The translations under genes and the position numbers were made by a program. DNA of 64,000 bases from Candidatus Tantalella remota (GTDB taxonomy: Bacteria; Omnitrophota; Gorgyraeia; Tantalellales; Tantalellaceae). Shown here in pieces: positions 1 through 64,000 of this stretch. The notes beneath the pieces were generated by a model that did not search any database, had not been told where the DNA came from, and saw only the letters and a list, made by a program, of their open reading frames with translations. The stretch is from positions 8,113-72,112 of the forward strand of contig JAVCCB010000015.1 in the NCBI GenBank assembly GCA_030765685.1, written 5' to 3'. Each line of letters opens with the position of its first letter. Positions within the stretch are counted from its first letter, which is position 1.

Positions 1-1
1 T

Positions 2-3000
2 AAACATAAAGGAACCCTCATAGAGAAAGAAGCTGTTTTTCACGAGTTGTGGGAGAATAACTTGAAAGAAAAGCACGGGACATTGAAGGCGCATCAACTT
101 GCTTCGGCGATGCAGTCACTGAACACGGAATTCCGTGAAGAAGGTCAGACTCTTACACGTTATCATTTGGCGCAGGTCACAAGTGACTTGACCGCGGCGG
201 AATTGCAGTCATTGTTGGCAGAAGACCGTGGAGCTATACGCGAGCTTATTGGGGCAGAATTAGGACCGGTAGCAAGAAGCGCCATCGAAAGGTATGAGGG
301 GCTGGTGCAGGACCAGGCGCGTATTCAGCTCGCTCAGGCCAAAGCCGAAGCCGAAGCAAGATCCCATAAAATTGCGAGGGAAAAGGCTCGGGAAGCTAAA
401 AAAGGCCTTACAGAGTCAGAAATTGGTGAAGCTGCGGACAGAATTGTCGACAGACTTATAGCCGAAGGGCGTACGAGTACAGAAGACATTGATGAGTATA
501 TTCGGGCCCAGGAGAAGTCCTACGCGCGTACCTCTAAGGCATCTCAACCCTGGCATTACATAGACGATATCGCCAGAGAAGAGGGAATGCTCCCAGCTGT
601 CCGTATTAAGCTACTTGTCGAGATATTTGTTGGAGTAAAACAAAGACTTGCAGCGCATAATCAAAAAGCGAAAGCCGCCGCCGTGGAAAAAGCCAGAATA
701 GCCAAAGCCGAAGCCGCCAAAGCCGAAAAGGCTGCGCCTGCGGCAGAGCGTGTAGTGTCACTAGCTGAGAAGATGGAACAGAAAATGAAAGATATAAAGA
801 AAAGGCAGGACGACATACGGAAGAAAAAAGAAAAGCGTGCTCAGGCAGAAAAGAAGGCCAGAAGGGTTGCGGCGGTTGGAGATATACACGGGAATCTGTC
901 CAAGCTGAGAGAAATATTGAGAGAACTGACCGGGAAGGGAAAGAAAAGAGCGGATAAGATCGTTTTCTGCGGAGATTATATGGACAGAGGCGCAAGTGGG
1001 ATTGCAGTTGTGGAAGAGCTGATGAAACTGCAGGCAGACGGGAATGAAGCCGAATTTGTCATGGGAAATCACGATATGATGTTTCTTATGGCGATGCTCG
1101 CGGGGGATAGTACGGCATTTTATAACTGGCTGCGTAACGGTGGGGTTGAGGTGATGAAGGAACTTGGGATTTCTCAGGAAGAGGCGATGGACAATATCTC
1201 AAATCCAAGAAAGTTGTTAGATCTGGATAAAAGCGGAAGGCTGAAAAAGATAATGGGCTGGATGGTCGAGAATCTTCAACTGTATCATGTTGACGAAAAT
1301 GGGATGCTATATCTGCATGCAGGTTTGCCGGTTAACAGTAATGGTCAGCTGACCCTTGAGTATGGAGGAAAAAGAGGTCTTGAGGCTCTGGATAAGATGC
1401 AGGAAGACCTGCGGAAGGATATGAAGAATCTTGCAGAAGGCAGAGAAGCCGAGAGTGACATATTTAGAAATCTGGGCGGTAAGGATTCTCCTTTATGGGT
1501 GAGAGGATGGGAGGAGAATCTTAAGAACCGGGAGCAGGTGAAGGGACTATGTGATCAACTCGGGGTCAATGGTATAGTTTTCGGACATACGAGGCAAGAT
1601 GAGTTGTTGAATATTGATGGGATGATATTCGGGATCGATCAGAAAATATTTGGTGATGAGGGAGGTATTCTTTTTGTCGAAGAGGAGGTCTTTAAGTGGA
1701 AGTCCATGGCTGTCGCGGGCATGAAAACTGTGGTTATAGGCGGGATAAAAGGCGGGCAGTATGCGGAGCTGGATGCTGAAAGCGATAATTTGACAAATGA
1801 AATTGGTCTAATGGAAAAGGAACTTTCTATTGAAGAAGAAGCGCTTGCAGAAATGTTGGCTGAAAAGGAACGCCTGGAAAAAGAAGCTGTCGAAGTTGAA
1901 AAGAAGGCGGCCCGGGAAGAGGTAACGGAAGAGCAGGTAAAACTTGATACCGCGTTAAACGCTTTTACTGATCAGGAAATGACCGATTTTATTGAGTTTA
2001 CGGATGGCTGGACTTCGGCGGACAGACTATGGCTTATTGAAGAGTTGTCCATAAGGGCCTCTCCTGCGGAAGGGCTGGGAGTAAGGTTTAAACAGCTATC
2101 CCCTGTGGGTGTCCATACTATGGTCGCTCTTGTCGAGTATCTTGATGCCGACAAAAAAGTCGTAGGTAGCCGTATAGTTAAAAGAGCGGAATCCGGTGTC
2201 TCTGATGACAAAGCCAAAGAAGATCAGCTGGCGAATCAATACGAAATGGGGAAAAGGGTGTCATGGAGCGCCAGGACCTATGAGGTAGTAAGAAGATCGG
2301 GAATGCCGCTGCTCGTAATGGCCGAACAGGTACAGCCGGCGTCAGATTATGCAAGGAACGATAGTCAGGTAGCTGAGGTGAGGGAAGCCCTCGTTCGCGT
2401 GTTGGACACCATGTACGATGACGAGGAGGGACATTTTACTATTACAGATACGCAGGATGAGTCCAGGCTGATGGACAATATAGGTGTGGTTACGGGAAGC
2501 TCCGGAACGGTCGTCGTTAAGATGATAGATATGGGTAACGTTACAGAGACTTCAGAGAGCCGTGACGCGGCTAAGGAGCGTATTCTCGCCCGTCTGGATG
2601 CTGAGCTGGTGGAGACTCAAGCAGAGAAGGAAGCCGCGGAACAGATCGTGCTGGCTAAATCAGGGATAACCGAAATGATGAAAGCGCTCACTGACCCGTC
2701 AATATCCGCGGAGCGTGCCGCGGAACTCAGGGCAGAACTCAACGACAGGCTGAAGGCCATGGAAACGGCGATTGCCCTGGCGAGGTCTAATCTGGGAGAG
2801 ATGCCTGACGGAAAAGTCAAGGCGCAGTTTTTAAAAGACATCGCCGCACTTGAGACTGATCTCGCCTACATTCAGGATTACCAGCCCGAAATACATCTTC
2901 AAAAAGCCGCCCAGCGCAGAATAGAAGAAAATCTCAAAGGGAAAAAGACAGAGAACCTTATAGCTATAGCTAAGGGGCAAAACCTGGATGCGAGGGAACT

Positions 3001-6000
3001 TGCCAGAACGGCGCTTGTTCTCCTGCTGATCGATGGCGGTGTGGATCTGCCCGAAGAAGCGGACGTCCTTTTGAAGGATAAACCCGGTCAGGTGCTCTTT
3101 ATAGAGGCGTATATGAACGCGGACCAGGGACAGAGGAGGATTATAGACGGGATACTTGAGTCGGCTCTCCTTGAAAAAAAAGGGACAGAAGTTTTCAAGG
3201 GAGCGGTAGATGTTACCAGAAGTGTAGTGCAAAGGCTCAATGAAAGTATATTGGACAAGGAAAAAGACCTGAGAAAAAGACTAGATGAGATGAGGGGGAA
3301 GGGCGATGCGGAGGCGCAGCCTATTGCCCTTTCCGGCCAGGCGCGGGATTCTGTCGAGATAGAGGCCGAACTGGAAAAGCAGCGGGCCATTCTTCAGGGG
3401 CTTAAAAAAAGGCTTATTCATTTGGCCGATAACAAGAGCTTATGGGATGAGGATATTACCAGCTACGAATTTTCCGATTTGAAGGACCTGATCTCGAAGA
3501 CTGGGAGACAGTTGGATAGTGCTATGGGAAAGTGCATGGATGATGTCAGGAGCAGGGTCGTGGATCTCAGGACAAGCATCCCGTGGCGCGAAATAGAAAC
3601 GACTCCCGTCGGGCAGAAAAGCCAGGTCATAGAACATGAGGGTAGGTTTATTCTTATTTCTACCGCGGAGCTTAACGGATACAAAGAAAGCCTGATAAAC
3701 GCGGAAAAGGAAATGCAACTGGAGATGATCTGTACGCGCCTTGATGTGGCCGAAAAAATGAGGGAATTGAGAAGTTTCAGGAATATACTGAATATGGGAA
3801 AAAAGAAAAAAACAGGTCATGCTATAAAAGTCATACTGGAGAGATGGGCCGAGGTGTTGAGGCAGGCCGGAGTGCCCGAAGCCAGCATCAAGGAGGTCGA
3901 AAAGCATATCAGTCGTTTCAGTCTGAGAAAGGCTGAAAGTATTATAGAGGAATTGCAGGAGTTGACGACAGAATTTCAGAGTACGGCAGGTATAACCGGT
4001 ATGGAACTTATTAAAAACCATGTCGGAGCTCTTGTTTTTGAGCTTAAAAAGAGCGTCACGCCAGGGACTATCGGCAGTGATGTCGGCGAGGTAACGGATG
4101 AAAATCTAATGAAAACCAACCGGGAGGTCACGAAAGAATTTATATCTGCCCTTGGAATTCTTAAGGAAGACGAGCGCCTGGCAGGTATCATAGATCAGAA
4201 AAAACTGGACGAGTGTAACCGGCTTTCTGGTGAAATACTGAAAGAGATAGAATATCAGATAAAGACGAAGAAGGACCGTTCAGGTCAAATAACCTCGAAG
4301 ACGGGGAAGCTGCTAGGCCTCATGAAGAATATGTGTTACGGAAGAAGCGTCGAGATGATAGTGGATATTTTAAAAAGTGAAATGAAGGACGCAGAGATCA
4401 CTCAGGCAAAGTTAAGTGAGGTTTTTGGTGGATTGGGCATAACGGGCCGCAAAAAAGAACAGTCTATTAATTCGGTCCTGGTTGAATCACTGACCAATGA
4501 GGACAGGTTCGCCAACCTGGCAAAAGAGATATCTAATTACATCGCTACCGGACTTGTGGGAACAGATCAGTTTGAGAAGTTCTTCGGTGAGAGCGACCAG
4601 GTGAAGGGCGCACTCGGGGATATTTCCGTGGCCGTTAGAGTTGGAGAGATCATCAGGGAAAAGGTGAGAGGCGCGGACGGAAGGGGGAGGGAGAGTTCTT
4701 CCGACAACCTTGAGAAAAGGCTGAATAAGAAATTTGACGACCTGGACGCGAGAAGGAAACTCGCTGCCTGGTACCAACTGGCGGCGATAACGACGGAGGG
4801 CAAATCACCGTTCGTCCAGCAGGTGGAAGCCGGGTTCTTTATGGCCGACAGTTTTTTTGTGGATATAGCTACCGGAGCGGGAAAGACCCTTGCTTTTCCT
4901 CTCCCGAATATCATGAACACCGCACGGGGGCTTAACAGCGTGCATTTGGTCACGGACGATTATTTCACCGAAAGGGATTTCAGGGAGACGCGTTATCTTT
5001 ACGAGATGATGGGGTACAGTGTTGATTATATGGGCGGTAACGAAAAAAGTGTGAAGAAGGCATCGGAAAGGATAGAGAAGAACGATGTTGTTATCATGTC
5101 TTACTCCGCGCTCAGTTTCACCTGTCTTGAAGCCGTCGGAAGAAAAGCATTACCCGAGAACCAGGAATGGTTCAAGCTCCTGAAACAAACCAGGCTTACG
5201 TTCGATGAATGTGACGTCGCGCCGTATCTTTCGGATTTTATAATCGCCGCCCAGCAGAACAGGGTGAGTGTAAGGGAATACGTAAGGTATCTGGCGCTTA
5301 TAAAGACCGTGAATAAACTGCAAAAGGAAGGTCAATTGAAAAAGATAATATCCCAGTTAGAGAGGAATTTGATTGCCGTTAAGGCAGTGGCCGAGGACGA
5401 GGCGGCGCAAACGGAGCAGGCGGAACAGATCGAGAAGCTGGCGAAAATGTTGGGACTTAAAAAGGGCGCTGTGGCAGTTGCCGAAGGCAGACTTTCGATT
5501 GAATCCAAGGAGGGGAAACGCGAGCTAAGACCGGAAGACCTGAGCAAACCCGTTTCCCTGGAAATCGAAGGCCAGACGTTCGTCTTAGCTCATTCAAAAG
5601 AATCAGGGTTCGTGGTGAAGAGGACCGAACTGATCGGCGAAGAGGTAAAAGATGCCAGGGGCGCTATGATAGATACCACTTCAAAGACGGCAACGGTGGA
5701 TGACGGGACATGGGAGGTAGTGTCCGATATGCTCAAGAAGGTTTCTTCGGAACTTTCCGAGATGTTTTCGGGGATAGAGAAAGAGTCTTTCGCGAAGGAC
5801 GAGTTTCTTGACTGCGTCAAGGCGCTTTATATCGACAAGCTGGGCGTTAATTATGTGCTTGAGTACATGGATGAACGCGCGTCGAAACCTATAATCCTGA
5901 ACGAAAGGGATGGGGAGATAGTGATCGAAGATACGGACGGGAAAGAGTACCCGGCTGAATTCCAGACCAGCCTGCAGGAAGACGGGTCATTCAGGGTGAC

Positions 6001-9000
6001 CTACCGGGGAGAGGAGAAGGCGCTTCTTAACGAAGACTTTTTCAAGGATGAAGAGGGTGAGGTACGAGGTGATCAAGATCAAAAAGTGATCATAAACATA
6101 GGCGAGAAGAGATACAGGGTCAGGCGGGCTGAGAAGGGCGGATATCGCTTGCAGGAAGTATCCATGGAGGTCGTCCTTGTGGATGAGCAGACTTCGCGCA
6201 GGCAGGGTGGACAGAGAAAGGACAGGTTCCACACTTTTTATGAGATGAAACATCAGCTGGGCGAAGGGGATATGCCTGAGGTGAGGCCCGGGAACAAGAG
6301 TACGGAATTCCTTTCTTTTACCGACATAGTTGACTTCGTCGATTCAGTTGGCGGCGCGAGCGGATCTGTCGCCACAGCGGCATATGTTATGAATGGGCTG
6401 TTCGGTGAAAAATCTAACGGAGTGGTAAGGATGAACCCCGCTTTTTCCAAGAAGGGACCCGATAGAATGCCAATATTTATCACGAGCGACAGGGTGCAAT
6501 GGGATATGGCCCTCAACAAGATCAAAGATATATACACGGCTTCTCCTGGAGCCGCTATGATCCTCTATTACGATGATATATATCAGGCAGAAGCTTTCCA
6601 GGTCGAGCTAGAGAAGATGATAGAGAGTGAAAAATTGGCGGATACCGCGGGCGGTGAGATAACCATACAGCTTTTTAAGGAAGAAGGGGCGAAGGAGAAC
6701 GAGTTTGTCGAGAAGGCAGGAAAGAGGAACACGATCACGCTTTCGGACGCGAAACTCGGCCGGGCGACCAACGTCATTCTTTCCGAAATAGTAGGTTTTA
6801 TTGCCAAGCACGGCGCCGCCGCCTTAACAAGACTTCTCAGGAGAAAAAAACTGGGGAGCGAGGAATATGACGCGCTATTTCTGCGAGAGTGGGCTGAAGA
6901 CGCGAAGACAGATATTGACGAGGTGAAAAAAGAGCTTGCCAAGGAGGGGTATTCCGCCGAGGAGGTGGATGTTAACCTGGAGAAACTTAAGAAAGGCGAA
7001 AGCGTCAATGCGGTCTTTCTTCACGTTCTCAAGAAGACTATCGACAAAATGAACGGGATAAACGAAGAAGTCAAAGGTCTGACAGACCTGCTTACCGATG
7101 AGAACGGAATATTCTTTATGTCCGATTACGGTAAAAGGGCGGCAAAGTGGAAGGAGATAGAGGCTTATATGAGCAAACTAGGAGCGGGGAAAGAGAGCGA
7201 AGTATGGCGTATCGTAAAACAGAAATATTGTGACGGCCTTTTTCTTATTGACCTTTCTCCGGATCTCAGCGACCAGGGAAAGGAGCAGAAATTCGGCCGG
7301 GCAAAGAGGCAGGGTGACACAGGATCTGTCCAGCCTTTTTATTCTCTCCAAAAGGGAAGGAAACTTTACGGGATGGTTGAGAAGATGTACAGCTCCCAAT
7401 ACAACAAAGACCTTACTCCGGAGCAACGAGAGGCGGGAAACGAGAAATTTGAAGAATTCGAGGAAAATATCGAGGTGATAGAAAAGCTTCAGGAAAGAAT
7501 AATACAGAAAGGACGTTTCGGGAAAGATATTAGCGATAAAGACATGGAGGATTTAGTCCGGCTACAGCGATATTTTAACGATGTCCTCCGGGAAGTCAGG
7601 ACGGGGCTTCAAAAGAGGCGTGACGATGGAAGAATAAAAAGGGCTAAGAGGGATCGCGCCACCCAGAGGCTGCTTAACGAGGTAAGGGACCTTCCGTTAG
7701 TTTTTAACGAGAAGGTTCGAAATAATCAGGAAACTGCTCGAAGGTGGCTGGTGGAAAGGGTGGACAGTATTCTGGATCTTTATATGAACGACATGAGTCA
7801 GGCGATTGACGACTCGGGGGTGGTCGATCTTGAGGAATTACTGGGGGTCATTGAGGAACACTTTCACGTGGACCTGGGCATGGAGAACCTGAAGTCCTTT
7901 CAGGTGGCACTGGAAGGGAAGAACGCCCGTGAACTTTCCACCGTGCGGCAGGACCTGAAAAGCGGCCTTCTGGAAGCACTTTACAGTATGGGAAGTGTTA
8001 CCTTGAAGGAAGGGTCCGGGGAGCTCTTGTCCGGTAACATTTCTGCCCGCCTGGAGCTTGATGACGAAGGCAAATTGAATGTAGAGGGTATGGAACATAT
8101 CCATCCTGATGGAAAGAGGGTCGAGATAGGCAAGGATCTTTACAGGGTCATATATGAAGATGACGGAAGCATGGTGGTTGATGGGCTCGGCAGAAGATTG
8201 AAATTTACACATGTCTACGGGACACAGGTCGTAGAACTTGAAGGCGGTTTTCAGGCAGCTGTTACGGAGCTCTACAGCGAAGGTCTTGACAGACTCAAGA
8301 CGGAGGTTATCCAGGAATCCCGGGAAAAGGGGCCGGAAGGGGTACAGGCCGACCGGGGAGACATAGGGTTAACAAAGGCTGCGATAAAAGAGTCCCAGAA
8401 ACGTTTTAAGGATAAACGCGATAAAGCGGTGGATTACGCTACAGAAGAAGGAAGGGAGCAACTGAAGAAGGCTTCAGGAAAGATCGATAAGAAACTTGAC
8501 GGGATGACGGACGCTCTTTCGGACCAGAGAACTGAAGCCCATGACCAGAGGGAAGCACTAAAAGAAGAAGGCAAATTAAAAGCCGTTGTAATAGAGAAAA
8601 AAGTCACGGTAAGGCGCGGTTTGATGAAACTCGGAGAGGATGAGGCAGGCGACGTAAAAGTCGGGATCCGGGCACCGAAAGAGGTAAGGTCCGGAGGCGA
8701 GGATATTTCCGGGGAGGCTCAGGCCCAGGTAATGGTGGCGGAGTCCGAGGCACCATCAGGAGTCAGATATTCGGTATCGATCGATTTTGCGGAGACTGTG
8801 GAAGATGCGAAATTAGAGAGCAGGGACGCGGAAAAGGCCAGGAAAATAGAAAAGGCGGTGGAAGACCAGAAAAAGGATGTCGAAGCGGAGGACGAGAGCG
8901 GGAAGGAAACAGCACGGAGCCATGAAGAGGGCATGCATGTGACGCCCTCCGGGGCCGATGTTTTTGTTACGGTTGAGAAGGAAAAAGGTGCTCCCCTGAG

Positions 9001-12000
9001 CGATGCGGAGTCGATCCAGGGTATAGCAGGGGGCGCCGGTGCTCTGCCGCCCAGGAAGTTGGGTGCACCTTTCGGTATGGTGATTATGACCACGGGGGAT
9101 ACCCTTGAAGGGCTGAATAGTGCCGAGAGACAGGAGATCGCCACGGCCCTGCGCGAGAAATTTTCAGGATCTGTGCCGAAAGGGCAGAACCTGTACATCT
9201 CATTTGACGGTCTCGGTGAAGGCAGCCTGGATGAGGCGACAGGCAGGATCTCTCCGGGGTTTACCGGAGTGAAGATATTTGACGGGACTTCTTTCCAAAC
9301 CCTGTCGAGAGTGAGGGAAGAGGCGCAGAAGGATGAAGCGCCCTCCCAGGAAAGGATGGAAGAGATCCTGGGGCTCGCTGGCGAAAAGGGTAAAAGGGTG
9401 TTCAGGAAGAAGGTGGGAGAAACTAATTTTCTTGTTACTGTCGCGGATGACGGAGTCACATATGTCAGGGAGCTCGGGCCTGATGTTTACGAGCAGACGA
9501 GAAGAGAGATCTTGCGCGCGAATTCGGTTCTTTCCGCCGCCGACGCGGACAGCGTAAACGCGGGATTGCGACCGGAAGAATATATGCTGAATGCCCGGGG
9601 CGTTTTTATACAGACCGGGGGGGAAGCCAAGATTCCCCCGGTAGTAGATCTGGTAGATGTAATAGCGAAAAACAATCCCGAAAAGGAAAAAATGGAAAGA
9701 CTTCCCCTCACAAAGGAGACGGGGCTTCCACTGCGGGGTTGGAAAGGCGAGAACTTTACAGGGAAGATGCAGTTTGTGGGACGGAAACTGGCGGTTCCGG
9801 TGGAATGGGTTAAATGGAAAGCTATAGGATTTGGGCGGTGGTGCATAAAGAAAAAGGACCGGGTTAAATACCGGTTTGGTCTTGCGCGAAAAGGGAAGAA
9901 CCCGGTTTCTTCGGTTGGGTGGGGGGTCTTAAGGATTATGACCCTTCCGGTAAGTATTGGTGAGTTCCTGGTGAGGGACGCGTTGAGAAAATTCAGCCTT
10001 TGGGGACAAAAAAGAAAGATAGCTTACAGGCGCACGCTGGAGCGCTCGAAAGACAGATATCGAAGAGGCCCCCGGTATAACGCGTTGATGTATCATCTTT
10101 CTAAAGTCAGCCCTGAAAAAAAGGTCGTGAAGGCTCTTGCGAAAACGGCTATCGCGCTTATAGACCTGTTCACGGCCAAAAGGGATATTACGGTCATAGG
10201 GACATCTCTCATGATGAGTCTTTTTTATGTAGCCGCTTTCGTGGGGGGGCTGGTTTACGTTCTTCTATGGCAACTTCCTAAGATGATCTTAAAACTTTTC
10301 TTATATCATTCCTGGCATTACCCCTATGCCAAGGTTAGCGGGTGGATGGAAAAACGGGTCGCGCAAAAGGAAAAACTTCCGGAAAGGGATGATGTTATTA
10401 AGATGAGAGCGCCCGCGGCTGTCCGGGAAGGGAGATTGACGGATGAGGAAGCCGTCACCGAGGCCGAGACCTTAACTGGTAGAAAGTTAAAAACGGCGGA
10501 CAGGACCGTGGTAGAAGGAGATGTGGGGGGGTACGATGTCAGTACGACACCTTTCTTCGTGCACGGGAAAACCCATTCCGGCAGGGTCCTTCAAATAGCA
10601 AAGTTGTTGAAGTACCTCTCTCAGGCGGACCTTTACGACACACATCCATTGTTCAAAGGGACATATAGCAGGATCGCCGATGTGCTGTTCGAAATGTCCG
10701 AAGATGCCGAAAAGACTGGCAGAAAAGAAGAGGCGGAAAAACTGCGGCTTAACGCGCTGAACTACGCGAAGATCGCTGTAGCGGTCAATCGTGACGATAT
10801 GGACTCGGAGGCGTTGCAGGGGATCTTAGCCTATTCGCTCGGAGATAAGGACACGGCGAAAAAGATCTTTGCCCGGGTTATAAAAAAAGGCGCGCCCCGG
10901 AATGACTATATGAGCATGGTCTGCGCCCTGCAGGGGAAGATGCTCGAAGAAGCCGGTGATCATCGCGCGGCCGCCGCGGCTTACAACAAAGCAAGGCTAT
11001 CGGAGGTGTTCGTTCTGGGCGAAAAAATATCCATGGCCGAGAGTAAGGCTCGCTGCATGGAAAAGGTAAAAGCCAAACCGGAAAAGGATGAGGAAACTCT
11101 TGAAGGGATGCCGTCTAAGGGGAAGGTCCCGGCAGGTAAAAAATTCTCGATGAAAGAACTTTTTAATAAGAAGACCCAGACGGTCATTATGGTCGTGACG
11201 CTTATTGTCGTAACACTGGCTCTTTTGAAAGTCGCGCCCTTAATCCTGCTCGCCGGCGTTATTAAGGGGCTCCCTCTAATTGGTGGTATAGGAGCGGGGA
11301 TAGAGTCCATTGCCGCCGGTATAAGCCTCGGCCAGCTATTCACCAGCATCGCCGGAATGAAGGCTCTTATGGGTATCTCAGGAGGGCTGTATACTGTCGG
11401 TATGCTTACATCTCTTGTGACCAGGTTCGCGCTGAAACCGATGGCTGTGGGCGCATGGCGGAAGGCGCGGGATCTGGTTACGGATCCGTTCAGGATACGC
11501 AGGGCTCTGAGAAATGAGATTAACGCGGTGAAGCGGACACCGGATAAGGCGGATCCCAGGATCGAGCTTATTAAGGCATATGAGCTTTTAGGGGAGAAAA
11601 GAAAAGCCAGAAAACTTTTGAATAAGACAGCCGGGATGGTACGCACGGGCAGGCTGGCTCCGGGTGAGGAAGTGAAATTTGTCGAGTTCCTTATGGATAA
11701 GGGGGAGAAAAAAACCGCCGAGGAACTGTTTCTTATAACCTATGCGAGGGCAGCGCCTGAGGACCGGGAAAGGTTCATGGACGCAGTGCCAGTGCTCCTG
11801 AGAGGAAGACTGGCGCTTCAAAAGGAGCCGGTTGATGTGGTAAGGATGAGGGGGGAGCCCGAAGATTTTATAGAAATTGCCCTCTATTGCGCTAACCAGG
11901 TTCTCGCGCTGGACGAAGATAACACTGAAGCGCTTCTGGTAAAGCTCGAAGCGCTTGCCGGGAAATACGCTAAAGAAAAGAACATGGAGGTTCTTGGAGA

Positions 12001-15000
12001 ATACACGGACGTCCTGGAAAAGTTAGCGGGTCCCGATGCGGTGTTGGACACGGGGCAGGTCAAGAGGTTGGAGTCTGTCAAGGTTGAGTTCAATGTGGGG
12101 GACGGGGTATCGAGGGTTCAAGCCGACGAGGTAAAGAAGATTTCCGACGCTAAAGATGTTAAGGAAGTTGTGGCGGAAGAAGAGCCGTTAGAACCGAAGA
12201 TATATTCGGGTTCCGAGGCGGACAGTAAGAGAAGAAATGATCTGGAAAATAAACAGAAGGGATATGCGCGCGGAATTTTTGCGGTATTCAATTCCCTTTT
12301 TAGAAAAAACTTGAACGCGGAAGAAAGACTGGAGCTTGCCGAAATATACGCTAAAGACGGCCAGTATGCAAGGGCTATAAGGCAACTGAATAAGGCAAAG
12401 ACGCTGTCTCCCGAGGATATGTCAAAAGCCGCCAAGTTACGTGTATTCTGTACCTTGAAGATGATCGAAAAACCGCGATGGAACCCGACACGCGTATTCA
12501 CCAGATACTGGACACTGAACAGGTCTTTAAAACGCCTTACGGCGTTGGGTGGAGATAATGTCTTGTGGGCGCAATGGGTAGCCAGCACACAACCGGTTTC
12601 CTTTTTTGGCATGTTAAGAGGTGTCGATCCCGTAGCGGCAGAGAACGCTTTTGCGGATATAGGAAACGCATACCGGGCGGCCCCTGAGGACATGACAGGG
12701 GAGTCGGAAAAATCAATATTGGAGTCCGGATTGAGGGTTCTCGTGTCTTCAAGAAGAAAAAATGAAGCGACAGCGGCAGCTGTTCAGAAGATTCTGGACT
12801 CAGGTGATATCCCGGAAGACTCGGAGTTGTTCAAGAAAGCGTCGGAGAACCTGGAGAACAAAGAGGGTGATATCGCGCGAAAGGCCCCGGGAAGGTTCTC
12901 TACGGTGCCTCTCAGGTTTAGGCTGTGGGATGATAATTCGAAGCATATAAATGGGATAGACGACAAGCTGGCCGACGAGAGGCGTAATAAAAAAGGGGAG
13001 AAGGAGCATAACCCCAAGTATGAGAGAAACCTAAAAAAGAGAGAAAAACTAGAAAATAAGCGGCACGCGATCGAAAAAGATAACGCCGAACATGAGAGAT
13101 CCATTTTGCGGAGGTACACGTTGTATATGAAGGGTAAGACGGCACTTCCGGGGGTTTTGTCCAGGGTGGTTGAAAGCGGCAGGTTTAAGGATTTTATGTC
13201 CACCCTTGCAGGTAGAGACGATCTGACTCCGGAAAAATTCAGGATGGAACTTGACAATATGTCCCGTCTGAATGACGCAGATTCCGCCAAGGATTTTCTT
13301 GAGGTCGTATTCACAGAGATGTGGCTTAGTAACGGGTTTGGACGGGACTATAATGCTGATAATCCGCCAGTTGGTGTTGTGACACTTGGTGGCGGGATTA
13401 TGAAGTATTGTGAGAGGCTTATCGAAATGTACAATAAGCCGGGTAACAGCTATTTTAGGGGAACTCTCATCGAGGCGATGAGAAAGATCTCCAAATACAG
13501 AGAATTCGGTGTATTAGAGGGGGGGCAGTATGACCGGATCCCGGTCATGGGTGAAGTTATCAGACTCCTTTCAGCCAATGCGGCAAAGGATGAGGCTATG
13601 GAGGACCTTATCAGGGAACTGACTACCGACGCGATGAAGGAGAGAGGGAAACTTCTGGGTGACGCGAAGAAAGAGAAAAATGCCGTGAAAAAGCGGAAAC
13701 TTGAGGTAAGGGCGTCAGACTATCTTGAAGATCCCGGGACTGTTTTCGGAGGGCTTTTACGGTTTTACCGCGCAGGAGCTTTAGTCACCGGACTTGACGG
13801 GGAACAGAGGAATGCCAGAATGGAACCTGTGTTTACGCTGGTCAGCGCATGGTACGGGAGCGCGGCCGCGTCGGCACTAAGGGCGATGATCAAAAGAGCG
13901 GTTGCGGAGGAAGAGGATCAGGCTGTTTTGATCAGGAAACTGGAGAATATACTTTCGGATATAGATTTTACCGGAAACGGTAAATCTCTGGTAAAAAGAC
14001 TTTTAGGAAAACAATACCTCTCTCCTGAAGATAAAATAACGCTACTGTCTAATTGCGGGGATATTCTCAAAACGGGAGAGAAATTGCGGCGTGTTATGGA
14101 AATGGCTATACCGGGAGTATCTTCCGGAAAGGAATATCTTTATGTACTGAAAAAACTCAAGGAATTTCTTAAAAGATCAAATGACAGCGACATAACATCC
14201 TCTAGAATAAGAGAGTTGTCGGACGAAGTCCTCCTGCCCCTCCCTCCGGACACTCCAGAGGTTCTTTCTGTAAAAATAGACATTATTGCTCTGGTGCTAG
14301 ATAAAAGAAAGGACATTACAGCAAGTGACCGTTCAGGATTGGACAAAACTTTTGGTGAGTTGAGGTCCAGCCTGGCCAAAAAACTGGATGAAAGAAGAGC
14401 AAATGAGGAGGACGGCGAGGTAAGGGCTACTCTCATGGAGATGCGAGGACTTTTAAAAGCGTCTGAGATATACGAGAAAAACGGTGAGTTTGACAAGGCC
14501 GAGGAGGTTCTTAAGAGGGCGATAGGTCTTTCCAACGCTCTTTTTGAAAAGAATATGGAACTCAAGAAAAAGAGCAAGCCGATCCTTACCATAACGGATG
14601 ATTTTAAGAGCACGGCGTCTGAGCTGGCTGAAAGGATGACGGGACTTCTCAGAAAACGGGGAAAAAATTATGAGGCTGAGATGATGAGAGGTTCAGGGTA
14701 TAAACTTCTGGCTGGCTACGAGATAGCAGTTGAGGGAGTTCCCGCCGGTGAATATTTAAAAAAAGCGAGAGAGGCGCTCAATAACGCTGACAAACTCAAA
14801 CCGGGGCAGAAGGAAGTCTCACTCGGCAGGATGGAGGTGGACAGCCTTTCTTTGCAGATAACCATGGATAGGTCACAGGAGTTTTCCGCCAGGCACAAAG
14901 AAGAATCGGAAAAACTGGAAAAGCTAGAAAAGGAGATAAAAGATCTGAGAGAAACTATCAGTAAAGCCGAGGTGAAGAGGGCGGCGGATATAGAACAGGC

Positions 15001-18000
15001 ACAGTTGAACCTCGACGCGGCGGTGGCTGCGGGTAAGGAAGATGTTCGGCTCCTGAGGGAGAAACCTCTGGCGGCAGAGAAGCAAGAGATGACCGACCTA
15101 TTAGTTGAAGAAGCAAAAAAGACGGCACGTGCCACTGAAATTCGCCGGGAAGTCCAGGACCTCAGTGATAAAAAACAGAAAATGGAAGCTGAACTGGATA
15201 AAGTCGCAGGAGCAAACAAGGCCGCTATGAACGAGTCTATACGAGCGGCTTTCCGGACCATAGCCAATGGCGGGTATGATCCGAATGATGACGCGGTTAC
15301 GAAGGCGATGGGGTTTCTCTCTCGTCTTCCCGCTAGATTTAATAACCGGATTTTGCGGCAGGTGGATATGATGAGCGTTCGCGCGGATATTCTGAAAGGA
15401 AAAGAAAGCATCAACAGGAAGGGGTTTATTGAAAAACTTCTGATGGATATATATTTCAGGGGAGAATGGAAGATGTTTTCATCCGGGCTGGATTCTTTGA
15501 GGGCGAATGCCGGTGAAGATACCATAAAGCTTAACGTCCTGGGCAGGGAAAGGGTGTTTGATTCGGCAGTACTTATCGATTATATCGTAGAGAACACGCC
15601 GGAAAGTGAGAGACCGACACTGACCGGGAAACTATCGGAAATAATGACCGCGGCCAGATTAGCCCGGAATCCTGTTCTGCAGGCGGAAGCGTTCGCGGGT
15701 ATTTACGGGACGCTTGAGCTTGAAGGGGACATCAAACTGACAGCGGATGGCAATTTTGCGGAAGGAGGTTCTATAAAAAGTGATGAAATTAAAAAGGATG
15801 TCCTCATACCGCGTGTGAAGAAGATCTTTGAAGAAAAACAAATGCCCGGTTCGGTAACCGGCGGAACGGACATGCCGGCTCTCCTCATATCATTCATGGA
15901 AAACATCAGGAAAAAGGGGACAAAATGGGATGATCTTAAAAGCTCTGGCAAGAGGGTGGAAAGAGTAGAACTTGTCATGGACCTGAACATAGAGATGGAA
16001 TCGCCCGACACGGAAACTGAAGGGATGAAGGGAAACGCCAGGGCCAGGTTCTATGGCGGTATTAGGGAGAGGGTCGGCAGTGCGACCGAAAGAATAGCAG
16101 TGATAGGGAAACTCGGAAATGCCGAAATAGAAAAAGAAGACCCCGACCCCGAGCAGATCGAGAAACTCGCTGAAGAACTCTTTGATATCGATGAAGGGTC
16201 TGATACTGCCGGATATTTTCGTGGGGTCGCCCGATACATTTCAGGCGTTTCCGAAACAGATGAGGCTGAAGGGCTAAAGAGGTTTGCCGTTATCGAGCCT
16301 CTTAAAAAATACCTCAAGTCTAATCAGGAAGACGAGACGGCGCGTGTGTTTCTGGCAGAAGTCTACGTGGATCTTCACTCTGAACTTTTTGGGGGCAACC
16401 CACGGGGGATCGCGACCCATCTGGAAGTCTCTGAATATTTTTCATCACTATCCGACTTTTATCTGGAAAAGTCCCGGAAAAGCAGGGCTGAAGGTGATAT
16501 GGACGAGGCAGAGAGTAGCCTGGAGAAGGGTGCAGCCTATATCGTGAGGGCTATCATGTCCAATCCCAGAAACGGTGCTTTGGTGGTTAAGAGGATGTAT
16601 ATATCTAAAGAGATGGGACGCGATGATCTGGTTGTGAGTGATGCTGAATGGGTTTTAGCAAGGGTGGAAGTGTCGAAGGAAAAGAGGATGTTCAATCTGA
16701 CAGTGACGAAGGAAGACAAAAAAAACACGAAATTATTGCTTGCCGACATGGAGGCGAAAAGGGGGGATCTTGAAGCCGCGCGGAGGCGACTTGGAAAAGG
16801 AATATGGTTCACGGTAGGGAGCCGGATGATCACATCGGGTTCCGCGGCAACAGGGCTTGTCATGGCGGCAGTTTCCGCTCTTTCAGGATATCTTGTGCCG
16901 TTGGCTCTAAGAACGATCTTGTCCTATGCTTCGAAGTTCGCTTTTGAAGGTGCGCTTTCGGCCGCGGCGTCATTCACAGCGGGTAATCTTTATGTGATGG
17001 GCATAGTAGGATTGTTGACGCTGGGGATACTCGCATATCGTTTTACCAGGGACAGGGTGTCTGTCGAAGTGGCAGCGAGGATGTACCTGGTATATACCGG
17101 CCTTGGAAACCAGCAGATGGCGGGAAGATATGAAAAATATCTTTACCGGATCATGGGAACGGCTAAGGATTCACTTGAACCGGAAATCCTTGAAAAGGTG
17201 GCGGACGCGCTCGAGGCCGGAGGAACCTACGAAAGTCTTTCGGGTGCTATAACTCTCAGGGAGACTAGGAAGGCTTCGTCTTTTGTCGATAATGACGCTG
17301 AAGACAGGAAAATAGCGGATCTGCGCGTCAGGCTTTCCTCGATGAAGAAACCCTGGAGTGTTTTCAAGCCCCGGACATGGAAAATACGGAGATCTGTCCG
17401 GGAAACGGAAAAGAAGGAAAGGCGGGAGAACCTGTCCAGCGCGAAAAAGACGTCGCCGGACCTGACAACCATTGCAAATGACGCCTTGATCAGGATGAAT
17501 ATGGAAGATTTGAGAGCTCTTGAAGCGAAGCAGAGCCGCTTTAAGAGATTGGGTGGAGTATGGTTGATAGGGAGGTTTCTTAAGGATGTTGCGCCCGGGG
17601 TAGCCGCACTTTATGTCAGCAACTCCGAACTGCTCTTTGAGATGTTCGAAAGCGAAACGGATCCGGCAAAGCGGGATGAAGCCGTGTTGGAACTTGAAAA
17701 AGCACGCGATGTATTCAAAGGAGAGCTTTCATCAGAGCATCGGGATCTTCTTTCCAGGATAAACGTTAGTATCGGGGACGATATGGCTAGGGAAGGGCGC
17801 TATGATGAGGCGCTTGAAGTTTACGAGATAGCGGTTGGCACAGATACGGGCAATCCCGACAATGCTAAGGCTTATCTCGGAAAAGCGGACGTTCTCGAGA
17901 AAATGGGCGCTGATCCTTTGTATGTAGCATCCGAGATGGAAAAAGCCCTGCAAAAAGACGCCGCTCTTGACGGGGATGGAATGGTTTATTCGAGAAGACT

Positions 18001-21000
18001 TTTTGATATATATGTGTCTCAGGGAGATGTGGAGGGGGCCGGGCGTGCTACCAGGGGGATGGAGGAAGTGCTGTTGGACCGGGAACTTGAGACATTACGG
18101 CAACTTATCGAGAACATAGGTTCCGAGGCTGAACAGCTACAGAGGATAGTAAATAGGGGGGTACGCATCAGCGAATTGGAAAAGAAGATCGCCGCTGCGG
18201 AAACCCGATATAAGGAAGCCACGGAGGGCTTATCTCCGGATGTGGTCAGCGGCCAGGTTGTTTTTTCATCTGAGATAACGGATATAAGTATAGATAAGCA
18301 GGAACTAAAAAGAAGAAAAGACCTGCTCGCCCGTCAGAAAGAGGAATACCTTGCTTTGATAAAACAAAGGGAGATCTTTAACCAGGTCATAGGCAACGCC
18401 AGAGGAAAGCCTGCTGACCAGGGTATAAGAGATCTGGAAGTTCTGGATGAACTTCTTGATAAGGACCTCAGGTCTGACAGGAACATAATCGTGCCGATAC
18501 ACCTCGCCTTAGCTGAACTTTATAGAGATACGGGAGAACATGAAAAAGCGCTGGATCACGCCAAAAGAGTATATATAAGCTATTTAGAAATAAGCCCCGC
18601 CGGATTGCCATCTTCCGGGCTCTCGCAGGAGGAATCTATATTGCTGACCAAAGGGCAGTTGCTATATGCGGATCTTCTTCTTGGCACAGGGAAGAAAGAG
18701 GATCTGGATGAAGCATTCCTTCTGCTAAGACGAGCTTCGGAGGAAAGCGCCTCGCTTAACGAAAAGTTTAGGGACACGCGTGTCTCGGATGAAGCTATTA
18801 ATGTATTTAAGAAGGCCCTGAGAGCGATGTCGGAATCGGATATCACAGATACCGAAAGGTCCGGGCTCCGGACAGGCGTGTTTTATGTGTTTGCCAAGCT
18901 GCCGTCACCGGCGAAGGATACAGAGGCGGCCGGTATGGTGATTAATCTGGCCATGGAAAACATTGATAAGGAGGCAAGAGACTTTATCACGGCCGTGCTC
19001 TTGGAAAAGAATGAAAGTGACGCCGTGAAAACGTCTTTTCTGCAAGTTATGGCGGAAAAGACGTCCGCAAACGGGGACGTCAGAGAAAGCCTGGAAAGTT
19101 TCCGCGGAGTCCTGGATTCTGCGGAATTTCAGAATGCCACGACCGGCAAGCTCAGGGCAAGCGCCGGTCTTTTATCAGGGATGCTCGAAGGGAAAGGCAG
19201 AAAAGCGAGAGCGCGTATACGCGAAGCTGTAAAGACCGACGAAAGTCTTGAAACCCTTTCTTATATCGCGCACCTTCTGGCCGGTACATACGCCTGGTGG
19301 AATCCGGCGGGATGGATTTCCCGTTGGAGGACAAGCAGGGATCCGGCTGTACGGGCGCAGAACCGGGTCGTGAGGGCAGGTAAAGCTTTGGCTACCGGCT
19401 GGCATCACACGGCGGTAAGACATTACGAAACGGCGACAAAGATGGACGATTCTCTGAAGGGGGATGAAACACTGCGCAATGCCCTTGCCGGCGCGTACCG
19501 TAACGATAAGGGAAGTTTATGGAAGAGGCTAGTCAGGGCCATGGGAAGACGTCTGGACCGGCAGGAAAAAGCTGTGTCATGGAGAATAGACCGTTTGAAA
19601 AAGGCCCTGGATACGGCGGTTGATGAGACCGTAAAAGCCGATATCAAAATGGAGCTTGTGGGTGCCATGGAGGGGATGGCGGATGTTATCCAGGCACGAC
19701 TCGAAAACCCGGGCCTATTGGGCAGGATGATATATTCAAGACGCGAAAAAAAGCGTAACGAATACAGGGCGGAAAGTTCAAAGATAATGACAGAGGTCGG
19801 TGATCTTTATCTCGAGATCATGAGGTTTCAGCAGAAAAATGGAGAAATCGATGAGGCGAGGGACTCTTATGAAGAAGCGAAGAAAGCTTTTCGAAAAGCA
19901 GTGAAATTCGACGGTAGAAACCGTCAGGCGGAAGAAAGAATTAAGTCTCTAGGAGAGGAGATGTCTGTTGAAAAAAGCGCGGAGGAGCTTGTGAAAGAAG
20001 CATCGGTGGAACTTGAATCAGGAAATGTCGAACAGGCGTTATCCCTTATCGATTCCGCGGTTAAAAAGGATGAGAACGCTGAAGTCCAGGATGTTTCCGG
20101 TCGGATAGAGAAGCTTAACGCGGCTTTAGACGCGTTAATGGATTATTTTGTGAGAATGAGTTTTCAGGCGGATTACACTAAGGCGAATGAGCCTGAGCAG
20201 AAAGTGAGCGTAAGGACAAGCGCGATGAACGGTCTTTCGGGCACAGCCACAAAGGTCCACGGTGAGCGTGAAGAGATCGTTGGTAAATGGCTGGAGTTCC
20301 AGACTGATATTTCGGAAGATGCCCGCAGGTCCGCGTTAGCGGCCCTGAGTGTTATGACGCTGAATAATGCTGGTAATGAAGTGCTTCAGGTAGCGGATGA
20401 TGTAAGGGAAGCTTTTCTGGCAAGATCCATGGCTCTGTCAAGAAAGTTTCTTGATGAAGGCAAGGCCGCGCAGGCTAAGTATCTTCTGGGGATACTTGAA
20501 ACGGCCGGGGATGCGGACGCAGACAGAGCAGCGCAGAGAGATTTTTTGATGTTGCGGGCGGATTTTTATCTGTTTGCGGGTGATGGAGATGTCTCGGTAA
20601 AAGATATTTCGGCAGCGGTAGGGAAAACGAAGATAAATGATGTTCTTAATGACAACCGGAGAGGGGAAAAAGAAAGGGCGATGCTTGCTATTGCCGTGGC
20701 GTCGTCGTTTGCTGATAAAGCGGGCAGTCTGAAAGGTTTGAGAGGGCGTGAGGATGAACAGAAAACTGCCATAGATAAAGCCATGATCAAGCTCAGTCGA
20801 GCCATAGATCTTGATCCCTCTAATTCAAAGGCGTTGGATATTTTGGCAGGACTTTATGATGAGAAGATGCTATCAGACAAAAAGTTCTTTGATAAAAACA
20901 GCAGACAGATAGAGAAGTCAGTAGGGGGTATCCCCGAGAAAAGGGCATCCCTGAACGTTCTCAAGACGATCTCGGGATTATCCTTGAGCGGGGAGATCTC

Positions 21001-24000
21001 AGGTCAAAAGGCCGATATAGCTTCCGGGGCATTATTAAAGCTACAGGATGTGATAAACGTTGATGAGCTGTCGGGAGAAAACGCTGCGGATTTCATGAGA
21101 AGTTTATTGCCGGGGCTACATGCTGCTGCTGTTGCTTCCGATGACGCGGATTCGGCAGTTAAGATGGCCGGTATAGCTGAAACAGTGAACAGTATAAGAG
21201 AAGAGTATGCAAAGGATGAGATATACAGATACAATGCGGATATTGATATTGTATGCAGGCTTGTTTCCGCTTATCTTTATACTATTGCCGGGCAGGTGGG
21301 GAAAGCCTCGGATATCCTTAGTGATATACACCCAATAAGGGCGCCAGACAGGGCTGAATGGTGGTTTGTTCAGCTGCGTATCGCTTTAGACGGAGAGGAT
21401 ATAGACCGAGCCGAGTTCGCCTTGAAAGAAATAGCGAGATTTAATCCCAGCCTTACGCCTATTGCCAGAAAGATCCTCGCTGAAAAATATCAGGCGGGCG
21501 CCGCTTCCATGACATCAAGCGCTAAATTGATGTATCTTAAAAAAGCTGTTATGCATTGGCCGGATTTTGAACAGGCGCACCTGGATCTGGCCGCGGAGTA
21601 CGACAGTATGAAGAAGGGGGACGATGCCCAAGAGCACCGGTCGGATGCGCGAAGGGCAGAACAGTATGCTAAGAGGAACGGGCGGTCCAGAATGCCGTCG
21701 GCGTTTAGTATGACGAAGAAAAGTGAATTTATAGAGCATGTATTTCGCGCCCCGGTTGTCGAACAGAGTAAGCATTTCTGGATACCGATGCTGGGGCTTA
21801 TGGGCGTGGTATTTTTGAACTGGGCTATGAATTTTCTGCCAATGGGGAGTCTTTTATCCGATACGGTAATTAAGTTGGGATTTGTTCTGGCACAGATATT
21901 TTTCAGTCGCGCTTTTGTTAACAGTCACATAGACAAAAGGCTTACGCCGGGAATCGTATCGCTCGCTAACATATCTATGAATGCGGGGCTTCTGGCGATG
22001 GAGATGTCACCCATATACCACATGATGGCCTATTATGTACTTTCCATGGTAGTGCATGCCTTGATGAACGTAACGGTTTTCAGCGTTGACCGGATGATGG
22101 GGCGTAGGGCCCTCGGTTACGCGACAATAGAGACGGAGGGAAAGCCTGCTGAGGTAAGTGAGGACGCGGTAGCACCGGTGAAAAAAGTGCGTCAAGCGGA
22201 ACCGGGCGAGAAGGATTTTATAATTCTGGCCTCGGCATATAATGAGGGCGCGGTTATACAGGGGGCACTGGAAAAAGCCAGGCAGGGCGGTTACATCGAC
22301 AGTCTGGTGATAGTCAATGACGGTTCTACAGATGATACGGGCAGTATTCTTGACGAGTACGCGCAGTATGGACTCGTTGTCATACATAAAGAGAATACCG
22401 GAAAACCCGATTCGATGAAACAAGTTCTCAGACAGCTTCAGCAGAGTGGTGAGCTTCCGGAATTTGTAGTTACTACTGATGCGGATTCATTCTTTGCCGT
22501 TAAAACAGATACCGGAGTATCTGTAATGAACAGTTTGTCCGAAGCCGTGGAATATTCTCGCGGGAAAGGACTGTCAGCGGTCGCGCTGGATATCATGCCG
22601 ACTATGGAGAAAGGGTCTTTTGTTGAGCATATGCAGACATTAAAGTGGCGTATGACTAATAATTACCTGAGATACGTAGGGGGTAGTGTCGCCGGCGCCG
22701 GTGGACTGTATAACTCACAGCGGTTACTTTCAGCTATGGAGCAGCATTCAGGACGTTTCAGCGCGGAGGACACGGAACTCGTAAGTATAATCAGAAAAGA
22801 AGGCGGCAGTACGGGGAAATACAGAAAAGGCGTCGAGGTGAGGACAGATATCCCCAGGACCATGAAGATGTTTTTTAATCAATACAGGAGGTACGGACGC
22901 GGGTTTATAGAGCAGTTCAAGTTGAAGGATTGGCGAACGTCGTCGGCGGTCCTTTTTGGTCTAGTGCTGGGTATTTTTGCCGTGTACTATTATCACATTT
23001 CTTTAGGGCCAGGGGCGCTAGGGTTGATAGTTTCGGCGGGGTTGGTGCCCAAATTCGCGGCTATCATATATATGGCTTCCATGATCCCGATGATACCCGT
23101 TATTGTGAACATATGGCGGGACAGAAATATGTCTATTTCCCGTAAAGTCGCACAAACTTTATATGCTCCGGTATATCCGGTATTTGAAACTCTTATGTTG
23201 ATCGTGGGGACTTTGGCGGCTATAGCGGATATGGCGAAAGAAAAGCTCACTAAAAAGGCGAAAGCTCCGGCGGCGAAACCCGCGCCGACAGTGCCTGCTG
23301 TCGTAATCGTGGGTGTTGTGGATGGAGATGAAGAGGATATCACGCGATTGAACGAGCAAAACCCCGGTATCGAATTTTTTGCTGTCGATCGTGCAGGTAC
23401 GGAGACTATGACGGCTGTCATGGAATCTATGGCAGGTCCCCGAACCCGGTTTCTTGTGGATATGTCGCCGGACGTTCTTAGCGGTAATATCGGCAGAATA
23501 GTGAAAGACGCCAGGATACAGGCGTTCGCGAATGAATACCCGTATCTTGCCGGTCTTGATTCGGCATCAGTCGCGGCTTTGCAGGATGCCGGAGCCAGAG
23601 TGGCCTTGAACGTAATTACCGGGGGGCTTCCCGATGAAGCGCCGGTCAACGATATGTTGGGAGAGCTTTTGGCGGCGTACAAGCCGGGGGCTGAAGCTCC
23701 GGCCGGTACTGAGCTGACTTCTGAGGCGCAGGAAACTCTGGTACGTCAGGACGTGGAAGCCGAGAGTGCCGTAAGAAAAGCCGCGAGTAAAGGCGAGCCG
23801 ACAGAAGCCGCCATGGTTACGGCGAAAGGCCTGCTTGCGAATATGCGGGACTTTATAGCAAGTGTTAAGCCTGGTGATGAGCCCGATGTTTTGGATAGAC
23901 ATGAGGATATAGCTATGGCTCAGACGACAGAAGACGATCTTCTCGGCCTTCTTGGGGCAGTGGGCACTGCTGATCCGGCGCTCGGACCCCAGACAGTTGT

Positions 24001-24619
24001 TATAGACGCGAGACGTTCTACGGGACTCAATGCTTCAGAGATGTTACCCGCGCTTGATCATTATGCCGCGAAAGACGCTAAGCTGAATATATGTGTAATT
24101 ACAGATTCCGGTACCGAGATCGCCGATAGGATACCCGCGGGAAGGACGAATATGTTCGAGGTGTCGGCAGCTGAGCTAAACGGTTACGCGGCTGATATGG
24201 CTGAAGGCACGCGAGGGTATATAAAAGCAGTTACCGGAGTGGATGTTCCGCTTGCCTCGATCGGGGTCGCTACAGGTATGGCACATGAAAATGATGTAGT
24301 AAGTCACTTGAATATAAACAAAGGTGAAAGTGCCAACTTTGTCCTTATCGACAGGGATGTTATGGTTCCTGGTCCGGAAGGGGAGCAGATCAATCGGCTT
24401 ATGCCGAGTATGGTAGCCATGGGACTTTTAAAACGCGTATCGGATCCGAGGAAAGCCCCCAGTATAGTTACCGTAGGATTAAGCGGGAACGACATAGACA
24501 GCTTGAAGAGCAGGATAATAGACCTCTTTGTTACTATGGTCAGGATATCCCGCCTCAACATAGGCGAGGAGATCCGCCAACAGATAAACGCCATTACCAA
24601 AACCGCCGTTGCCCTCTAA
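2..24619 (+). CDS. Giant multidomain membrane protein, 5'-partial (>=8190 aa in window). Contains a PPP-type metallophosphatase, a SecA-like ATPase motor, TPR-like helical repeats, two TM clusters and a C-terminal GT2 synthase-like module.
   Basis: One uninterrupted + frame from nt 2 to TAA at 24617-24619. The first in-window start is TTG at 47, but the frame stays open to the window edge. ORF1 lacks the TM-anchor leader seen at the N-termini of ORF2 and ORF3, so the real start is probably upstream. Glu/Asp/Lys-rich coding composition throughout; alternate frames close quickly. Confidence 0.9.
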   Translation, partial: KHKGTLIEKEAVFHELWENNLKEKHGTLKAHQLASAMQSLNTEFREEGQTLTRYHLAQVTSDLTAAELQSLLAEDRGAIRELIGAELGPVARSAIERYEGLVQDQARIQLAQAKAEAEARSHKIAREKAREAKKGLTESEIGEAADRIVDRLIAEGRTSTEDIDEYIRAQEKSYARTSKASQPWHYIDDIAREEGMLPAVRIKLLVEIFVGVKQRLAAHNQKAKAAAVEKARIAKAEAAKAEKAAPAAERVVSLAEKMEQKMKDIKKRQDDIRKKKEKRAQAEKKARRVAAVGDIHGNLSKLREILRELTGKGKKRADKIVFCGDYMDRGASGIAVVEELMKLQADGNEAEFVMGNHDMMFLMAMLAGDSTAFYNWLRNGGVEVMKELGISQEEAMDNISNPRKLLDLDKSGRLKKIMGWMVENLQLYHVDENGMLYLHAGLPVNSNGQLTLEYGGKRGLEALDKMQEDLRKDMKNLAEGREAESDIFRNLGGKDSPLWVRGWEENLKNREQVKGLCDQLGVNGIVFGHTRQDELLNIDGMIFGIDQKIFGDEGGILFVEEEVFKWKSMAVAGMKTVVIGGIKGGQYAELDAESDNLTNEIGLMEKELSIEEEALAEMLAEKERLEKEAVEVEKKAAREEVTEEQVKLDTALNAFTDQEMTDFIEFTDGWTSADRLWLIEELSIRASPAEGLGVRFKQLSPVGVHTMVALVEYLDADKKVVGSRIVKRAESGVSDDKAKEDQLANQYEMGKRVSWSARTYEVVRRSGMPLLVMAEQVQPASDYARNDSQVAEVREALVRVLDTMYDDEEGHFTITDTQDESRLMDNIGVVTGSSGTVVVKMIDMGNVTETSESRDAAKERILARLDAELVETQAEKEAAEQIVLAKSGITEMMKALTDPSISAERAAELRAELNDRLKAMETAIALARSNLGEMPDGKVKAQFLKDIAALETDLAYIQDYQPEIHLQKAAQRRIEENLKGKKTENLIAIAKGQNLDARELARTALVLLLIDGGVDLPEEADVLLKDKPGQVLFIEAYMNADQGQRRIIDGILESALLEKKGTEVFKGAVDVTRSVVQRLNESILDKEKDLRKRLDEMRGKGDAEAQPIALSGQARDSVEIEAELEKQRAILQGLKKRLIHLADNKSLWDEDITSYEFSDLKDLISKTGRQLDSAMGKCMDDVRSRVVDLRTSIPWREIETTPVGQKSQVIEHEGRFILISTAELNGYKESLINAEKEMQLEMICTRLDVAEKMRELRSFRNILNMGKKKKTGHAIKVILERWAEVLRQAGVPEASIKEVEKHISRFSLRKAESIIEELQELTTEFQSTAGITGMELIKNHVGALVFELKKSVTPGTIGSDVGEVTDENLMKTNREVTKEFISALGILKEDERLAGIIDQKKLDECNRLSGEILKEIEYQIKTKKDRSGQITSKTGKLLGLMKNMCYGRSVEMIVDILKSEMKDAEITQAKLSEVFGGLGITGRKKEQSINSVLVESLTNEDRFANLAKEISNYIATGLVGTDQFEKFFGESDQVKGALGDISVAVRVGEIIREKVRGADGRGRESSSDNLEKRLNKKFDDLDARRKLAAWYQLAAITTEGKSPFVQQVEAGFFMADSFFVDIATGAGKTLAFPLPNIMNTARGLNSVHLVTDDYFTERDFRETRYLYEMMGYSVDYMGGNEKSVKKASERIEKNDVVIMSYSALSFTCLEAVGRKALPENQEWFKLLKQTRLTFDECDVAPYLSDFIIAAQQNRVSVREYVRYLALIKTVNKLQKEGQLKKIISQLERNLIAVKAVAEDEAAQTEQAEQIEKLAKMLGLKKGAVAVAEGRLSIESKEGKRELRPEDLSKPVSLEIEGQTFVLAHSKESGFVVKRTELIGEEVKDARGAMIDTTSKTATVDDGTWEVVSDMLKKVSSELSEMFSGIEKESFAKDEFLDCVKALYIDKLGVNYVLEYMDERASKPIILNERDGEIVIEDTDGKEYPAEFQTSLQEDGSFRVTYRGEEKALLNEDFFKDEEGEVRGDQDQKVIINIGEKRYRVRRAEKGGYRLQEVSMEVVLVDEQTSRRQGGQRKDRFHTFYEMKHQLGEGDMPEVRPGNKSTEFLSFTDIVDFVDSVGGASGSVATAAYVMNGLFGEKSNGVVRMNPAFSKKGPDRMPIFITSDRVQWDMALNKIKDIYTASPGAAMILYYDDIYQAEAFQVELEKMIESEKLADTAGGEITIQLFKEEGAKENEFVEKAGKRNTITLSDAKLGRATNVILSEIVGFIAKHGAAALTRLLRRKKLGSEEYDALFLREWAEDAKTDIDEVKKELAKEGYSAEEVDVNLEKLKKGESVNAVFLHVLKKTIDKMNGINEEVKGLTDLLTDENGIFFMSDYGKRAAKWKEIEAYMSKLGAGKESEVWRIVKQKYCDGLFLIDLSPDLSDQGKEQKFGRAKRQGDTGSVQPFYSLQKGRKLYGMVEKMYSSQYNKDLTPEQREAGNEKFEEFEENIEVIEKLQERIIQKGRFGKDISDKDMEDLVRLQRYFNDVLREVRTGLQKRRDDGRIKRAKRDRATQRLLNEVRDLPLVFNEKVRNNQETARRWLVERVDSILDLYMNDMSQAIDDSGVVDLEELLGVIEEHFHVDLGMENLKSFQVALEGKNARELSTVRQDLKSGLLEALYSMGSVTLKEGSGELLSGNISARLELDDEGKLNVEGMEHIHPDGKRVEIGKDLYRVIYEDDGSMVVDGLGRRLKFTHVYGTQVVELEGGFQAAVTELYSEGLDRLKTEVIQESREKGPEGVQADRGDIGLTKAAIKESQKRFKDKRDKAVDYATEEGREQLKKASGKIDKKLDGMTDALSDQRTEAHDQREALKEEGKLKAVVIEKKVTVRRGLMKLGEDEAGDVKVGIRAPKEVRSGGEDISGEAQAQVMVAESEAPSGVRYSVSIDFAETVEDAKLESRDAEKARKIEKAVEDQKKDVEAEDESGKETARSHEEGMHVTPSGADVFVTVEKEKGAPLSDAESIQGIAGGAGALPPRKLGAPFGMVIMTTGDTLEGLNSAERQEIATALREKFSGSVPKGQNLYISFDGLGEGSLDEATGRISPGFTGVKIFDGTSFQTLSRVREEAQKDEAPSQERMEEILGLAGEKGKRVFRKKVGETNFLVTVADDGVTYVRELGPDVYEQTRREILRANSVLSAADADSVNAGLRPEEYMLNARGVFIQTGGEAKIPPVVDLVDVIAKNNPEKEKMERLPLTKETGLPLRGWKGENFTGKMQFVGRKLAVPVEWVKWKAIGFGRWCIKKKDRVKYRFGLARKGKNPVSSVGWGVLRIMTLPVSIGEFLVRDALRKFSLWGQKRKIAYRRTLERSKDRYRRGPRYNALMYHLSKVSPEKKVVKALAKTAIALIDLFTAKRDITVIGTSLMMSLFYVAAFVGGLVYVLLWQLPKMILKLFLYHSWHYPYAKVSGWMEKRVAQKEKLPERDDVIKMRAPAAVREGRLTDEEAVTEAETLTGRKLKTADRTVVEGDVGGYDVSTTPFFVHGKTHSGRVLQIAKLLKYLSQADLYDTHPLFKGTYSRIADVLFEMSEDAEKTGRKEEAEKLRLNALNYAKIAVAVNRDDMDSEALQGILAYSLGDKDTAKKIFARVIKKGAPRNDYMSMVCALQGKMLEEAGDHRAAAAAYNKARLSEVFVLGEKISMAESKARCMEKVKAKPEKDEETLEGMPSKGKVPAGKKFSMKELFNKKTQTVIMVVTLIVVTLALLKVAPLILLAGVIKGLPLIGGIGAGIESIAAGISLGQLFTSIAGMKALMGISGGLYTVGMLTSLVTRFALKPMAVGAWRKARDLVTDPFRIRRALRNEINAVKRTPDKADPRIELIKAYELLGEKRKARKLLNKTAGMVRTGRLAPGEEVKFVEFLMDKGEKKTAEELFLITYARAAPEDRERFMDAVPVLLRGRLALQKEPVDVVRMRGEPEDFIEIALYCANQVLALDEDNTEALLVKLEALAGKYAKEKNMEVLGEYTDVLEKLAGPDAVLDTGQVKRLESVKVEFNVGDGVSRVQADEVKKISDAKDVKEVVAEEEPLEPKIYSGSEADSKRRNDLENKQKGYARGIFAVFNSLFRKNLNAEERLELAEIYAKDGQYARAIRQLNKAKTLSPEDMSKAAKLRVFCTLKMIEKPRWNPTRVFTRYWTLNRSLKRLTALGGDNVLWAQWVASTQPVSFFGMLRGVDPVAAENAFADIGNAYRAAPEDMTGESEKSILESGLRVLVSSRRKNEATAAAVQKILDSGDIPEDSELFKKASENLENKEGDIARKAPGRFSTVPLRFRLWDDNSKHINGIDDKLADERRNKKGEKEHNPKYERNLKKREKLENKRHAIEKDNAEHERSILRRYTLYMKGKTALPGVLSRVVESGRFKDFMSTLAGRDDLTPEKFRMELDNMSRLNDADSAKDFLEVVFTEMWLSNGFGRDYNADNPPVGVVTLGGGIMKYCERLIEMYNKPGNSYFRGTLIEAMRKISKYREFGVLEGGQYDRIPVMGEVIRLLSANAAKDEAMEDLIRELTTDAMKERGKLLGDAKKEKNAVKKRKLEVRASDYLEDPGTVFGGLLRFYRAGALVTGLDGEQRNARMEPVFTLVSAWYGSAAASALRAMIKRAVAEEEDQAVLIRKLENILSDIDFTGNGKSLVKRLLGKQYLSPEDKITLLSNCGDILKTGEKLRRVMEMAIPGVSSGKEYLYVLKKLKEFLKRSNDSDITSSRIRELSDEVLLPLPPDTPEVLSVKIDIIALVLDKRKDITASDRSGLDKTFGELRSSLAKKLDERRANEEDGEVRATLMEMRGLLKASEIYEKNGEFDKAEEVLKRAIGLSNALFEKNMELKKKSKPILTITDDFKSTASELAERMTGLLRKRGKNYEAEMMRGSGYKLLAGYEIAVEGVPAGEYLKKAREALNNADKLKPGQKEVSLGRMEVDSLSLQITMDRSQEFSARHKEESEKLEKLEKEIKDLRETISKAEVKRAADIEQAQLNLDAAVAAGKEDVRLLREKPLAAEKQEMTDLLVEEAKKTARATEIRREVQDLSDKKQKMEAELDKVAGANKAAMNESIRAAFRTIANGGYDPNDDAVTKAMGFLSRLPARFNNRILRQVDMMSVRADILKGKESINRKGFIEKLLMDIYFRGEWKMFSSGLDSLRANAGEDTIKLNVLGRERVFDSAVLIDYIVENTPESERPTLTGKLSEIMTAARLARNPVLQAEAFAGIYGTLELEGDIKLTADGNFAEGGSIKSDEIKKDVLIPRVKKIFEEKQMPGSVTGGTDMPALLISFMENIRKKGTKWDDLKSSGKRVERVELVMDLNIEMESPDTETEGMKGNARARFYGGIRERVGSATERIAVIGKLGNAEIEKEDPDPEQIEKLAEELFDIDEGSDTAGYFRGVARYISGVSETDEAEGLKRFAVIEPLKKYLKSNQEDETARVFLAEVYVDLHSELFGGNPRGIATHLEVSEYFSSLSDFYLEKSRKSRAEGDMDEAESSLEKGAAYIVRAIMSNPRNGALVVKRMYISKEMGRDDLVVSDAEWVLARVEVSKEKRMFNLTVTKEDKKNTKLLLADMEAKRGDLEAARRRLGKGIWFTVGSRMITSGSAATGLVMAAVSALSGYLVPLALRTILSYASKFAFEGALSAAASFTAGNLYVMGIVGLLTLGILAYRFTRDRVSVEVAARMYLVYTGLGNQQMAGRYEKYLYRIMGTAKDSLEPEILEKVADALEAGGTYESLSGAITLRETRKASSFVDNDAEDRKIADLRVRLSSMKKPWSVFKPRTWKIRRSVRETEKKERRENLSSAKKTSPDLTTIANDALIRMNMEDLRALEAKQSRFKRLGGVWLIGRFLKDVAPGVAALYVSNSELLFEMFESETDPAKRDEAVLELEKARDVFKGELSSEHRDLLSRINVSIGDDMAREGRYDEALEVYEIAVGTDTGNPDNAKAYLGKADVLEKMGADPLYVASEMEKALQKDAALDGDGMVYSRRLFDIYVSQGDVEGAGRATRGMEEVLLDRELETLRQLIENIGSEAEQLQRIVNRGVRISELEKKIAAAETRYKEATEGLSPDVVSGQVVFSSEITDISIDKQELKRRKDLLARQKEEYLALIKQREIFNQVIGNARGKPADQGIRDLEVLDELLDKDLRSDRNIIVPIHLALAELYRDTGEHEKALDHAKRVYISYLEISPAGLPSSGLSQEESILLTKGQLLYADLLLGTGKKEDLDEAFLLLRRASEESASLNEKFRDTRVSDEAINVFKKALRAMSESDITDTERSGLRTGVFYVFAKLPSPAKDTEAAGMVINLAMENIDKEARDFITAVLLEKNESDAVKTSFLQVMAEKTSANGDVRESLESFRGVLDSAEFQNATTGKLRASAGLLSGMLEGKGRKARARIREAVKTDESLETLSYIAHLLAGTYAWWNPAGWISRWRTSRDPAVRAQNRVVRAGKALATGWHHTAVRHYETATKMDDSLKGDETLRNALAGAYRNDKGSLWKRLVRAMGRRLDRQEKAVSWRIDRLKKALDTAVDETVKADIKMELVGAMEGMADVIQARLENPGLLGRMIYSRREKKRNEYRAESSKIMTEVGDLYLEIMRFQQKNGEIDEARDSYEEAKKAFRKAVKFDGRNRQAEERIKSLGEEMSVEKSAEELVKEASVELESGNVEQALSLIDSAVKKDENAEVQDVSGRIEKLNAALDALMDYFVRMSFQADYTKANEPEQKVSVRTSAMNGLSGTATKVHGEREEIVGKWLEFQTDISEDARRSALAALSVMTLNNAGNEVLQVADDVREAFLARSMALSRKFLDEGKAAQAKYLLGILETAGDADADRAAQRDFLMLRADFYLFAGDGDVSVKDISAAVGKTKINDVLNDNRRGEKERAMLAIAVASSFADKAGSLKGLRGREDEQKTAIDKAMIKLSRAIDLDPSNSKALDILAGLYDEKMLSDKKFFDKNSRQIEKSVGGIPEKRASLNVLKTISGLSLSGEISGQKADIASGALLKLQDVINVDELSGENAADFMRSLLPGLHAAAVASDDADSAVKMAGIAETVNSIREEYAKDEIYRYNADIDIVCRLVSAYLYTIAGQVGKASDILSDIHPIRAPDRAEWWFVQLRIALDGEDIDRAEFALKEIARFNPSLTPIARKILAEKYQAGAASMTSSAKLMYLKKAVMHWPDFEQAHLDLAAEYDSMKKGDDAQEHRSDARRAEQYAKRNGRSRMPSAFSMTKKSEFIEHVFRAPVVEQSKHFWIPMLGLMGVVFLNWAMNFLPMGSLLSDTVIKLGFVLAQIFFSRAFVNSHIDKRLTPGIVSLANISMNAGLLAMEMSPIYHMMAYYVLSMVVHALMNVTVFSVDRMMGRRALGYATIETEGKPAEVSEDAVAPVKKVRQAEPGEKDFIILASAYNEGAVIQGALEKARQGGYIDSLVIVNDGSTDDTGSILDEYAQYGLVVIHKENTGKPDSMKQVLRQLQQSGELPEFVVTTDADSFFAVKTDTGVSVMNSLSEAVEYSRGKGLSAVALDIMPTMEKGSFVEHMQTLKWRMTNNYLRYVGGSVAGAGGLYNSQRLLSAMEQHSGRFSAEDTELVSIIRKEGGSTGKYRKGVEVRTDIPRTMKMFFNQYRRYGRGFIEQFKLKDWRTSSAVLFGLVLGIFAVYYYHISLGPGALGLIVSAGLVPKFAAIIYMASMIPMIPVIVNIWRDRNMSISRKVAQTLYAPVYPVFETLMLIVGTLAAIADMAKEKLTKKAKAPAAKPAPTVPAVVIVGVVDGDEEDITRLNEQNPGIEFFAVDRAGTETMTAVMESMAGPRTRFLVDMSPDVLSGNIGRIVKDARIQAFANEYPYLAGLDSASVAALQDAGARVALNVITGGLPDEAPVNDMLGELLAAYKPGAEAPAGTELTSEAQETLVRQDVEAESAVRKAASKGEPTEAAMVTAKGLLANMRDFIASVKPGDEPDVLDRHEDIAMAQTTEDDLLGLLGAVGTADPALGPQTVVIDARRSTGLNASEMLPALDHYAAKDAKLNICVITDSGTEIADRIPAGRTNMFEVSAAELNGYAADMAEGTRGYIKAVTGVDVPLASIGVATGMAHENDVVSHLNINKGESANFVLIDRDVMVPGPEGEQINRLMPSMVAMGLLKRVSDPRKAPSIVTVGLSGNDIDSLKSRIIDLFVTMVRISRLNIGEEIRQQINAITKTAVAL
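860..1650 (+). other. Calcineurin-like / PPP-family metallophosphoesterase domain (ApaH/PrpE-like) inside ORF1
   Basis: Ordered signature motifs: GDIHG (878-892), GDYMDRG (971-991), GNHD (1064-1075), then LHAG, WVRG and FGHTR downstream. This matches the PPP motif series GDxHG / GDxxDRG / GNHE / HGG / RG / GH. Confidence 0.75.
2050..2600 (+). other. Possible atypical protein-kinase-like segment in ORF1 (weak)
   Basis: Hinge-like LLVMAEQV, catalytic-loop-like DTQDESRLMDNIGVV (D...N) and DFG-like KMIDMGN about 25 aa later (2431-2545). No clear glycine loop or VAIK lysine was found, so this is tentative. Confidence 0.2.
4750..6800 (+). other. SecA-like ATPase motor module embedded in ORF1 (NBD1 DEAD motor, preprotein-crosslinking-like segment, NBD2)
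   Basis: Walker A ATGAGKTLAFPLP (4868-4906). Motif-Ia-like GLNSVHLVTDDYFTERDF...LYEMMGYSVDYMGG (4941-5040) parallels SecA GKGVHVVTVNDYLAxRDAE...LYEFLGLTVG. DEVD-like box FDECD (5201-5215). A GMTGTA-like GGASGSVATAA follows, and a motif-VI-like AKLGRATNVIL (6749-6781) parallels SecA NMAGRGTDIVL. Order and spacing fit SecA NBD1-PPXD-NBD2. Confidence 0.6.
10200..11440 (+). other. Transmembrane helix clusters in ORF1 (about 10200-10310 and 11180-11440)
   Basis: Long hydrophobic stretches: SLFYVAAFVGGLVYVLLWQL, and TVIMVVTLIVVTLALLKVAPLILLAGVIKGLPLIGGIGAGIESIAAGISLGQLF...GGLYTVGMLTSLVTRFAL. The second is GxxxG-rich. Confidence 0.6.
16805..17050 (+). other. Second TM cluster in ORF1
   Basis: Hydrophobic stretch GLVMAAVSALSGYLVPLALRTILSYA...AAASFTAGNLYVMGIVGLLTLGILAYRF. 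Confidence 0.55.
21770..23240 (+). other. Membrane-embedded family-2 glycosyltransferase (GT-A, processive-synthase-like) module at the C-terminal end of ORF1
   Basis: ILASAYNEG (about 22215), VIVNDGSTDDT (22308-22340), TTDADSFF (22471-22494), an AED (TED-like) motif, and QYRRYGRG (22879-22902) as a QxxRW-like motif. Flanked by multi-helix hydrophobic blocks (21775-22080 and 22925-23240), as in BcsA/HAS/NodC-type synthases. Confidence 0.7.
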
Positions 24620-24722
24620 GCTCCATATTCGCTCGAGTGCTCCCGCATTTGGGCGGATATGGGGCGGGCACGGGGTCCTTTTGGGTATTTAGTATTCAGT
24701 ATATAGCATATGGTATATAGTA

Positions 24723-24764
24723 TTGAGTCTTGAGTCTTGAGTATTGAGTATTGAGTATTGAGTT
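24723..24764. repeat. Heptamer microsatellite (TTGAGTN)x6, preceded by an AGTAT-rich low-complexity tract (24686-24722)
   Basis: Read directly: tattgagtc ttgagtc ttgagta ttgagta ttgagta ttgagtt. Related TTGAG/CTCAA short repeats recur at 25975-26000, 26038-26058, 26355-26377 and 58078-58098. Confidence 0.8.
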
Positions 24765-24865
24765 TTAGTGTGAAGCGGCTAGTTTTGTTCGCTCTTTGGT
24801 CTATCTGAAAATAATTTAAAAAAAAGCATCTAGAGTAGTTCCCTCCATGGGGTCAGACCTTGACA

Positions 24866-24894
24866 TTGACATAAGCTGACTGGGTTGCTATAAT
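24866..24894 (+). promoter_or_regulatory. Sigma70-type promoter with perfect consensus hexamers upstream of the RayT gene
   Basis: TTGACA (24866-24871), a 17-nt spacer, TATAAT (24889-24894). A second overlapping TTGACA sits at 24860-24865. AAAGGAGG RBS at 24907-24915, 7 nt before ATG 24923. Confidence 0.7.
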
Positions 24895-24922
24895 CTTATC
24901 ATAGCGAAAAGGAGGTTATGGT

Positions 24923-25876
24923 ATGGCGAGACCGTTGAGGATAGAATATGAAGGAGCAGTATATCATGTAACCTCAAGAGGTAACGAAAAGAAGGATATC
25001 TATAAATCGGATCGGGATAGAGAGAGGTTTTTGGGATATCTTGAGATAGCGCATGAAAGGTTTAATATAATAATTCACGCGTTTTGTTTGTTGTCCAACC
25101 ACTATCATTTAATTGTAGAAACCCCGTGTGCTAATCTATGCAGGTTCATGCAGTTTTTAAATTCTAGCTATACAATGTATTTTAATACAAAAAGAAAGAG
25201 AAGCGGGCATCTGTTCCAAGGGAGATATAAGGCCATTCTGGTGGACAAAGACAGCTATATGCAGGAATTGAGTCGTTATACGCATTTGAATCCGATAAGA
25301 GCAAAGATAGAGAAACGTCCTGAAGATTATAGATGGAGCAGTTATAACTATTATATTAAGGATGGAAGCAAACCGGAGTATCTGGATACAGATTTCACGT
25401 TACAGTATTTCAATAATAATAGGAAAAGATACAGGGAGTTTGTCGAGGCGGGGATGACGGGGAAAACGAAGAATGTGTTTGATGAGATTAAGGCAGGATT
25501 TATTTTGGGGGATGATGATTTTGTTGAAAAAATAAAAGAGAAATATTTACAGGAAGAACAAAGACCTGAAGATCTTCCAGAACTACGAAGACTAAAAAAG
25601 AAGTATATTACCAAAGATGCAATATTGAAGGTTTTGGAGAAGGAAGCAAAAAGGGAGAAGTTAACAGCGTACTATTTGCGAAAACACACAGATGAAACAT
25701 TGCAGGGGATAGTCAAGCTGGCATACAGGGAAAAGCGCAGCAGTTCGTGTATAAGTAAAACAGTTTCAAGAATAGAAGAAAAACGACGTAAAGATAAGAG
25801 TTTTAATAAGAGGTTGGAACTTCTCGAGGAGCAAATGTCAATGTCAAGGTCTGACCCCAAAGCGGGAGGTACCTGA
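24923..25876 (+). CDS. IS200/IS605-family Y1 (HUH) transposase, RayT / REP-associated tyrosine transposase type, with a long Lys/Glu-rich C-terminal extension
   Basis: 317-aa ORF with a strong RBS. Motifs AVYHVTSRGN, HUH motif HYHLIVETP, and RYTHLNPIRAKIEKRPEDYRWSSYNYY, which carries candidate catalytic tyrosines. REP-like palindromes lie downstream in the same intergenic region. Confidence 0.85.
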   Translation: MARPLRIEYEGAVYHVTSRGNEKKDIYKSDRDRERFLGYLEIAHERFNIIIHAFCLLSNHYHLIVETPCANLCRFMQFLNSSYTMYFNTKRKRSGHLFQGRYKAILVDKDSYMQELSRYTHLNPIRAKIEKRPEDYRWSSYNYYIKDGSKPEYLDTDFTLQYFNNNRKRYREFVEAGMTGKTKNVFDEIKAGFILGDDDFVEKIKEKYLQEEQRPEDLPELRRLKKKYITKDAILKVLEKEAKREKLTAYYLRKHTDETLQGIVKLAYREKRSSSCISKTVSRIEEKRRKDKSFNKRLELLEEQMSMSRSDPKAGGT

Positions 25877-26124
25877 TGGCTGATTTCTCGATTTCCGGCT
25901 AGGATGGCAACGTATATCGTAGCGCGCGCAGCACCTACATAACATGCTATGAATAAAGAGCTTACCAAAGAGGCTAAGATTGAGATTAAGATTGAGAAGA
26001 ATGACCAAAATCCCGGAAAACACCCATAACTAAACGCTAACCTCAATCTTAACCTTCCATAGCGTCCAGAGCGCGTTGCACTCATGTAACATGCTTCTAA
26101 TAAATAACTTACCGCGGACGCAAA

Positions 26125-26194
26125 GTTAACCTGGTCATATGTAACCTGGTTATATATTCCAACTTTTGTAACCTGGTTATATATTCCAACTTTT
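26125..26194. repeat. Tandem direct repeat: two copies of a 27-mer (26141-26167, 26168-26194) plus a partial copy (26125-26140), core TAACCTGGTTATAT
   Basis: gtaacctggttatatattccaactttt occurs twice in tandem. The same core recurs at 58312-58338 and inverted at 58389-58399. Confidence 0.85.
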
Positions 26195-26220
26195 TCGCCT
26201 AACAAATGGAAAGTAAAATC

Positions 26221-26250
26221 GTCATCCCCGCAAGTTCTTAGCGGGGATCA
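26221..26250. repeat. REP-like palindrome (GTCATCCCCGC-loop-GCGGGGATCA)
   Basis: 8-bp perfect stem atccccgc / gcggggat with a 9-nt loop. Same family as the hairpin at 58437-58460. Confidence 0.7.
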
Positions 26251-26272
26251 AATAAAAGTATTATTCCTACTA

Positions 26273-26377
26273 GATTCCCGCTTCGCCGAAGCCCTCTGGC
26301 TTTCGGCACTTCCTCGGGGGCCTTTGCCCCTCGGTCGCGCGGGAATGACATCCTTTCTTAACCTCAACCTCAACCTC
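26273..26377. repeat. REP-like element in opposite orientation with a GC-rich inserted loop (arms gattcccgc ... gcgggaatgac), followed by the linker atcctttcttaacctcaacctcaacctc
   Basis: Arms at 26273-26281 and 26339-26349, 8 bp complementary. The composite (arm plus linker) recurs reverse-complemented at 58079-58123, on the other side of ORF2. Confidence 0.6.
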
Positions 26378-26463
26378 CCAGAGCTTTTACGGAGACCATA
26401 TATAGGTAGGAAGGGGAATTAATGGCAGTTCTGGTTAAGTTTTAAAAAGTTATTAAAAAGTCC

Positions 26464-26491
26464 TTGCCTATAATGATACGTGTGATATACT
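26464..26491 (+). promoter_or_regulatory. Candidate promoter for ORF2 (TTGCCT-16 nt-TATACT; an alternative TATAAT at 26469-26474 lies in an AT-rich tract)
   Basis: Hexamers about 55-80 nt upstream of ATG 26545. RBS GGAAGGTGA at 26531-26539. Confidence 0.35.
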
Positions 26492-26544
26492 TTATGTAGG
26501 GTTAAGTGTTACGAAAGTTTGGCGTAATTGCAGGAAGGTGAAAG

Positions 26545-29500
26545 ATGGGCATCCTCAGAAAAGGGACTGGGCGACAGTCTCTACATACTGATAAGAGTGG
26601 CTACTCTGCTGCAGGGGTAAAAGCGGCGGATGAAATATATGGCGTGACGACTTGGAGAAGGCGTCATGCCTTTTTTATTAAATGTGTAAGTATTGTTGTT
26701 GCCGTTATTTTTCTGCATCAGCAGACAGGATGGGCCCAAGCGGGCAAACCTGTCTGGGCCAACGCTAAACCCTTAGCAAAAACCTACAATGAGCATATGA
26801 ACCTTAACGGGATAAATATTCCGTATGATGTCGCGAAGACCCAGGAAGTGTGCGTGAACCCGAGTGAGGATGTCATCATACACGTTCAGGACGCGCATGC
26901 TTCTCTTTCCGCGCAGCATTCCATCGTTAACCTTCTCGATTCCCTGGTGACCAATTATGATCTGAGGCTTATCGCTCTTGAGGGAGCCTCGGGGTATATC
27001 GATACGTCACTTCTTAAGACTTTCCCGGATAAAGCAATAAGGGATGATACCGCGGAGTTCATGCTTAAGGAAGGCCGGATGAACGCGGGAGAGTTCTTTG
27101 CCGTGACCAATGACGGGCCGGAAGTAGAGATATATGGTATAGAAAACGATGCTCTTTACCGTACCAATGTCGAAAGTTTCAGGAACGTGGCAAATCAAAG
27201 GGCGCGGCACGTGGCTGATGTAGAGGGAATGCTGGGGCAGCTGGAACTCTTAAGTGAAAAGATGTGTTCTGAAGAGCTTAATATGCTGAACAGTAATTCT
27301 GTTTTGCATCGCGACGGGCGTTTAAGTTTCACGGATCACTGGAAGCACATGATCTCCCTGGTGGAAAAGTATAACATAGATTTTTCCAGATATGGGGAGC
27401 TGAAAAAAATACTCATGTCCATAGAGCTTGAGGGAGAGATTAATTTTGCTAAAGCTAATCTGGAAAGAAGAAGGCTTATAGATGAGCTTAGCAGGGAGAT
27501 GGACAAGGAAGACCTCGAGCAGCTGGTACTCAGATCGCTCGCGTTTAAGCAGAATAATATTTCTCAGGGGGATTTTCACAGTTATCTGATCAGTCTGGCG
27601 GAAAAAGAAGGTATAGAAGCTGCCGGGTATGAAAACCTGATAAATTTCACACGTTATATAGCCATATACGAATCAGTGGAACTGTTCAAGCTGTATCGTG
27701 AGCTGGAATCTCTCGAAGACGCGGTGAGGGAGAGAATCTATCGCAATGACGATGAGCGTGAGATATATCATATGACCAAAATGATAAGATTGCTGAAGAA
27801 GCTATATAGTATGGAACTCGTTAATACGGAATACGTGTATTTGAGGGAGAACCTGGGCAGGGTGAGTGTGCAGGATAACGCCCGGTTTATAAGAGAAAAA
27901 TGTGATGAGTACACGGTGCCGATAGCCGGAGCATATGACCTGGGTATGATATTTGGAGACGCTGAAGGCGCTATGGATTTTTACAGGCAGGCCGAAGATA
28001 GGAACGCGGCTATGCTGGCAAACACTCTCAAAGCAATGCGTATGACCGGGAAACACGTGGCCGCGCTTGTCACCGGAGGATATCACAGCACAGGACTTTC
28101 CGAGCTGATGCAGCAGAAAAAGCTTTCGTATCTTGTGGTCATACCTAAGTTCGAAAGCGGCAAGGAGCGTCCCTATATTGCTATATTGACCAATAAAAAA
28201 CGTCCATACCAGGAGATCCTGGAAAGTGGTCAGTACCAGCTTGCCGTAGAAGCGTATTTTTCCGCTACCAAGGGTGATCTTTCACGCATGAAATCCTCGC
28301 TTTTTCACGCTCTCGGAGAAGCGGCTATAGAGGGTAAGGATATTGCCGCGATAAAGAGGATATGGGAGCAGGCGTACCGGGAGAGATACGAGACCATAGT
28401 ATCGGAGAAGCTGGATCAGATGACGTTTGCTCCGGTCACACCGGAAGCGTTCGTAAGTTTTCTCGCGAGGGTCGAGGCGCAAAGGGTCGGAGACGCCACC
28501 GTGATAGCTGACCGGACCGGCGACGGTATCACTTTTATCGCCCTGATAAGAGACGGTGAATATTACGAGTTTAATCCGGCTTCAAGGTCCCAGAGGGTAG
28601 TTGTCGCCAGAAGATTGGCTTTGCAGGAGACCAGTGCCTCGACAGCGGAGGAAGAGGGCGCTGAAGATTTCGCGAATGCCCTGCAGAAGATCAGATCCGA
28701 TGTGGCTGATATCAAGTCGATGCTAAGCAGCATCATAGATACACGCGAGGAACTGATAATACAACTGGAAGGAGTATCTCCGGCGGATATAATGGCCAGA
28801 TTGCAGGACCCCGCGAACACGACGGCAAAGGAAGTAATATCAAAACTGCGTGCCAAGCAGATCAACGTACCGGCTGACTGGGAGGGCGATGAGGAGATCT
28901 CAGAAAAAATAAACGTTCTTGTAGCGGATGTCAGGAGTTCAGCCGCCTACATAGCACGGTCAGAAGCGATCGGGGAGGATTCTGAGCAGGAACCGACGAG
29001 AAAGGCGGGGGCAGCGGAAGGCCTTTCGGAAGGGGCAGAAGAACGTGTTGAAGCGCAGCCAACACCCGATGCGGCTACAGCCGCTTACATAGAACGGTCA
29101 GAAGTGATCGGGGAGGCTTCTGAAAAGGAACCGCGTAGGAAGAGGGGGCCTCCGGGAAGTATGATGGGACTCTTGATGGTATTGGGGTTATCACTTTTTC
29201 TGAATATATCAAGTCCGTCATTGGGGAGGGCAGCTACTCCGGTAGCTCATCCGGGCGGAGCAGTACCGGAATTGGTCCAAAAAGGCAGCGATGCTATGAC
29301 ATCGCGCGTAAGGGCGACACGTGAATCTATAGCCAAGAGCAGGGGTGCCGGCGCCAGGAAACAGTTCGCTGCGGATAAACAGAAGATGCAGGACGCGATA
29401 GGCGAATACTTTGATAATTTGCGACAAACTGATTATTTCAAGGACAGGGCAGCGAGAATAGCGTCGGCCGGAGACGGCAGTGATCCTTTAGTGCTGGATA

Positions 29501-32500
29501 CCTATATATCAGGCGGAAGATTCCTTTTAGTGGATGCGTACGAGGATGGATATTCCTGGACCGTTGATATGCCGGAGAGACGCATGGAAAAATTAAATGC
29601 GCTTATCGATAGGGTCTGGGTGTCGGTGGACAAGGACAGCCTGCCCGAATATATAAGGGCAAAGACCGTTACCAGACAGGCTGAAGACGGCACTTCCTAC
29701 GAGGAACCCGTCGATGATATATGGAAAATGCTTTTTGTTCTTTCAGTCCTGGATCCTGATACATACGACTATCTTGAAAAGAATAACGTCCGAATAGTCC
29801 TGGTGGAAACAGACTGGTTCAGAGGCGCTAACAGGGGTACAAGGTTCTGGCGCATGATAGCACCGGACGGCGCGACTATAGAAATAGACAGGAACCAGAT
29901 CGCCGAGATGGTCGGAACCCTAGTCCATGAGACGGTACATCACATGAATAGCGATGTACCCGACAGTCTATGGTCCCTTTACCGGAGCACTCTCGGATAT
30001 GGAAAAGAATTTTTCAGGGAATTGCCTTCGTATGAAGTCGAACCCTTCGCTCGGCAGCAGGAGTTTATGAGGGCAAAATTCCGTTTGAACGTAAGAATGG
30101 GGTTTTTGTCTAGCGCATACCTGGAGCAGAGATGGTTCTTCGGGATGATGAGTGTCCTGACGTGGATGATAACGATACTCGCTCCGGCATATATAGCGAC
30201 TAAGTACGCTGTCAAAAAAATGGGAGGGTTGAAAAGTATAGGCGAAAAAGTACAAAATTTTGTTGAAAAGAGGACGGGCGGCAGAGACGGGCAGACGAAC
30301 ACTGCTACGATAACGGTCATGGCGGTCATGGCAGCTACGGTCGCTACTGTCTTTCTTGCTGTACTTCCGGCACTGGCCAGACCGGGGTCAGCCATACCTA
30401 TGGCGGGATTATTGAAGTCGATGGCGCCGATGCTGGCTCTGGCATCGGTAGTGATATCAGCCGCGATAGTACTGTCGCGGAACAGGGCAAGTATAGCGGG
30501 ACTCATCGCCAACAGGCGTGAGAGACGAACGAAAAGACGGATCGAAGAAGCATTCATGGAGGCCCTGAACAACATGGGGGATGAGTTCAGGGGAGCCATA
30601 GACGAATCCGTAAAAGAAAATTTCCGGGTAAAGATACAGAATGACTTAACAAAATTGGAACCGCAGATATCCGCTTTGAGAAAAGAGCGTGAAAGGGCCG
30701 CTATAAGTCTGACTCAGGGAAACGCGGCCGCTCAAAAAGATATCAATGCCGCCGACCGCAAAATAGCCCGGCTTCTTCAGGCTGTCGAAGTTCTTAATAC
30801 AAGGCTTTCCAGCCACGAGAAAATATATGAGTTTCTCCAGGATCCCAAAGGTGTTATGCCGGCAGTATTAGAGGATGACGAATACCGGGAGACGCTGCAG
30901 AATTATATCGGTAAGATGCGGGCGCTGAGGATGTCGGGCATGTCGGATGAGGACATGGCGCGGCTTCATACTCCGGCATATTTTAAAAGCGTAATAGAGG
31001 CGATACCTCTTTTGACATTACAGGGGAGGGCGGAGAATCTTCGAAAGTTAGGAATAAAGATCAAACCATATCTTCTGGGATACCGGGAAGATACGATGAA
31101 AGAGAAAGTAAGTCTGCTTGCCCGGATGGGGATGCCCATTACGGCAAGCAATGTACGCCTTTCTCAGGTGAAGATGATCAAGACCGCGATAACAAGCTAT
31201 GTGAACGGAATACTCGCGGATGCCCCCGTGCAGCAGGAAAGAGACCAGCTGGCGGCTCTTGTAGAAAAAACCCTCACAGCGGATATGGAGGTCCTGGTAC
31301 ACCCGGATTATCGGGGCAAGAATCCTTTTTTAAGCAGCTACGCAGATGCCGTGTATGAGGAAAAAGACGAATCTGTTCTGACAGAAGAAGACCGAGATGC
31401 TTTGGGTAGAGAAAGGGATCAGCTTTCGGAATTAAGGGACAGGTATATGGCAGTGATAGCGTCACCCGCAAGGATGTCCGATGATGATTTTGAGGATCTC
31501 GGAGATTTCCTGACGCGTTTAAGCGACGGGGACCTTGCCCTTTACGCGGAACAGCATCTTAGTGAAGAAGAACTGGAAGAGTTGAATCGCTTGTCGGAGA
31601 AGACCATAAGCATTCCGCAGCAGGAGATACAGGCAGATTTTCTGTATAAGATAGTGTCCGACAAGACCATAAATGGCCAGGAGATATTTGACCGGGTACT
31701 GTACGAAGAGGGTGTTTACGCGCTTCCACAGAAGATGGTAGTCGAAGAGCTTGTGGCGGATCAGGAAGATATTCGCACGGCGCATAAAAAAGAATTTCGC
31801 GGGGCGGTGGACGCGGTAAAACAGCATTTGAAAAACCTGGATACAGCAAGGAGTCTTTATACCGCCGGAGAGTGGATCGGGCTGACAAGACAGATCTTTA
31901 AGATTCGGAGGGATTTCTCCCGGGATATGAAGGAGAGAATAAAGGCGCTGAGATACAATGATCTTTACAGGGACCAGGCGAGGATATTCGAACGCTATCA
32001 TGATGAGTATCTACTGCAGCTTATGGGAATAGATATATCGAGAAAAGATGACGGCACGCTGGATCTGGACAGGATACTTCTGGATCTCGGGATTATCGGA
32101 AGAGACAGGTTTAGGGAACTTTCCCGGGCGTTAAGCGTTATGTTCCCGGGCACGACGATATATTCACCTGTTATTCGGGCGATGGGATTCTTTTCGGGAG
32201 CAAAAGGATGGATGGAGTCCCAGTCTGAAAAAACAGCGCGTATGTTCGACCGCATACCGCTATTCGGTAGCATGCCGGCATACGCGAGAGTGATGTTAAT
32301 GATATCGATGGGCATAGTAGTGTTCGCGAGTTTCGCATTAGCGGCCCTTATACCGGCCGCGGCCCCTCCCACGCCCACGGCGCCCAGTATTACAATGGAG
32401 ACTCCTACGCCGCTCGGATATATGGAAACTCAGGTAGGTTTGGGGGAGATTGAGCCTATCCAGGCTGTTCTTAACGTGGCGGACATAGACACCAGTTATA

Positions 32501-35500
32501 CTCCTGAATACATGCAGGAATGGATAGCAGATCAGCTCAATGACGCGTGGCCTACCGGTGTGTGGGAAGAAGTTATTACACCGGAACTGGCGCCTGCCGC
32601 TCCTGTTGCTGAGCCGGAACTTTTGATCGCCCAGGCTGTCGATACGAATACGGTCATTGATACCGGCGTCACTCCTGGAATAACTCCGGCATCAGGAGCC
32701 CCGGTATTGGAAGCTCCTGTATCGGAGGCTCCGGCATTGGAAACTCCGGTTGTTGAAGAACAGGATATTCCGGTAATGGAGATCATAGATGTCGAAGAAA
32801 TAACAGTGGACGAAGTTAAAGAGCATCTTACCGTCGAAGGAGGTTTCAGGCTACCCCTGTTAGGGAGACTTTGGGGAGGGACTACACCCGAACGTGAAGA
32901 AGCTGCCCGGAAAGCCATAATACTTCTTTCGAGGGTGGAAAACCCCCGTCAGCAGAAACAGATGTATAAACTGGGTAAAAAATCAGTGAACCGGATGAAA
33001 TCAGAAGATGAGGATTCTATTCTCCGTAACACATTGTACGAATTCGCGCTTGAAGAAGCCAAAAGGCTTCAGGGCGATGATACATATCAGGGTGATGTCG
33101 AAGAAGTTATAGGTTCCATACTGGACAGTGTCAGGACCATACCGCAGAGAGGTACCTACGATAAGGTCCGCGAAGGCCTTTTATCCAGGCCGCTGCTTTC
33201 TGATACCGATATGCTTCTTACGCTACTTACGGCGGATAACCTTCTTGACGAGAGGCTGGATATCGATCTGGCGACCATTAATTATCTTAAGGAGAACGGC
33301 ACCGGCGGCATTTTCGGGAATTTTAAGGTATGGATAGGGCTCGGATACGATACCCGATCGGAAAGCCTTAGCATGGCGCTTCCCGGGGTATCTCTTACGC
33401 TGTTGGACCGGGGAAAAGACGCGCGCGTTTCCGAAGCTATGGCTAATATAGGAAATAAGCGGGCGGAATATTATGCTTCTACAGTATCCGCGATGAGGGA
33501 TTTTTTCGTATTGTGGCAGAACGCGAACCAGATAACTGACGAAATAGGACGTCTTGAGAAAGGCGTGGCAAGACTTAAGGTAGAACTTGAGCAGGCGCAT
33601 GAAGAGGACAGACCGGGGATACTTTCCCGGATAAGGACCGCCGAAGGTATGGTGGATGACGACCAGGCTGAACTTGGAAAGATAACCGCGCGTATCAAGG
33701 CTCTCATGGGTATTCGCCCCGATAGGGCGATATCACTGGATTTTTCAAAACCCATCTCTCCGGATGCCATAGATAACGCGTTCAGGATATGCGCGGATTA
33801 CGGTGTGGAACTGGGCGCTCCGGCGGACGTGATCAAGGCCAATGCCGGCGCGATATGGGGAGCAGCCAGCGCGGAAGAAGCCGATATCGCAGGTATAAGG
33901 ACAGTCACCATCGGGGCCAAAGTAGATTTTCTCAATATTCTTACCGACTGGGGACTTGTAGGATTAACGGGGACGCTGGACCTCCGGTGGGGCAGGACCA
34001 TGACGGAAGCGCACGCGGAATTTCTTAAGGCGGTAAAGACCATGTATGCCGAAATGTCAGAGAAGGACGCGGAGGTAAAAAAAGTAACGTTACTTAGAGT
34101 TCAGAGCAGCACGAGGGCGCTCCTGGCTTCTATGGACGAGAATATAGAACGGCTTGAAAAGATCAAGAAAGAACATGAAGCGCCGGCAAAGAGGTGGACC
34201 AGAAACCGATATGATTATATGCAGGCAATATTTGATATCCAGCACGCGCGTGTGATAAGGGACCAGGTCGAACTTCAGGTACAGGCTGTATGGGCTGAAC
34301 TCGGTCTTGAATACCGGTTGGTAGAGGGAGTACCCGAGGCAAGAGCGGTGATGGATATGGATGCCGTTATGCAACAGGTGATGGACAGGATCACTACCAG
34401 AGGAGACATAAGAGAACTGGAGCTTCTGAAAACGAGGGCTCTTGGAGAGTTCAAGGCAATGGGGATAACTCCTCCCGAAAGCATGACAGGCGAAAAGGTG
34501 GGAGCGGGCAGGACCCTGAGAAATGCCGGGGTGCGCGCCTTGACGACCATAGGGCTTGGTGACGGGATAACGCTAGGGGGATCTCTCACAGGTCAGGATA
34601 TAGCTGGCGGGTACGGGTGGATGGAGGATATAAGTGAATCAAGAGAAGATATAACCCGCTGGTGGACAAGTTTCGGCATCGAGATACGGCCGGAGAACGC
34701 GTTAGGTCTATGGCAGCAGTACTGGGAGGTGACCTATAAAGAAGCGGATATGCTGATGAAGAACAAGGTCTATAGATGGTCCTGTGATGTCCTTAGTATG
34801 ATCAACAGCTACAGGGGACTGGAAGCTCAGCTGGCGAGCGCCGAGAGGCAGCTTGAGCTGGCAAAAGAAATACAGGCGGATATTCTGGCGGACAGGTACT
34901 CGACGGTGGAAGAAGCGGATATGGTAGACAAGTCGGCAGAGTTCGTAAGTGAGAAGAAAGCGCTGCTGGAGACAGTACGGGCGCAACTGAGCGAATCAAT
35001 GAATATTTCTCTCGATGATGTTGCCGGGGAAGGTGTGGTTAGTGCCGATGAAATAGAGGGGCTTCTGGCAAGGACTCTCGAGTCCGCCGGGATAGAAGGG
35101 TATGATCCGGAAGGCGCGGAAAAGGAACTTCTTGAAACTGCCAGGCAGAAGACGGTCGTACTGCTGCGTCTGGCAAGGTTTAAGAAAATGGAGGTGCCTG
35201 TCGGCATCGCGTGGGAGTCGTATCAGAAACTATCCCCGAGGCGCACTCAGACGACCGACGACGCGGGAAATGTCATAATGAACGATCTTACAAGCCAGGC
35301 TTTTACCGAAGACGTTACGGACGCGGACGGCGCTACCGTAACGGATTATGTTACCGAGAATACCAGGGAATATTATGTCGAGTGGACCAGTGTCCTGGAA
35401 AATCTCCTGCAGAAGACCGTAATCGTAAAGAGACCAAAAGCTGTTGTGGATAAAGCTGATTTTGACCTGGAAAGGTGGCCGTCAAGGGCTACCAGAGTAC

Positions 35501-38500
35501 GGCGAATAGCGGTGGCCGACCGTGAAGAGGCCAGCGACAATCTTAATTCTTCCAGGCAGGAGCTTATGGATCAGGATACCGCGCTTGCCGGCCTGATCGA
35601 GAGATATGCGGCTTATGATCCCTATGTTACCCCGAGGATGATAAGGTACCAGGAGAAGAAGGTGGAAGGTCGGCGCAGCGAGGTTATCGCGAACGAGGCG
35701 GCTCTGGTCAACGCGGATATACGTCTGATAAGGGTCGCGGGAGTCAACTGGAGAGAGACCGAAGGTCCGCAAGCGGAAGAGAGGGACTATTCGAGGGAAG
35801 AAGTGATGCATAAACAGATACAGGCGGGGCTGGATGGATCTGAAGCTTTCATAAAGATGTTAACCGATTACGTGGATGTAGATCTCAGGCTTAGCGTTGA
35901 AACACCGAACATAGACGACAGGCTCGATACGGTCGACGGATACCTTGCCGATATAAATGGATGGAGAGATTATCTGGACAATGAGAGATGGAACAGCTAT
36001 AGCTGGGCAGACAGCGGATCCGGTGGTGATACTGTAGGAGAATCTATAGATCCAAATACAGGTACAGTAACGCCCGCGGATGATTCACAGCAGAGTCAGC
36101 AGCAAGCAGGGCTAGACGCCACCCGCGCGACTTTAGATGGATATGAAGAGCAGCTTAATGAACAGAAAAGTCAGCTTGAAGATATAAAGAAAAGACAGAT
36201 CGCCGGTTTTATAGACTGGAAGATAGAAATAAAGGTGAGACCGTTCGCGGAGCTCGCCGACGCGGGAAAATCGAGAAGAAAAGCCAAGGACGCGGAGGCG
36301 GAGGAGAAGCAGATCGAGTACGCGTTCGCTTTCAGGATGATACAGGATTATGTGCAGCTTCAGGCGGTACGCGAAAAACTGGCAAGTGAGCAACAGCTTG
36401 AGGCGAGTGTGCGCGTATTTCTTGAGGAGGAAATGGCGTTCAAACAGGAGATCAGTCCCGACGCGGGGATGACGGACAGGGTCAAGCAGTTTACCAGCGA
36501 ACTTGAAGAGATAAAGGATAACATAGCCGCGTACAAGTACCAGCTGCGCCACCTGGAAAAAAGAGGTACGAAAGGGCTTAAAGCCCTTGTGGATTCCGGT
36601 GTTCTTGAACTCACATATGTCGACGAAAACGGACAGATAAGAGAGATAGATATAACACAGGTGGATCCCGCCCTTTTTAATAAGGTAATGCAGACCGTAC
36701 AGGAAAAATGGCCGCAGGTACAGAGGTCTGTTCTCGCGAGAGAGATATCGGAAATAAACCTGGCGCAATTGAGCATACCGAGAAATTTGGCCAGCAATTT
36801 TGAGATAAGGCATCCTTTTGGGTCACGGGAGGAGTTTGGCACGAGACTTGTCCTCGGGATTTACGTGAACATAATAGAACCGGGGAGAGCCTACAGGAAG
36901 GCCTCGGAACAGGTATCGCTTTGGATAAACGAGGCAAAACAGCGGGATGCCGAGATCTCCTTTCAGAACACCCTTAAGGCGCTTGAAACCCGTATAACAG
37001 AATATGCCGAGGCCATGATACGCCATCAGGCGGCATATCAGAATGGTGAAAGATCGATAGCTGAGGCTATGGAGAACTGGGGGGACCTTGACCCCAATGC
37101 TCTGATAGTTCTCGGAGAGACCAGGTACACGATGAGGGAAGCCCGGGAGAATTTTATCGAAGCCAGGGCAAATTATAATGAGGCGATGCTTGAACTTCAG
37201 GTATATGTACACGTACTGGGGGACGATAAGCCGGAGACGATGGCAGAGTTGTTGTCGCCTGTTACGGCGGAAGAAAAAGCTACGATAACGGCCGCGGGAG
37301 TTTCTCCTGACCAGGTTCAGGCGGAGGCGCTCAAACTTCCCGCTCCGGACTGGGTAACCGGACCGGCAGCGATAAGAGACGCCGATATCCGAATAGAGAC
37401 AGATATCTTTCTGAGCAATGTGCTGAGCGATCGGGAATACACCGAAGATGAAGTGGACCACTGGGTAGGGTATTTCAGGTATCTCAGCCAGCCGAATTTC
37501 AGGGATTACACTAAAGATGAAGCCGTCAGGCATATAACAGGTATGACATGGTGGGCCAAAAAGATGATGCCACGATTGGAGGGAGTCGAAATACCGGACT
37601 TTTTCGGACGTTGCGTCGATCCCTATTCATTAAGCGACCGCGCGGCAGAGAACCCGATGATAGGGTTTATAGATTTTGCTATGGCTTATGAAGAATACAT
37701 GATGGCACGTGGTCAGGAATCTATGGGACGGGACGCGGATCCTGAAATAGCCCGCAGACGTACGGAAAGAAAAATGGACGAAGTTATACAGGCTTTAAAA
37801 ACAGGCGGGGCGGAGCTTGAGGCTTTGAAGACTGAGATCGATAAAGTAGGCCTCGCTAAGAACCCCGATGACTGGGATCTTAAGCTTGTAATGATGAAAA
37901 AATACGGCGACGCGATCACCGGTCGGAACCTGCGAGTGACAAAATATAACTTTGCCGACAGGCGCTTTCTCGCGAACCTTTATACCTACACGGTATTACA
38001 TTCCCTGACGCCGGAGGAAACCGATAACCTCTACAGTACAGTGCTTCCGGAACTGGTCAAGCTTGTCAATGACATCGCGGGTGATTCGCTTTCTCCGGAA
38101 AACATCCGGGATCTTCCCGGCGATCAGGCAAAATATCTTAACTGGCTGTATGAACAGATGGATGAAGTCCCCGCCGAAAAACAGGAACGCCTTCAGGGTT
38201 GGATAGACGCTTACAGTAATATGCTCGCGGAGAACATCGCGTTGGATAGGGCTATGACGCTTTTGACCATAGCTAGTGAAAACACCGCGACTTTGCAGGG
38301 AATGGGTATCGATACGGACCTGGCTAAGGAAATAAAAAAGTTAAAGTACAGAAGCGATGTTCTAACAGCGATAGCGATGGGAGAGGCCGCGCCGAAAGAT
38401 ATGGACAAGTTCATGAGCCTGATGAGTACTTCTATGGACAAGGAGTCTATAGAAGCCGGGACGGGAGAGCTCATACCCAACATAAATATAGTCCCGCGGG

Positions 38501-41500
38501 GCTTGAGAAGGACGCGTGACGTGTGGACCGGGATCCTGGGCCCTGACGGTATTTTCGACGGGCGTCATGTGCTTTCTTACAGATATAACACGGATAACAG
38601 TTATTCGGTGGATTATCAGGCGCCCTATTATGTTCCGTCCGCGACAGAAGTGGATGAGGGGATATATACGGAGGTAGCCAGAAAAGAAGCACAGGCCCAT
38701 GGTGGAATAAAGACCTCGGATTATGACAGCAGTGATAATTTCAAAAAAACCGTTTTCGGCGACAATACCGAGAAAGAGGTCATTTCCGGGATCATAGGTC
38801 CGGACAACGATTATGAGGTCAGAATAAGCGGATCTCCCACCCCGGCAGAGAACAGGATATACGTTTACAAAAAAGGAGTACTTACGGAAATACGGAACCT
38901 TGAGGGGATGTTTATTAAGAAGAGAGGGTATAAAGGAGAATTTCTTTATGACGCGCATACTACAGATGTGAATGTGCTGCGAGGCGCGGGGATCAATGAG
39001 AAAATGGCAGGCAGGATCTTTGGTTCCAGACAGGCCGCTCCCGATGAAGTTGTGAGGGAGGTCGAGGGCATAGAGATAGCGGATGGAGTGGTGACCGGGG
39101 ATATAGTCGTCATAGCGGATAAAGATGTGGTAAGGAAACTCCTGGTGGATCATCCGTCTCTGGGGAGTCCGGACAATAAAGCGCTTGTCGACGCTTTATT
39201 TTACGCCCAGGGGGATAACAGGTTTACGAACGTCCGGATGGGAGAACTCATGACGCTTGGGGAAGCATCCCGCGCGACCATAAAAAGTTATCTGGAAAGC
39301 GCCGCCCGGAATATAGGCAAAGACGAGATAGATTTTGATCTTACTGATATGGATACCGCTGACAGTTTTGTGTGGTGGACGGCTGCTGTAATGAACGGAC
39401 AGGTACCGGACGCCATATATGAAGGTGATATGGCACCGGTCATGGCTAAGATGGCTGAAATAAGCGAGTGGCCCGAGATAAGGGAGACAGCTGAATTTCT
39501 TATCAGTTACGATAACAGGGCCCGGGAGAACGGGGAAGTTGTCGGAAACGTTTACAGGATGTTGTACAGTAATGCCAGGTCTATTATCGAAGGCGAGATG
39601 ACCGGGAAAGAAGCCAAAGCTCTTATCAAAGAGCAGCTTCACGTGGTAAGAGAAGCTTATATGCTTGTGACGGGAGAGACGCCGTATGGATATCAGGAAC
39701 TGACCTCGGAAGAGAAGACCTCCATGCAGAGAATACTTGGAAGTAACTATACTCTGGTGGGAGTCCTGGGCGCGTTGGCTGTAGGGTTGTTGTTTGTTAT
39801 GAGGGCAAGGAAAAGAAAAAGAGTAGCCGAAGGCGCTTTGAAACGGGTAGGGCTTGACGAGGATACGGGAGCGGCGGCAAGACTCCTTGATGCGCGAAGG
39901 GGAGACCTTGAAAGAGCAGCGATAAATTCTTTACTGGCAGGAAATAAGGAATCGGAAATACAGGATACCGGTATCATGGCGATAGTTATACAAGAGGACC
40001 TGGGCGATGTCGCCGCCGCGTATCAGTTCGCCTCGGAGTCAGATGACGAAAGGATAAGAGGAAGGGTAATAATAGTGCAGAACACTAATACCCTTTTTAG
40101 GGGGTTCGAGGACGAAGCTTTATATCATGAGGCGCGCGAAGCTTACTGGATGGACCAGACAGGTGACAGGAGCGCGGCGCATATACTAGCCAGTGCTGAA
40201 CAGTCGCGCCGGTTCGCGAGGGCCGAGCTCGGAGGACTTACTCCTTATCACTATCAGGAGATCGGGAAACTGGGTAGCTCGGAAGCGGTGGAAAGACTGC
40301 AGGGCGAGGAAAGAGCGGAGCATCTGAGGGTGCTGGCTGAATATGGGATGACCTGGGCCTCTGATTACGAAGACGCTTTTCAGTTGCAGTTATCTGTCAG
40401 GCTTGCCGAACTGCTCGCTGAAGAAAGGGCAATAGCATTGCCTCAAGTGACGCCGCCAACGGCTCCGAGGGCGCCCGCTGTTCCGGGAGTAACTCCGGAA
40501 TTTTTTGATAAACAGATAACCTATAGCACAAAGTATCTCTTATCTCTTCAGAATAATGTCAAAAAAGCCCTCGCTGATGCCGTTAAGAAAAAAGAAAAAC
40601 GCCCCTTACGTAAACGTATAGCCAGTTATTTTATTAATCCCGGTTATGAGTTCGTCGAAGACGATCAGAAGGTCATAGCCCGGTCGATAATAGAAGCCTG
40701 TGACACCATGCGGTCAGCTCTGGACAGGGCGTCTTCCATTAGAGAGTCTTTATCTGGATCGGAGTCTCTTGGGATAAAAGCTATCAATAGCGCCTTTGTT
40801 AAATTGGTCGATATGCTGAAACCGGAAGAAGAGGCCTCTGTTATAGGAGTGCAATCCAGCCTGACTGGGAGACTCCGGGAAGATGGCGCTAAAAAAACCA
40901 ATCTGGACAGGGAAAGGGAGACGGGCGAACTGGTGCTTGTTTTGCAGAATCTCAGCAATAATCTGGTATCTATAGAGTCCGTATACGCGACCGCCGGTAT
41001 AACGGACCTGAGAATAAACAGATCCTACACTCTTCCAGAACTTATCGTAGAGGTGCAGAACTCCCTGACGGAGAAAAAACCGATAAGTTCCGGAGCGATC
41101 GCGGCTATTTCCCAGCTTACGGAAGAGTTTTTCTTCGCTACCGCGGGGAACGAAATAATAGAGAACCTGGCAGTTCAGCAGTCCTTCGGGCCTCCGGGTC
41201 ATTTTCTCAAAAAAACATCCATAGTGAAAGATCTCCGGACCACTCTTGATATCGCTGAAAAGGAAGCGCGGGCGGTAGAGAGCGGCCAGGCGACATATGA
41301 GAAATATTTTGTCGATAGAAAAAAGAAATTCGGTTACGCTCCCTCAACAAGCATAAATCTGTCAATAAGGGCAAATAACTTCATCGAGCTCTCAATGACA
41401 GATGACGATAAAAACGTGATCTGGGAGGGGACGACCGTAGAGGGCCTCGAAGGGGTAGACGAGGTCACCTCAGGTGTGGAGTTTTACGGCAAAGGCAGGC

Positions 41501-44500
41501 AGCTTACCACTTTTGAAAGCCTTATTCCCATAATATTCGGTATGACAGAAAGATTAAAATCCGCTTCAGAGATCGGTGCGCGGTTGAGGGCCAAGGGAAC
41601 CTCTATGCCGCTGGCTCAGGTGACCGAACAATTATCCGGACCTCTCCGCAAGGCAAGAGTAGACGGATATGTCACTCAGAGCGAGCATCTGGGAGACGAT
41701 TCTTCAAGGGAACCTGTGCGTGAAAGGCTGGGCTTGAGATTCGCTGTTACGGTACTAGCCGCTGCCGCGCTTATGTTCGCTTTCGGAGCTCTTGTGCTTC
41801 CGAATCTTCCAGCGGGACTTTTTCCCGCGGTGCATGAACTCACAGCTATCGGCATCCTTGATCCTCATGCCAAAGCCTCGGCGGCAACCGGAGTCTTCTT
41901 CTTTTTTAAACAGCTGGTCACCATGGTATTTTTCACAATAACCATAACCATGATACAGAAAAAATATCTTGCTGATACGGGGCTTTTTAACAAGACGGGT
42001 CTCGTGAGGATCCTTGATGACGATATAGGTAAGGCGGTGCCCGACAGAAGGATGGCAGAAGCGGTGGAGGGGATGAAAGAAACCCTGCCCGCGGACAGCC
42101 GGCAGAATTTTCGGGGTGTAAAGACCCGTAAAGAAGACGGGTCGTACGAAAGCTCCAGTAAGATAGCCGGCGAACTTTCCAGACCAATAGGCCTGAAAGG
42201 GTTTTTCGAGAAATCAAAAAAACCCATGAATGTTGTGAGGAGAAGCGGTGCTGAGGGCGCGGATCCGTTCTTTTTCGTTTACCTCAACAGCGTTACGAGA
42301 AAAGAAATGGTAGAAGCTCTTTTAAGGGCGGAGGAGAAGGCTACCGGAACCCTTTCCGGGGATCTTGTTGATTACTTGAACGAGCAAAGAGCCGCCGGAT
42401 ACAGGGTCGATGGAAAGATAGTCGTCAGCAACGAAGATATTATCAGAAAGATAGAGGAGGGAGCTCCGGAAAGAGCTGAGAACATATACCAGGCGCTAAA
42501 AGAGGATAAAAGGTTTTTCATCCATGTAGCAAGATGTACGCCTCTTTTTGGGGAACCGTTCCTGCTTGAGACAGTTAACATCCGCAATCTGGACACGGAT
42601 TATCCCAACCTGACGGTGTGGCCGGCGCTGGTGGAGCATGACCAGAAAGTGACGGACAGGTTTACGGAGCTCGTAAGCCAGGGCAGGATACCCGACGATA
42701 TGCATGCCCTGCTTTCCAGCCAGATGGGTGTTCAGAAACAGAATCTTCCTATAATAGACGAGAAAGAAGCCAGATCTCGGCTTGCCAGAGGCGAAAGCCT
42801 GGAAGGTGTGACGCTTCTTACCGCGGAGGACGGCCGTGTGAAAACAGGGTGGGACATGATAGAGCGTCTTCCTGAGACCAAATCGGTCGCTACCGGGTAC
42901 GCTATAAGCGCTATGGAAACGGTAGCGGAAGTTTTGCGGAACAGGGGGACCCTTTCCGAGGATGACAGTCTTTTTATGGCTGTGCCGGATTTCTCGGAAG
43001 CGGGCGCTCCGGAAGTATTCGAGATACTGGATGCCGAGGACAGGGCCAATACGCTTCAGCCGTGGAGCATAGCCATAGGGTTCAAAAGGATAAATACTAT
43101 AGTGGAATATCTTCAGGAAGTAGTCGAGACTGAGGGCTATGACGCCATAAGGCCGGCAGTGTTGAGAAGAAGTAACAGGGCGCTTTATAACGAGATAACA
43201 AGGTGGGGTATAGACCTGCTCATGGTAACGGATACCGTGAACGATTTCCGTAAAATGAGGGAAAAAATGTCCGCGTCGGCGGAAACCAACCGATATATTG
43301 ACAAGCAGCAGGAGATATTCGAAGCGTCACTGCTTTCTGAAGAGGAACTCGCCACGCTTGTAGGGGCCGAAAAAGAAAAGGCTCTGGAGAAGGCATTTGT
43401 TATGTCGGAGATGCGCGCGAGACTGTCGCCCGCTGTTTTACAGGGCGTATTGCGCCTTAATCCCCTGGGAGACAATCCTTTCACTACGCAGGATTACGGT
43501 CCCTGGAACATGATCAAAAGAGGTCTTGTCGCCCAGAGAAGCATTATAAGCCTTCTCGGCGGACTTCTAAGCGGCGGGTTGATCGCGTATGTGGCATTTA
43601 CGGCGTTTTCATATTTTGGTTTCTCAGCGATGGCTTACGCGGGCGCTGTTATAGGGGGGTCGATAGGGTTTAAAGGAGCCATATGGCTTGTGGGCAATCT
43701 GGTCCTCAAGTACAGGCACTTATCGGAAGGAGTGGAACGCAGCATAAATAAAGCGTCACCGTTCCCGTATGACGGCACCACCAACTCTTTCTGGCTGGAA
43801 AAACTTGTTGGTCGCAACATGCGCACGGGTGAGGAGACTTTCAGGGGCAAACTTGAACACGGTCTTTATGAATACAAGAAAGGTCTGTATGAGCTCGGGC
43901 CCGATGATGCTGAAGCTAACGCGGCACTGGAGTTTATGGCTACATTTACGCCGTACAGGACGCTTGGTATCCACGACTCTAACGATATTATAGAAGACGC
44001 CAAGCTCGGGTCACTGTGTTCTAAGTACGGGTATAGGAATATGATAATAGCGGATTACGGTACGGAGACTTTTGAGGCTAACCTGCCTGAACTCGGTTAT
44101 GAATGGTGGTATCAGAGATCAAGGTGGATAACAATTACGCCTATAGCGGTCATGCTGAGGTCGATGAGGGATTTCTTCATATTTTTCGGAGTCATCATAG
44201 GAATGGGGTTTGGCGGGGCTCTTATGGGGTCCCGTATGGTCGGGCTGATGGGAATACCACTGGGGCTTATAGGCGTGGGGCTTGGAGCTGTTGCCGGGGG
44301 ACTCATAGGTAACGTTCTTGGCGGTGTCGCGTACCGGATAAAAAGAGCTTTTGGGCGGGCGCCTTATCCTGAGCAGGAATCGAGTTTTGCCAAGCAGGCG
44401 GGTGTATTTAACTTTATGCTTCTTATATTCCTTCTTTTCGGAAAACCCGCGACGCTGATGACGACTTTTACATTTGGCACGACCGGTCTTCTCGCGGCAG

Positions 44501-47500
44501 CTACCGGCCTCGCGAAATTGGGGTATTTGGGAAGCTACGCGCAGGTCATTATGACGTTCGCTCCGCCGATGTTCTGGTTTATAACGAGCGCGGCGGTGGG
44601 GCTCACGCTTTTTCTGATACCTTTCTACATCATCTTCGAGATGTCGGTTTTCGGGGCGCTTTTCTCGGGACCCGATAATGAATCTCTTGTAAGGGACGGC
44701 CTGGATCGGATGAAGGAAACGGCCGAGAAATTTCAAAACTATAAAATATCTGTCGAGGCGAGGAGACTCTCGGGGATACTTAAGTACAGGCCTGAAGACA
44801 AAGAGGCGATAGAAGAAAGCGTGGCGAGCATGAGGGAATTGCTCTTTGAACTAAGCTCCCCGGATGATACGCCGGAAGAAGCGGATCTACGCGCTTTTGA
44901 CGAGAGGGATATGGACAAGAACTGGCGCGTGCAGAGCGTTCTTGACGCGGTCCTTGACGGCAGTCGGGATACGACGCAACTCAGGCGGGACCTGAACCAG
45001 ATAGCGAGGGATAAAGCTATCTCGCTTAACCCGAGCCTTCAGGTGAGGGTTAAGATAATGGAACATATAGACAAAGCTTTCGATAAGTTCGCCGTGACCG
45101 ACAGTTATTCATATGATGACATGATAAAGGTACTGTCGGATATGCGGGAAGGCAGGCTTGGTTTTAATAAGGGCTGGCAGATCGATATGTTTGACGACGC
45201 GGTAATGAGGTTCACGAAAGCTGTCGAGACACAGAAGCCCGCTACGCTTGAGGATGCCGTAAAGATACACGAAGAGGAAATGCGTCTTATTGGCGACGCT
45301 ATTTCGACTAAGATCGCGGAAATCAGAGGGAGGTATGACGAAGTAATAGCCGGAAAGATCTCTTTCGGTTCCCGCGCCGCCATGATGGCGGCAGGTCTCA
45401 TCGCGGGTGCCGCGGTACTTTGGGCGAAGAACCTGATAATTCCCGGAGTGGCCGTGACTATGATAATCTCGGGCATAGCCCTGAGCGCTCTGTGGCTTAC
45501 GTCAAGGGCGGGGATAAAAATGGGTATTGGTATGATGCCCTATTTTTACCTGAAACAGGTAGTCATATCCCTGCAGATAGCCGTACTTTATTTTATACAC
45601 ATGATCCCGGCAGCGAAAATAACGCTGGAGCAGATATGGGCGAGGCGTGACAACTGGTGGTCGAGGACGTCTCATGATGAGAGAGAGATACTCCCGGAAT
45701 CAAGGGCCAGATACGGTGAAAAGGTCAGGGCGAACATCCGGGAGATGTTTACCCGTAGAGAGAGGGTAGGAAGGTCTATGTTCGAGACGCCCGCGGTATC
45801 GTTCGCCTTTTTTCTGGCCTCTATGACGTTTTTACTGCTTTTGATAAATAACGGTCTTACCTGGCGCATGAGGGACGCGGCGGTTGTCGGGCTCTTTCTG
45901 TCATCTGTGCCGCTTATCTGGAATACTCTGATGCTGCGTTTTGACGAGGTGGGAAAAAGCCAGTTTTTCAGGCCCGCTATAAGTCTGGCGGGAGCGGGGT
46001 TTGTTATTGCCTCCGCCGGCCTGGTCTCACTGGGGCTGAAGACGATGGGGTATCCGCTTTTTGTCGCGCCTTTTGCCTTTGAGGCCACGGTAGCTCTTGT
46101 GGGCATAGCGATGCTTTCGGCCGCTATATTTACGCCGAAAGACCGCCTCCGAGAGATATACATGAACATATACAATAAGTGGATGCTTTACGCGGTCGTT
46201 CTCGGCCCCGCTACGGCGATGCTTGTTCTGCTGCCTTTTGGTCAAAATCTGCTCGAGGGCAGAAAAACCAGGTTTATCGAAGATAACGTAAATCCTATGG
46301 TAGAGATATACCACGCTTCGCGTTCGGGAGATATATATTTTTCCACGGAAGATGTTATGTGGAGACTCGCGCAGGGTATGCCGGCAGAAGGGAAAAGCCA
46401 GGCTGAGCTTGAAGATTTCAGGAAGAGAGCGTCGATCATAAGGCAGATGGCACGCATGAGGGATGAAGGTATAACCAACACTGACATAGCCGAGAACCTG
46501 ATAAACGCTTTTAAGGATTGTCCGTATCCTTCCGGACCCGATGGCCTGGCGGGATGGGTGCGGATAAACGCGGATATTTTCGCGGTAAAAGCGGGTATAG
46601 CTAAAGGCACGCTTCATGTCCAGAAACTTAAAGATTATTACGAGAAACAGATAGAAGTATACGGTTTTGACCGGACAAAAACCGACCTGGCCAGGAGGTA
46701 TATAGAGTCTATCGAAGCCTATGAGAAAGACGAAGTGGAAAGGGGAATATCCGACCGCGAGTTGCGGGGTGATTATGATCTTATACGTATACAGCTCGAA
46801 GCATACCGAAGGCTTCTTATGGAAACCGGCGATCCCGCGGCGCAGTTAAAATATCTGCATATAGTGGGTATTGTGGAGAACAGTATAGAAGGCGTGGGGA
46901 TCTCCGAAGTATGGAACCTTCCTTCTGTGGAATATGAGGATTTTGAGCTGTCCTTCTACAAAAAGGAATACCTGACCACGGTAGACCACGTGTCTTCCGG
47001 GGCCAGGAAAGAGCAGATGCCGGAAGCCCTGGATGAGGATGCTATAGTTACGGATCCGGTAAAAGGAGAGATAACAGCCAAAATAAATATTTCCAGAGAA
47101 AGAAGAAGTAACGTTATAGGGTTGAACGTACAGGATATGCTGGGCAGGCCCTTAGCGGAAGACGAACAGATGGTACTCACAGTTACGGTCCCGGAAAAGT
47201 TCGTTACCGGAAACCCCATGGCAAGCATATCACTGCAGGGAGTCTGGAGTGATTCCGGGGGGAACTGGCAGCATGGTGCCCATAACATTGTGTTCGGTGA
47301 AAGACCGCTGGCTGACGGTCAATACAAATACAACATAGCTATAAGTCCTCTTGATGAATATGACAGTTATCAGTTCGGTTATTATACCGACGGAGGTTTT
47401 AGCCCCAATTCCGCGGATATGAAAGTAGCCGGGATAAGGGTGCTGATAGGTAATGCCGATCAGATACAGGATAGTTTTGAAGGCGAGATAACGATACAGG

Positions 47501-50500
47501 GACGGATACGAAAAGTGCAGAAGATGGAAAAACCACTGAACGTGAGAGGCGACGCGACCGGTGGAGAGGAATTCCGGAAGAACTCGGGGATGAGCATAGG
47601 CCTTTCTTTTCATGACGTCGGGAAGTGGGGCGCCGCTGAGCATGACGGGTTCTCTTCCGAACAGGGGAAAGCGAAGCTGAGAGAAACATTCCGCAATTTT
47701 GCCGAGGACGGAATAATGAATGTGAGGATGCAGTCGCTTTTCGGCGACGGCAGGGCCGGTCTTGTTTTTGATGACGCGGGCAATTTTACAGGATTTGATG
47801 ATTATGTGGAGTCAGATATTCTCGCTCTTTTTGAGGTGCTGGATGAGATACGGGTGGATTATCCCGAGTTCAAGATAATGCCGGTTCTTTTCAGTTTTGA
47901 GCTGGCTGACGGGACCACCTCGGAGAATGGTTTTACTATAGGGGAGCACCCGGAACTTTTAACCGATAGTGAGAACAGGGATGTTCTTCTGAGTGAATTG
48001 AACAGGGTTTTCGGAATAGTCTGGGGGCATGAGGGCGTGACAGCGTGGGATCTGTTCAATGAACCGGAGATAGCCCACAACACAATGGATGCTGAAGGTA
48101 ACCGTGTCCTGAATATAGGCGAAGTGCAGGAATTCGTAAGGCTTCTGGCCCCCGACATACAGAGACAGGGCGGAGACGTGACCGTAGGAAGTTTTACCCG
48201 GACACAGATGCTTAATAACTGGCTTGATTCGCCGCTGGATCTCTTGCAGTTCCACTGGTACGACAAGTCACCGTATAACGATATTAACTTCTTAAAAGCA
48301 TGGATGTCTGACGGGCGTCCGGTAATAGCGGGTGAGATAGGCGCGCTGGGGAAATTCCCGGTACAGTTGCAGGGCGGCGATATACGCGATATTGCCGAGA
48401 TGTTGAGAAGAAGCGGGGTAAACGGCGCTTATCCGTGGCAGGATTGGGGAAAATATGACAGGGGTACTTCCAGGAATTATGCTAAATGGCTCGAAAGCCA
48501 GTCCAAACGGCCGGTATCCGTTCCGGAGGAAGCTGAAGCTCCGGTAGTGAAACCGGTTTCCGCTCCGGAGGGGAAACCTCTGCCGCCGGTATCGATGAGG
48601 CCTGCGAGGCCGGTTATCCCAAAGAAACTTTTTCGCGGGCAGTTGCCCCGGCGTACCGGCATGATGGGGCTTATCCTGGCTATAGGCACTGTTTTTATGG
48701 CGGCAGGGCAGGGAAGCGCGGTTGCCGGTGAAGTGGCTATGCCGGTTGCTTTTACGGGAGCGGTAGCTCAGATAGTTTCAACGGCAGGAACTATGGTTGT
48801 TGAGGAAACAGGACCAGGTGTTATTTTTGCTCTGGCGGAGAGGGTCACGGCCGGACAGCTTCTGCCTTATGCCATAGGGCTGGTTGTATTGGTGGGACTT
48901 ATGGCGTTTACAGTGTATCTCGCGAGAAAGAGAACGCGTAAGGAGATAGAAGATCAGTTCGCTGTTGAAAGGCGGGAACTGATAGATGCGCGGAGGATAG
49001 GTGCCATAGAAAACGATGATGTCCGGGAAATGGAAGCGATGCTTATGGAGGATACCGAGTTCGGTACCGCCGCGCGGGACGAGATAGCCAGGTTGAAGGC
49101 GATCGGAGATACGGCAGATCTTGATAAGTTCATAAGAGAGACGTTTATCCAGCGTTTTAATATAGACCTTACAAGGACAGCTTTGACCAGGGAGGATTAT
49201 AAAAAAAGAGGATACGACACGATCATCATAAGTTCTTCTTCAGCGGACGATGCCGCGGCGAAAAAGCTGGCGGTACAGAGGATGTTCCGGGGGCTTCCGG
49301 TAGAGATATTCTCCGAAGTTGTATCGAATGACGGCGGCCAGATAATGGGGCATATGACAGTGCTTGAAGCGGCCAGAGAGAACGGCCTGGACCTTGATGA
49401 GATGTTCTCCAAAAAGGGCGGTCCAAAGGTAGCCGTATGGCATGACGGCGGAATGGCTTCAAGGTTCAGCCCCATAACTCCTTCGTTGAACGATGCCAGG
49501 GGCTTACAGGACCTAGTGGGAAGATTCGAAAATTCCCGTCTTGAGATGACCGACGCGGAACTTCTTTTTATGGTAATGCTCAACAGTCTGGATTTTGGTA
49601 GTACAAGTACGGCGACCACCGTGGACACTTTCTGGACCAGCCAGATAGTAGCGGGAACCGTGGCTCACAGCATGATAGAGCGTAGTGACGCGCCTTTCGT
49701 AAAATTTCTGGTGCCCATAGACTGGGATGTTCCTAAGGATCTTTTGTATAAGCAGCTTCTGCAGTTCGGAACCGTCACGACGGATGAGAACGGGTATATA
49801 AGGAATTTTTATGGGAATCAGAAGAAAAGTTGTATAAGAAAAGCCAAAGACGGCACGCTTGAGATCAACCCGGACCATCAGTACATATATGACGATCTGA
49901 AAAGCGCGCCGACGGCGTATTTTGATTTCGGATCGTTCAGTATGAATAATGCCATGCTAAAGGCGCTTTACGATTACTGGATGAAAAAGACCGCGCTGGA
50001 TGACGATGGTAACGAGTACCGTATAATCAGAAAAGCTGTTGAGACCGGTGTCGTAGCAAAAGAGTTGAAACGCGATATAGATCCGCATTTCACCCAACCT
50101 CTCGCGTTCCTGCTGCAGGCGATAGTAAGTGAAAGGAATTTGGGCAGGGATATGCTTGAGGGGATCACTCCCGTGGATGCTTTCAGGCAGTATACGGGTG
50201 AGGAGAGGAGGCTCCAGCTGCAGAAACAGGTGGCGCTTATTAGGCAAAGGCTGCCGGGCGGGGCGAGGGTCAGGATGGGTGAGTTTTTTGAAGAAGAAGT
50301 AGAGATCGAAGATGCTGAGAAACCCGGAGAAAAGAAAAAAGTAAAACAGATCGTAATAGATAAAAACACCGGAAACCCTGAAGAAAAGATACTTGATCCA
50401 GTCACAGAGACCATAGAGATATTCCTCCTGAATAGAGACAATCCCGATATCTTCCCCGAAGACCTGAGTAGGACCCTGGGATCCATAAGTCTGGGGCAGA

Positions 50501-53500
50501 ACGCCGAGTGGCAGACTTACCGAAGCGCGTACGATATAACCAATGAAAAGCTCTTCATGTTGACAGACCTCAAGGGGAAGATCATACACATAGCAAATGA
50601 AAAGAAAAAAGACGAAACGTGGGAGACATCCCCTGTGGAGACGGAACCGGAGCCGAGGGATCTGGTGCGGGCGGAGAACGCCCGGCGTATAAGGAACATC
50701 CCCGACGACGCGCTCTGTGATTTTTACGTTAACGGCAGGCATATAGTGTTGTCCAGAGCCGAGATAACCGGACCTGAGCCGTGGGAGGGAGAGGGTGTAA
50801 GGATACATAATTCGATAGTGCAGGGATCGATACTTCTGCCGGGGTCGGAGATCATAGACAGCGTCGTGGATAAATCCCAGGGACGGATAATAGCGACAGC
50901 CTCATACGTGCAGAGAGTGACGGTCAAAGATCTGGATGCTGAGAACAGCCTTGTTCATATGGTGGTTTCGGACGGCGCGGTCGAATCCCGGGGAGAGATA
51001 GTCAGTGACGTTTTTAGACCGGAGCTTCTTACGGACGAGTATCATGACGGCAGATTCTTTCGCGGTCAGACCAGGTTGCGAGTTCCCATGTATTATGATC
51101 CTAAAGAAGAAGATGAGGTGATATATGGGGATAATAAATTTGCTATAGATAGAGATGAGGAGAAAGTTGAAAGAGGCGAGGTACCGGATGAACTGGTCAT
51201 ACGCAGGATGGGCACCGTAAGGAGTCAGAACGAGGATATCGAGAGCAAAATACGCATACAGGCAATGATAATAGGGGGTATGAGGGAAGCTCTTGAGGCC
51301 CGCGTAAAAACGCTTAAAAATTCCGGGAAATTGACCGCGGGTTTTGTAAAAGATATTTTTAAGAATCTTGACCTGTACGGCCCGGCTGATCAGTACGCTT
51401 TGGCAGAGATAGTTTATTTCGCGAACCTCATCCACAGTATTTCACAAGACCAGGCTGTTCGCGATATCTCAGGCAGTGCGATGAAAGAGCATGTGTTTTT
51501 TGAACGCATCAGAGAAAGCTTTCGCGGTGCCGAGTATGACAGAGGACCGAGACAGGCAACGAACCCTCAAGAGACGGATGAATTGTTCAATGAGCGTTTG
51601 GGAGCTCTCAAGTTTATATTCGACCAGAATATAGACGTGATGGACGGTAATAACAGGTTCAAGGTATTTTTATGGCTGGAAGTCCTTGTGCATACGGATG
51701 TCATTACGACCTCGGCCCTTAAGGGGCTTCTTATAGATCTTGAAAGGCGTCTTCCCGATGATATATCTTTCGGGTCCGTGATGGAAACAGCTTATGAGGT
51801 TCTTGCGATACAGGGGTATCCTTATGATGATACGAACTCCGGATATTACGTATTAAGGCGTAATTTTCTTAATATGGTCAGGAAGGCCGTTCCGCTGAAG
51901 GAATACTCGCTGGTGGGAGATACTGACCTGGGTGCGGTGGTGGACCAGGGGATGCAACGGATAAGACAGGAGCGATGGAAAAACGGTTCCCCGGTATTGT
52001 TTTATGAATACTCTGAAGATGTGGACACGGTCCCGCTTCCTAATGGCGCGGAATTTGATATTGTTAACATTCCCGGACGATTGGCGTATGAAGAACATAA
52101 AAGAGCAGAGAGGCCTTCTGCCCTGGAAGCTTCGCAGGAGGAACTCCCGGTCGTTGGGCCCAAAATAGTGCGTGAACATGACAAAAGCTGCCGGTTCAGT
52201 GCGCTGTCCAAGCAGATGGTTTGTGCGGTAACGCGACACGGCGTGGAGTTCGATGTTTTCGCGAACATAAGCCCATTTGGTGAGAATCATGTCGTCATGG
52301 CTACGCATGAACCTTCATACCAGCTGATAGATGATGTCGAGAAAGCGCAGGCTTTGTTATATTTCGCCCGAAGGCTCGGTCCGGAATACGAGGGTATTTT
52401 TAACAGTACAAATGCCGCGGCAAGTGTCTTTCACTTCCATGGCCAGTATATCAAGGCTAGGACAAAACTATGGGACAATATTCGTGACTCGAAAGCACGG
52501 ATAGACTGGGATCCCGGATATTTTAATTATCCGGCTGTTCGGGGCGGGACACTGTCCGGCTGGCCGGCGAAAGTGAGATATATGGAGAGTTCTGACATCG
52601 GTCAGCTCGGGAGAGCCATAATGGCTGATGTGAAGGATCTTGAATCAAAAGATATGGCATATAACCTTTCGTTCCGTTTTGAGGACGGAAGATACAAGGT
52701 GATGGTATTCCCCAGAAAAAAGGAAAGGACCAAAACACTTACACCGAAAAGTGATATTTCTCTCGGTATGGGCGGAGTGGATCTGTCCGGACGACTTATA
52801 GTCTACAAACCGGGTGACAGGCAGTATCTAACTGAAGACCTTGCCAGGACCGCGGCTAATTTTGAAACGGTAATGCGGGATGAGGTGACGGACGCCTACT
52901 GGGTATCGCCGCTAAGCAAAACATGGTTGCAGTCGGTAAAGGACGTGGTTGTCAGATTATTGCCGCCGTCCAGAGAAGAGCATCCGATATCATGGGGAGC
53001 CTCGGTAGCGGCTTCGGCGGGATATGGATTGTTCGCGGGTGGGCTCGGCTATTTCTTTGGCATAGGCGCGCGACATATGGTCGTACTTATTTCTACGCTG
53101 GCGATTGTTTCTATCATATATCTGATGCAGGCGTTGGACCTGAAGTACGATGCTCTTGCGAAGGCGCGGGACCTTTTCGGTAAGATCATGCCCAAACGGG
53201 CTGGCCCCGGTCTTGTGCCTCTTTTTAGGCCCAACTTTGATAACATACTTCCGATCCCGCAGGATTCACCGTATCTTACCTATGTAAAAGACAACAAATT
53301 GTATGTGAACGTCAAAGAGATGTCAAGACGTCCCGCTCTTGTCCAGTATTTCTATTATTTTCATGAATGGTTCCATCTGCAGGGGGTAATGTCACACTTG
53401 GTATTGTACGGAGTGCAGGGCATGCTTCTGGCAATACTTCCGCAGATAGTTCTTGGCACACTTGCCGCGAACACCAGCATGAATTTCAGTATAGCAATGG

Positions 53501-56500
53501 TGGGTGGATTGGCCGCGACGGTGACAATGGGCCGCGGCGCCATGGCGATAATACTTTCCTTTATCAAGGAAGACGGCAGTATTAAGCTCGTGCCGGAAGA
53601 AGAATATCCAAAAGATATATCCACGGCCCAGGCTACCGGAGAAGAATATCGGCAGGCTCATACCAACAGGCGGATACGCGCCGATATCCTGGGAGGAAGA
53701 TATGTTCTTATCAAGGTAGACGACGAAGGAGAGCTGTATCTTGAGACCAAAGGTGACAACGCCAAAGGTGTACGCAGGGATTTCAATGATAAACTTAACG
53801 CGATCAGCGATAACGAAGAGTTAAAAGCTTTCCTGGCGAAGAACAAACATCTCATCGAAGACCTTGAGATATATCTGGTGGAACCCGAACCCGGAGCTCC
53901 CGATTCGGTTCACCCGAGCCTCCTCACGTGCGACGGTCGTAACTGGCAGGTAGCGGTTTCGGGAAGCAACGGAGGAAGGTCCCAGTCAGTCTACATGACG
54001 AGGGAGTTCTTTGAGAGCATGTCGGTAGAAGACGTATTATTGCCGGTGTTGTACAACCAGATAACCCGGGCGATCATGTTGTACAGGTACTGGCATCTTC
54101 ATCCGGATATAGCGTATCCGGCAGGAAAACATACTTCACAGATACAGCGTTTCGTAGACGAGATAGTTAATACCGGTCCGGTGAGGACTGAGCTTGATAA
54201 TGTGATCCGGGATCAGATAAGGCTGAGAGAAGAGCTGGATGTAGATGAGGGGATGAGAGCTCAGCTGATATCTCTTATGGAAGCGATCATAGAAGAGAAT
54301 CAGTTTGAGGATGAGTCCGGTCGTAAACAGAAATATAAGGCTTTTATGGATCTCAGAGATGAGCTGATGAAATTTAACAGGAGTATAGAAGAACCCGATT
54401 ATGATAAGGCAGTTGAAGTGTGGGGAAAAATAAGCTACAGGGTCAACAGTATGCTCAGGGAAGGGCATGCTATGTACGATGTCGTCAGAGGCATAAATAA
54501 GATGAAACTTATTCGCGGTATTGCCAGGGAGATAAGCGGCATACTGGAACAATATGTGGCAGAGTTTGGCATATACAGGAGTGAAGGAGCGATCGAGAGA
54601 GGTCAGGCCGTCGGCAAAGTCGTTGTTATTGACAAGGTCGAGGATATAGAGGGCAGGCTGAACGATATAACGGGTGATGAAATATGGGTCCTGCCGATAC
54701 TTACGATACGCGCCCCTTATCTGGAAGGACGAGGTATTATTGTAAGCGCCGGCCAGGGAGGGCACGCGCGCCAGGTGGCCTCTGATAAGGCCCTGCCGCT
54801 GGCCAATATCCCGAACGCGATCGAATGTCTTAAACAGTTTGATGGCCAGTGGGGTATGCTCAGGGTCGAGCCCAACGGCATAGTACGTTTCAGGCCGGCC
54901 CATAAGGATGAGATAGATACGCGTGATGAATATGTGCGAAAACCGGAGGCGAAAAAAGTCGAGATCCCTAAACCTGTTCTGGGTGTGGATGTGCCTCTTG
55001 CATACGATCTGGAAGACGTCGATAAATTCTATATAAACAGGGTAGGCGCCAAGGCCGCCAATCTCGGCCATATGCTAAATAACGGTTTCGCTGAGTATAT
55101 CCCGCCGGGAGCCGCGCTTTCTTTTGAGTTCTCGTCAAGATTTATGAATACTCAGAATACTGAAGGCGTTTCGTTGAGGGACAGGATAAAGGCGATCATA
55201 GAGGATATTCCCGTTGAACGGGGAAAGGTCACGGACGAAGATCTCTTTCTGGAGATCCTCGAAAAGGCCAGAAATGAAATAATGAACACGCCTCTTGAGG
55301 GAGAAAATGGTGAGCTTAAAGAGGCGGTTCTGGCGTCAATAAGGAGGATCAGGGGAAAGGCTGGTTTGCTGGAACCAATGACTGAAGAAGAACAGTCAAA
55401 GATCCTGGAAGCGGTGAAAAAAGTAATAGCTACGAAATACACGGAAACCGCGGTCAGGTTGCGGCTCGATAATCAGGTGGCGGATGAGGACGTGTACGCG
55501 GGTATCGTATTGCAGATAGTCGGTTCTGACGCGGAGCCGGTAACCACGGATCGGCCGCAGATATCAGGTACGATCTCCACCTTTAACCCGCTTTCCACCA
55601 GCAAGGGTGAGATACATATATCTGGAGGGCCCGGAGTAGGGGCGGTCGTAGATGATGAGGGGCTTCCGGCACAGGTGATAGTCAATAAGGTCACAGGAAA
55701 GATAACTATAGTAAAGAGCACATCGGATGAAGATACCATGACAGTGCCCCAGCCCGGGACTTTTCTCGCTCGATCCTCCTTTAACTTTGAAGATCTTTTG
55801 GAGCTTTCCGGAGCCGGACAGTATGAATCTTATGCTGACCGCGAAACGAGAGAGGCGGGAGTCCCGTCGACACTGAAACAGGTCATATCAAAAGATCTGG
55901 CAACGCGTCTGGCTGATATAGGGAAAAAGATGGAACTCTTGTATGGGTACTGGCCGCAGGATATAGAGTGGACCGTGACGCCGGGCGGAAAGTTGTTCCT
56001 TGTACAGACACGATCCATCCCGGATGGAGTACCCCATGATGTTGGAGAACCCAAGCTTCTCTATACGGACATTTATAAAGATATGCTGCCCCTGGTCACG
56101 GATGAACAACTTAAACAACTGCGGGAATTGAAGCGTGAACGCAATGCACCGGCGCTGCTTGATCTGATCCAGATTGGAAAGATGGATTTTGAGTTATATA
56201 GGAACAAGGCGGAACTCGGTACGCGGATCATCGCGGTTTCGTATTTGGAAAGTTTACTTGCCAAAGATAAAACGATTGGCGAGGGGTTGACCGAAGAGAC
56301 AGTCGACGCCATGATGGCATATGCTTTAAATCCGTCTAATATGCTAACTGCCCCGGGTATGTTAAAAGCTTTGTCTCATCTATCTGATTCCCTCCGGCAC
56401 AGGGAGCGGCTGAAACTGCAGGCAGAGATGGCCGATATAGAAATGGGTACCGGTATAGGCGGTCACTTAGGCTGGCTCGCCTTTGCCGAATTCGCTTCCA

Positions 56501-57873
56501 ACGTGGGGGCTTATGGAAAGGCGCTAGCCGCGTTGGATAGCATAGAGTTCGGGAATGACGTTACGAGATCTATGCCGGCGAGGATAATAGATATTATAGA
56601 CAGGAATATCCTGCATCAGGAATCCATACCTTTACTGGAGAAGCTTATTAATACTTTTGGCGGTGAGTGGGTAAGCACTCAGGCACAGCTTGTCTTGAAC
56701 AAGATAGAAGTCGCGTATGCAAAAGAGGTCGATCTTGATAAGCTCAGGCAGGAATTTCAGGTAATAATAGGTGTTCCGGCTCCGGTGTTCATAAGTATGG
56801 GGGAAGAAAGAATAGAGGTTCTTGAGAAAGAGCTGAAAATACAAATAAAGATGGTCTCGGGAAATGATCAGGAAGAGATGCTGGGTAATCTGGATAAGCT
56901 TACTCAGGGGGAGAAATCTATCGCCGCTTTGCTTGACGTAGCACCCGGAACCGAAGGTATTGATGACATGGTACGAAGTTTCGCGGTAAAGGCTCGCCAG
57001 GATATTCTTGCGCTCATGCATCCTGAAATAACCTCTCTTACCGACGAGAATGTTAAAAGGATAGAGGATATAGGAGAACTGCAGTACATAGCCGGTATGC
57101 TTGTGAGGCTTCTCCCGGAGATGGATTCGCTTAATATAACCGAAAAGAGCATATATGATATCAGGGTGCATAACATATATGATAAGTACAGATTCGCGTA
57201 CAGCGAAGATGCTCTGAGGCATCTTGAAGACCTGAAAGTGGAACAAACACGCAAGAATAACCGTCACTTTATGGTTACGGGCATAGATAACGCGGCTGAT
57301 ATGCGACTTATGGCCGAATCGATACGTGACAGACGGCTTGCTATGGAGATAACGAAGCCTGAGGAAGATCCTATACGTGACGTACTCCTTGTGCGAAATA
57401 ATGAGATAAAGAATAATATTGAAGAATTTATGGAAGTTACCGGACTGGGGCAATATGTTCCCGCGGCCCAGGTGCTCTTTGTCGACGAGGGTGAGACCAG
57501 GACCCCGGAACGTGTCCTTGAGATGATACGAGATGAGATAGATGATAGTGTCCTGCCAGAGCAGGTGGCTATGGGTGCCAAAATGGGGATGATAGATATA
57601 GATTCCCAGGGCTCTACGGATATCTTAAGAAGCGACAGAAAAGATAGTATGCTTCTTGTTCAGCTGGAAGACGGTATGGTTAGCCAGCTCTACAGGATGA
57701 CTCTTGAGATCATGTCTAACAGCGACCAGGCGCCGTCGGCGGGTATTGACGGAGACCTGTCTCAGATAGGCAACTTGAACCTGTTCAATTATCTGCCACG
57801 GGTCGAACCGGTGGACATGAGTGAACTTAAGGATTACGAGGAACGCATACGTCAGATACTTGTAGCGGCGTAA
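26545..57873 (+). CDS. Giant multidomain membrane protein (10442 aa). Contains an N-terminal signal-anchor plus TraB/GumN-like module, an HExxH motif, several TM blocks, a GH5-like glycosidase, an NTP-transferase-like region with hexapeptide helix, a GalT-type HIT motif, and a PEP-utilizer plus PPDK_N-like module.
   Basis: ATG with RBS. 31329 nt in one frame ending at TAA 57871-57873. Coding composition throughout; antisense ORFs are low-complexity shadows. Confidence 0.92.
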   Translation: MGILRKGTGRQSLHTDKSGYSAAGVKAADEIYGVTTWRRRHAFFIKCVSIVVAVIFLHQQTGWAQAGKPVWANAKPLAKTYNEHMNLNGINIPYDVAKTQEVCVNPSEDVIIHVQDAHASLSAQHSIVNLLDSLVTNYDLRLIALEGASGYIDTSLLKTFPDKAIRDDTAEFMLKEGRMNAGEFFAVTNDGPEVEIYGIENDALYRTNVESFRNVANQRARHVADVEGMLGQLELLSEKMCSEELNMLNSNSVLHRDGRLSFTDHWKHMISLVEKYNIDFSRYGELKKILMSIELEGEINFAKANLERRRLIDELSREMDKEDLEQLVLRSLAFKQNNISQGDFHSYLISLAEKEGIEAAGYENLINFTRYIAIYESVELFKLYRELESLEDAVRERIYRNDDEREIYHMTKMIRLLKKLYSMELVNTEYVYLRENLGRVSVQDNARFIREKCDEYTVPIAGAYDLGMIFGDAEGAMDFYRQAEDRNAAMLANTLKAMRMTGKHVAALVTGGYHSTGLSELMQQKKLSYLVVIPKFESGKERPYIAILTNKKRPYQEILESGQYQLAVEAYFSATKGDLSRMKSSLFHALGEAAIEGKDIAAIKRIWEQAYRERYETIVSEKLDQMTFAPVTPEAFVSFLARVEAQRVGDATVIADRTGDGITFIALIRDGEYYEFNPASRSQRVVVARRLALQETSASTAEEEGAEDFANALQKIRSDVADIKSMLSSIIDTREELIIQLEGVSPADIMARLQDPANTTAKEVISKLRAKQINVPADWEGDEEISEKINVLVADVRSSAAYIARSEAIGEDSEQEPTRKAGAAEGLSEGAEERVEAQPTPDAATAAYIERSEVIGEASEKEPRRKRGPPGSMMGLLMVLGLSLFLNISSPSLGRAATPVAHPGGAVPELVQKGSDAMTSRVRATRESIAKSRGAGARKQFAADKQKMQDAIGEYFDNLRQTDYFKDRAARIASAGDGSDPLVLDTYISGGRFLLVDAYEDGYSWTVDMPERRMEKLNALIDRVWVSVDKDSLPEYIRAKTVTRQAEDGTSYEEPVDDIWKMLFVLSVLDPDTYDYLEKNNVRIVLVETDWFRGANRGTRFWRMIAPDGATIEIDRNQIAEMVGTLVHETVHHMNSDVPDSLWSLYRSTLGYGKEFFRELPSYEVEPFARQQEFMRAKFRLNVRMGFLSSAYLEQRWFFGMMSVLTWMITILAPAYIATKYAVKKMGGLKSIGEKVQNFVEKRTGGRDGQTNTATITVMAVMAATVATVFLAVLPALARPGSAIPMAGLLKSMAPMLALASVVISAAIVLSRNRASIAGLIANRRERRTKRRIEEAFMEALNNMGDEFRGAIDESVKENFRVKIQNDLTKLEPQISALRKERERAAISLTQGNAAAQKDINAADRKIARLLQAVEVLNTRLSSHEKIYEFLQDPKGVMPAVLEDDEYRETLQNYIGKMRALRMSGMSDEDMARLHTPAYFKSVIEAIPLLTLQGRAENLRKLGIKIKPYLLGYREDTMKEKVSLLARMGMPITASNVRLSQVKMIKTAITSYVNGILADAPVQQERDQLAALVEKTLTADMEVLVHPDYRGKNPFLSSYADAVYEEKDESVLTEEDRDALGRERDQLSELRDRYMAVIASPARMSDDDFEDLGDFLTRLSDGDLALYAEQHLSEEELEELNRLSEKTISIPQQEIQADFLYKIVSDKTINGQEIFDRVLYEEGVYALPQKMVVEELVADQEDIRTAHKKEFRGAVDAVKQHLKNLDTARSLYTAGEWIGLTRQIFKIRRDFSRDMKERIKALRYNDLYRDQARIFERYHDEYLLQLMGIDISRKDDGTLDLDRILLDLGIIGRDRFRELSRALSVMFPGTTIYSPVIRAMGFFSGAKGWMESQSEKTARMFDRIPLFGSMPAYARVMLMISMGIVVFASFALAALIPAAAPPTPTAPSITMETPTPLGYMETQVGLGEIEPIQAVLNVADIDTSYTPEYMQEWIADQLNDAWPTGVWEEVITPELAPAAPVAEPELLIAQAVDTNTVIDTGVTPGITPASGAPVLEAPVSEAPALETPVVEEQDIPVMEIIDVEEITVDEVKEHLTVEGGFRLPLLGRLWGGTTPEREEAARKAIILLSRVENPRQQKQMYKLGKKSVNRMKSEDEDSILRNTLYEFALEEAKRLQGDDTYQGDVEEVIGSILDSVRTIPQRGTYDKVREGLLSRPLLSDTDMLLTLLTADNLLDERLDIDLATINYLKENGTGGIFGNFKVWIGLGYDTRSESLSMALPGVSLTLLDRGKDARVSEAMANIGNKRAEYYASTVSAMRDFFVLWQNANQITDEIGRLEKGVARLKVELEQAHEEDRPGILSRIRTAEGMVDDDQAELGKITARIKALMGIRPDRAISLDFSKPISPDAIDNAFRICADYGVELGAPADVIKANAGAIWGAASAEEADIAGIRTVTIGAKVDFLNILTDWGLVGLTGTLDLRWGRTMTEAHAEFLKAVKTMYAEMSEKDAEVKKVTLLRVQSSTRALLASMDENIERLEKIKKEHEAPAKRWTRNRYDYMQAIFDIQHARVIRDQVELQVQAVWAELGLEYRLVEGVPEARAVMDMDAVMQQVMDRITTRGDIRELELLKTRALGEFKAMGITPPESMTGEKVGAGRTLRNAGVRALTTIGLGDGITLGGSLTGQDIAGGYGWMEDISESREDITRWWTSFGIEIRPENALGLWQQYWEVTYKEADMLMKNKVYRWSCDVLSMINSYRGLEAQLASAERQLELAKEIQADILADRYSTVEEADMVDKSAEFVSEKKALLETVRAQLSESMNISLDDVAGEGVVSADEIEGLLARTLESAGIEGYDPEGAEKELLETARQKTVVLLRLARFKKMEVPVGIAWESYQKLSPRRTQTTDDAGNVIMNDLTSQAFTEDVTDADGATVTDYVTENTREYYVEWTSVLENLLQKTVIVKRPKAVVDKADFDLERWPSRATRVRRIAVADREEASDNLNSSRQELMDQDTALAGLIERYAAYDPYVTPRMIRYQEKKVEGRRSEVIANEAALVNADIRLIRVAGVNWRETEGPQAEERDYSREEVMHKQIQAGLDGSEAFIKMLTDYVDVDLRLSVETPNIDDRLDTVDGYLADINGWRDYLDNERWNSYSWADSGSGGDTVGESIDPNTGTVTPADDSQQSQQQAGLDATRATLDGYEEQLNEQKSQLEDIKKRQIAGFIDWKIEIKVRPFAELADAGKSRRKAKDAEAEEKQIEYAFAFRMIQDYVQLQAVREKLASEQQLEASVRVFLEEEMAFKQEISPDAGMTDRVKQFTSELEEIKDNIAAYKYQLRHLEKRGTKGLKALVDSGVLELTYVDENGQIREIDITQVDPALFNKVMQTVQEKWPQVQRSVLAREISEINLAQLSIPRNLASNFEIRHPFGSREEFGTRLVLGIYVNIIEPGRAYRKASEQVSLWINEAKQRDAEISFQNTLKALETRITEYAEAMIRHQAAYQNGERSIAEAMENWGDLDPNALIVLGETRYTMREARENFIEARANYNEAMLELQVYVHVLGDDKPETMAELLSPVTAEEKATITAAGVSPDQVQAEALKLPAPDWVTGPAAIRDADIRIETDIFLSNVLSDREYTEDEVDHWVGYFRYLSQPNFRDYTKDEAVRHITGMTWWAKKMMPRLEGVEIPDFFGRCVDPYSLSDRAAENPMIGFIDFAMAYEEYMMARGQESMGRDADPEIARRRTERKMDEVIQALKTGGAELEALKTEIDKVGLAKNPDDWDLKLVMMKKYGDAITGRNLRVTKYNFADRRFLANLYTYTVLHSLTPEETDNLYSTVLPELVKLVNDIAGDSLSPENIRDLPGDQAKYLNWLYEQMDEVPAEKQERLQGWIDAYSNMLAENIALDRAMTLLTIASENTATLQGMGIDTDLAKEIKKLKYRSDVLTAIAMGEAAPKDMDKFMSLMSTSMDKESIEAGTGELIPNINIVPRGLRRTRDVWTGILGPDGIFDGRHVLSYRYNTDNSYSVDYQAPYYVPSATEVDEGIYTEVARKEAQAHGGIKTSDYDSSDNFKKTVFGDNTEKEVISGIIGPDNDYEVRISGSPTPAENRIYVYKKGVLTEIRNLEGMFIKKRGYKGEFLYDAHTTDVNVLRGAGINEKMAGRIFGSRQAAPDEVVREVEGIEIADGVVTGDIVVIADKDVVRKLLVDHPSLGSPDNKALVDALFYAQGDNRFTNVRMGELMTLGEASRATIKSYLESAARNIGKDEIDFDLTDMDTADSFVWWTAAVMNGQVPDAIYEGDMAPVMAKMAEISEWPEIRETAEFLISYDNRARENGEVVGNVYRMLYSNARSIIEGEMTGKEAKALIKEQLHVVREAYMLVTGETPYGYQELTSEEKTSMQRILGSNYTLVGVLGALAVGLLFVMRARKRKRVAEGALKRVGLDEDTGAAARLLDARRGDLERAAINSLLAGNKESEIQDTGIMAIVIQEDLGDVAAAYQFASESDDERIRGRVIIVQNTNTLFRGFEDEALYHEAREAYWMDQTGDRSAAHILASAEQSRRFARAELGGLTPYHYQEIGKLGSSEAVERLQGEERAEHLRVLAEYGMTWASDYEDAFQLQLSVRLAELLAEERAIALPQVTPPTAPRAPAVPGVTPEFFDKQITYSTKYLLSLQNNVKKALADAVKKKEKRPLRKRIASYFINPGYEFVEDDQKVIARSIIEACDTMRSALDRASSIRESLSGSESLGIKAINSAFVKLVDMLKPEEEASVIGVQSSLTGRLREDGAKKTNLDRERETGELVLVLQNLSNNLVSIESVYATAGITDLRINRSYTLPELIVEVQNSLTEKKPISSGAIAAISQLTEEFFFATAGNEIIENLAVQQSFGPPGHFLKKTSIVKDLRTTLDIAEKEARAVESGQATYEKYFVDRKKKFGYAPSTSINLSIRANNFIELSMTDDDKNVIWEGTTVEGLEGVDEVTSGVEFYGKGRQLTTFESLIPIIFGMTERLKSASEIGARLRAKGTSMPLAQVTEQLSGPLRKARVDGYVTQSEHLGDDSSREPVRERLGLRFAVTVLAAAALMFAFGALVLPNLPAGLFPAVHELTAIGILDPHAKASAATGVFFFFKQLVTMVFFTITITMIQKKYLADTGLFNKTGLVRILDDDIGKAVPDRRMAEAVEGMKETLPADSRQNFRGVKTRKEDGSYESSSKIAGELSRPIGLKGFFEKSKKPMNVVRRSGAEGADPFFFVYLNSVTRKEMVEALLRAEEKATGTLSGDLVDYLNEQRAAGYRVDGKIVVSNEDIIRKIEEGAPERAENIYQALKEDKRFFIHVARCTPLFGEPFLLETVNIRNLDTDYPNLTVWPALVEHDQKVTDRFTELVSQGRIPDDMHALLSSQMGVQKQNLPIIDEKEARSRLARGESLEGVTLLTAEDGRVKTGWDMIERLPETKSVATGYAISAMETVAEVLRNRGTLSEDDSLFMAVPDFSEAGAPEVFEILDAEDRANTLQPWSIAIGFKRINTIVEYLQEVVETEGYDAIRPAVLRRSNRALYNEITRWGIDLLMVTDTVNDFRKMREKMSASAETNRYIDKQQEIFEASLLSEEELATLVGAEKEKALEKAFVMSEMRARLSPAVLQGVLRLNPLGDNPFTTQDYGPWNMIKRGLVAQRSIISLLGGLLSGGLIAYVAFTAFSYFGFSAMAYAGAVIGGSIGFKGAIWLVGNLVLKYRHLSEGVERSINKASPFPYDGTTNSFWLEKLVGRNMRTGEETFRGKLEHGLYEYKKGLYELGPDDAEANAALEFMATFTPYRTLGIHDSNDIIEDAKLGSLCSKYGYRNMIIADYGTETFEANLPELGYEWWYQRSRWITITPIAVMLRSMRDFFIFFGVIIGMGFGGALMGSRMVGLMGIPLGLIGVGLGAVAGGLIGNVLGGVAYRIKRAFGRAPYPEQESSFAKQAGVFNFMLLIFLLFGKPATLMTTFTFGTTGLLAAATGLAKLGYLGSYAQVIMTFAPPMFWFITSAAVGLTLFLIPFYIIFEMSVFGALFSGPDNESLVRDGLDRMKETAEKFQNYKISVEARRLSGILKYRPEDKEAIEESVASMRELLFELSSPDDTPEEADLRAFDERDMDKNWRVQSVLDAVLDGSRDTTQLRRDLNQIARDKAISLNPSLQVRVKIMEHIDKAFDKFAVTDSYSYDDMIKVLSDMREGRLGFNKGWQIDMFDDAVMRFTKAVETQKPATLEDAVKIHEEEMRLIGDAISTKIAEIRGRYDEVIAGKISFGSRAAMMAAGLIAGAAVLWAKNLIIPGVAVTMIISGIALSALWLTSRAGIKMGIGMMPYFYLKQVVISLQIAVLYFIHMIPAAKITLEQIWARRDNWWSRTSHDEREILPESRARYGEKVRANIREMFTRRERVGRSMFETPAVSFAFFLASMTFLLLLINNGLTWRMRDAAVVGLFLSSVPLIWNTLMLRFDEVGKSQFFRPAISLAGAGFVIASAGLVSLGLKTMGYPLFVAPFAFEATVALVGIAMLSAAIFTPKDRLREIYMNIYNKWMLYAVVLGPATAMLVLLPFGQNLLEGRKTRFIEDNVNPMVEIYHASRSGDIYFSTEDVMWRLAQGMPAEGKSQAELEDFRKRASIIRQMARMRDEGITNTDIAENLINAFKDCPYPSGPDGLAGWVRINADIFAVKAGIAKGTLHVQKLKDYYEKQIEVYGFDRTKTDLARRYIESIEAYEKDEVERGISDRELRGDYDLIRIQLEAYRRLLMETGDPAAQLKYLHIVGIVENSIEGVGISEVWNLPSVEYEDFELSFYKKEYLTTVDHVSSGARKEQMPEALDEDAIVTDPVKGEITAKINISRERRSNVIGLNVQDMLGRPLAEDEQMVLTVTVPEKFVTGNPMASISLQGVWSDSGGNWQHGAHNIVFGERPLADGQYKYNIAISPLDEYDSYQFGYYTDGGFSPNSADMKVAGIRVLIGNADQIQDSFEGEITIQGRIRKVQKMEKPLNVRGDATGGEEFRKNSGMSIGLSFHDVGKWGAAEHDGFSSEQGKAKLRETFRNFAEDGIMNVRMQSLFGDGRAGLVFDDAGNFTGFDDYVESDILALFEVLDEIRVDYPEFKIMPVLFSFELADGTTSENGFTIGEHPELLTDSENRDVLLSELNRVFGIVWGHEGVTAWDLFNEPEIAHNTMDAEGNRVLNIGEVQEFVRLLAPDIQRQGGDVTVGSFTRTQMLNNWLDSPLDLLQFHWYDKSPYNDINFLKAWMSDGRPVIAGEIGALGKFPVQLQGGDIRDIAEMLRRSGVNGAYPWQDWGKYDRGTSRNYAKWLESQSKRPVSVPEEAEAPVVKPVSAPEGKPLPPVSMRPARPVIPKKLFRGQLPRRTGMMGLILAIGTVFMAAGQGSAVAGEVAMPVAFTGAVAQIVSTAGTMVVEETGPGVIFALAERVTAGQLLPYAIGLVVLVGLMAFTVYLARKRTRKEIEDQFAVERRELIDARRIGAIENDDVREMEAMLMEDTEFGTAARDEIARLKAIGDTADLDKFIRETFIQRFNIDLTRTALTREDYKKRGYDTIIISSSSADDAAAKKLAVQRMFRGLPVEIFSEVVSNDGGQIMGHMTVLEAARENGLDLDEMFSKKGGPKVAVWHDGGMASRFSPITPSLNDARGLQDLVGRFENSRLEMTDAELLFMVMLNSLDFGSTSTATTVDTFWTSQIVAGTVAHSMIERSDAPFVKFLVPIDWDVPKDLLYKQLLQFGTVTTDENGYIRNFYGNQKKSCIRKAKDGTLEINPDHQYIYDDLKSAPTAYFDFGSFSMNNAMLKALYDYWMKKTALDDDGNEYRIIRKAVETGVVAKELKRDIDPHFTQPLAFLLQAIVSERNLGRDMLEGITPVDAFRQYTGEERRLQLQKQVALIRQRLPGGARVRMGEFFEEEVEIEDAEKPGEKKKVKQIVIDKNTGNPEEKILDPVTETIEIFLLNRDNPDIFPEDLSRTLGSISLGQNAEWQTYRSAYDITNEKLFMLTDLKGKIIHIANEKKKDETWETSPVETEPEPRDLVRAENARRIRNIPDDALCDFYVNGRHIVLSRAEITGPEPWEGEGVRIHNSIVQGSILLPGSEIIDSVVDKSQGRIIATASYVQRVTVKDLDAENSLVHMVVSDGAVESRGEIVSDVFRPELLTDEYHDGRFFRGQTRLRVPMYYDPKEEDEVIYGDNKFAIDRDEEKVERGEVPDELVIRRMGTVRSQNEDIESKIRIQAMIIGGMREALEARVKTLKNSGKLTAGFVKDIFKNLDLYGPADQYALAEIVYFANLIHSISQDQAVRDISGSAMKEHVFFERIRESFRGAEYDRGPRQATNPQETDELFNERLGALKFIFDQNIDVMDGNNRFKVFLWLEVLVHTDVITTSALKGLLIDLERRLPDDISFGSVMETAYEVLAIQGYPYDDTNSGYYVLRRNFLNMVRKAVPLKEYSLVGDTDLGAVVDQGMQRIRQERWKNGSPVLFYEYSEDVDTVPLPNGAEFDIVNIPGRLAYEEHKRAERPSALEASQEELPVVGPKIVREHDKSCRFSALSKQMVCAVTRHGVEFDVFANISPFGENHVVMATHEPSYQLIDDVEKAQALLYFARRLGPEYEGIFNSTNAAASVFHFHGQYIKARTKLWDNIRDSKARIDWDPGYFNYPAVRGGTLSGWPAKVRYMESSDIGQLGRAIMADVKDLESKDMAYNLSFRFEDGRYKVMVFPRKKERTKTLTPKSDISLGMGGVDLSGRLIVYKPGDRQYLTEDLARTAANFETVMRDEVTDAYWVSPLSKTWLQSVKDVVVRLLPPSREEHPISWGASVAASAGYGLFAGGLGYFFGIGARHMVVLISTLAIVSIIYLMQALDLKYDALAKARDLFGKIMPKRAGPGLVPLFRPNFDNILPIPQDSPYLTYVKDNKLYVNVKEMSRRPALVQYFYYFHEWFHLQGVMSHLVLYGVQGMLLAILPQIVLGTLAANTSMNFSIAMVGGLAATVTMGRGAMAIILSFIKEDGSIKLVPEEEYPKDISTAQATGEEYRQAHTNRRIRADILGGRYVLIKVDDEGELYLETKGDNAKGVRRDFNDKLNAISDNEELKAFLAKNKHLIEDLEIYLVEPEPGAPDSVHPSLLTCDGRNWQVAVSGSNGGRSQSVYMTREFFESMSVEDVLLPVLYNQITRAIMLYRYWHLHPDIAYPAGKHTSQIQRFVDEIVNTGPVRTELDNVIRDQIRLREELDVDEGMRAQLISLMEAIIEENQFEDESGRKQKYKAFMDLRDELMKFNRSIEEPDYDKAVEVWGKISYRVNSMLREGHAMYDVVRGINKMKLIRGIAREISGILEQYVAEFGIYRSEGAIERGQAVGKVVVIDKVEDIEGRLNDITGDEIWVLPILTIRAPYLEGRGIIVSAGQGGHARQVASDKALPLANIPNAIECLKQFDGQWGMLRVEPNGIVRFRPAHKDEIDTRDEYVRKPEAKKVEIPKPVLGVDVPLAYDLEDVDKFYINRVGAKAANLGHMLNNGFAEYIPPGAALSFEFSSRFMNTQNTEGVSLRDRIKAIIEDIPVERGKVTDEDLFLEILEKARNEIMNTPLEGENGELKEAVLASIRRIRGKAGLLEPMTEEEQSKILEAVKKVIATKYTETAVRLRLDNQVADEDVYAGIVLQIVGSDAEPVTTDRPQISGTISTFNPLSTSKGEIHISGGPGVGAVVDDEGLPAQVIVNKVTGKITIVKSTSDEDTMTVPQPGTFLARSSFNFEDLLELSGAGQYESYADRETREAGVPSTLKQVISKDLATRLADIGKKMELLYGYWPQDIEWTVTPGGKLFLVQTRSIPDGVPHDVGEPKLLYTDIYKDMLPLVTDEQLKQLRELKRERNAPALLDLIQIGKMDFELYRNKAELGTRIIAVSYLESLLAKDKTIGEGLTEETVDAMMAYALNPSNMLTAPGMLKALSHLSDSLRHRERLKLQAEMADIEMGTGIGGHLGWLAFAEFASNVGAYGKALAALDSIEFGNDVTRSMPARIIDIIDRNILHQESIPLLEKLINTFGGEWVSTQAQLVLNKIEVAYAKEVDLDKLRQEFQVIIGVPAPVFISMGEERIEVLEKELKIQIKMVSGNDQEEMLGNLDKLTQGEKSIAALLDVAPGTEGIDDMVRSFAVKARQDILALMHPEITSLTDENVKRIEDIGELQYIAGMLVRLLPEMDSLNITEKSIYDIRVHNIYDKYRFAYSEDALRHLEDLKVEQTRKNNRHFMVTGIDNAADMRLMAESIRDRRLAMEITKPEEDPIRDVLLVRNNEIKNNIEEFMEVTGLGQYVPAAQVLFVDEGETRTPERVLEMIRDEIDDSVLPEQVAMGAKMGMIDIDSQGSTDILRSDRKDSMLLVQLEDGMVSQLYRMTLEIMSNSDQAPSAGIDGDLSQIGNLNLFNYLPRVEPVDMSELKDYEERIRQILVAA
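26668..28285 (+). other. Conserved N-terminal module of ORF2: signal-anchor helix (26668-26740) plus TraB/GumN-like domain (26870-28285). Paralogous to the ORF3 N-terminus.
   Basis: IIHVQDAHASLSAQ...LRLIALEGASGYIDTSLLK near the domain start and VAALVTGGYHSTGLSELMQQKKLSYLVVIP near its end. The latter resembles the TraB/GumN C-terminal motif FxAVGAGHLxGxxGVxxLLxxxGYxV. Alignable with ORF3 aa 1-530. Confidence 0.5.
28941..29144 (+). repeat. In-frame direct repeat (~66 nt x2, ~72 nt apart) inside ORF2, encoding AAYIARSEAIGEDSEQEPTRK / AAYIERSEVIGEASEKEPRRK
   Basis: 28941-29006 and 29079-29144 are about 85% identical at nucleotide level. Confidence 0.8.
29926..29940 (+). other. HExxH zinc-metallopeptidase-like motif (LVHETVHHM) in ORF2
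   Basis: Codons cat gag acg gta cat at 29926-29940. Preceded by hydrophobic residues in an SprT/WLM-like pattern. Motif-level only. Confidence 0.3.
33700..37230 (+). other. Possible outer-membrane-factor (TolC/OEP)-like helical and beta periodicity in ORF2 (weak)
   Basis: Recurrent Ala/Leu/Glu helices ending in Y/N-rich turns (e.g. EARENFIEARANYNEAMLELQ, SELEEIKDNIAAYKYQL), alternating with Gly/aromatic strand-like segments. Composition-level resemblance only. Confidence 0.2.
43520..46245 (+). other. Polytopic transmembrane block of ORF2 (about 15 or more predicted helices), with glycine-zipper segments
   Basis: e.g. GMGFGGALMGSRMVGLMGIPLGLIGVGLGAVAGGLIGNVLGG, FAPPMFWFITSAAVGLTLFLIPFYIIF, AAMMAAGLIAGAAVLWAKNLIIPGVAVTMIISGIALSALWL, FVIASAGLVSLGL...VALVGIAMLSAAIF. 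Confidence 0.65.
47600..48470 (+). other. Glycoside hydrolase family 5-like (clan GH-A, (beta/alpha)8) domain in ORF2
   Basis: WDLFNEPE with the acid/base Glu in NEP (48058-48066). LLQFHWY as the conserved His-x-Tyr. VIAGEIGA with the nucleophile Glu (48334-48336). Spacing matches GH5. Followed by a Pro-rich linker and TM helices. Confidence 0.65.
49200..50960 (+). other. Sugar-1-phosphate nucleotidyltransferase-like region plus left-handed beta-helix (hexapeptide) segment
   Basis: VAVWHDGGMASRFSPITP (49441-49494) parallels GGxGTRLxPLT. FGTVTTDENGYIRNFYGNQKK parallels yGvv..d.dG.v..f.EKP. Hexad periodicity in VRIHNSIVQGSILLPGSEIIDSVVDKSQGRIIATAS (50775-50960). Confidence 0.35.
52130..52700 (+). 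other. HIT-superfamily, GalT-branch (HxHxQ) nucleotidyltransferase/phosphorylase-like domain
   Basis: SVFHFHGQYI with H-F-H-G-Q at 52432-52446. Upstream NISPFGENHVVMATHE. Confidence 0.4.
54570..54830 (+). other. PEP-utilizing-enzyme mobile (phosphohistidine) domain-like segment
   Basis: GAIERGQAVGKVVVID...GDEIWVLPILTIRAPYLEGRGIIVSAGQGGHARQVASDKALPLANIP parallels G.aspG.a.G.v.vi...GdILV...tdP.w..kaaGiVTe.GG.TSHAAIVARElGiP.VvG. Confidence 0.45.
54990..56030 (+). other. PPDK_N-type ATP-grasp nucleotide-binding domain (pyruvate phosphate dikinase / PEP synthase / rifampin-phosphotransferase family)
   Basis: FYINRVGAKAANLGHMLNNGFAEYIPPGAALSFEF parallels GGKGANLAEM...G.PVPPGF.IT. C-terminal QDIEWTVTPGGKLFLVQTRSIP parallels DIEWa...gklyiLQaRP. 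Confidence 0.55.
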
Positions 57874-57974
57874 TCGCAAACTGCTGGTCGTGCGGCCGGT
57901 CAGATGTCATATGGTTTGAGATGTTGTAGTATTTTTAAGTAGCAAACGGCGAAAGGAGGTCGGGGGAAAAGTTT

Positions 57975-57996
57975 GGTTCGAGAGTTCACTCGAACC
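57975..57996 (+). other. Perfect 8-bp hairpin ggttcgag-agttca-ctcgaacc downstream of ORF2
   Basis: Read directly. No T-run follows, so it is not called a terminator. Confidence 0.4.
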
Positions 57997-58036
57997 ATGT
58001 AGAGGTGCACAAAACCTTCCTGCATCTCGAAGAAAA

Positions 58037-58064
58037 GGCTCCGGCCGTAAGGTCGGAGCCTTTT
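58037..58064 (+). terminator. Rho-independent terminator candidate for ORF2
   Basis: ggctccggcc-gtaa-ggtcggagcc: 10-bp GC-rich stem with one G.U pair and a GNRA-like loop, followed by TTTT (58061-58064). About 165 nt after the ORF2 stop. Confidence 0.6.
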
Positions 58065-58078
58065 CAATTGTAGAGTAG

Positions 58079-58123
58079 GTTAAGGTTGAGGTTAAGGACG
58101 TCATTCCCGCGGAAGCGGGAATC
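58079..58123. repeat. REP-like hairpin (cattcccgc-GGAA-gcgggaat, 58103-58122) with adjacent linker ggttaaggttgaggttaagg. Inverted copy of the composite at 26339-26377.
   Basis: The reverse complement matches gcgggaatgacatcctttcttaacctcaacctcaacc, found upstream of ORF2. Confidence 0.65.
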
Positions 58124-58325
58124 CATTGATAATGATAGGTATGCCGTTTATGGTTAATAGGTTACGTCTTTGGAATCGTTAAAGGGTTTACGGCTGGGGT
58201 TGAACCGCCACCTCTTAACGTAAGACGTTTCGATAGACGCAACCCTTCAACGTGATCCGTATTTGTTCCTGATGTCCCAATATTCTGCTTTCCTGGTCCC
58301 GATACCCGGTTTAACCTGGTCGAAA

Positions 58326-58401
58326 TTAACCTGGTTATATTTGCAGACCTGCCTTGATGTTTCATCAAGGCACCCCCCCCCCATGAAAATAACCAGGTTG
58401 A
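58326..58401. repeat. Structured intergenic element: 11-bp inverted repeat aacctggttat / ataaccaggtt enclosing an 8-bp hairpin (58352-58370) and a C10 homopolymer (58373-58382)
   Basis: Read directly. The IR core equals the tandem-repeat core at 26141-26194. The C10 tract could be slippage-prone. Confidence 0.7.
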
Positions 58402-58436
58402 AAATGCGACCCTATCTTGATCTTAAGCTGCACATC

Positions 58437-58507
58437 GTCATCCCCGCGGAAGCGGGGATCTAATGAAAATATTACTTCCATTTGATTCCCGCGTTCGCGG
58501 GAATGAC
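58437..58507. repeat. REP doublet in opposite orientations: gtcatccccgc-GGAA-gcggggatc (58437-58460) and gattcccgcg-TTC-gcgggaatgac (58484-58507)
   Basis: Two 24-nt palindromes 23 nt apart. The second is the reverse complement of the 58100-58123 type, a BIME-like inverted REP pair. Confidence 0.75.
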
Positions 58508-58827
58508 GTTCGAGTTTGTCCCTGATATCCCGATATCCTAGTCCTTGATCCCCAGATTCCCTGATGTCCTGCTCCTACGAGTATCCAGGATCTGATGACT
58601 GGTTACTGGATCCCCGATGATTGCAATACAGTAAAGGTTTGTAAAACTAGGTTTATGGGTAGTTCTGTGAGGTCACTAGAGGGTTCCCAGGAGCCTTGAG
58701 AGGCGAGAAATGGTGCGTTCGGTCTTCTTATATTATTAATACTAAAAGAGCCCGAGAGGCCATTTTAAGCGAAAAAAGCAGTTTTTTCGCCATGCGGTTA
58801 AGGTGTAAAATAGCTAGAAATAAGGCT

Positions 58828-58855
58828 TTGACAAACTTTCCAAATATGATAAGAT
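58828..58855 (+). promoter_or_regulatory. Candidate sigma70 promoter for ORF3: TTGACA (58828-58833), 16-nt spacer, extended -10 TGaTAAGAT (58847-58855)
   Basis: Perfect -35 hexamer. The -10 hexamer is 4/6 with an upstream TG. About 125 nt upstream of ATG 58981. RBS GGGAG at 58973-58977. Confidence 0.45.
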
Positions 58856-58980
58856 AGTACAGTAATTAGCCATACAAAAAGTAAGAATTTTCCGAACTGT
58901 TTGGTGATCTTAAAAAGGTCAAGAACGGGAAGGGATTCGTATACTCTGAGAAAGTCAAACCCTTTAATAAGTGGGAGTTT

Positions 58981-61900
58981 ATGAGTAGAGATCACAAAAT
59001 TTTCAAAATTATCGCGCTTGTCGTCGCGGGTATTTTCCTGTATCAGCAGATAGTATGGGCCGCTGGGGATATGGCTAATACCGCGCATATGGCGTCAGGT
59101 GATCATGGCCTGCCCATTGCCGCGCCTATCAATATCTCAGAAGAGCTTGCCCAGACAGAGACTATACAGATCTCCGGTAGCGGTGAAACGATAATCAACA
59201 TTCAGGATTGTCACTCCTCTCTTTCAGCGCAGTATTCAATAGTAGAGATACTCGAAGAACTGATGAATAATTTTAACATGAACGTTGTCGCCGTCGAAGG
59301 CGGACACGGGTACCTTGATACGTCCATACTCAAGAGTATGCCGGACAGCGGGATCCGCGAAAAGACCGCTGAATACCTGATGAAAGAAGGCAGGATATCC
59401 GCCGGTGAATTTTTTGCCGCGACGACAGATAAAGATGTAGCTATATACGGTGTCGAGAATAACGACCTTTATCAGGAAAACGTAAACGTCTTTCGGGAGA
59501 TACACGCGGGAAACCGCTCTAACATAGAGGATATTAATTCTCTTATAGAGGAACTTAAAATAAAGGAAAAGGAAGTTTACTCAGACAGTCTGATAAAACT
59601 GGTATATAAGTCCCGTCTTCATCAGAGCGATAGGATAACCTTCGATGTGTATTGGGATTTCTTAAAGGACGCGTGCGAGGCGGCCGGGGTTGCCACGGAT
59701 CAGTACGTTAATATAAACAGTTTTACCGAGTCAGTACAGCTGGAAAAAAGCATAGATTTTGATAAGGCTACCGACCAGAGGAAAGCTCTTATCGGTCTTC
59801 TTATGGCAGAGCTGAATAAGGAAGGGCTGGAAGAACTTGTCTTAAAGTCTGTCTCTTTCGAGAAAGGGGAGATCGATCAGGCGGAGTACCATAGATGGCT
59901 TCTGGATTTTGCCGGGACAAGGTGGGTCGAGACCTCGGCCTTTACGGAGCTTTGCAAATTTTCAAAATATGCTACAGAGTACAGAAAGCTCGATGTGATA
60001 GGTCTTTCCAGAGAACTTGATGGGGCTGAAAAAGAACTTCTTAAAAGATCATTTTCATCCGATAAAGAAAAGGAGCTTTACAGACTTATCAGGATATTGG
60101 AACTTGTTAAGTCACTGTTCAATATAGAACTTTCGAGAGAAGATCTTAGCGCGTTGACGCGTTACCTGGAGATGGTCTCCGCGGAAGAATATACGGGATA
60201 TTCCAGGGAAGATGACCTCTCGGAGGAACGCCTGGATGGCATATTCGCTGAAGCGAAACAAGCGTTAGAGTTTTACCGCCTGGCAGAGATTCGTAATCAG
60301 GCTATGATCGAGAACACTGTCAAGGCTATGCGTGAAGAGGGACGGCAGGTAGCCGCGCTTATATCGGGAGGGCATCATGCTGAAGGCCTTACCGGAATAA
60401 TGAAGGAAAAAGGATTATCTTATTTAGTGCTTATGCCGAGGGTAACGGGAGACAAGTCCCGTCCGTATGTGGCTGTTCTTACGAAAAAGACCGGCCCGTA
60501 CAAGGAACTGATATCAAGCGGAGAGTACGATCTGGCGCTTCAGGCGCTGTTCGATTCGGGGTCTCTCGCGGAACTTGACGATATGTTCGTCTACTGGTAC
60601 GACCAGACGCTCGCCTCCGGAGAGGATATGCGGAAGGCCATCGATCAGATGGTGCTTAATTACAGAGATATACAGGAAGGTATTTCCGCATCCCGCCGCG
60701 CGGCCATGGATTTTGATCCGGTGAAACCGGAAGAGCTTAAGAATTATCTGGAGTCTATAACGAAGGACGAAGAGACAGGGTCGATAACGACGGAAAACGG
60801 AGTGTACAACGTAACGGAGAAGGGAATAAAGCTCGAAAGACGCGTTAAGAAAGTATCCAAGGATGAGATAACCGGCGCGGGTATGATACCCGCGATACGG
60901 TATATCCTGGAGAAGCGAAACATATCTCTTAAGCATCAGGCCTGGATGGAGCAGTCACTTTTCTGGGGGATAAACCTGAGTGTCGTCGGGATGATGTCAT
61001 CCAACGTCATGCTCGGGACGCTGATCACGTGGATGACATTCATGATGGCTCATTTTTTTAAGACTAAGGACATGCCAAACGCTCCTCCGTCGTCTTCGGT
61101 CATTACGGTAGGGCTCATAAACGCACTTTTCGCCGCCGCAAGCGTATCGTCCTTTAATATCCCGGTAATAATAATCTCTTTTATAGTAGCAACTCTTATC
61201 CACCATTTCGCGAATATCAAAGGCGAAGTGCCGGGGCTTAAATACGTTATAAATGCTTTTGAGAATCTGTCTTTCGTGAAAAGTATACGTTTGTCATTAG
61301 AGATCAAAGCCACCACGGATGAGAAGGAGAAGCTCGTTCTTATCGCGAGGAGACAGGGGCTTGAGTTGACCCCGGAAGACCTTAAGGACCTGGATGACCA
61401 GTTTTTCCGAAATGTTACGAGTACATTGCTGGAAAGCGCCCGGGAGATGCGTATGAGTCCCGGGATGCTGAAGGAATTATACAGACCGACGCGTGTTACG
61501 GAGATAAGCATACCGGTAAAAATGGATTCTGGAGAGACAAAGACATTTGACGGATACAGGATATTGCATAATGACGCGCGAGGGGCGGGTAAGGGAGGCA
61601 TAAGGTTCCATCCCGCTGTTACGCGTGGCATGGTAAGAGCTCTCGCTACCGATATGACATGGAAGAACGCTATAGTCGGTATACCGTTCGGCGGGGGAAA
61701 AGGCGGTATCACGGTCGATCCGAGAGAGATGTCAGAGACCGAGATGGAAAAGCTTTGCCGGGGGTATGTGAGGGAATTGCTTAAGAAAAATCCCAGAGCC
61801 ATAGGTGTTTTTGATGATGTGCCGGCTCCGGATGTCGGTTCCACCGCGCGGCACATGGCATGGATGCGTGACGAATACGAGAAGATAAAGGAAATAGAGG

Positions 61901-64000
61901 ATGATTCCGCCGCTGGCGTGATCACGGGGAAACCTATAGATCAGGGCGGGTCGGAAGGGCGTACGAAAGCGACAGGGCAGGGAGTGTATTTCGCGGCACG
62001 CGAAGCCATAAAAACTTTTGGCGATAATCTCGACATAGGGGCGGATATGACCAAATGCACCTACTCCTTTCAGGGAGCAGGTAATGTAGCTTTCGAAGCC
62101 ATAAAGATATTTTTCGCCGCCGGCTGTACGAAGATCCATTACATGAGCGACGTGTCGGGCGGAATACACATGACGAACGGCCTGGACGAAAAACTGCTCG
62201 CCGCGCTCGAGAAACATCTTTCCAGCAAAGCCCTTCTTGAGGAGTTCGAGTATGAAGGAGTAGAGCATGTTCCAGGCGCAGCGGTGCTGGAAGCCGATGT
62301 GGACGTACTTATACCGGCGGCTCTGCAGAACCAGATAACAGTCGAAAATGCCGATAAGGTTAAAGCCAGGCTTATCATTGAAGGGGCGAACGGTCCGACT
62401 ACTCCGGAAGCTGATGAGATACTTTTTAGTAATGGACAGGTAGCTGTCCCCGATATACTGGCTAATGCCGGTGGTGTAACGGTATCCTACCTGGAATGGT
62501 TACAGAATATACAGAGAGAACATTGGGCGCTTCCGGCTATAGATAAGATGCTGGAAGAAAGGATGTCGATAGCATTTATGAACGTGGTCAAGACTGCCCG
62601 CGCGTATAGGACTGATCTTCGTACGGGCGCGATGCTTCTGGCTCTCAAAAAGGCCGCGGATGCCGAGACGGCCAGAAAATTTGGGGCATCCCGGAATAAA
62701 AGGGAGAAAAGATCATATAGGTCAAAAGTAAACCTGTATTCTCCGGATACATTCGAAGAGCTTAATTTCATAATAGATAAAGGAAAATATAAGAAGCTTA
62801 TCAGAAACCTTGAGAGGCGCAAAAGGCGGGAGCTAGAGTATACGGTTCAGGAGATAGAGGAAAAGTTTTCAGGCGCGGAAGGAGTGGTGCTTATCACCGG
62901 TCCCGTAGCTGTAGGCAAAGCCGCATTGGCGCAAAACCTCAGGAGATCCCTTATGCTTAACGGCCGCAAAGCTAAGGTACTTCACCTGGACGGTCATGGA
63001 CATGATATCAGTGACGCTGAACGTCTTCTTAGCGGTGCTACTGTGGGCGTTAGTCCGGCGGAACAGTTCTATTATGAGGAAGACGTAGAAGAGCTCAAGC
63101 TTGAAGAGAATGACATACTTATTATAGAGGGTGCGGAAGCTTTCGCGCCGAAGATAACGGAACTGCTGGCTGGAAGAGGAAAACCCACATATAAGATTTT
63201 CATGAACACGGCGCCTTCGATGAAACTGAGGGACAACTATCCGCTGACCTCACTGCACGCACGCATGATGAGAGACATACTTGACAGAAGGATCACGGAG
63301 AACAAAAGACCGTCGGAGACGCTTTTGCCGATAGTAAGGGGGCGCAGCACTCAGTTGGATTTACTGTATCCGAGATGGGTGATGGCAGACAAGACCATAG
63401 GCGCATATATGCCATATGAACTTCCGATACTTAAAAGAGAGATCTGGGAGGATCTTCAGGAAGACCTTGAGAGTGTGCGGACGGAGCTGTTGCGCGCGAA
63501 AAAACACTCCGAACACAATAATTCTGAGTATATAGAGGAGATATCGACAGTTCTTAAGAATATGGAAGACCTTTATTATCTTCTTGAGCCCGTTGCGGCT
63601 GCGCCGGAAGATATTAATTTGCCTAAATGGTCCATAATGAGGCAGTTTCTGAGTCCGGAGAAGAAAGAAGAATTTAAGATGGTAGACCTTGTGAAGGCGG
63701 CCGGTCTTATCGTGGTGGCTGCTTTTGCTATGGCGGTGTTCACACCGCTGATATCAATGGCCGCGGATATGTCGGTGCCGAAAGCGGCATTGCTCTCATT
63801 GCTTCTATTAAGTTTCCTGGCAACGACGGGGCTCGGGGTGTATTCTATCGCAAAGGGAGGCGCCAGGGGACAGAGGAATGGAGCTTTGCTGGTTATGATC
63901 GCCATGCTGGGCGTGATCGTGGGCTCTTCCACATACCATATGGAATACGGCCTGCAGGCAGGTTCCCGGAGAGCAGAACAGACCGATCTCACGCAGAAGA
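58981..64000 (+). CDS. Third giant-type ORF, 3'-partial (>=1673 aa, runs off window end). Contains an N-terminal signal-anchor plus TraB/GumN-like module, a TM block, an ELFV-type glutamate dehydrogenase domain, a uridine-kinase-like P-loop domain and a C-terminal TM block.
   Basis: Translated codon by codon from ATG 58981 to the window end with no stop codon. Good RBS. Not listed in the ORF track only because it has no stop in the window. Confidence 0.9.
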   Translation, partial: MSRDHKIFKIIALVVAGIFLYQQIVWAAGDMANTAHMASGDHGLPIAAPINISEELAQTETIQISGSGETIINIQDCHSSLSAQYSIVEILEELMNNFNMNVVAVEGGHGYLDTSILKSMPDSGIREKTAEYLMKEGRISAGEFFAATTDKDVAIYGVENNDLYQENVNVFREIHAGNRSNIEDINSLIEELKIKEKEVYSDSLIKLVYKSRLHQSDRITFDVYWDFLKDACEAAGVATDQYVNINSFTESVQLEKSIDFDKATDQRKALIGLLMAELNKEGLEELVLKSVSFEKGEIDQAEYHRWLLDFAGTRWVETSAFTELCKFSKYATEYRKLDVIGLSRELDGAEKELLKRSFSSDKEKELYRLIRILELVKSLFNIELSREDLSALTRYLEMVSAEEYTGYSREDDLSEERLDGIFAEAKQALEFYRLAEIRNQAMIENTVKAMREEGRQVAALISGGHHAEGLTGIMKEKGLSYLVLMPRVTGDKSRPYVAVLTKKTGPYKELISSGEYDLALQALFDSGSLAELDDMFVYWYDQTLASGEDMRKAIDQMVLNYRDIQEGISASRRAAMDFDPVKPEELKNYLESITKDEETGSITTENGVYNVTEKGIKLERRVKKVSKDEITGAGMIPAIRYILEKRNISLKHQAWMEQSLFWGINLSVVGMMSSNVMLGTLITWMTFMMAHFFKTKDMPNAPPSSSVITVGLINALFAAASVSSFNIPVIIISFIVATLIHHFANIKGEVPGLKYVINAFENLSFVKSIRLSLEIKATTDEKEKLVLIARRQGLELTPEDLKDLDDQFFRNVTSTLLESAREMRMSPGMLKELYRPTRVTEISIPVKMDSGETKTFDGYRILHNDARGAGKGGIRFHPAVTRGMVRALATDMTWKNAIVGIPFGGGKGGITVDPREMSETEMEKLCRGYVRELLKKNPRAIGVFDDVPAPDVGSTARHMAWMRDEYEKIKEIEDDSAAGVITGKPIDQGGSEGRTKATGQGVYFAAREAIKTFGDNLDIGADMTKCTYSFQGAGNVAFEAIKIFFAAGCTKIHYMSDVSGGIHMTNGLDEKLLAALEKHLSSKALLEEFEYEGVEHVPGAAVLEADVDVLIPAALQNQITVENADKVKARLIIEGANGPTTPEADEILFSNGQVAVPDILANAGGVTVSYLEWLQNIQREHWALPAIDKMLEERMSIAFMNVVKTARAYRTDLRTGAMLLALKKAADAETARKFGASRNKREKRSYRSKVNLYSPDTFEELNFIIDKGKYKKLIRNLERRKRRELEYTVQEIEEKFSGAEGVVLITGPVAVGKAALAQNLRRSLMLNGRKAKVLHLDGHGHDISDAERLLSGATVGVSPAEQFYYEEDVEELKLEENDILIIEGAEAFAPKITELLAGRGKPTYKIFMNTAPSMKLRDNYPLTSLHARMMRDILDRRITENKRPSETLLPIVRGRSTQLDLLYPRWVMADKTIGAYMPYELPILKREIWEDLQEDLESVRTELLRAKKHSEHNNSEYIEEISTVLKNMEDLYYLLEPVAAAPEDINLPKWSIMRQFLSPEKKEEFKMVDLVKAAGLIVVAAFAMAVFTPLISMAADMSVPKAALLSLLLLSFLATTGLGVYSIAKGGARGQRNGALLVMIAMLGVIVGSSTYHMEYGLQAGSRRAEQTDLTQK
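59011..60560 (+). other. N-terminal module of ORF3 (anchor helix KIIALVVAGIFLYQQIVWAAG plus TraB/GumN-like domain), paralogous to ORF2 aa 40-580
   Basis: IINIQDCHSSLSAQYSIVEIL...NVVAVEGGHGYLDTSILK...EGRISAGEFFAAT...VAALISGGHHAEGLTGIMKEKGLSYLVLMPRVTGDKSRPYVAVLTKKTGPYKELISSGEYDLALQALF aligns block by block with the ORF2 N-terminus. Confidence 0.5.
61390..62680 (+). other. Glu/Leu/Phe/Val (ELFV)-family amino-acid dehydrogenase domain (glutamate-dehydrogenase-like), complete, embedded in ORF3
   Basis: PTRVTEISIPVKMDSGETKTFDGYRILHNDARGAGKGGIRFHPAV. IPFGGGKGGITVDP with the catalytic Lys (61687-61710). VPAPDVGST. Cofactor Rossmann segment FQGAGNVAFEA. C-terminal ANAGGVTVSYLEWLQN. Confidence 0.85.
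62884..63470 (+). other. P-loop NTPase domain resembling the uridine kinase / phosphoribulokinase family (Walker A has Ala instead of Ser/Thr; may be degenerate)
   Basis: VVLITGPVAVGKAALAQNL (GxxxxGKA). DILIIEGAEAF parallels dvvivEGilal. KIFMNTAPSMKLRDN...RMMRDILDRR parallels iFvDtdadvRLaRRi.RD. RPSETLLP...LLYPRWVMADKTI. Confidence 0.35.

Follow-up and report, generated by a model that had tools for sequence, protein, structure and literature searches.

Three consecutive giant genes for mosaic multi-enzyme membrane proteins in an Omnitrophota chromosome, with an N-terminal head shared by two of them and a conserved tail

Giant genes fill a large share of the very small genomes of Omnitrophota. 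[quoted passage not shown] The published proteins have transmembrane (TM) helices and/or a signal peptide, with roughly one helix per 370 aa, and most of them, not all, carry a divergent SecA DEAD domain devoid of scaffold and wing. Their genes are flanked by genes for type II secretion, pili or glycoside hydrolases, and the hypothesis of a machine that spans the envelope and acts on polysaccharides or the cell wall is already present in this literature.

We have analyzed a stretch of 64,000 nucleotides of Candidatus Tantalella remota, hereafter the window, that is occupied by three co-directional giant ORFs on the plus strand (ORF1, 2–24619; ORF2, 26545–57873; ORF3, 58981–64000). Together they cover about 95% of it, instead of the 92% or so given in the original prediction, which had otherwise described the same three genes. 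The window starts and ends inside giant ORFs, so that an edge cuts both ORF1, with 8205 aa inside the window, and ORF3, with 1673 aa inside it counted from the ATG at 58981, and the N-terminus of ORF1, its upstream region and the flanking genes lie beyond. In ORF1, frame 2 is free of stops from nucleotide 2 to 24616 (8205 codons, stop at 24617–24619). ORF2 is complete, with 10442 aa, above the bar of Nielsen and Lui and under the 30 kAA of West-Roberts et al. For ORF3, frame 1 has no stop between 58885 and 63999, and the earliest in-frame start codon is the ATG mentioned. Codon-position composition was uniform in every 3-kb segment (GC1 about 0.56, GC2 about 0.38, GC3 about 0.54, purine at position 1 about 0.7), and the parts of the ORFs that have no Pfam match did not depart from it. 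At the base composition of the window the stop probability is about 0.05 per codon, but ORF1 and ORF2 run for 8205 and 10442 codons before a stop, and because of this rate a frame of 10442 codons is not a chance product. The open frames are real.

The three genes share with the published Omnitrophota giants the phylum, TM helices about every 300–400 aa, a divergent SecA_DEAD domain without scaffold or wing, glycosyltransferase and glycoside hydrolase modules, TPR scaffolds, many unrelated enzyme domains, nearby transposase genes and a poor conservation outside a few modules. Compared with the 'giants' of West-Roberts et al. (more than 30 kAA) they appear smaller, 8–10 kAA for what the window holds of ORF1 and ORF2, and no type II secretion or pilus genes were found within the window. 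They are further members of the described class. This agrees with what had been predicted, mosaic multi-enzyme membrane proteins at a giant-gene locus of an Omnitrophota-like bacterium, given the fit to the published 'multi-enzyme' class and the labels of the relatives detailed below. The window is probably an Omnitrophota chromosome stretch with three consecutive and separately promoted members of a phylum-specific and very large family of multi-pass membrane mosaics, long to giant in size, which would work as membrane platforms for their enzymes.

We have identified in ORF1 the three activities that had been named for it. An ApaH/PrpE-like metallophosphoesterase is found at aa 288–530 (863–1591; Pfam Metallophos, E-value 1.7e-16; NCBIfam ApaH, 3e-13) with the motifs GDIHG, GDYMDRG, GNHD and GHT intact. 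A GT2 glycosyltransferase is located at aa ~7411–7745 (22232–23236; Glycos_transf_2, 7.6e-12; PgaC/IcaA, 1e-11), with the motif series DGS...TDAD...QYRRY followed by 3–4 TM-like helices. Between them, a SecA-like motor extends over aa ~1565–2451 (4694–7354; SecA_DEAD, 1.1e-14; NCBIfam secA, 2e-14; PDB SecA chains, 3e-6) and consists of NBD1/DEAD, with P-loop TGAGKT and DECD, a long insert and a weak NBD2 (P-loop_SecA, 1.6e-4, below the cut-off). The NCBIfam secA match spans model positions 46–159 only, the NCBIfam SecA models as a group aligned solely at positions ~46–184 of ~790, and PPXD, scaffold and wing domains were not detected in ORF1 by Pfam, PDB and NCBIfam searches. We rejected a full SecA preprotein translocase, since NBD1 alone is significant and the full domain set is absent; judged by these alignments, the module is a putative SecA-like motor domain and not SecA. 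ORF2 and what is visible of ORF3 have no SecA domain. ORF1 also contains a TPR-rich scaffold (aa ~3606–7212, 10817–21637; multiple TPR families) interrupted by TM-like segments, and it finishes in a C-terminal module (aa 7746–8205, 23237–24616) that blastp against other giant ORFs found at the ends of the upstream giant ORFs of loci L002 (35% identity) and L018 (31% identity), in alignments running to the last residue. This module is unrelated to the tail of ORF2 (hhalign probability of 0.4 against the tail profile).

ORF2 and ORF3 open with paralogous heads of about 600 aa (ORF2 aa 1–650, 26545–28494; ORF3, 58987–60759), and both have an N-terminal hydrophobic anchor, located in ORF2 at aa 42–64 with positive residues on its N-terminal side. 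The anchor is followed by an alpha/beta core, split in ORF2 by a helical insert (aa ~202–500). In 23 sequences D116, H118, E146 and H514 (ORF2 numbering) are invariant, as is R486. The modelled core has as nearest folds the TIKI/erythromycin-esterase/ChaN proteins, of the group that includes TIKI, TraB, PrgY, GumN, erythromycin esterase and ChaN (EreC 6xcq, Bcr135 2rad/3b55, ChaN 2g5g, RRSP 5w6l), although the Foldseek match to these folds was not significant. By sequence position, the motif of the head, D-x-H, a Glu 28 residues on and a C-terminal His, matches the 2His/2Glu pattern of the TIKI superfamily, i.e., acidic-x-His, Glu some 28 residues later and a C-terminal His, as in E3900/H3902/E3930/H4030 of RRSP and H85/E113 of Bcr135 (PMC6254334). 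The head differs in having Asp and not Glu as first acidic residue, in the insert of ~300 aa that divides its core and in being the N-terminus of proteins of several thousand residues. Neither is there a significant match to the Pfam clan profiles: one of the 23 members matches Cofac_haem_bdg, at E 0.068, and the copy in the window none.

Relatives of the head were found by tblastn in species-representative genomes (300 confirmed loci, best identity 64%). The 79 loci listed are all labelled Omnitrophota or belong to MAGs labelled 'uncultured Planctomycetia', and of the protein matches with a source name 49 out of 50 are Omnitrophota/Omnitrophica (best identity 58%). In 77 of these 79 loci the head is the N-terminus of its ORF (the contig start truncates the remaining two), and in 65 the ORF extends past the end of the locus. 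A profile search retrieved 9187 cluster representatives at E ≤ 1e-3, 5651 of them at E ≤ 1e-30; among the best 150 matches the head is N-terminal in nearly all, in proteins of up to 7834 aa. Thousands of long proteins begin with this head. At the other extreme, ORF2 ends in a tail (aa ~10070–10442, 56752–57870) common to many Omnitrophota giant ORFs; modelling of its last ~230 aa gives a HAD-like Rossmannoid fold that lacks a conserved DxD motif. Between head and tail, the giant proteins are chains of modules that diverge fast and have hydrophobic segments in between; the nearest relative has 62% identity in the head and none over the next 2500 residues. As an analogy, and claiming no homology, MARTX toxins are also very large, with conserved terminal regions and a variable centre of unrelated enzyme modules, and one of their effectors, RRSP, has the TIKI fold. 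MARTX toxins, however, have type I secretion, glycine-rich repeats, an autoprocessing cysteine protease domain and no internal TM segments, features that are not found here.

About 90% of ORF2 gave no recognisable domain in Pfam and PDB searches. Two regions are defined at the motif level only, neither with a Pfam or PDB match. One (aa 860–1340, 29122–30564) has an HExxH at aa 1128–1132, between TM-like segments, that is invariant in an alignment of seven sequences. The other (aa ~5240–6570, 42262–46254) has an invariant WWYQRSRWI (QRxRW-like, aa 5857–5861), which precedes the densest TM cluster, of about 14 segments. The GH5 glycosidase of the original prediction emerged only through its orthologues, as a divergent and mannanase-like module at aa ~7019–7304 (47599–48456). 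A profile of five orthologous segments matched PDB GH5 mannanases at 5.8e-14, and four of the five matched PF00150 (Cellulase, best 6.3e-12), the window copy alone being below threshold. The acid/base NEP (N7172-E7173-P7174) and the nucleophile GE (G7263-E7264) are intact, and R7061, H7237, Y7239 and W7298 are likewise invariant; TM-like segments follow at aa 7376–7394 and 7434–7462. Near the tail an ATP-grasp module of the PEP synthase / rifampin phosphotransferase type (aa ~9489–9838, 55009–56058) matches PPDK_N at 2.3e-25, as anticipated. The NCBIfam PEP synthase models align solely at positions ~8–335 of ~800–900, and ORF2 has no PEP-utilizers domain or [TS]SH[AGS][AS] motif, the swivel-His and PEP-binding domains being absent. 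A full PEP synthase or pyruvate phosphate dikinase was therefore rejected in favour of the ATP-grasp part only, and the predicted PEP-utilizer falls with it.

In ORF3 the glutamate dehydrogenase (GDH; 61411–62676) that had been foreseen is clear and complete, with both ELFV domains at full model length (PF00208, 1e-63; PF02812, 6e-49), matches to PDB 2tmg (1.3e-100, residues 18–409) and NCBIfam GdhA_Arch (2e-121), the motifs IPFGGGKGGITVDP and GAGNVA intact and TM-like blocks on both sides. A GDH embedded in a larger protein is atypical. The kinase-like domain that had also been predicted was traced to a weak P-loop stretch (62884–63144; GPVAVGKAAL ... IIEGAEAF), but its scores are below the cut-offs (APS_kinase, 9.5e-4; nSTAND3, 9.7e-4). 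Altogether, eight of the 11 modules that had been named were reproduced, with clear matches for Metallophos, the SecA-like motor, GT2, PPDK_N and GDH. Apart from the PEP-utilizer, the losses are a HIT/GalT motif, given that none of the three ORFs contains HxHxH or HPHxQ or the corresponding Pfam match, and an NTP-transferase-like region of ORF2 with no domain match. Methyltransferase, NUDIX, C39 or S8 peptidase and dockerin domains were not found in the three ORFs.

The claim that each gene has its own repeat-rich spacer and promoter holds for ORF2 and ORF3; the upstream region of ORF1 is outside the window. Spacer 1 begins just past the stop of ORF1 with about 12 tandem copies of the heptamer TTGAGTA (24681–24763, TRF), followed by an element (24835–25876, plus strand) with a gene for a REP-associated tyrosine transposase (RAYT)-like protein of 317 aa (24923–25876) that the original prediction had overlooked. 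The protein matches Pfam Y1_Tnp (1e-10), has visible HUH (HYH) and Y..NP motifs and scores 1.9e-18 with NF047646 (REP_Tyr_transpos), with 66.8 bits, below the 80-bit cut-off. Inverted repeats of 43 nt flank the gene (24835–24877 and 25830–25872), and a perfect (12/12) promoter-like site is found at 24866–24894. Further repeats (26126–26349) comprise TAACCTGGTYATAT units (26127–26194) and REP-like palindromes (26221, 26339) of consensus GTCATYCCCGC...GCGGGRATGAC, and then comes a sigma-70-like site with TG for ORF2 (TTGCCT-16-TATACT, 26464–26491, plus strand), the SD GGAAGGTG and the ATG at 26545. In spacer 2, a 15-bp hairpin (GAAAAGGCTCCGGCC/GGTCGGAGCCTTTTC, 58032–58065, plus strand), 160 nt past the stop of ORF2, is a terminator candidate, with no T-run and no call there by the terminator scan. 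Its repeats (58098–58509) include three REP-like palindromes (58100, 58437, 58497) and the shared 30-nt TAACCTGGT element (58311–58340, with an inverted copy at 58387–58400), and the site for ORF3, again sigma-70-like and with TG, is TTGACA-16-TAAGAT (58828–58855, plus strand). Five of the seven exact copies of the palindrome half-site in the window sit in the two spacers. The Y1 HUH domain, the flanking inverted repeats and the GC-rich palindromes clustered in both spacers resemble REP/RAYT elements, with the difference that the protein is about twice the typical RAYT length; a RAYT/REP mobile system may have colonised the spacers.

Mobile-element repeats at these positions could suggest a mis-assembly, and the strong purine skew of the plus strand a decaying sequence kept open by strand bias; besides, no independent copy of the locus was seen in the searched genome collections. 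We nevertheless regard an artefact or pseudogene as extremely improbable. The number of open codons at such a stop rate, the uniform coding periodicity and the intact catalytic motifs all speak against it. Moreover, the head, the GH5, the tail and other segments are found in the same order and at 23–64% identity in other genomes, where the next head starts 130–530 bp past a tail. Since this layout of tail, short spacer and head recurs in many Omnitrophota genomes, and the longest repeat anywhere in the window does not exceed 43 nt, chimerism of the assembly at the spacers is unlikely. In 23 of 48 loci, an open stretch of 1500 aa or more on the same strand finishes within the 4 kb before the head. 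An RND efflux pump pair is often the immediate upstream neighbour when the head has no giant gene before it, and such a pair was found directly upstream of the head in locus L001 and 14 further loci.

The original prediction had TM blocks interleaved with catalytic modules, and a Kyte-Doolittle scan, a crude predictor, does place hydrophobic segments between modules: about 8 TM-like segments in ORF1, about 29 in ORF2 (one per 360 aa) and four blocks in the visible part of ORF3, estimated at seven helices, with a spacing of about every 300 aa across the three ORFs. In the platform model that we favour, each polypeptide would cross the inner membrane repeatedly, so that its modules alternate between the cytoplasmic and periplasmic faces of a multi-enzyme platform tethered to the membrane. 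Glycans of the envelope or of the host surface would be what the GH5 and GT2 modules act on, the SecA-like ATPase might help to insert or export its own chain, as the literature proposes, and the head would be an active hydrolase, either esterase or peptidase, that sits at the outer face and may process the chain or some substrate. The same scan, however, puts the GDH of ORF3 on the side of the head, because the intervening hydrophobic block of 44 aa resembles a hairpin, and the charge bias at the TM segment 870–894 of ORF2 contradicts a head located outside; both observations weigh against the alternating-face model.

If the giant chains were instead precursors cut into separate enzymes by built-in hydrolases, i.e., the TIKI-like head and the HExxH module of ORF2, each gene would work as an operon written in one reading frame. 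The head does keep catalytic-type residues of TIKI-family peptidases and esterases, the HExxH is conserved, and the GDH is complete and ordinary, of a normally hexameric enzyme that is hard to square with tethering inside a chain of 10 kAA; cleavage by N-terminal C39/S8 peptidases has been raised in the literature for other giants. We consider this unlikely all the same, with no cleavage sites or processed products known, an HExxH module that has no family or structure match, a head that is probably across the membrane from the cytoplasmic-type modules, and TM segments between modules that suggest permanent anchoring. For the giant ORFs of Velamenicoccus and of other Omnitrophota, structural or adhesive coats have been proposed that would lie mainly outside the cell and attach it to host or prey, the enzyme-like modules being secondary, and the long TPR scaffolds of ORF1 and the scarcity of recognisable enzymes in most of ORF2 would suit them. 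This looks quite improbable to us for these three ORFs, in which dockerin, TSP3, discoidin, laminin G and Ig-like domains were not detected, and where the SecA-like ATPase, ATP-grasp, GDH and ApaH-like phosphatase are nucleotide-dependent enzymes of a typically cytoplasmic kind whose motifs are intact. Returning to the membrane-tethered platform, a role at the envelope in glycan turnover is plausible from the modules present. The predicted envelope-spanning machine acting on polysaccharide or cell wall draws on the GH5 with its intact NEP/GE and on the PgaC-like GT2 with its TM helices, but other modules (GDH, ATP-grasp, ApaH-like phosphatase, P-loop kinase-like stretch, TPR scaffolds) have no evident link to polysaccharides, and we too infer the machine rather than observe it.

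The TIKI-like head, the conserved tail, the head-to-tail tandem arrays, the RND pair upstream and the embedded GDH did not come up in a term search of West-Roberts et al. (2023) and Nielsen and Lui (2026). It is possible, and we put it forward tentatively, that head-to-tail genes form a distinct and previously undefined superfamily, a cassette-swapped, diversity-generating system for envelope enzymes. Each gene may combine a TIKI-type hydrolase head, anchored by its signal, with a conserved tail at the C-terminus, and a dedicated OEP-MFP-RND-RND pump may stand right before the first gene of the co-directional arrays. The conserved ends may serve biogenesis, processing or export and also be recombination anchors, and the bodies would be exchanged as cassettes, as suggested by the nearest relative, whose identity does not continue past the head. 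If this were true, the array would be a diversity generator for envelope enzymes and not a mere set of long genes. The window itself is an ordinary example, yet it gives usable handles: an N-terminal domain that is conserved and well modelled and whose catalytic motif can be tested, the conserved tail, and a recurrent array layout with the upstream RND pump. These could classify thousands of giant genes, mark where such genes really start and end when assemblies are fragmented, and guide experiments on their processing and export.

The three giant genes are co-directional frames on the plus strand and together cover about 95% of the window. ORF1 (nt 2–24616, stop at 24617–24619) runs for 8205 codons and is open to the 5' edge, ORF2 (26545–57873) codes for 10442 aa, and ORF3, whose frame is open over 58885–63999 with its first start codon, an ATG, at 58981, has its 3' end beyond the window. 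GC at codon positions 1, 2 and 3 was about 0.56, 0.38 and 0.54, constant across all 3-kb windows including the domain-free regions, and the fraction of purines at position 1 (about 0.7) was equally constant per 3-kb window. This coding-type pattern was absent from the spacers. With this base composition chance alone would make about 5% of codons stops, so the frames are kept open by selection. A nucleotide repeat scan of the window found no repeats of 30 nt or more within the ORFs; the longest repeat anywhere was 43 nt, and the sole tandem repeat inside a giant ORF is a 15-nt unit, AGCTCCGGTATTGGA × 3.6, at 32697–32750 in ORF2. Of the 25 ORFs of 150 aa or longer on the minus strand, ten, the eight longest among them, gave no Pfam match, and we regard these ORFs as antisense artefacts. 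The window yielded no element in Rfam and tRNA scans. The open frames and their uniform codon-position composition bear out the array of three giant genes described in the original prediction.

ORF2 and ORF3 start with the same module of about 600 aa, which we call the head (ORF2 aa 39–643 and ORF3 aa 35–625 are paralogous, 36% identity, E 3e-114). With ORF2 aa 1–650 as query, 50 relatives were found in a large protein collection (best 58% identity), all but one of those with a named source being Omnitrophota/Omnitrophica. In species-representative genomes 300 head loci were confirmed by tblastn (best 64% identity), and the labels among those listed were Omnitrophota or binned MAGs called Planctomycetia. 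The labels of the head relatives and the published giant-ORF class agree with the placement of the locus in Omnitrophota. The head started at most about 150 nt from an upstream stop in 77 of 79 loci, the other two being cut at the contig start, and therefore represents the N-terminus; in 65 of the 79 the ORF was still open at the end of the DNA examined (up to 10 kb). A head profile compared with 1.84 billion cluster representatives matched 9187 proteins at E ≤ 1e-3 and 5651 at E ≤ 1e-30, and among the best 150 matches, proteins of up to 7834 aa, the head was N-terminal in nearly all. D116, H118, E146 and H514 are invariant in the head alignment, i.e., an acidic-x-His motif, a Glu 28 residues on and then a C-terminal His. 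This arrangement mirrors the 2His/2Glu catalytic motif of RRSP (E3900/H3902/E3930/H4030) and the His-Glu spacing of both RRSP and Bcr135 (H85/E113), two proteins of solved structure (PMC6254334). The head is probably a TIKI/Ere-type hydrolase. A term search of two papers on giant genes (bioRxiv 10.1101/2023.11.21.568195 and 10.64898/2026.06.07.730766) found no mention of it.

The other end of ORF2 is also conserved. About 17 long ORFs of other loci have C-termini that match its last ~370 aa, 13 of the matches stopping at the ORF2 C-terminus or within 10 residues of it. Some of the ORFs bearing this tail start with a head, and others are upstream ORFs that end about 130–530 bp before the next head. 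A search of the large protein collection with the tail gave only three fragments, giant proteins being apparently missing from that collection. The structure modeled from a four-sequence alignment was a HAD-like fold, partly confident and devoid of a conserved catalytic motif, and we do not claim a phosphatase. The C-terminal part of ORF1 was compared with the ORF2 tail and ruled out as a relative. Just 3' of the ORF2 stop and before a hairpin, a 34-nt stretch (58001–58033) is 91% identical to positions 9584–9617 of the head-related locus L019, which likewise follow closely on an ORF with a tail; this could be an element conserved after the tail.

Arrays like the one described here recur elsewhere. 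Of the 48 loci with sufficient DNA 5' of the head, 23 have an open stretch of 1500 aa or more that ends on the same strand less than 4 kb before it, and contig WJMG01000045.1 carries at least three consecutive giant ORFs, the middle one of about 31.6 kb provided that its central 10 kb is open. In L001 and 14 further loci two RND transporter paralogues lie directly 5' of the head gene on the same strand (ACR_tran pairs in L001, L003, L011–L014, L017, L021, L038, L044, L047, L060, L064 and L069), and in the complete genome CP070780.1 MFP and OEP genes are found upstream of the pair. The 23 loci with a giant gene and 14 with an RND pair indicate that 37 of 48 heads follow a giant gene or a pump. 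The RND pair is a case of conserved synteny, one that was not found by term search in the giant-gene papers.

What lies between head and tail is far more variable. The closest relative, L002 (JBAROK010000058.1, 9857–19909), is 62% identical to ORF2 over the first ~770 aa and has no detectable similarity to it across the ~2500 aa that follow; as far as the sequences tell, the head has been conserved and the body replaced. In the head-related proteins P0049, P0050, P0020 and P0024 the modules after the head also differ, being an acyl-CoA dehydrogenase, a tRNA-guanine transglycosylase or HEAT repeats, which underlines the cassette-like nature of the bodies.

Spacer 1 (24620–26544) contains, in order, a (TTGAGTA) × ~12 heptamer tandem repeat directly 3' of the ORF1 stop (24681–24763), a transposase gene, repeats and palindromes (TAACCTGGTYATAT and GTCATYCCCGC), and the promoter and ribosome-binding site of ORF2. 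The transposase (24835–25876 including its repeats, 317 aa) is an intact-looking Y1/HUH enzyme of the REP-associated (RAYT) type, although it is roughly double the length usual for RAYTs and scores below the NCBIfam cut-off. Its gene is flanked on both sides by 43-nt inverted repeats, the left one with a perfect (12/12) sigma-70 promoter. The features of spacer 2 (57874–58980) are a strong hairpin that follows the stop of ORF2, the palindrome in three copies, a 30-nt TAACCTGGT element and the promoter of ORF3. Both spacers (26126–26349 and 58098–58509) share the palindrome GTCATYCCCGC...GCGGGRATGAC, also present in loci L053 and L055, and the 30-nt element TTAACCTGGTC....TAACCTGGTTATAT; five of the window's seven exact palindrome half-sites fall in spacers. 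These shared elements are candidate REP/MITE remnants or regulatory sites common to the giant genes. The repeat-rich spacers with promoter-like sequences were correctly foreseen for ORF2 and ORF3, and the transposase had been missed.

Most of the enzymatic domains originally proposed were correct. Family searches and intact motifs reproduced the three of ORF1: an ApaH/PrpE-type metallophosphoesterase with every signature motif, a SecA-like DEAD motor whose P-loop and DECD box are intact and whose second RecA domain is weak (family searches found no further SecA domains in ORF1), and a GT2 similar to PgaC/IcaA with TM-like helices after it. ORF1 also has a long TPR-rich region; phmmer with aa 4001–8205 gave no match among PDB sequences. 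The glutamate dehydrogenase (GDH) of ORF3 is complete and canonical (1e-100 to the Thermotoga enzyme, signature intact), and the kinase-like domain proposed for ORF3 is reduced to a weak P-loop stretch downstream of it, protein-kinase regular expressions giving no match. ORF2 aa 1–9400 alone gave nothing significant in Pfam (whole piece and 1000-aa chunks) or in a PDB sequence search, and phmmer was negative for aa 1–4900. The predicted GH5 emerged with a profile of the segment around the FNEPE motif (aa 7171–7175) and its counterparts in four other Omnitrophota giant ORFs, which matched GH5 mannanases in the PDB at 5.8e-14; four of the five segments match Pfam Cellulase, and the residues R, NEP, H-x-Y, GE and W are invariant. 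Near the C-terminus the PPDK_N family match stands, limited to the ATP-grasp part of PEP synthase, and the PEP-utilizer (swivel-His) domain is absent by family and motif searches. HIT/GalT and NTP-transferase gave neither family match nor regular-expression hit and were not confirmed.

Two conserved plus-strand modules of ORF2 found no support in Pfam or PDB and stand at the level of motifs. One (29122–30564, aa 860–1340) is conserved among seven ORFs with a head; its HExxH (aa 1128–1132) is invariant, a Glu follows downstream and TM-like segments lie on both sides, so that it could be a membrane zinc peptidase. The other (42262–46254, aa 5240–6570), with an invariant WWYQRSRWI immediately 5' of the densest TM cluster of ORF2, is reminiscent of the QRxRW of processive GT2 synthases and might be what was originally taken as NTP-transferase-like.

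The best-supported reading is that these are separately transcribed mosaic proteins, threaded through the membrane, that would present their enzymes at the envelope. Among the modules, GH5, hydrolyzing glycans, and GT2, synthesizing them, would have the clearest tie to the surface, and the SecA-like ATPase may assist the insertion of its own chain, as suggested in the literature. Rivals to such a display are a polyprotein that hydrolase modules of its own would cleave and a chiefly adhesive coat; an assembly or pseudogene artefact is very unlikely given that the architecture is conserved in other genomes. Assigning sides by TM parity from crude hydropathy gave contradictory results, and we claim no topology. 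A 44-aa hydrophobic block of ORF3 (aa 736–779, 61090–61221) that resembles a two-helix hairpin precedes the GDH (61411–62676) and would place this NAD(P)-dependent enzyme and the head, which is presumably external, on one side of the membrane; the crude TM calls may be in error, or else the topology is an unusual one. Predicted localisations of Omnitrophota giant proteins are likewise at times implausible (bioRxiv 10.1101/2023.11.21.568195).

Giant ORFs are common in every Omnitrophota class (PMC10066038), with many TM helices, divergent SecA DEAD domains and GT/GH content, and a role in cell-wall degradation has been hypothesized (bioRxiv 10.1101/2023.11.21.568195). In a "multi-enzyme" architectural class, TM helices occur about once every 370 aa and transposases often flank the genes (bioRxiv 10.64898/2026.06.07.730766). 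The original observation is real and correctly placed, and the locus adds one more example of a known phenomenon. Four leads could make such genes more tractable: the head, the tail, the way the arrays are laid out and the synteny with RND pairs.

Follow-up and report, generated by a model that had tools for sequence, protein, structure and literature searches.

In hyaluronan synthase (HAS), the Trp of the QxxRW motif positions the acceptor sugar, and a WGTR gating loop precedes TMH5 (PMC11750622). Chitin synthases and NodC share the CON1 triad, which reads QxxEY, (E/D)Dx and Q(R/Q)xRW (PMC5353729). For PcManGT, the source paper, going by its title as cited in PMC8993221, describes a 'minimal cellulose-synthase-like fold' linked to N-glycan biosynthesis. 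Giant proteins of Omnitrophota have so far been discussed, in the accessible parts of two reports (10.1101/2023.11.21.568195; 10.64898/2026.06.07.730766), mainly as attachment and cell-wall-degrading devices. Those parts stress GT5/starch-synthase and GT1 domains; in them we found no mention of a HAS/chitin-synthase-like GT2 cassette, of a QxxRY variant, or of presence/absence between homologous genes.

We analysed a window of Omnitrophota DNA, meaning the whole stretch of 64,000 nucleotides, in which a first-pass annotation had proposed a polysaccharide-synthase-like GT2 module within a giant ORF.

Large ORFs of the window

The large ORFs, and the regions of them that are discussed in this section, are listed here by window position.

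47..24619, + strand: ORF1, a giant ORF of at least 8190 aa; its frame is open from window base 2 and probably extends upstream
23282..24616, + strand: C-terminal non-hydrophobic region of ORF1, aa 7746-8190 (445 aa), soluble
24923..25876, + strand: transposase-like ORF of 317 aa between the giant genes, Y1 (IS200-like) or REP-associated tyrosine transposase-like
26545..57873, + strand: ORF2, a giant ORF of 10442 aa
26641-28260, + strand: N-terminal domain of ORF2, aa 33-572, of the type found before the GT2 cassette in the closest relatives of that cassette
47539..48507, + strand: region of ORF2 called GH5, aa 6999-7321, with LFNEPE at aa 7170 and IAGEIG at aa 7261
55036-56019, + strand: PPDK_N in ORF2
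58885..64000, + strand: ORF3, a large ORF of at least 1705 aa that leaves the window at its right end

The Pfam domains of ORF1 are Metallophos (aa 273-515), SecA_DEAD (aa 1550-1694; 50.4 bits against a cut-off of 24.6), many TPR repeats and GT2. It exceeds the 7000 aa expected of an Omnitrophota giant protein and shows the other hallmarks, a divergent SecA_DEAD domain and numerous TM helices. In L007 and in L008, a pair of adjacent but separate genes is collinear with ORF1. Its soluble C-terminal region had zero Pfam or NCBIfam matches and is homologous to the C-terminal ends of proteins P0016 (33% identity over 455 aa), P0008 and P0126. The 317-aa ORF scored 42.2 bits with PF01797 (cut-off 23) and 66.8 bits with NF047646 (cut-off 80). 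A distant blastn comparison of the region with a phage collection gave no match.

Hydropathy analysis of ORF2 showed many peaks, about 50 windows above threshold, many of them overlapping. The N-terminal domain of ORF3 is a paralogue of that of ORF2 (36% identity over 605 aa); neither had a Pfam or NCBIfam match, and the ORF2 domain was also without a PDB match. ORF2 had been credited with nucleotide-sugar-type modules and a GH5 hydrolase, and neither assignment gained HMM support. Pfam gave no match at E<=1 for aa 7480-8100 or 8500-8850, leaving PPDK_N as the sole clear domain of ORF2. The NEP and GEIG motifs behind the GH5 call are present in the sequence; aa ~7000-7320 had no Pfam match at E<=1 and no PDB sequence match by phmmer. 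A single homologue was found for this region, itself without a Pfam domain. With a low-confidence AF2 model of it (pLDDT 53), Foldseek weakly listed mixed TIM barrels (E 6e-5 to 5e-3), namely sugar epimerases, UROD, GH1 and GH5.

The GT2 cassette of ORF1

The interval 21770-23240, given in the first-pass annotation for the GT2 module, proved accurate: it corresponds to aa 7242-7731 and takes in an upstream hydrophobic block and the GT module. The five motifs said to occur in canonical order (AYNE, DGSTDDT, DAD, AED and QYRRY) do so, all in the ORF1 frame, across nt 22235-22894. Features of the module are as follows.

21779..22108, + strand: upstream hydrophobic block, aa 7245-7354, four predicted helices
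22157..23281, + strand: GT2 cassette, aa ~7371-7745, made up of the GT-A domain, the interface helix and the C-terminal hydrophobic helices
22214..22861, + strand: GT-A catalytic domain, aa 7390-7605
22235-22246, + strand: AYNE, aa 7397-7400
22319-22339, + strand: DGSTDDT, aa 7425-7431
22394-22405, + strand: NTGK, motif of the GT-A domain
22478-22486, + strand: DAD, aa 7478-7480
22634-22648, + strand: QTLKW, motif of the GT-A domain
22763-22771, + strand: AED, aa 7573-7575
22862..22918, + strand: amphipathic interface helix, aa 7606-7624, bearing QYRRY at the QxxRW position
22880-22894, + strand: QYRRY, aa 7612-7616
22931..23236, + strand: C-terminal hydrophobic helices of the cassette, aa 7629-7730, about three predicted membrane helices
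23108..23143, + strand: conserved loop NIWRDRNMSISR, aa 7688-7699, between the last two helices

The GT-A domain also has a GAGG motif, listed between QTLKW and AED. No second GT2 module was found elsewhere in the window, so this cassette is the only one. Chance arrangement of the motifs is ruled out by E-values of 1e-12 to 1e-141.

Three Pfam profiles had been suggested as a check by hmmscan, and one of them passed. The cassette alone scored 47.6 bits with PF00535 (gathering cut-off 23.3; E 2.3e-12; profile positions 5-92 of 168 aligned), and a 600-aa query scored 46.7 bits. PF13641 and PF13632 stayed under their cut-off of 27 at 24.5 and 17.7 bits, the former with profile positions 8-229 of 230 covered. 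These two results depend on the query: neither profile was listed at E<=0.01 with 600 aa, and E was 3e-5 and 3e-3 with the 376-aa cassette. Stand-alone relatives do pass both: among ten that were scanned (360-490 aa), 8/10 passed PF13641 and 8/10 passed PF13632. The cassette of P0003, the closest relative, also passed (29 and 31 bits).

Helices were called from Kyte-Doolittle hydropathy and AlphaFold secondary structure. Hydrophobic blocks do lie on both sides of the GT domain, as had been proposed. The upstream block peaks at 1.26–1.63, with AF2 helices at module positions 20-38, 42-69, 72-94 and 97-129 (pLDDT about 50). The C-terminal helices of the cassette peak at 1.87, 1.98 and 1.84; AF2 places them at module positions 404-427, 441-466 and 472-514, with pLDDT 84–95 for the second and third. 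The interface helix is an AF2 helix at module positions 381-399 with a mean hydropathy of -0.81 and five charged residues. The module had been described as the C-terminal membrane domain of ORF1; it is indeed the last membrane cluster, but the 445-aa non-hydrophobic region comes after it.

Position of the cassette in giant proteins

ORF1 aa 7364-7738 and P0003 aa 629-1002 share 59% identity. The upstream hydrophobic block is homologous to P0008 aa 1818-1975 and P0016 aa 1855-2031, both without GT2. These homologous genes lack exactly the cassette segment, an indel; in P0016 the hydrophobic block is followed at once by aa 2027-2461, the counterpart of ORF1 aa 7744-8189. By this homology the upstream block is host-protein backbone and not part of the GT2 cassette. 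In P0003, P0004 and P0006 no hydrophobic segments (KD>=1.5) were found upstream of the GT domain.

In the closest relatives of the cassette, GT2 stands right after a conserved ~570-aa N-terminal domain of ORF2-type proteins. Presence or absence of the cassette between homologous genes, together with its placement elsewhere in other giant proteins, points to assembly by domain shuffling. A search for flanking repeats, as footprints of recent insertion, returned short chance matches only. A stand-alone subfamily has an L002/P0017-type domain fused to GT2; a profile search rejected the idea that this is the ORF2-type N-terminal domain.

Relatives and residue conservation

A single-sequence word-indexed protein search with the module gave two weak matches only. 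HMMER, run exhaustively over 1.84 billion representatives, gave 512 matches at E<=1e-3, the best at 6.4e-141, which together with the PF00535 score bears out the GT2 identity proposed at first. The single genome-contig relative of the cassette, its closest genome locus, belongs to a Candidatus Omnitrophota MAG.

We aligned 96 modules. N7399 and D7425 are each kept in 95/96, S7427 and D7429 in 96/96, D7478 in 96/96, D7480 in 95/96, D7575 in 94/96, Q7612 in 93/96 and R7615 in 82/96. Loss of the DxD aspartates on alignment had been named as a reason to doubt the assignment, and both are present. Judged by alignment, the nucleotide- and metal-binding aspartates D7425, D7478 and D7480 and the catalytic base D7575 are all retained.

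The motif first called QxxRW-like keeps its Q, its R and its place on the interface helix; its Trp is Tyr (QYRRY), so the literal motif is absent. The aromatic is W in 90 of the 96 modules and Y in six, those of ORF1 and of five large-protein relatives (P0003, P0004, P0005, P0006 and P0009). At the QxxEY position EY is found in 60/96 relatives, mostly together with W in QxxRW, and stand-alone relatives read QxxEY ... [EGD]D ... QRxRW. A loop pattern W-[RK]-[DS]-[RK]-D (ORF1 aa 7690-7694), which precedes the last helix, is kept in P0003-P0006; within the alignment the loop Trp occurs only in the QxxRY clade. The six sequences of this clade are 39–59% identical, and a Tyr conserved across such distances speaks more for a functional variant than for decay. 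Such a Tyr, along with a loop conserved in several members, is the pattern expected under purifying selection.

Synthase-like features and alternative readings

Beyond the family itself, the profile picks up, at about 1e-40, proteins that have chitin-synthase Pfam domains and proteins named PgaC- or cellulose-synthase-like. These neighbours bear PF03142 and PF01644, neither of which matched the ORF1 module itself, and GT21 (PF13506) is also among their precomputed domains. In NCBIfam, PgaC_IcaA was matched by 22/22 family members (best E 8.7e-22). The PgaC/IcaA equivalog TIGR03937 scored 41.3 bits on the ORF1 module (cut-off 422.3), over model positions 43-140 of 407 only.

Single-sequence phmmer with the module found nothing significant in PDB (best E 0.019, N-terminal motif only), so the family profile was needed. 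With the full profile, the alignment to hyaluronan synthases runs from the DxD motif past the QxxRW helix and on into the membrane helices. When the profile was confined to the C-terminal half, it matched only chitin synthases (Candida, yeast, Phytophthora) and BcsA; there the TED (aa 341-343) and QRGRW of BcsA align to AED and QYRRY (E 5e-4), with D7575 at BcsA D343. The AF2 model has a GT-A fold with pLDDT above 90 in the GT domain; pLDDT in the TM helices is about 50–65, a low confidence at which any channel read from the model would be speculative. In Foldseek against PDB the top 13 matches were hyaluronan synthases (E 9e-14 to 3e-9, 451–505 aligned columns), followed by chitin synthases, and all top matches were GT2 enzymes; whole-model TM-scores to HAS were 0.46–0.53. 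The AF2 alignment drew on PgaC- and chitin-synthase-like relatives, so the model may lean to such a fold.

The synthase-type resemblance claimed at first stands in the C-terminal-half profile and the Foldseek ranking; PF13641 and PF13632 score just under their cut-off. Taking sequence and model together, ORF1 aa ~7371-7745 is almost certainly a functional GT2 of the branch that includes chitin synthase/NodC, HAS, PgaC and cellulose synthase. With middling confidence we go further and propose a catalytically intact, membrane-embedded, inverting GT2 that would carry out repeated (processive or oligomer-forming) transfer as a cassette in a giant membrane protein.

Helix number speaks against a processive synthase: with about three helices at its C-terminal end, and none on the N-terminal side in its closest relatives, the cassette falls short of the 2+4 of HAS and probably has too few to form a channel alone. 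Few TM helices would suit a non-processive membrane GT2 that adds a single sugar, at the cytoplasmic face, to a lipid or lipid-linked acceptor (a polyprenyl-phosphate-linked glycan, a glycolipid or a ceramide-like lipid), the C-terminal helices then being a lipid-acceptor platform and not a channel. The acceptor-site aromatics, unlike those of polymer synthases, fit this too, as does GT21 among the domains of the profile neighbours. PcManGT (6yv7), whose minimal fold is tied to N-glycan biosynthesis and not polymer secretion according to the title cited in PMC8993221, is among the Foldseek matches (E 5.7e-9, TMt 0.59), about as good as HAS when normalised to target length. Among membrane GT2s, its N-terminal profile match is also the longest (E 9.5e-15, profile positions 9-230 only), and polyprenyl-phosphate transferase NCBIfam models match weakly, in the N-terminal half only. 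We consider single addition a serious alternative, if less likely than repeated transfer. PcManGT, GtrB, ArnC and DPMS match the N-terminal nucleotide-binding half only, whereas the half from ED via QxxR[W/Y] to the membrane helices is matched only by HAS, chitin synthases and BcsA; and the best curated families, PgaC/IcaA and NodC, are polymer or oligomer synthases.

Repeated transfer could also end in a short product of defined length, as with NodC; the enzyme would not translocate this product itself, leaving its export or use to other parts of the giant proteins. The NodC model was matched by 15/22 family members, the CON1 triad is common to NodC (PMC5353729), and the small helix number agrees. 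The ORF1 module itself had no NodC match at E<=1e-3, and sequence alone does not part this reading from the favoured one; we regard it as improbable. A degenerate or purely structural GT2 remnant without catalysis in a fast-evolving giant protein is scarcely credible: domains of giant Omnitrophota proteins are reported, in the accessible part of 10.1101/2023.11.21.568195, to be highly divergent, the QxxRW Trp is lost and two Pfam scores are sub-threshold, but all nucleotide-binding, metal-binding and catalytic-base residues are kept, as are the Tyr of the six-member clade and, in several of its members, the W-[RK]-[DS]-[RK]-D loop.

Proposed function and significance

Under the proposal of a repeated-transfer, membrane-embedded GT2, the GT domain would face the cytoplasm and bind a UDP-sugar. 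The donor would likely be a HexNAc or hexose, since GlcNAc polymers are the products of the nearest curated families. Inverting transfer would add the sugar to a beta-linked glycan at its non-reducing end; the terminal sugar of this glycan may be held by the interface-helix aromatic, here Tyr, paired with the Trp of the preceding QxxKW. The growing chain would pass into or through the membrane between the cassette helices, and the adjacent four-helix host block may help its passage. No literal FxVTxK, WGTR or WGTSGRK gating-loop motif occurs in the module; the loop NIWRDRNMSISR, placed before the last helix much as WGTR is before TMH5 in HAS, may correspond to the synthase gating loop. The giant protein would make an oligo- or polysaccharide that is secreted or stays at the surface, possibly with a part in the cell-surface and attachment biology proposed for Omnitrophota.

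If the GT2 is intact, glycan synthesis, and perhaps glycan export, may be among the activities of giant proteins. The cassette would then offer a concrete activity to assay in a class of proteins with hardly any other annotation. The acceptor-stacking residue is considered central to hyaluronan, chitin and cellulose synthases, and the conserved Trp-to-Tyr change at this site, with the reciprocal Tyr-to-Trp change in QxxEY, constitutes a natural experiment. As a speculation that we think unlikely to hold in full, the cassette could be a portable plug-in that moves between positions in giant proteins, with the host supplying the missing TM helices for a channel. The swapped aromatic pair (QxxKW ... 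QxxRY in place of QxxEY ... QxxRW) might then redefine the acceptor site for a polymer made by no known synthase, and giant proteins might be polymer-secreting machines at the predator–prey interface, besides being degradative or adhesive.

Comparison with known systems

Class I HAS (Xenopus HAS1 8SMM/8SMN/8SMP; Chlorella virus HAS 7SP6-7SP9) provided the best structural matches to the model of the ORF1 module, at 12–17% sequence identity. Both have a GT-A domain, an interface helix with Q-x-x-R-aromatic and then TM helices, and the conserved Trp-plus-basic loop before the last helix of the cassette is placed like the WGTR gating loop of HAS (PMC11750622). They differ in motif wording (GDDR, QxxRW and WGTR in HAS; AED, QYRRY and WRDR in ORF1) and in membrane architecture, HAS having 2 N-terminal and 4 C-terminal TM helices with 3 interface helices, compared with about 3 C-terminal helices in the cassette. 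Unlike HAS, the ORF1 module sits inside a protein of >8000 aa.

Compared with chitin synthase/NodC, the CON1 order and similar spacing are kept in the ORF1 module, but the literal CON1 is not: 2/3 motifs are altered (QTLKW / AED / QYRRY), with two aromatic positions swapped. BcsA (4HG6, 4P00) shares the alignment of its TED and QRGRW with AED and QYRRY; the ORF1 module is without a PilZ domain, a BcsB partner and the FxVTxK gating-loop motif, and has far fewer TM helices. In the fold search BcsA ranked far behind HAS and chitin synthases. PgaC/IcaA, the poly-beta-1,6-GlcNAc synthase (TIGR03937), is the most consistent curated-family match, made by every member scanned (22/22), yet on the ORF1 module it falls far under the cut-off and covers the N-terminal third of the model only, and no PgaD- or PgaB-like partner was seen. 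PcManGT (Pyrobaculum calidifontis, 6YV7) is like the conserved cassette in passing from GT-A directly to C-terminal TM helices, with no N-terminal TM helices, but its sequence match ends before the ED / QxxRW / membrane part.

The Omnitrophota giant proteins, as described in the accessible parts of West-Roberts et al. 2023 (10.1101/2023.11.21.568195) and of a 2026 preprint (10.64898/2026.06.07.730766), resemble these ORFs in size (here >8000 and >10000 aa), in their many hydrophobic helices, and in their divergent SecA_DEAD, TPR, PPDK_N and glycosyltransferase content.

A GT2 module within a giant ORF

Three very large ORFs occupy the window, with a smaller one between the first two:

47..24619, + strand: ORF1, 8190 aa, listed start TTG at 47
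24923..25876, + strand: 317-aa ORF, Y1 (IS200-like)/REP-associated tyrosine transposase-like
26545..57873, + strand: ORF2, 10442 aa
from ~58885, leaving the window at its right end, + strand: ORF3, at least 1705 aa

The ORF1 frame is free of stops from window base 2 to the TTG at 47, so the protein probably begins before the window, making 8190 aa a minimum. Its Pfam content is Metallophos, a SecA DEAD-like domain, many TPR repeats and a GT2 module; that of ORF2 is PPDK_N only. The transposase-like ORF is about twice the usual length, and its domain spans residues 6–139 only. Y1_Tnp genes also lie close to stand-alone GT2 relatives on four other contigs (L002 and L004–L006). Over its full length (1–64000) the coding strand shows a strong purine excess, with GC skew of +0.09 to +0.30 in every 2-kb window and mostly positive AT skew that falls toward zero across the hydrophobic GT2 region (20–24 kb).

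The first-pass annotation had read five motifs of membrane-integrated GT2 synthases in ORF1. All five are where it placed them, in frame and in the order claimed:

ORF1 aa 7397, + strand: AYNE
ORF1 aa 7425, + strand: DGSTDDT
ORF1 aa 7478–7480, + strand: DAD
ORF1 aa 7573–7575, + strand: AED
ORF1 aa 7612–7616, + strand: QYRRY, on an amphipathic helix

The module scored 46.7–47.6 bits against PF00535 (cut-off 23.3). The two other GT2 models suggested for checking it, PF13641 and PF13632, both aligned with the 376-aa module as query, the former over profile positions 8–229 of 230, but stayed just below the 27-bit cut-off (24.5 and 17.7 bits). Hydropathy and AlphaFold secondary structure place four helices upstream (aa 7245–7354); downstream, about three hydrophobic helices (aa 7629–7730) come after the QYRRY helix.

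Relatives and placement among GT2 enzymes

Word-indexed searching with this one sequence recovered almost no relatives. HMMER, run exhaustively over 1.84 billion cluster representatives, yielded 512 matches, topped by modules within other very large proteins (here labeled P0003, P0004, P0005, P0006 and P0007). The module of P0003 (5782 aa) is 59% identical by BLAST; P0006 (7618 aa) bears the IMG name 'preprotein translocase subunit SecA/glycosyltransferase...'. Three module copies were noted in P0007 (5394 aa; at aa 3230–3608, 4054–4492 and 4945–5207) and two in another protein, P0010. The second tier consists of stand-alone proteins, mostly 360–490 aa, at ~30% identity; among ten scanned, PF13641 and PF13632 were each passed by eight. 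A 22-module profile retrieved stand-alone GT2s at E values of 1e-132 to 1e-112, one annotated Omnitrophica, and at ~1e-40 proteins with chitin-synthase Pfam domains or with PgaC or cellulose-synthase-like names. The sole relative among 185,579 species genomes was at 46% identity, on a Candidatus Omnitrophota MAG (locus L001).

For the type of GT2, the C-terminal half is the informative part, because the N-terminal, nucleotide-binding half matches GT2s at large (TarS, K4CP, GtrB, ArnC, DPMS and PcManGT). Searched against the whole PDB, the C-terminal-half profile matched chitin synthases and cellulose synthases only; the TED (341–343) and QRGRW of BcsA align to the ED and QxxRW columns of the family, which read AED and QYRRY in the window. 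With the full family profile, the alignment to hyaluronan synthases (HAS) starts at the DxD motif and extends across the membrane helices. An AlphaFold2 model built from a 48-sequence alignment had pLDDT above 90 over the GT domain and 84–95 in the last two helices, and only ~50–65 in the upstream block and first C-terminal helix. In a Foldseek comparison of this model with the PDB, places 1–13 went to Xenopus and Chlorella-virus HAS (E 9e-14 to 3e-9, 451–505 aligned columns, TM-score 0.46–0.53), followed by chitin synthases and PcManGT. Together, profile matches and fold ranking place the module in the membrane-integrated synthase branch of GT2, as the first-pass annotation had proposed.

Membership in any single named family is another matter. 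All 22 module-family members matched the NCBI curated family PgaC/IcaA, and 15 of the 22 matched NodC, none anywhere near the family cut-offs. The window module itself lacks the literal QxxRW and CON1 motifs and falls short of the family score thresholds, which keeps it out of the chitin synthase, NodC, PgaC, HAS and BcsA families.

Conserved residues and an apparent aromatic exchange

In an alignment of 96 modules, ten residues are invariant or nearly so: N7399, D7425, S7427, D7429, D7478, D7480, G7550, D7575, T7600 and Q7612. The DxD aspartates, D7478 and D7480, are thus retained, and nothing in the conserved columns suggests a dead enzyme.

The likeness of QYRRY to QxxRW needs amending: Q and R are kept, but Tyr stands at the Trp position, which is W in 90 of the 96 modules; the six with Y are those of the window, P0003, P0004, P0005, P0006 and P0009. 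All six reside in large proteins, and as a group they make up the closest clade. They end the preceding Q-x-x-[E]-[Y] motif in W, five as KW and one as TW; in the 90 modules with QxxRW, EY occupies this place in 60 and W occurs in just 7. Chitin synthases and NodC share a signature, CON1, that comprises QxxEY-type and QxxRW-type motifs with an (E/D)D motif between them (PMC5353729). From these columns, the QxxRY clade appears to have swapped a pair of aromatic residues near the acceptor site. The exchange counts as one evolutionary event rather than six, since the Tyr sequences make up a single clade; its retention among sequences 39–59% identical speaks for a functional role. A loop preceding the last helix, W-[RK]-[DS]-[RK]-D at aa 7690–7694, is kept also in P0003–P0006. 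Its position resembles that of the WGTR gating loop of HAS, of which it is a candidate equivalent.

The module as a cassette

BLAST against large relatives showed two proteins, P0008 (2443 aa) and P0016 (2462 aa), to be collinear with ORF1 aa 5305–8190. Both contain the four-helix block as well as the last 445 aa of ORF1, and both skip aa ~7371–7745 exactly; in P0016, aa 2027–2461 aligns with ORF1 aa 7744–8189 immediately after the block. Each is a complete gene on its contig (L007 and L008), and upstream of each lies another large gene, collinear with ORF1 aa 3217–5251. By this alignment, the counterpart of ORF1 in those genomes is a set of two or more separate genes, and the cassette is missing there:

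window 9695–24616 (ORF1 aa 3217–8190); L007 3–13615; L008 2–10634: collinear stretch, two consecutive, separately called genes in L007 and L008

The two genes overlap by 4 bp in L007. ORF1 has been either fused here or split there.

The proteins with the most similar cassettes (P0003–7, P0009, P0032, P0038, P0058, P0092 and P0098) all start with a ~570-aa domain whose homologues in this window are the N-termini of ORF2 and ORF3, not that of ORF1:

26641–28260, + strand: ~570-aa domain of ORF2 (aa 33–572)
58885–60700, + strand: the same domain at the ORF3 N-terminus

The ORF2 and ORF3 copies are 36% identical and sit behind a hydrophobic anchor; Pfam, NCBIfam and PDB gave no match for the domain. 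Where mapped, the cassette lies within a few hundred residues after it in P0003–P0006 and P0009, and much further downstream in P0007, P0032, P0038 and P0058.

The 250 aa that precede the GT domain in P0003, P0004 and P0006 contain no hydrophobic segment. This and the indel relative to P0008 and P0016 indicate that the upstream hydrophobic block of ORF1 belongs to the host protein. What is conserved as a unit is the GT-A domain together with the interface helix and some three further helices. Hydrophobic blocks do flank the module on both sides, as originally described, but only the downstream one is its own.

A second subfamily has this type of GT2 either joined to a different N-terminal domain or encoded directly downstream of genes with that domain:

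L002 967–9107: stand-alone GT2 (P0027), separated by 20 bp from two large genes upstream of it (1380 and 877 aa)

The ~350-aa N-terminal domain of both large genes forms one protein with the same GT2 in P0017, P0021, P0028 and P0034, a gene fusion/fission pattern that, from sequence comparison, ties the domain to the GT2. Flanking repeats marking a cassette insertion were looked for and not found.

Carbohydrate modules proposed for ORF2

A pairing of synthase-like and hydrolase-like activities at the locus had also been claimed. Its synthase half is supported and its hydrolase half is not: the GH5 is not established, and the supposed nucleotide-sugar modules have no Pfam match. LFNEPE and IAGEIG are present in the proposed GH5 (ORF2 aa 6999–7321), but this region had no match in Pfam or by PDB sequence search, and its one homologue is without a Pfam domain. 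Its model (pLDDT 53) gave weak fold matches to sugar epimerases, uroporphyrinogen decarboxylase, and GH1 and GH5 barrels; a TIM barrel is plausible.

By eye, stretches at 48982–53094 (ORF2 aa ~7480–8850) resemble a nucleotidyltransferase with left-handed beta-helix, and an FHFHGQ there recalls the HxHxQ motif of galactose-1-phosphate uridylyltransferase; Pfam gives no model for the region at E≤1. The HExxH-like strings LVHETVHH and FHEWFHLQ (ORF2 aa ~1130 and ~8940; window 29900–29960 and about 53360) might be metalloprotease-like sites.

Proposed mechanism

The module has an intact inverting GT2-type GT-A active site followed by an interface helix and membrane helices, as in the synthase branch, and we regard it as almost certainly a functional GT2 of that branch. 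The GT domain would face the cytoplasm and take a UDP-sugar as donor. D7575 would deprotonate the acceptor hydroxyl, and Y7616, possibly together with W7534, would hold the terminal sugar. Repeated transfer would then send a beta-linked chain into the membrane region. For such membrane-coupled repetition we judge the case evenly balanced.

The main rival, a single-addition enzyme using a lipid-linked acceptor, is the less likely reading, though a live one. A channel would probably need more than three helices, and PcManGT is an example of the same minimal fold outside polymer secretion. The four-helix block of the host protein could provide the missing helices, a speculation given the low model confidence there.

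Comparison with known systems

Glycosyltransferase domains in giant Omnitrophota proteins are already known, with emphasis on GT5 and GT1 in the parts of that literature accessible to us. Those parts contain no description that we could find of a membrane-embedded hyaluronan/chitin synthase-like module, of the QxxRY/QxxKW variant, or of a movable cassette present or absent between homologous genes. The description that suits the module best is that of a variant on the synthase-type GT2 branch, housed in a giant protein, and the module gives an otherwise opaque protein class a specific, testable enzymatic function. The carriers themselves fit a known pattern: in domain mix, in size and in their abundance of hydrophobic helices, the giant ORFs here match the giant Omnitrophota membrane proteins reported earlier (10.1101/2023.11.21.568195).

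Follow-up and report, generated by a model that had tools for sequence, protein, structure and literature searches.

The window, which is the whole 64-kb stretch of DNA analysed, carried a gene for a 317-aa protein with a Y1/HUH domain and a C-terminal helix-turn-helix (HTH) domain, a 24-nt inverted repeat that enclosed most of this gene, and five REP-type palindromes. Only about 2 kb of the window was non-coding, all of it in two spacers. The coordinates of the element, of its expression signals and of the palindromes are as in Table 1.

Table 1. Features of the Y1-HTH element and of the REP palindromes in the window.
Feature	Position	Strand	Basis
Complete element assigned to the TIRtrons, 1010 bp (left TIR, promoter, Y1-HTH gene, right TIR)	24849..25858	+	Element alignments, empty sites in relatives
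Left terminal inverted repeat (TIR), GGGGTCAGACCTTGACATTGACAT	24849..24872	+	Perfect complement of 25835-25858
Predicted sigma-70-type promoter, TTGACA-N17-TATAAT with extended -10 TG; -35 box within left TIR	24866..24894	+	12/12 consensus positions
Shine-Dalgarno sequence AGGAGG, ATG 7 nt further on	24910..24915	+	Sequence reading
Y1-HTH (TIRYT) gene, 317 aa	24923..25876	+	ORF list, Pfam, NCBIfam, alignment of 41 family members
Y1/HUH catalytic domain, about residues 1-145 (H60-Y-H62, G95HLFQGR101, Y119THLNP124)	24923..25357	+	Pfam Y1_Tnp, alignment, AF2, Foldseek
DnaA-domain-IV-like HTH, C-terminal, about residues 214-307	25562..25843	+	Family profile against DnaA; Pfam on members
Right TIR, within 3' end of ORF, encodes ...MSMSRSDP	25835..25858	-	Inverted-repeat search
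REP A: CGTC, ATCCCCGC, 9-nt loop, GCGGGGAT, CAA	26220..26251	+	Pattern search; fold -8.9 kcal/mol, z -4.8
REP B: TGTC, ATTCCCGC, 57-nt structured loop, GCGGGAAT, CTA	26271..26350	-	Fold -22.9 kcal/mol, z -3.7
REP C: CGTC, ATTCCCGC, GGAA, GCGGGAAT, CCA	58099..58125	+	Pattern search
REP D: CGTC, ATCCCCGC, GGAA, GCGGGGAT, CTA	58436..58462	+	Pattern search
REP E: CGTC, ATTCCCGC, GAAC, GCGGGAAT, CAA	58482..58508	-	Pattern search

The Pfam profile Y1_Tnp (PF01797) matched residues 12-120 of the 317-aa protein with 42.2 bits (cut-off 23; E 1e-10) and was also matched by all 41 family members. Residues 60-68 read HYHLIVETP, and H60, H62, Y119, H121, L122, N123 and P124 were unchanged in the alignment of all 41 family sequences, so that the HUH motif and catalytic tyrosine proposed in the first-pass annotation were borne out. 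The Y---NP signature, given for class-2 TnpA_Y1 proteins (Quentin et al. 2018, PMC6006769), was present as Y119-T-H-L-N123-P124 and was likewise invariant in the 41 sequences. The AF2 model of the protein had a pLDDT of 86 and its top PDB match with Foldseek was 4er8_A, the TnpA_REP of E. coli (E 5e-7, TM 0.75), with the TnpA structures of IS608 and ISDra2 ranking behind it (E ~1e-4). The NCBIfam equivalog REP_Tyr_transpos (NF047646) aligned over the full domain (protein 6-139 against model 4-146 of 146) but scored 66.8 bits, under its cut-off of 80. With phmmer, the N-terminal domain had no match among PDB sequences, and the profile and fold searches were the only ones that worked. At the C-terminus, positions 214-312 of the family profile matched DnaA (2hcb/1l8q, E 1.3e-5), and Pfam matches among the 41 members were PF08299 (Bac_DnaA_C) in 22, HTH_23 in two and HTH_28 in one; in the window protein alone, Bac_DnaA_C was below Pfam significance. 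Overall, these results place the 317-aa protein among the class-2 Y1/HUH enzymes, on the RAYT/TnpA_REP branch. A homologue search showed that the family, which bears 'RayT/REP element-mobilizing transposase' labels, has at least 7,900 proteins. A contig scan, for which non-conserved peptides had been picked, yielded only distant loci with 29-43% identity, mostly from Patescibacteria.

The two arms of the inverted repeat paired at 24 of 24 positions, with a chance expectation of 0. The stop codon of the gene was located 16-18 nt beyond the edge of the element, therefore the last five residues (KAGGT) of the protein are encoded by flanking DNA. This perfect repeat had been overlooked in the first-pass annotation, which took 24923-26377 as the unit; the actual element runs from 24849 to 25858. 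The promoter sequence upstream of the gene is predicted to be functional, and an identical promoter geometry was read directly off the sequence of the homologous locus L031. Reading of the right TIR showed no apparent antisense promoter, with no -10 box at proper spacing. A possible IS200-type subterminal hairpin at the left end (GTCAG...CTGAC) was considered and rejected because it was not kept in L031.

A TIR of equivalent kind was found in 14 of the 15 homologous loci examined, from Omnitrophota to Legionella, while a repeat scan of the homologue in L044 (Desulfobacterales) found none. Of 14 loci scanned, 13 had (G)GGGTCA... repeats in corresponding places, with the left arm 27-119 nt 5' of the ATG and the right arm across the stop codon, and the homologue of Legionella adelaidensis showed the same repeat arrangement as the other loci. 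Five Omnitrophota loci shared the TIR of the window or a related one. The TIRs were the best-conserved portion of the element in comparisons with L031 and L038: L031 was flanked by the identical 24-mer with only 71.6% nucleotide identity over the whole element, and the two TIRs of L038 were 24/24 and 23/24 identical to those of the window with 60.8% overall. The two element copies of one genome (L033) each had their own matched repeat.

In Di Nocera, De Gregorio & Rocco 2013 (PMC3733652), TIRYT genes and TIRtrons are described as RAYT-like genes with long TIRs that are unrelated to REPs and carry the outer motif GGGGWSAS. The outer TIR end in the window, GGGGTCAG, agreed with this motif, and the outer ends across L031-L043 were GGGGTCAG or GGGTCAG. 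Quentin et al. 2018 (PMC6006769) describe group 2.1.2 of the TnpA_Y1 proteins as extended at the C-terminus by sequence resembling Bac_DnaA_C, HTH_23 or HTH_28. Judged on its sequence, the window element is a TIRtron encoding a TIRYT, a type equal to TnpA_Y1 subclass 2.1, and it probably falls in group 2.1.2.

Alignment of the window element with those of L031, L032 and the two L033 copies showed that similarity vanished exactly beyond GGGG...CCCC, with unrelated flanks, and the neighbourhoods of the element varied between loci. In L033-35 the element separated a Pyr_redox gene from a DUF1667 gene, and the corresponding empty site was found in L045 and L046, where the two genes were adjacent (7 nt apart or with a 4-nt overlap). 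The two L033 copies were divergent and lay inside 10 kb. In addition, gene-less TIR dimers of 64 and 70 bp were found in L036 and L039, three copies in total and all on metagenome contigs; the window had no such miniature. The window element was 82% identical to that of L032, while the adjacent gene was only 27% identical; this gene, downstream of the element in L032, is homologous to the N-terminal part of giant gene 2. Synteny with L032 through orthologous inheritance was rejected, the context being only similar and the upstream ORF unrelated. No target-site duplication was evident at the 15 insertions examined. These observations establish how the TIRtron is built, which family it belongs to and where it ends, as well as its insertion polymorphism and its miniature derivatives.

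A domesticated, immobile Y1-HTH protein such as a regulator or a DNA-processing factor, with the TIRs acting as operators or in mRNA 5'-3' pairing, is an unlikely explanation of the gene. It would account for the overlap of the left TIR with the -35 box, for the HTH domain and for the single element copy within the 64-kb window, and class-2 Y1 genes are reported to be low in copy number, which would also agree with partial domestication, and are viewed as domesticated. However, the empty site in relatives with insertion inside a conserved operon, the sharp boundaries at the TIR ends in unrelated neighbourhoods, the two divergent copies of L033, the gene-less dimers, the greater similarity to L032 of the element than of the adjacent gene and the invariant catalytic residues all argue against it. 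The exact boundaries, the operon empty site, the gene-less miniatures and the extra conservation of the TIRs instead provide sequence-level support for TIRtrons that are mobile or were recently mobile, and we rate this among the clearest cases of such support known to us.

The REP palindromes were all located in the approximately 2.1 kb of non-coding DNA (5/5) and none was found in the approximately 62 kb of coding DNA. The first-pass annotation had described two palindromes of opposite orientation downstream of the gene and three more at 58.1-58.5 kb. Both groups were confirmed, with A and B at 344-474 nt downstream of the stop codon, outside the element, and C, D and E at the second location. 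The pattern GTCATYCCCGC-N3-30-GCGGGRAT had four matches in the window against 0.00 expected from 100 shuffles. REPs A and B formed an inverted dimer, and D and E a REPIN-like inverted dimer that folded into one long hairpin (-24.2 kcal/mol, z -5.5). Half-site matches at 25448 and 36463 were inside coding sequence and were not palindromes. A generic search for CGTC with any 8-bp stem (one mismatch, loops of up to 70 nt) was discarded as noisy, with 26 matches against about 11 in shuffles, and only the ATYCCCGC family stood out among its matches. No match was found with Rfam in the whole window at gathering thresholds, a permissive Rfam search of the spacers produced only sub-threshold noise (RsmY, FtrB), and searches for tRNA and tmRNA were negative; neither the palindromes nor the 57-nt loop insert of REP B is therefore a known RNA.

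The repeat, with REP C as its example, had multi-copy counterparts at 90-96% identity in Neisseria gonorrhoeae (at least 40 places), Azospirillum lipoferum, Sphingobium/Novosphingobium, Cupriavidus and Legionella, in agreement with the taxa given for CGTC-1 REPs. In PMC3733652, a CGTC-1 REP is characterised by a CGTC (or TGTC/CCTC) tag that stays unpaired, a stem of 8 bp with AT at its start, a loop of 4 nt and a tail resembling CCA. The window REPs shared the tag, the AT-initial stem, the inverted dimers and the intergenic sites with the CGTC-1 REPs of Neisseria (dRS3), Rickettsia (RPE-6) and alpha-proteobacteria. REP C had every CGTC-1 feature; the 4-nt loop was present in three of the five REPs, with tails CCA in C, CTA in D and CAA in E, whereas A and B differed by enlarged loops of 9 and 57 nt. 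By their sequence, the palindromes thus fit CGTC-1 type REPs (dRS3-like), a widespread 'orphan' family, as two inverted dimers and one singleton. The window host lies outside the five phyla given in the 2013 account (PMC3733652), and the range of CGTC-1 REPs now includes Omnitrophota. Near-identical CGTC-1 palindromes occur across phyla. These REPs are most likely transcribed hairpins downstream of genes, or may merely be tolerated selfish DNA. For the giant genes, whose rearrangement or shuffling by these repeats had been suggested at first, no consequence was demonstrated, and the spacers just gather tolerated selfish DNA.

The first-pass annotation had combined the ORF and the palindromes into a RayT with its cognate REPs, that is, a RAYT that spreads the GTCATYCCCGC...GCGGGRAT palindromes as its own REPs or REPINs. 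The enzyme of the RAYT/TnpA_REP branch and the genuine REP-type repeats stood; their pairing did not. Such pairing could draw on the branch of the protein, on the two REP dimers with REPIN-like geometry, on the position of the nearest dimer downstream of the gene, on L039, a metagenome contig with miniature TIR dimers and no gene, where one CGTC-1 REP was found, and on a reconstructed insertion site that resembles a degenerate REP. However, the REPs were one-sided and beyond the element boundary, with none in the spacer upstream of the gene, and the conserved flanks of the gene were TIRs in 14/15 loci. These flanks are the halves of a single 24-nt inverted repeat, and not REP hairpins on both sides. 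The adjacency of REPs and gene carries no evidential weight because non-coding space is scarce and REPs occupy each of the two spacers present, hence adjacency is expected by chance.

Co-occurrence elsewhere was also lacking in the loci checked, where no other RayT-like copy was accompanied by this REP family. The first 35 loci lacked the palindrome CGTCATYCCCGC, and this also held for the five Omnitrophota loci among them that share the window TIR or a relative of it. The palindrome was equally missing from the later TIRtron loci L037, L038, L040, L041, L043 and L047, and no copy was found within 3-10 kb of 11 other TIRtrons. In addition, the tag of the window REPs was CGTC in four and TGTC in one, and the GTAG (GT[AG]G) guide of RAYT substrates was absent. 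The REP_Tyr_transpos score under its cut-off also speaks against a RAYT with cognate REPs. CGTC-1 REPs are reported never to flank Y1 genes and to be without a dedicated transposase (PMC3733652), and TnpA_Y1 subclass 2.1 is described without REP association nearby (Quentin 2018, PMC6006769). Overall, a cognate RAYT-REP system is very improbable, and the TIRtron and the CGTC-1 REPs are most probably unrelated kinds of repeat that share the spacers between giant genes. The 'RayT/REP' label was accordingly corrected, as the family members examined are TIR-bounded elements and not REP-associated genes. Under the TIRtron reading, GGGGTCAGACCTTGACATTGACA TIR sites are expected to be few and to come in pairs, and REPs to be numerous without Y1 genes between them; under the cognate RAYT-REP reading, REP abundance would follow the Y1 gene.

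A functional connection between the two kinds of repeat was considered, in which a TIRYT inserts by preference into the loops of REP-type hairpins on single-stranded DNA or moves CGTC REPs in trans. The reconstructed empty site of the window (GTAGTTCCCTCCAT / AAAGCGGGAGGTAC) was self-complementary at 9 of 14 positions and had TTCCC...AAGCGGGA...TGAT in common with the neighbouring REPs. Flanks were complementary at 8/14 positions or more in five of 15 elements, and both kinds of repeat were present on the L039 contig and in Legionella adelaidensis. Since L039 has both repeats and the window insertion site looks like a decayed REP, there may be some link between the two systems; that TIRYTs insert into REP loops or move CGTC REPs is nevertheless improbable.

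For the TIRtron itself, we infer the strand-transfer chemistry, the DNA binding by the HTH domain and the autoregulation as follows. On single-stranded DNA the complementary TIRs would anneal into a 24-bp panhandle, which would place the 5' GGGG next to the 3' CCCC. There, the strand would be cut and rejoined by the HUH/Tyr119 centre, in analogy to TnpA_REP and IS608. The short copies that consist of the ends only (64-70 bp hairpins) would be mobilised in trans, as RAYTs presumably mobilise REPINs. Duplex TIR is the probable binding site of the HTH domain, and because the -35 box of the perfect consensus promoter lies within the left TIR, binding there would autoregulate the gene. To our knowledge, transposition has not been demonstrated experimentally for any TIRYT, and the panhandle model is an analogy.

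Among known transposase systems, the IS200/IS605 family (IS608, ISDra2) has the Y1/HUH fold in common with the window element and presumably the single-strand DNA chemistry. An ordinary insertion sequence of this family would agree with the Pfam match, whose profile is named 'Transposase IS200 like', and with the Foldseek matches to IS608 and ISDra2 TnpA. Members of the family, however, have distinct subterminal hairpins and no TIRs, their TnpA measures some 130-155 aa and tnpB is frequently present, whereas the window element has long TIRs, a two-domain protein of 317 aa with an HTH tail, the class-2 Y---NP motif and neither tnpB nor any second ORF, and its top structural match was TnpA_REP. 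This makes an ordinary IS200/IS605 element extremely improbable.

The RAYT of E. coli (TnpA_REP, 4ER8) shares HUH and Y---NP with the window protein. With a single domain and some 150-200 aa, RAYTs are about half as long as the window protein, which has the additional HTH domain. A RAYT is flanked by REP hairpins that fold on their own and carry a 5' GTAG guide, in contrast to the halves of one long inverted repeat in the window. The logic of REPtrons is nonetheless analogous, with a gene between inverted copies of its presumed substrate and miniature doublets (REPINs) elsewhere. The L036 and L039 dimers resemble REPINs and MITEs as hairpin-forming doublets of the ends of an autonomous element, and differ in that they stem from TIRtron ends and not from REPs.

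The closest correspondence is with TIRtrons, from which the window element differs in its host phylum (Omnitrophota) and in the specific sequence of its repeat. The promoter with a -35 box in the TIR, the ORF that leaves the element and the empty-site evidence were not met in the available parts of the TIRtron accounts (PMC3733652, PMC6006769). The long TIRs with a GGGGWSAS outer end, the right repeat over the 3' end of the gene, the long protein with a C-terminus of the Bac_DnaA_C/HTH_23/HTH_28 type and REPs that do not flank the gene are common to TIRtrons and to the window element, and TIRtron repeats sometimes make small repeated families.

The 317-aa ORF that the first-pass annotation had reported to carry an HUH motif was genuine, with HYHLIVETP read at residues 60 to 68, and its Pfam Y1_Tnp score of 42.2 bits exceeded the cut-off of 23. 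It is the TIRYT gene (a Y1/HUH transposase gene) of a TIRtron, a mobile element of about 1 kb bounded by its own terminal inverted repeats (TIRs). The protein belonged to a very large family (at least 7904 matches of about 315 aa, aligned over their full length) with members in Omnitrophota, Desulfobacterales, WS2 and other groups. H60, H62, G95-H-L-x-Q-G-R101 and Y119-x-H-L-N-P124 were invariant in 41 aligned members; Y---NP is described as the class-2 (TnpA_REP-like) signature in Quentin et al. (PMC6006769). The AlphaFold model of the protein (pLDDT 86) had its closest PDB match in E. coli TnpA_REP with bound REP hairpin (4ER8, E 5e-7, TM 0.75), followed by IS608 and ISDra2 TnpA (E ~1e-4). 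The NCBIfam equivalog REP_Tyr_transpos aligned over the whole length, yet its 66.8 bits were below the cut-off of 80. By profile, the C-terminal 100 residues resembled DnaA domain IV (2hcb/1l8q, E 1.3e-5), and Pfam identified Bac_DnaA_C in 22, HTH_23 in two and HTH_28 in one of the 41 members. The gene had an AGGAGG ribosome-binding site and a promoter agreeing with the sigma-70 consensus at 12/12 positions (TTGACA-17-TATAAT plus TG), with its -35 box within the left TIR.

Coordinates of the TIRtron, REP palindromes, giant ORFs and spacer repeats in the window
Feature	Position	Placement	Size
TIRtron	24849-25858		1010 bp
Left TIR arm	24849-24872	50 nt before ATG	24 nt
Promoter	24866-24894		
TIRYT ORF	24923-25876	+ strand	317 aa
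Right TIR arm	25835-25858	within last codons of TIRYT ORF	24 nt
Giant ORF 1	47-24619	co-oriented with other two	8190 aa
Giant ORF 2	26545-57873	co-oriented with other two	10442 aa
Giant ORF 3	58981 to past window end (64000)	co-oriented with other two	
Non-coding stretches	24620-24922, 25877-26544, 57874-58980		
REP A	26220-26251		
REP B	26271-26350		
REP B loop insert	26282-26338		57 nt
REP C	58099-58125		
REP D	58436-58462		
REP E	58482-58508		
AGGTTR/AACCTY runs	26357-26376, 58077-58096	tagged side of REPs B and C	
Further AGGTTR/AACCTY runs	26038-26055, 25975-25997	same spacer as REP B	
TTGAGTA tandem copies	24681-24763	directly downstream of giant gene 1	
Direct repeat	25921-25978, 26068-26125		58 nt
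Inverted pair	25971-25988, 26038-26055	flanked by direct repeat	18 nt
TAACCTGGT(C/T)ATAT motifs	26126-26194, 58311-58340, 58390-58405	both spacers	

A perfect 24-nt inverted repeat, GGGGTCAGACCTTGACATTGACAT, which had been overlooked in the first-pass annotation, was found on both sides of the TIRYT ORF; the window held no further copy, and none was expected by chance. Its start, GGGGTCAG, fits GGGGWSAS. The same 24-mer lay beside homologues at comparison loci L031 (protein 66% identical), L032, L037 and L038, and related GGGGTCAG... repeats beside both copies in L033 and at L035, L040, L041, L043, L001 and L002. In 13 of 14 loci the left arm preceded the gene by 27-119 nt and the right arm lay over the stop, and in L033, one genome with two element copies, each copy had a matched repeat pair of its own. 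The TIRs were the best-conserved part of the element, being 24/24 identical with L031 (elements 71.6% overall) and 24/24 and 23/24 identical with L038 (60.8% overall). The layout was also found in Legionella adelaidensis NCTC12735, a cultured gammaproteobacterium (L047, NZ_LR134433.1, 2878-3873), with a 45% identical TIRYT and the TIR GGAGGGTCAGGCCTTGCCTTTTG; other replicon records of this strain bear CGTC-1-like REPs. The scan gave no flanking inverted repeat for a 46% identical Desulfobacterales homologue (L044, 10001-10960), which has perhaps decayed or been domesticated. Because it is kept in homologues, matched in pairs and strongly constrained, the TIRYT gene has its conserved partner in the 24-nt TIR rather than in the palindromes. 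A plain IS200/IS605 element fails as an explanation, since end structure, protein size and Y motif do not match and tnpB is absent.

Alignment of the left and right junctions of five elements showed similarity from exactly GGGG to exactly CCCC with unrelated sequence outside, and the element therefore measures 1010 bp. The TIRYT stop codon lies outside it, so the last five residues come from flanking DNA. Neighbourhoods of the loci varied from giant genes to toxin-antitoxin/IS-rich regions and a glycerol-3-phosphate dehydrogenase-type operon. At 137-2714 of the Omnitrophota-like contig L041, at a distance of a few kb from its TIRtron, were an IS110 transposase and a set of genes resembling a diversity-generating retroelement (Lcl_C target, bAvd, RVT_1). 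In L033-35 the element separated a Pyr_redox gene from a DUF1667 gene. In two relatives, L045 and L046 (Pyr_redox protein 77% identical), the two genes have 7 nt between them or share 4 nt, and their junction is the empty site. No target-site duplication was evident in the 15 insertions examined. A metagenome scan for the exact TIR produced two additional gene-carrying elements and three gene-less miniatures of 64-70 bp, consisting of two TIRs and a 17-23 nt spacer (contigs L036, 4502-4565, and L039, 1210-1279 and 1920-1989), which would form predicted hairpins of 23-24 bp. The two L039 miniatures were in direct orientation with common flanks GGGAAATTTAG / CAGATACCTTC, and enclosed a 187-aa Cys-rich ORF with a weak DUF5131 match.

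A domesticated, immobile regulator would fit the overlap of promoter and TIR and the low copy numbers in the literature, but is argued against by the empty site, the sharp boundaries, the unrelated contexts, the miniature derivatives and the 82% identity of the L032 element against only 27% for its adjacent gene. The window copy had an intact gene and perfect TIRs, and its family showed invariant catalytic residues, insertion polymorphism and miniature derivatives. Most probably the two ends would anneal, in single-stranded DNA, as a 24-bp panhandle and so bring the GGGG and CCCC termini together, where the HUH/Tyr119 centre would cut and rejoin, as TnpA_REP and IS608 do; miniature TIR dimers would be moved in trans. 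The HTH domain would bind the duplex TIR, which would repress the gene's own promoter because the -35 box is embedded in the left TIR.

All five palindromes of the first-pass annotation were in place and intergenic. The pattern GTCATYCCCGC-N3-30-GCGGGRAT had 4 matches in the window against 0.00 expected, and the fifth palindrome, REP B, was tagged TGTC and had a loop of 57 nt. The tag was unpaired in every REP and was otherwise CGTC, the stem had 8 bp and began with AT (ATTCCCGC or ATCCCCGC), the loop had 4 nt in three of the five copies and the tail was CCA, CTA or CAA. Copy C, CGTC|ATTCCCGC|GGAA|GCGGGAAT|CCA, agreed with the CGTC-1 description on every point. A/B and D/E were inverted dimers, the latter folding as one long hairpin (-24.2 kcal/mol, z -5.5). 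A 36-nt query with copy C found multi-copy sites of 90-96% identity in Neisseria gonorrhoeae (at least 40 places per record), Azospirillum lipoferum, sphingomonads, Cupriavidus, Ralstonia, Rhizobium and Legionella. The REP B insert folded as a pair of GC-rich hairpins, GCCGAAGCCC...GGCTTTCGGC and CCTCGGGGGCC...GCCCCTCGG, and had no match in Rfam. Hexamer runs abutted REPs B and C, so the repeated unit may exceed the palindrome.

The three giant ORFs occupied most of the window, leaving only about 2.1 kb of non-coding DNA; the first 600 residues of ORF 3 were 36% identical to the ORF 2 N-terminus. At L032 2027-3409 the TIRtron was upstream of a 27% identical homologue of the giant ORF 2 N-terminal module, and very long genes also adjoined TIRtrons in L031 and L040. 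Other spacer repeats were about 12 tandem TTGAGTA heptamers, a direct repeat of 71% identity which with its inverted pair had no match to known RNA, and a motif family that included a perfect 27-nt tandem duplication (TGTAACCTGGTTATATATTCCAACTTT x2).

A cognate REP-RAYT system is disfavoured. CGTCATYCCCGC was absent from all of the first 35 loci, no such palindrome was found at the later TIRtron loci L037, L038, L040, L041, L043 and L047, and in total 11 other TIRtrons had no such REP in 3-10 kb of flank each; only L039, with its miniature TIR dimers, had one copy. A TIRtron has to avoid the giant ORFs, and REPs are present in both spacers, the only two in the window, so a REP neighbour is expected and the proximity has no weight. 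The first-pass reading of a RayT with cognate REPs was supported in part: it held for the enzyme, a class-2 Y1/HUH protein nearest TnpA_REP, and was not supported for the REPs as its partner, the TIRs being conserved instead. Most simply, the REPs are tolerated selfish or structural hairpins 3' of genes, and nothing ties them to the proposed rearrangement of giant genes. The 14-nt flanks of the window element (24835-24848, 25859-25872) were complementary at 9/14 positions and, rejoined as GTAGTTCCCTCCAT|AAAGCGGGAGGTAC, resembled a decayed copy of the neighbouring REPs (TTCCC...AAGCGGGA...TGAT), into whose loop the element may have inserted; flanks of 5 of 15 elements were complementary at 8/14 or more. 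Such flanks could mean that some lineages have longer TIRs or that palindromic targets, possibly REP loops, are preferred for insertion. They give a lead towards a real functional link between TIRtron and REPs, though such a link is very improbable.

RAYT-like genes with long flanking TIRs are described as TIRYTs and TIRtrons by Di Nocera et al. 2013 (PMC3733652), with TIRs that carry conserved GGGGWSAS, at times lie over the gene 3' end and at times occur in small repeat families. Quentin et al. 2018 (PMC6006769) treat TIRYTs as equivalent to TnpA_Y1 subclass 2.1, which has a Bac_DnaA_C/HTH_23/HTH_28 C-terminal domain, and report that automatic and manual searches gave no REP-like sequence near subclass 2.1 genes. 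The features of the window element are those of the published definition. The CGTC-1 family takes in the Neisseria dRS3 repeat and is reported never to flank Y1 genes (PMC3733652), and the taxa matching copy C overlap those listed for it. Judged by its sequence, the window element is an Omnitrophota member of the already known TIRYT/TIRtron class, beside known orphan CGTC-1 REPs.
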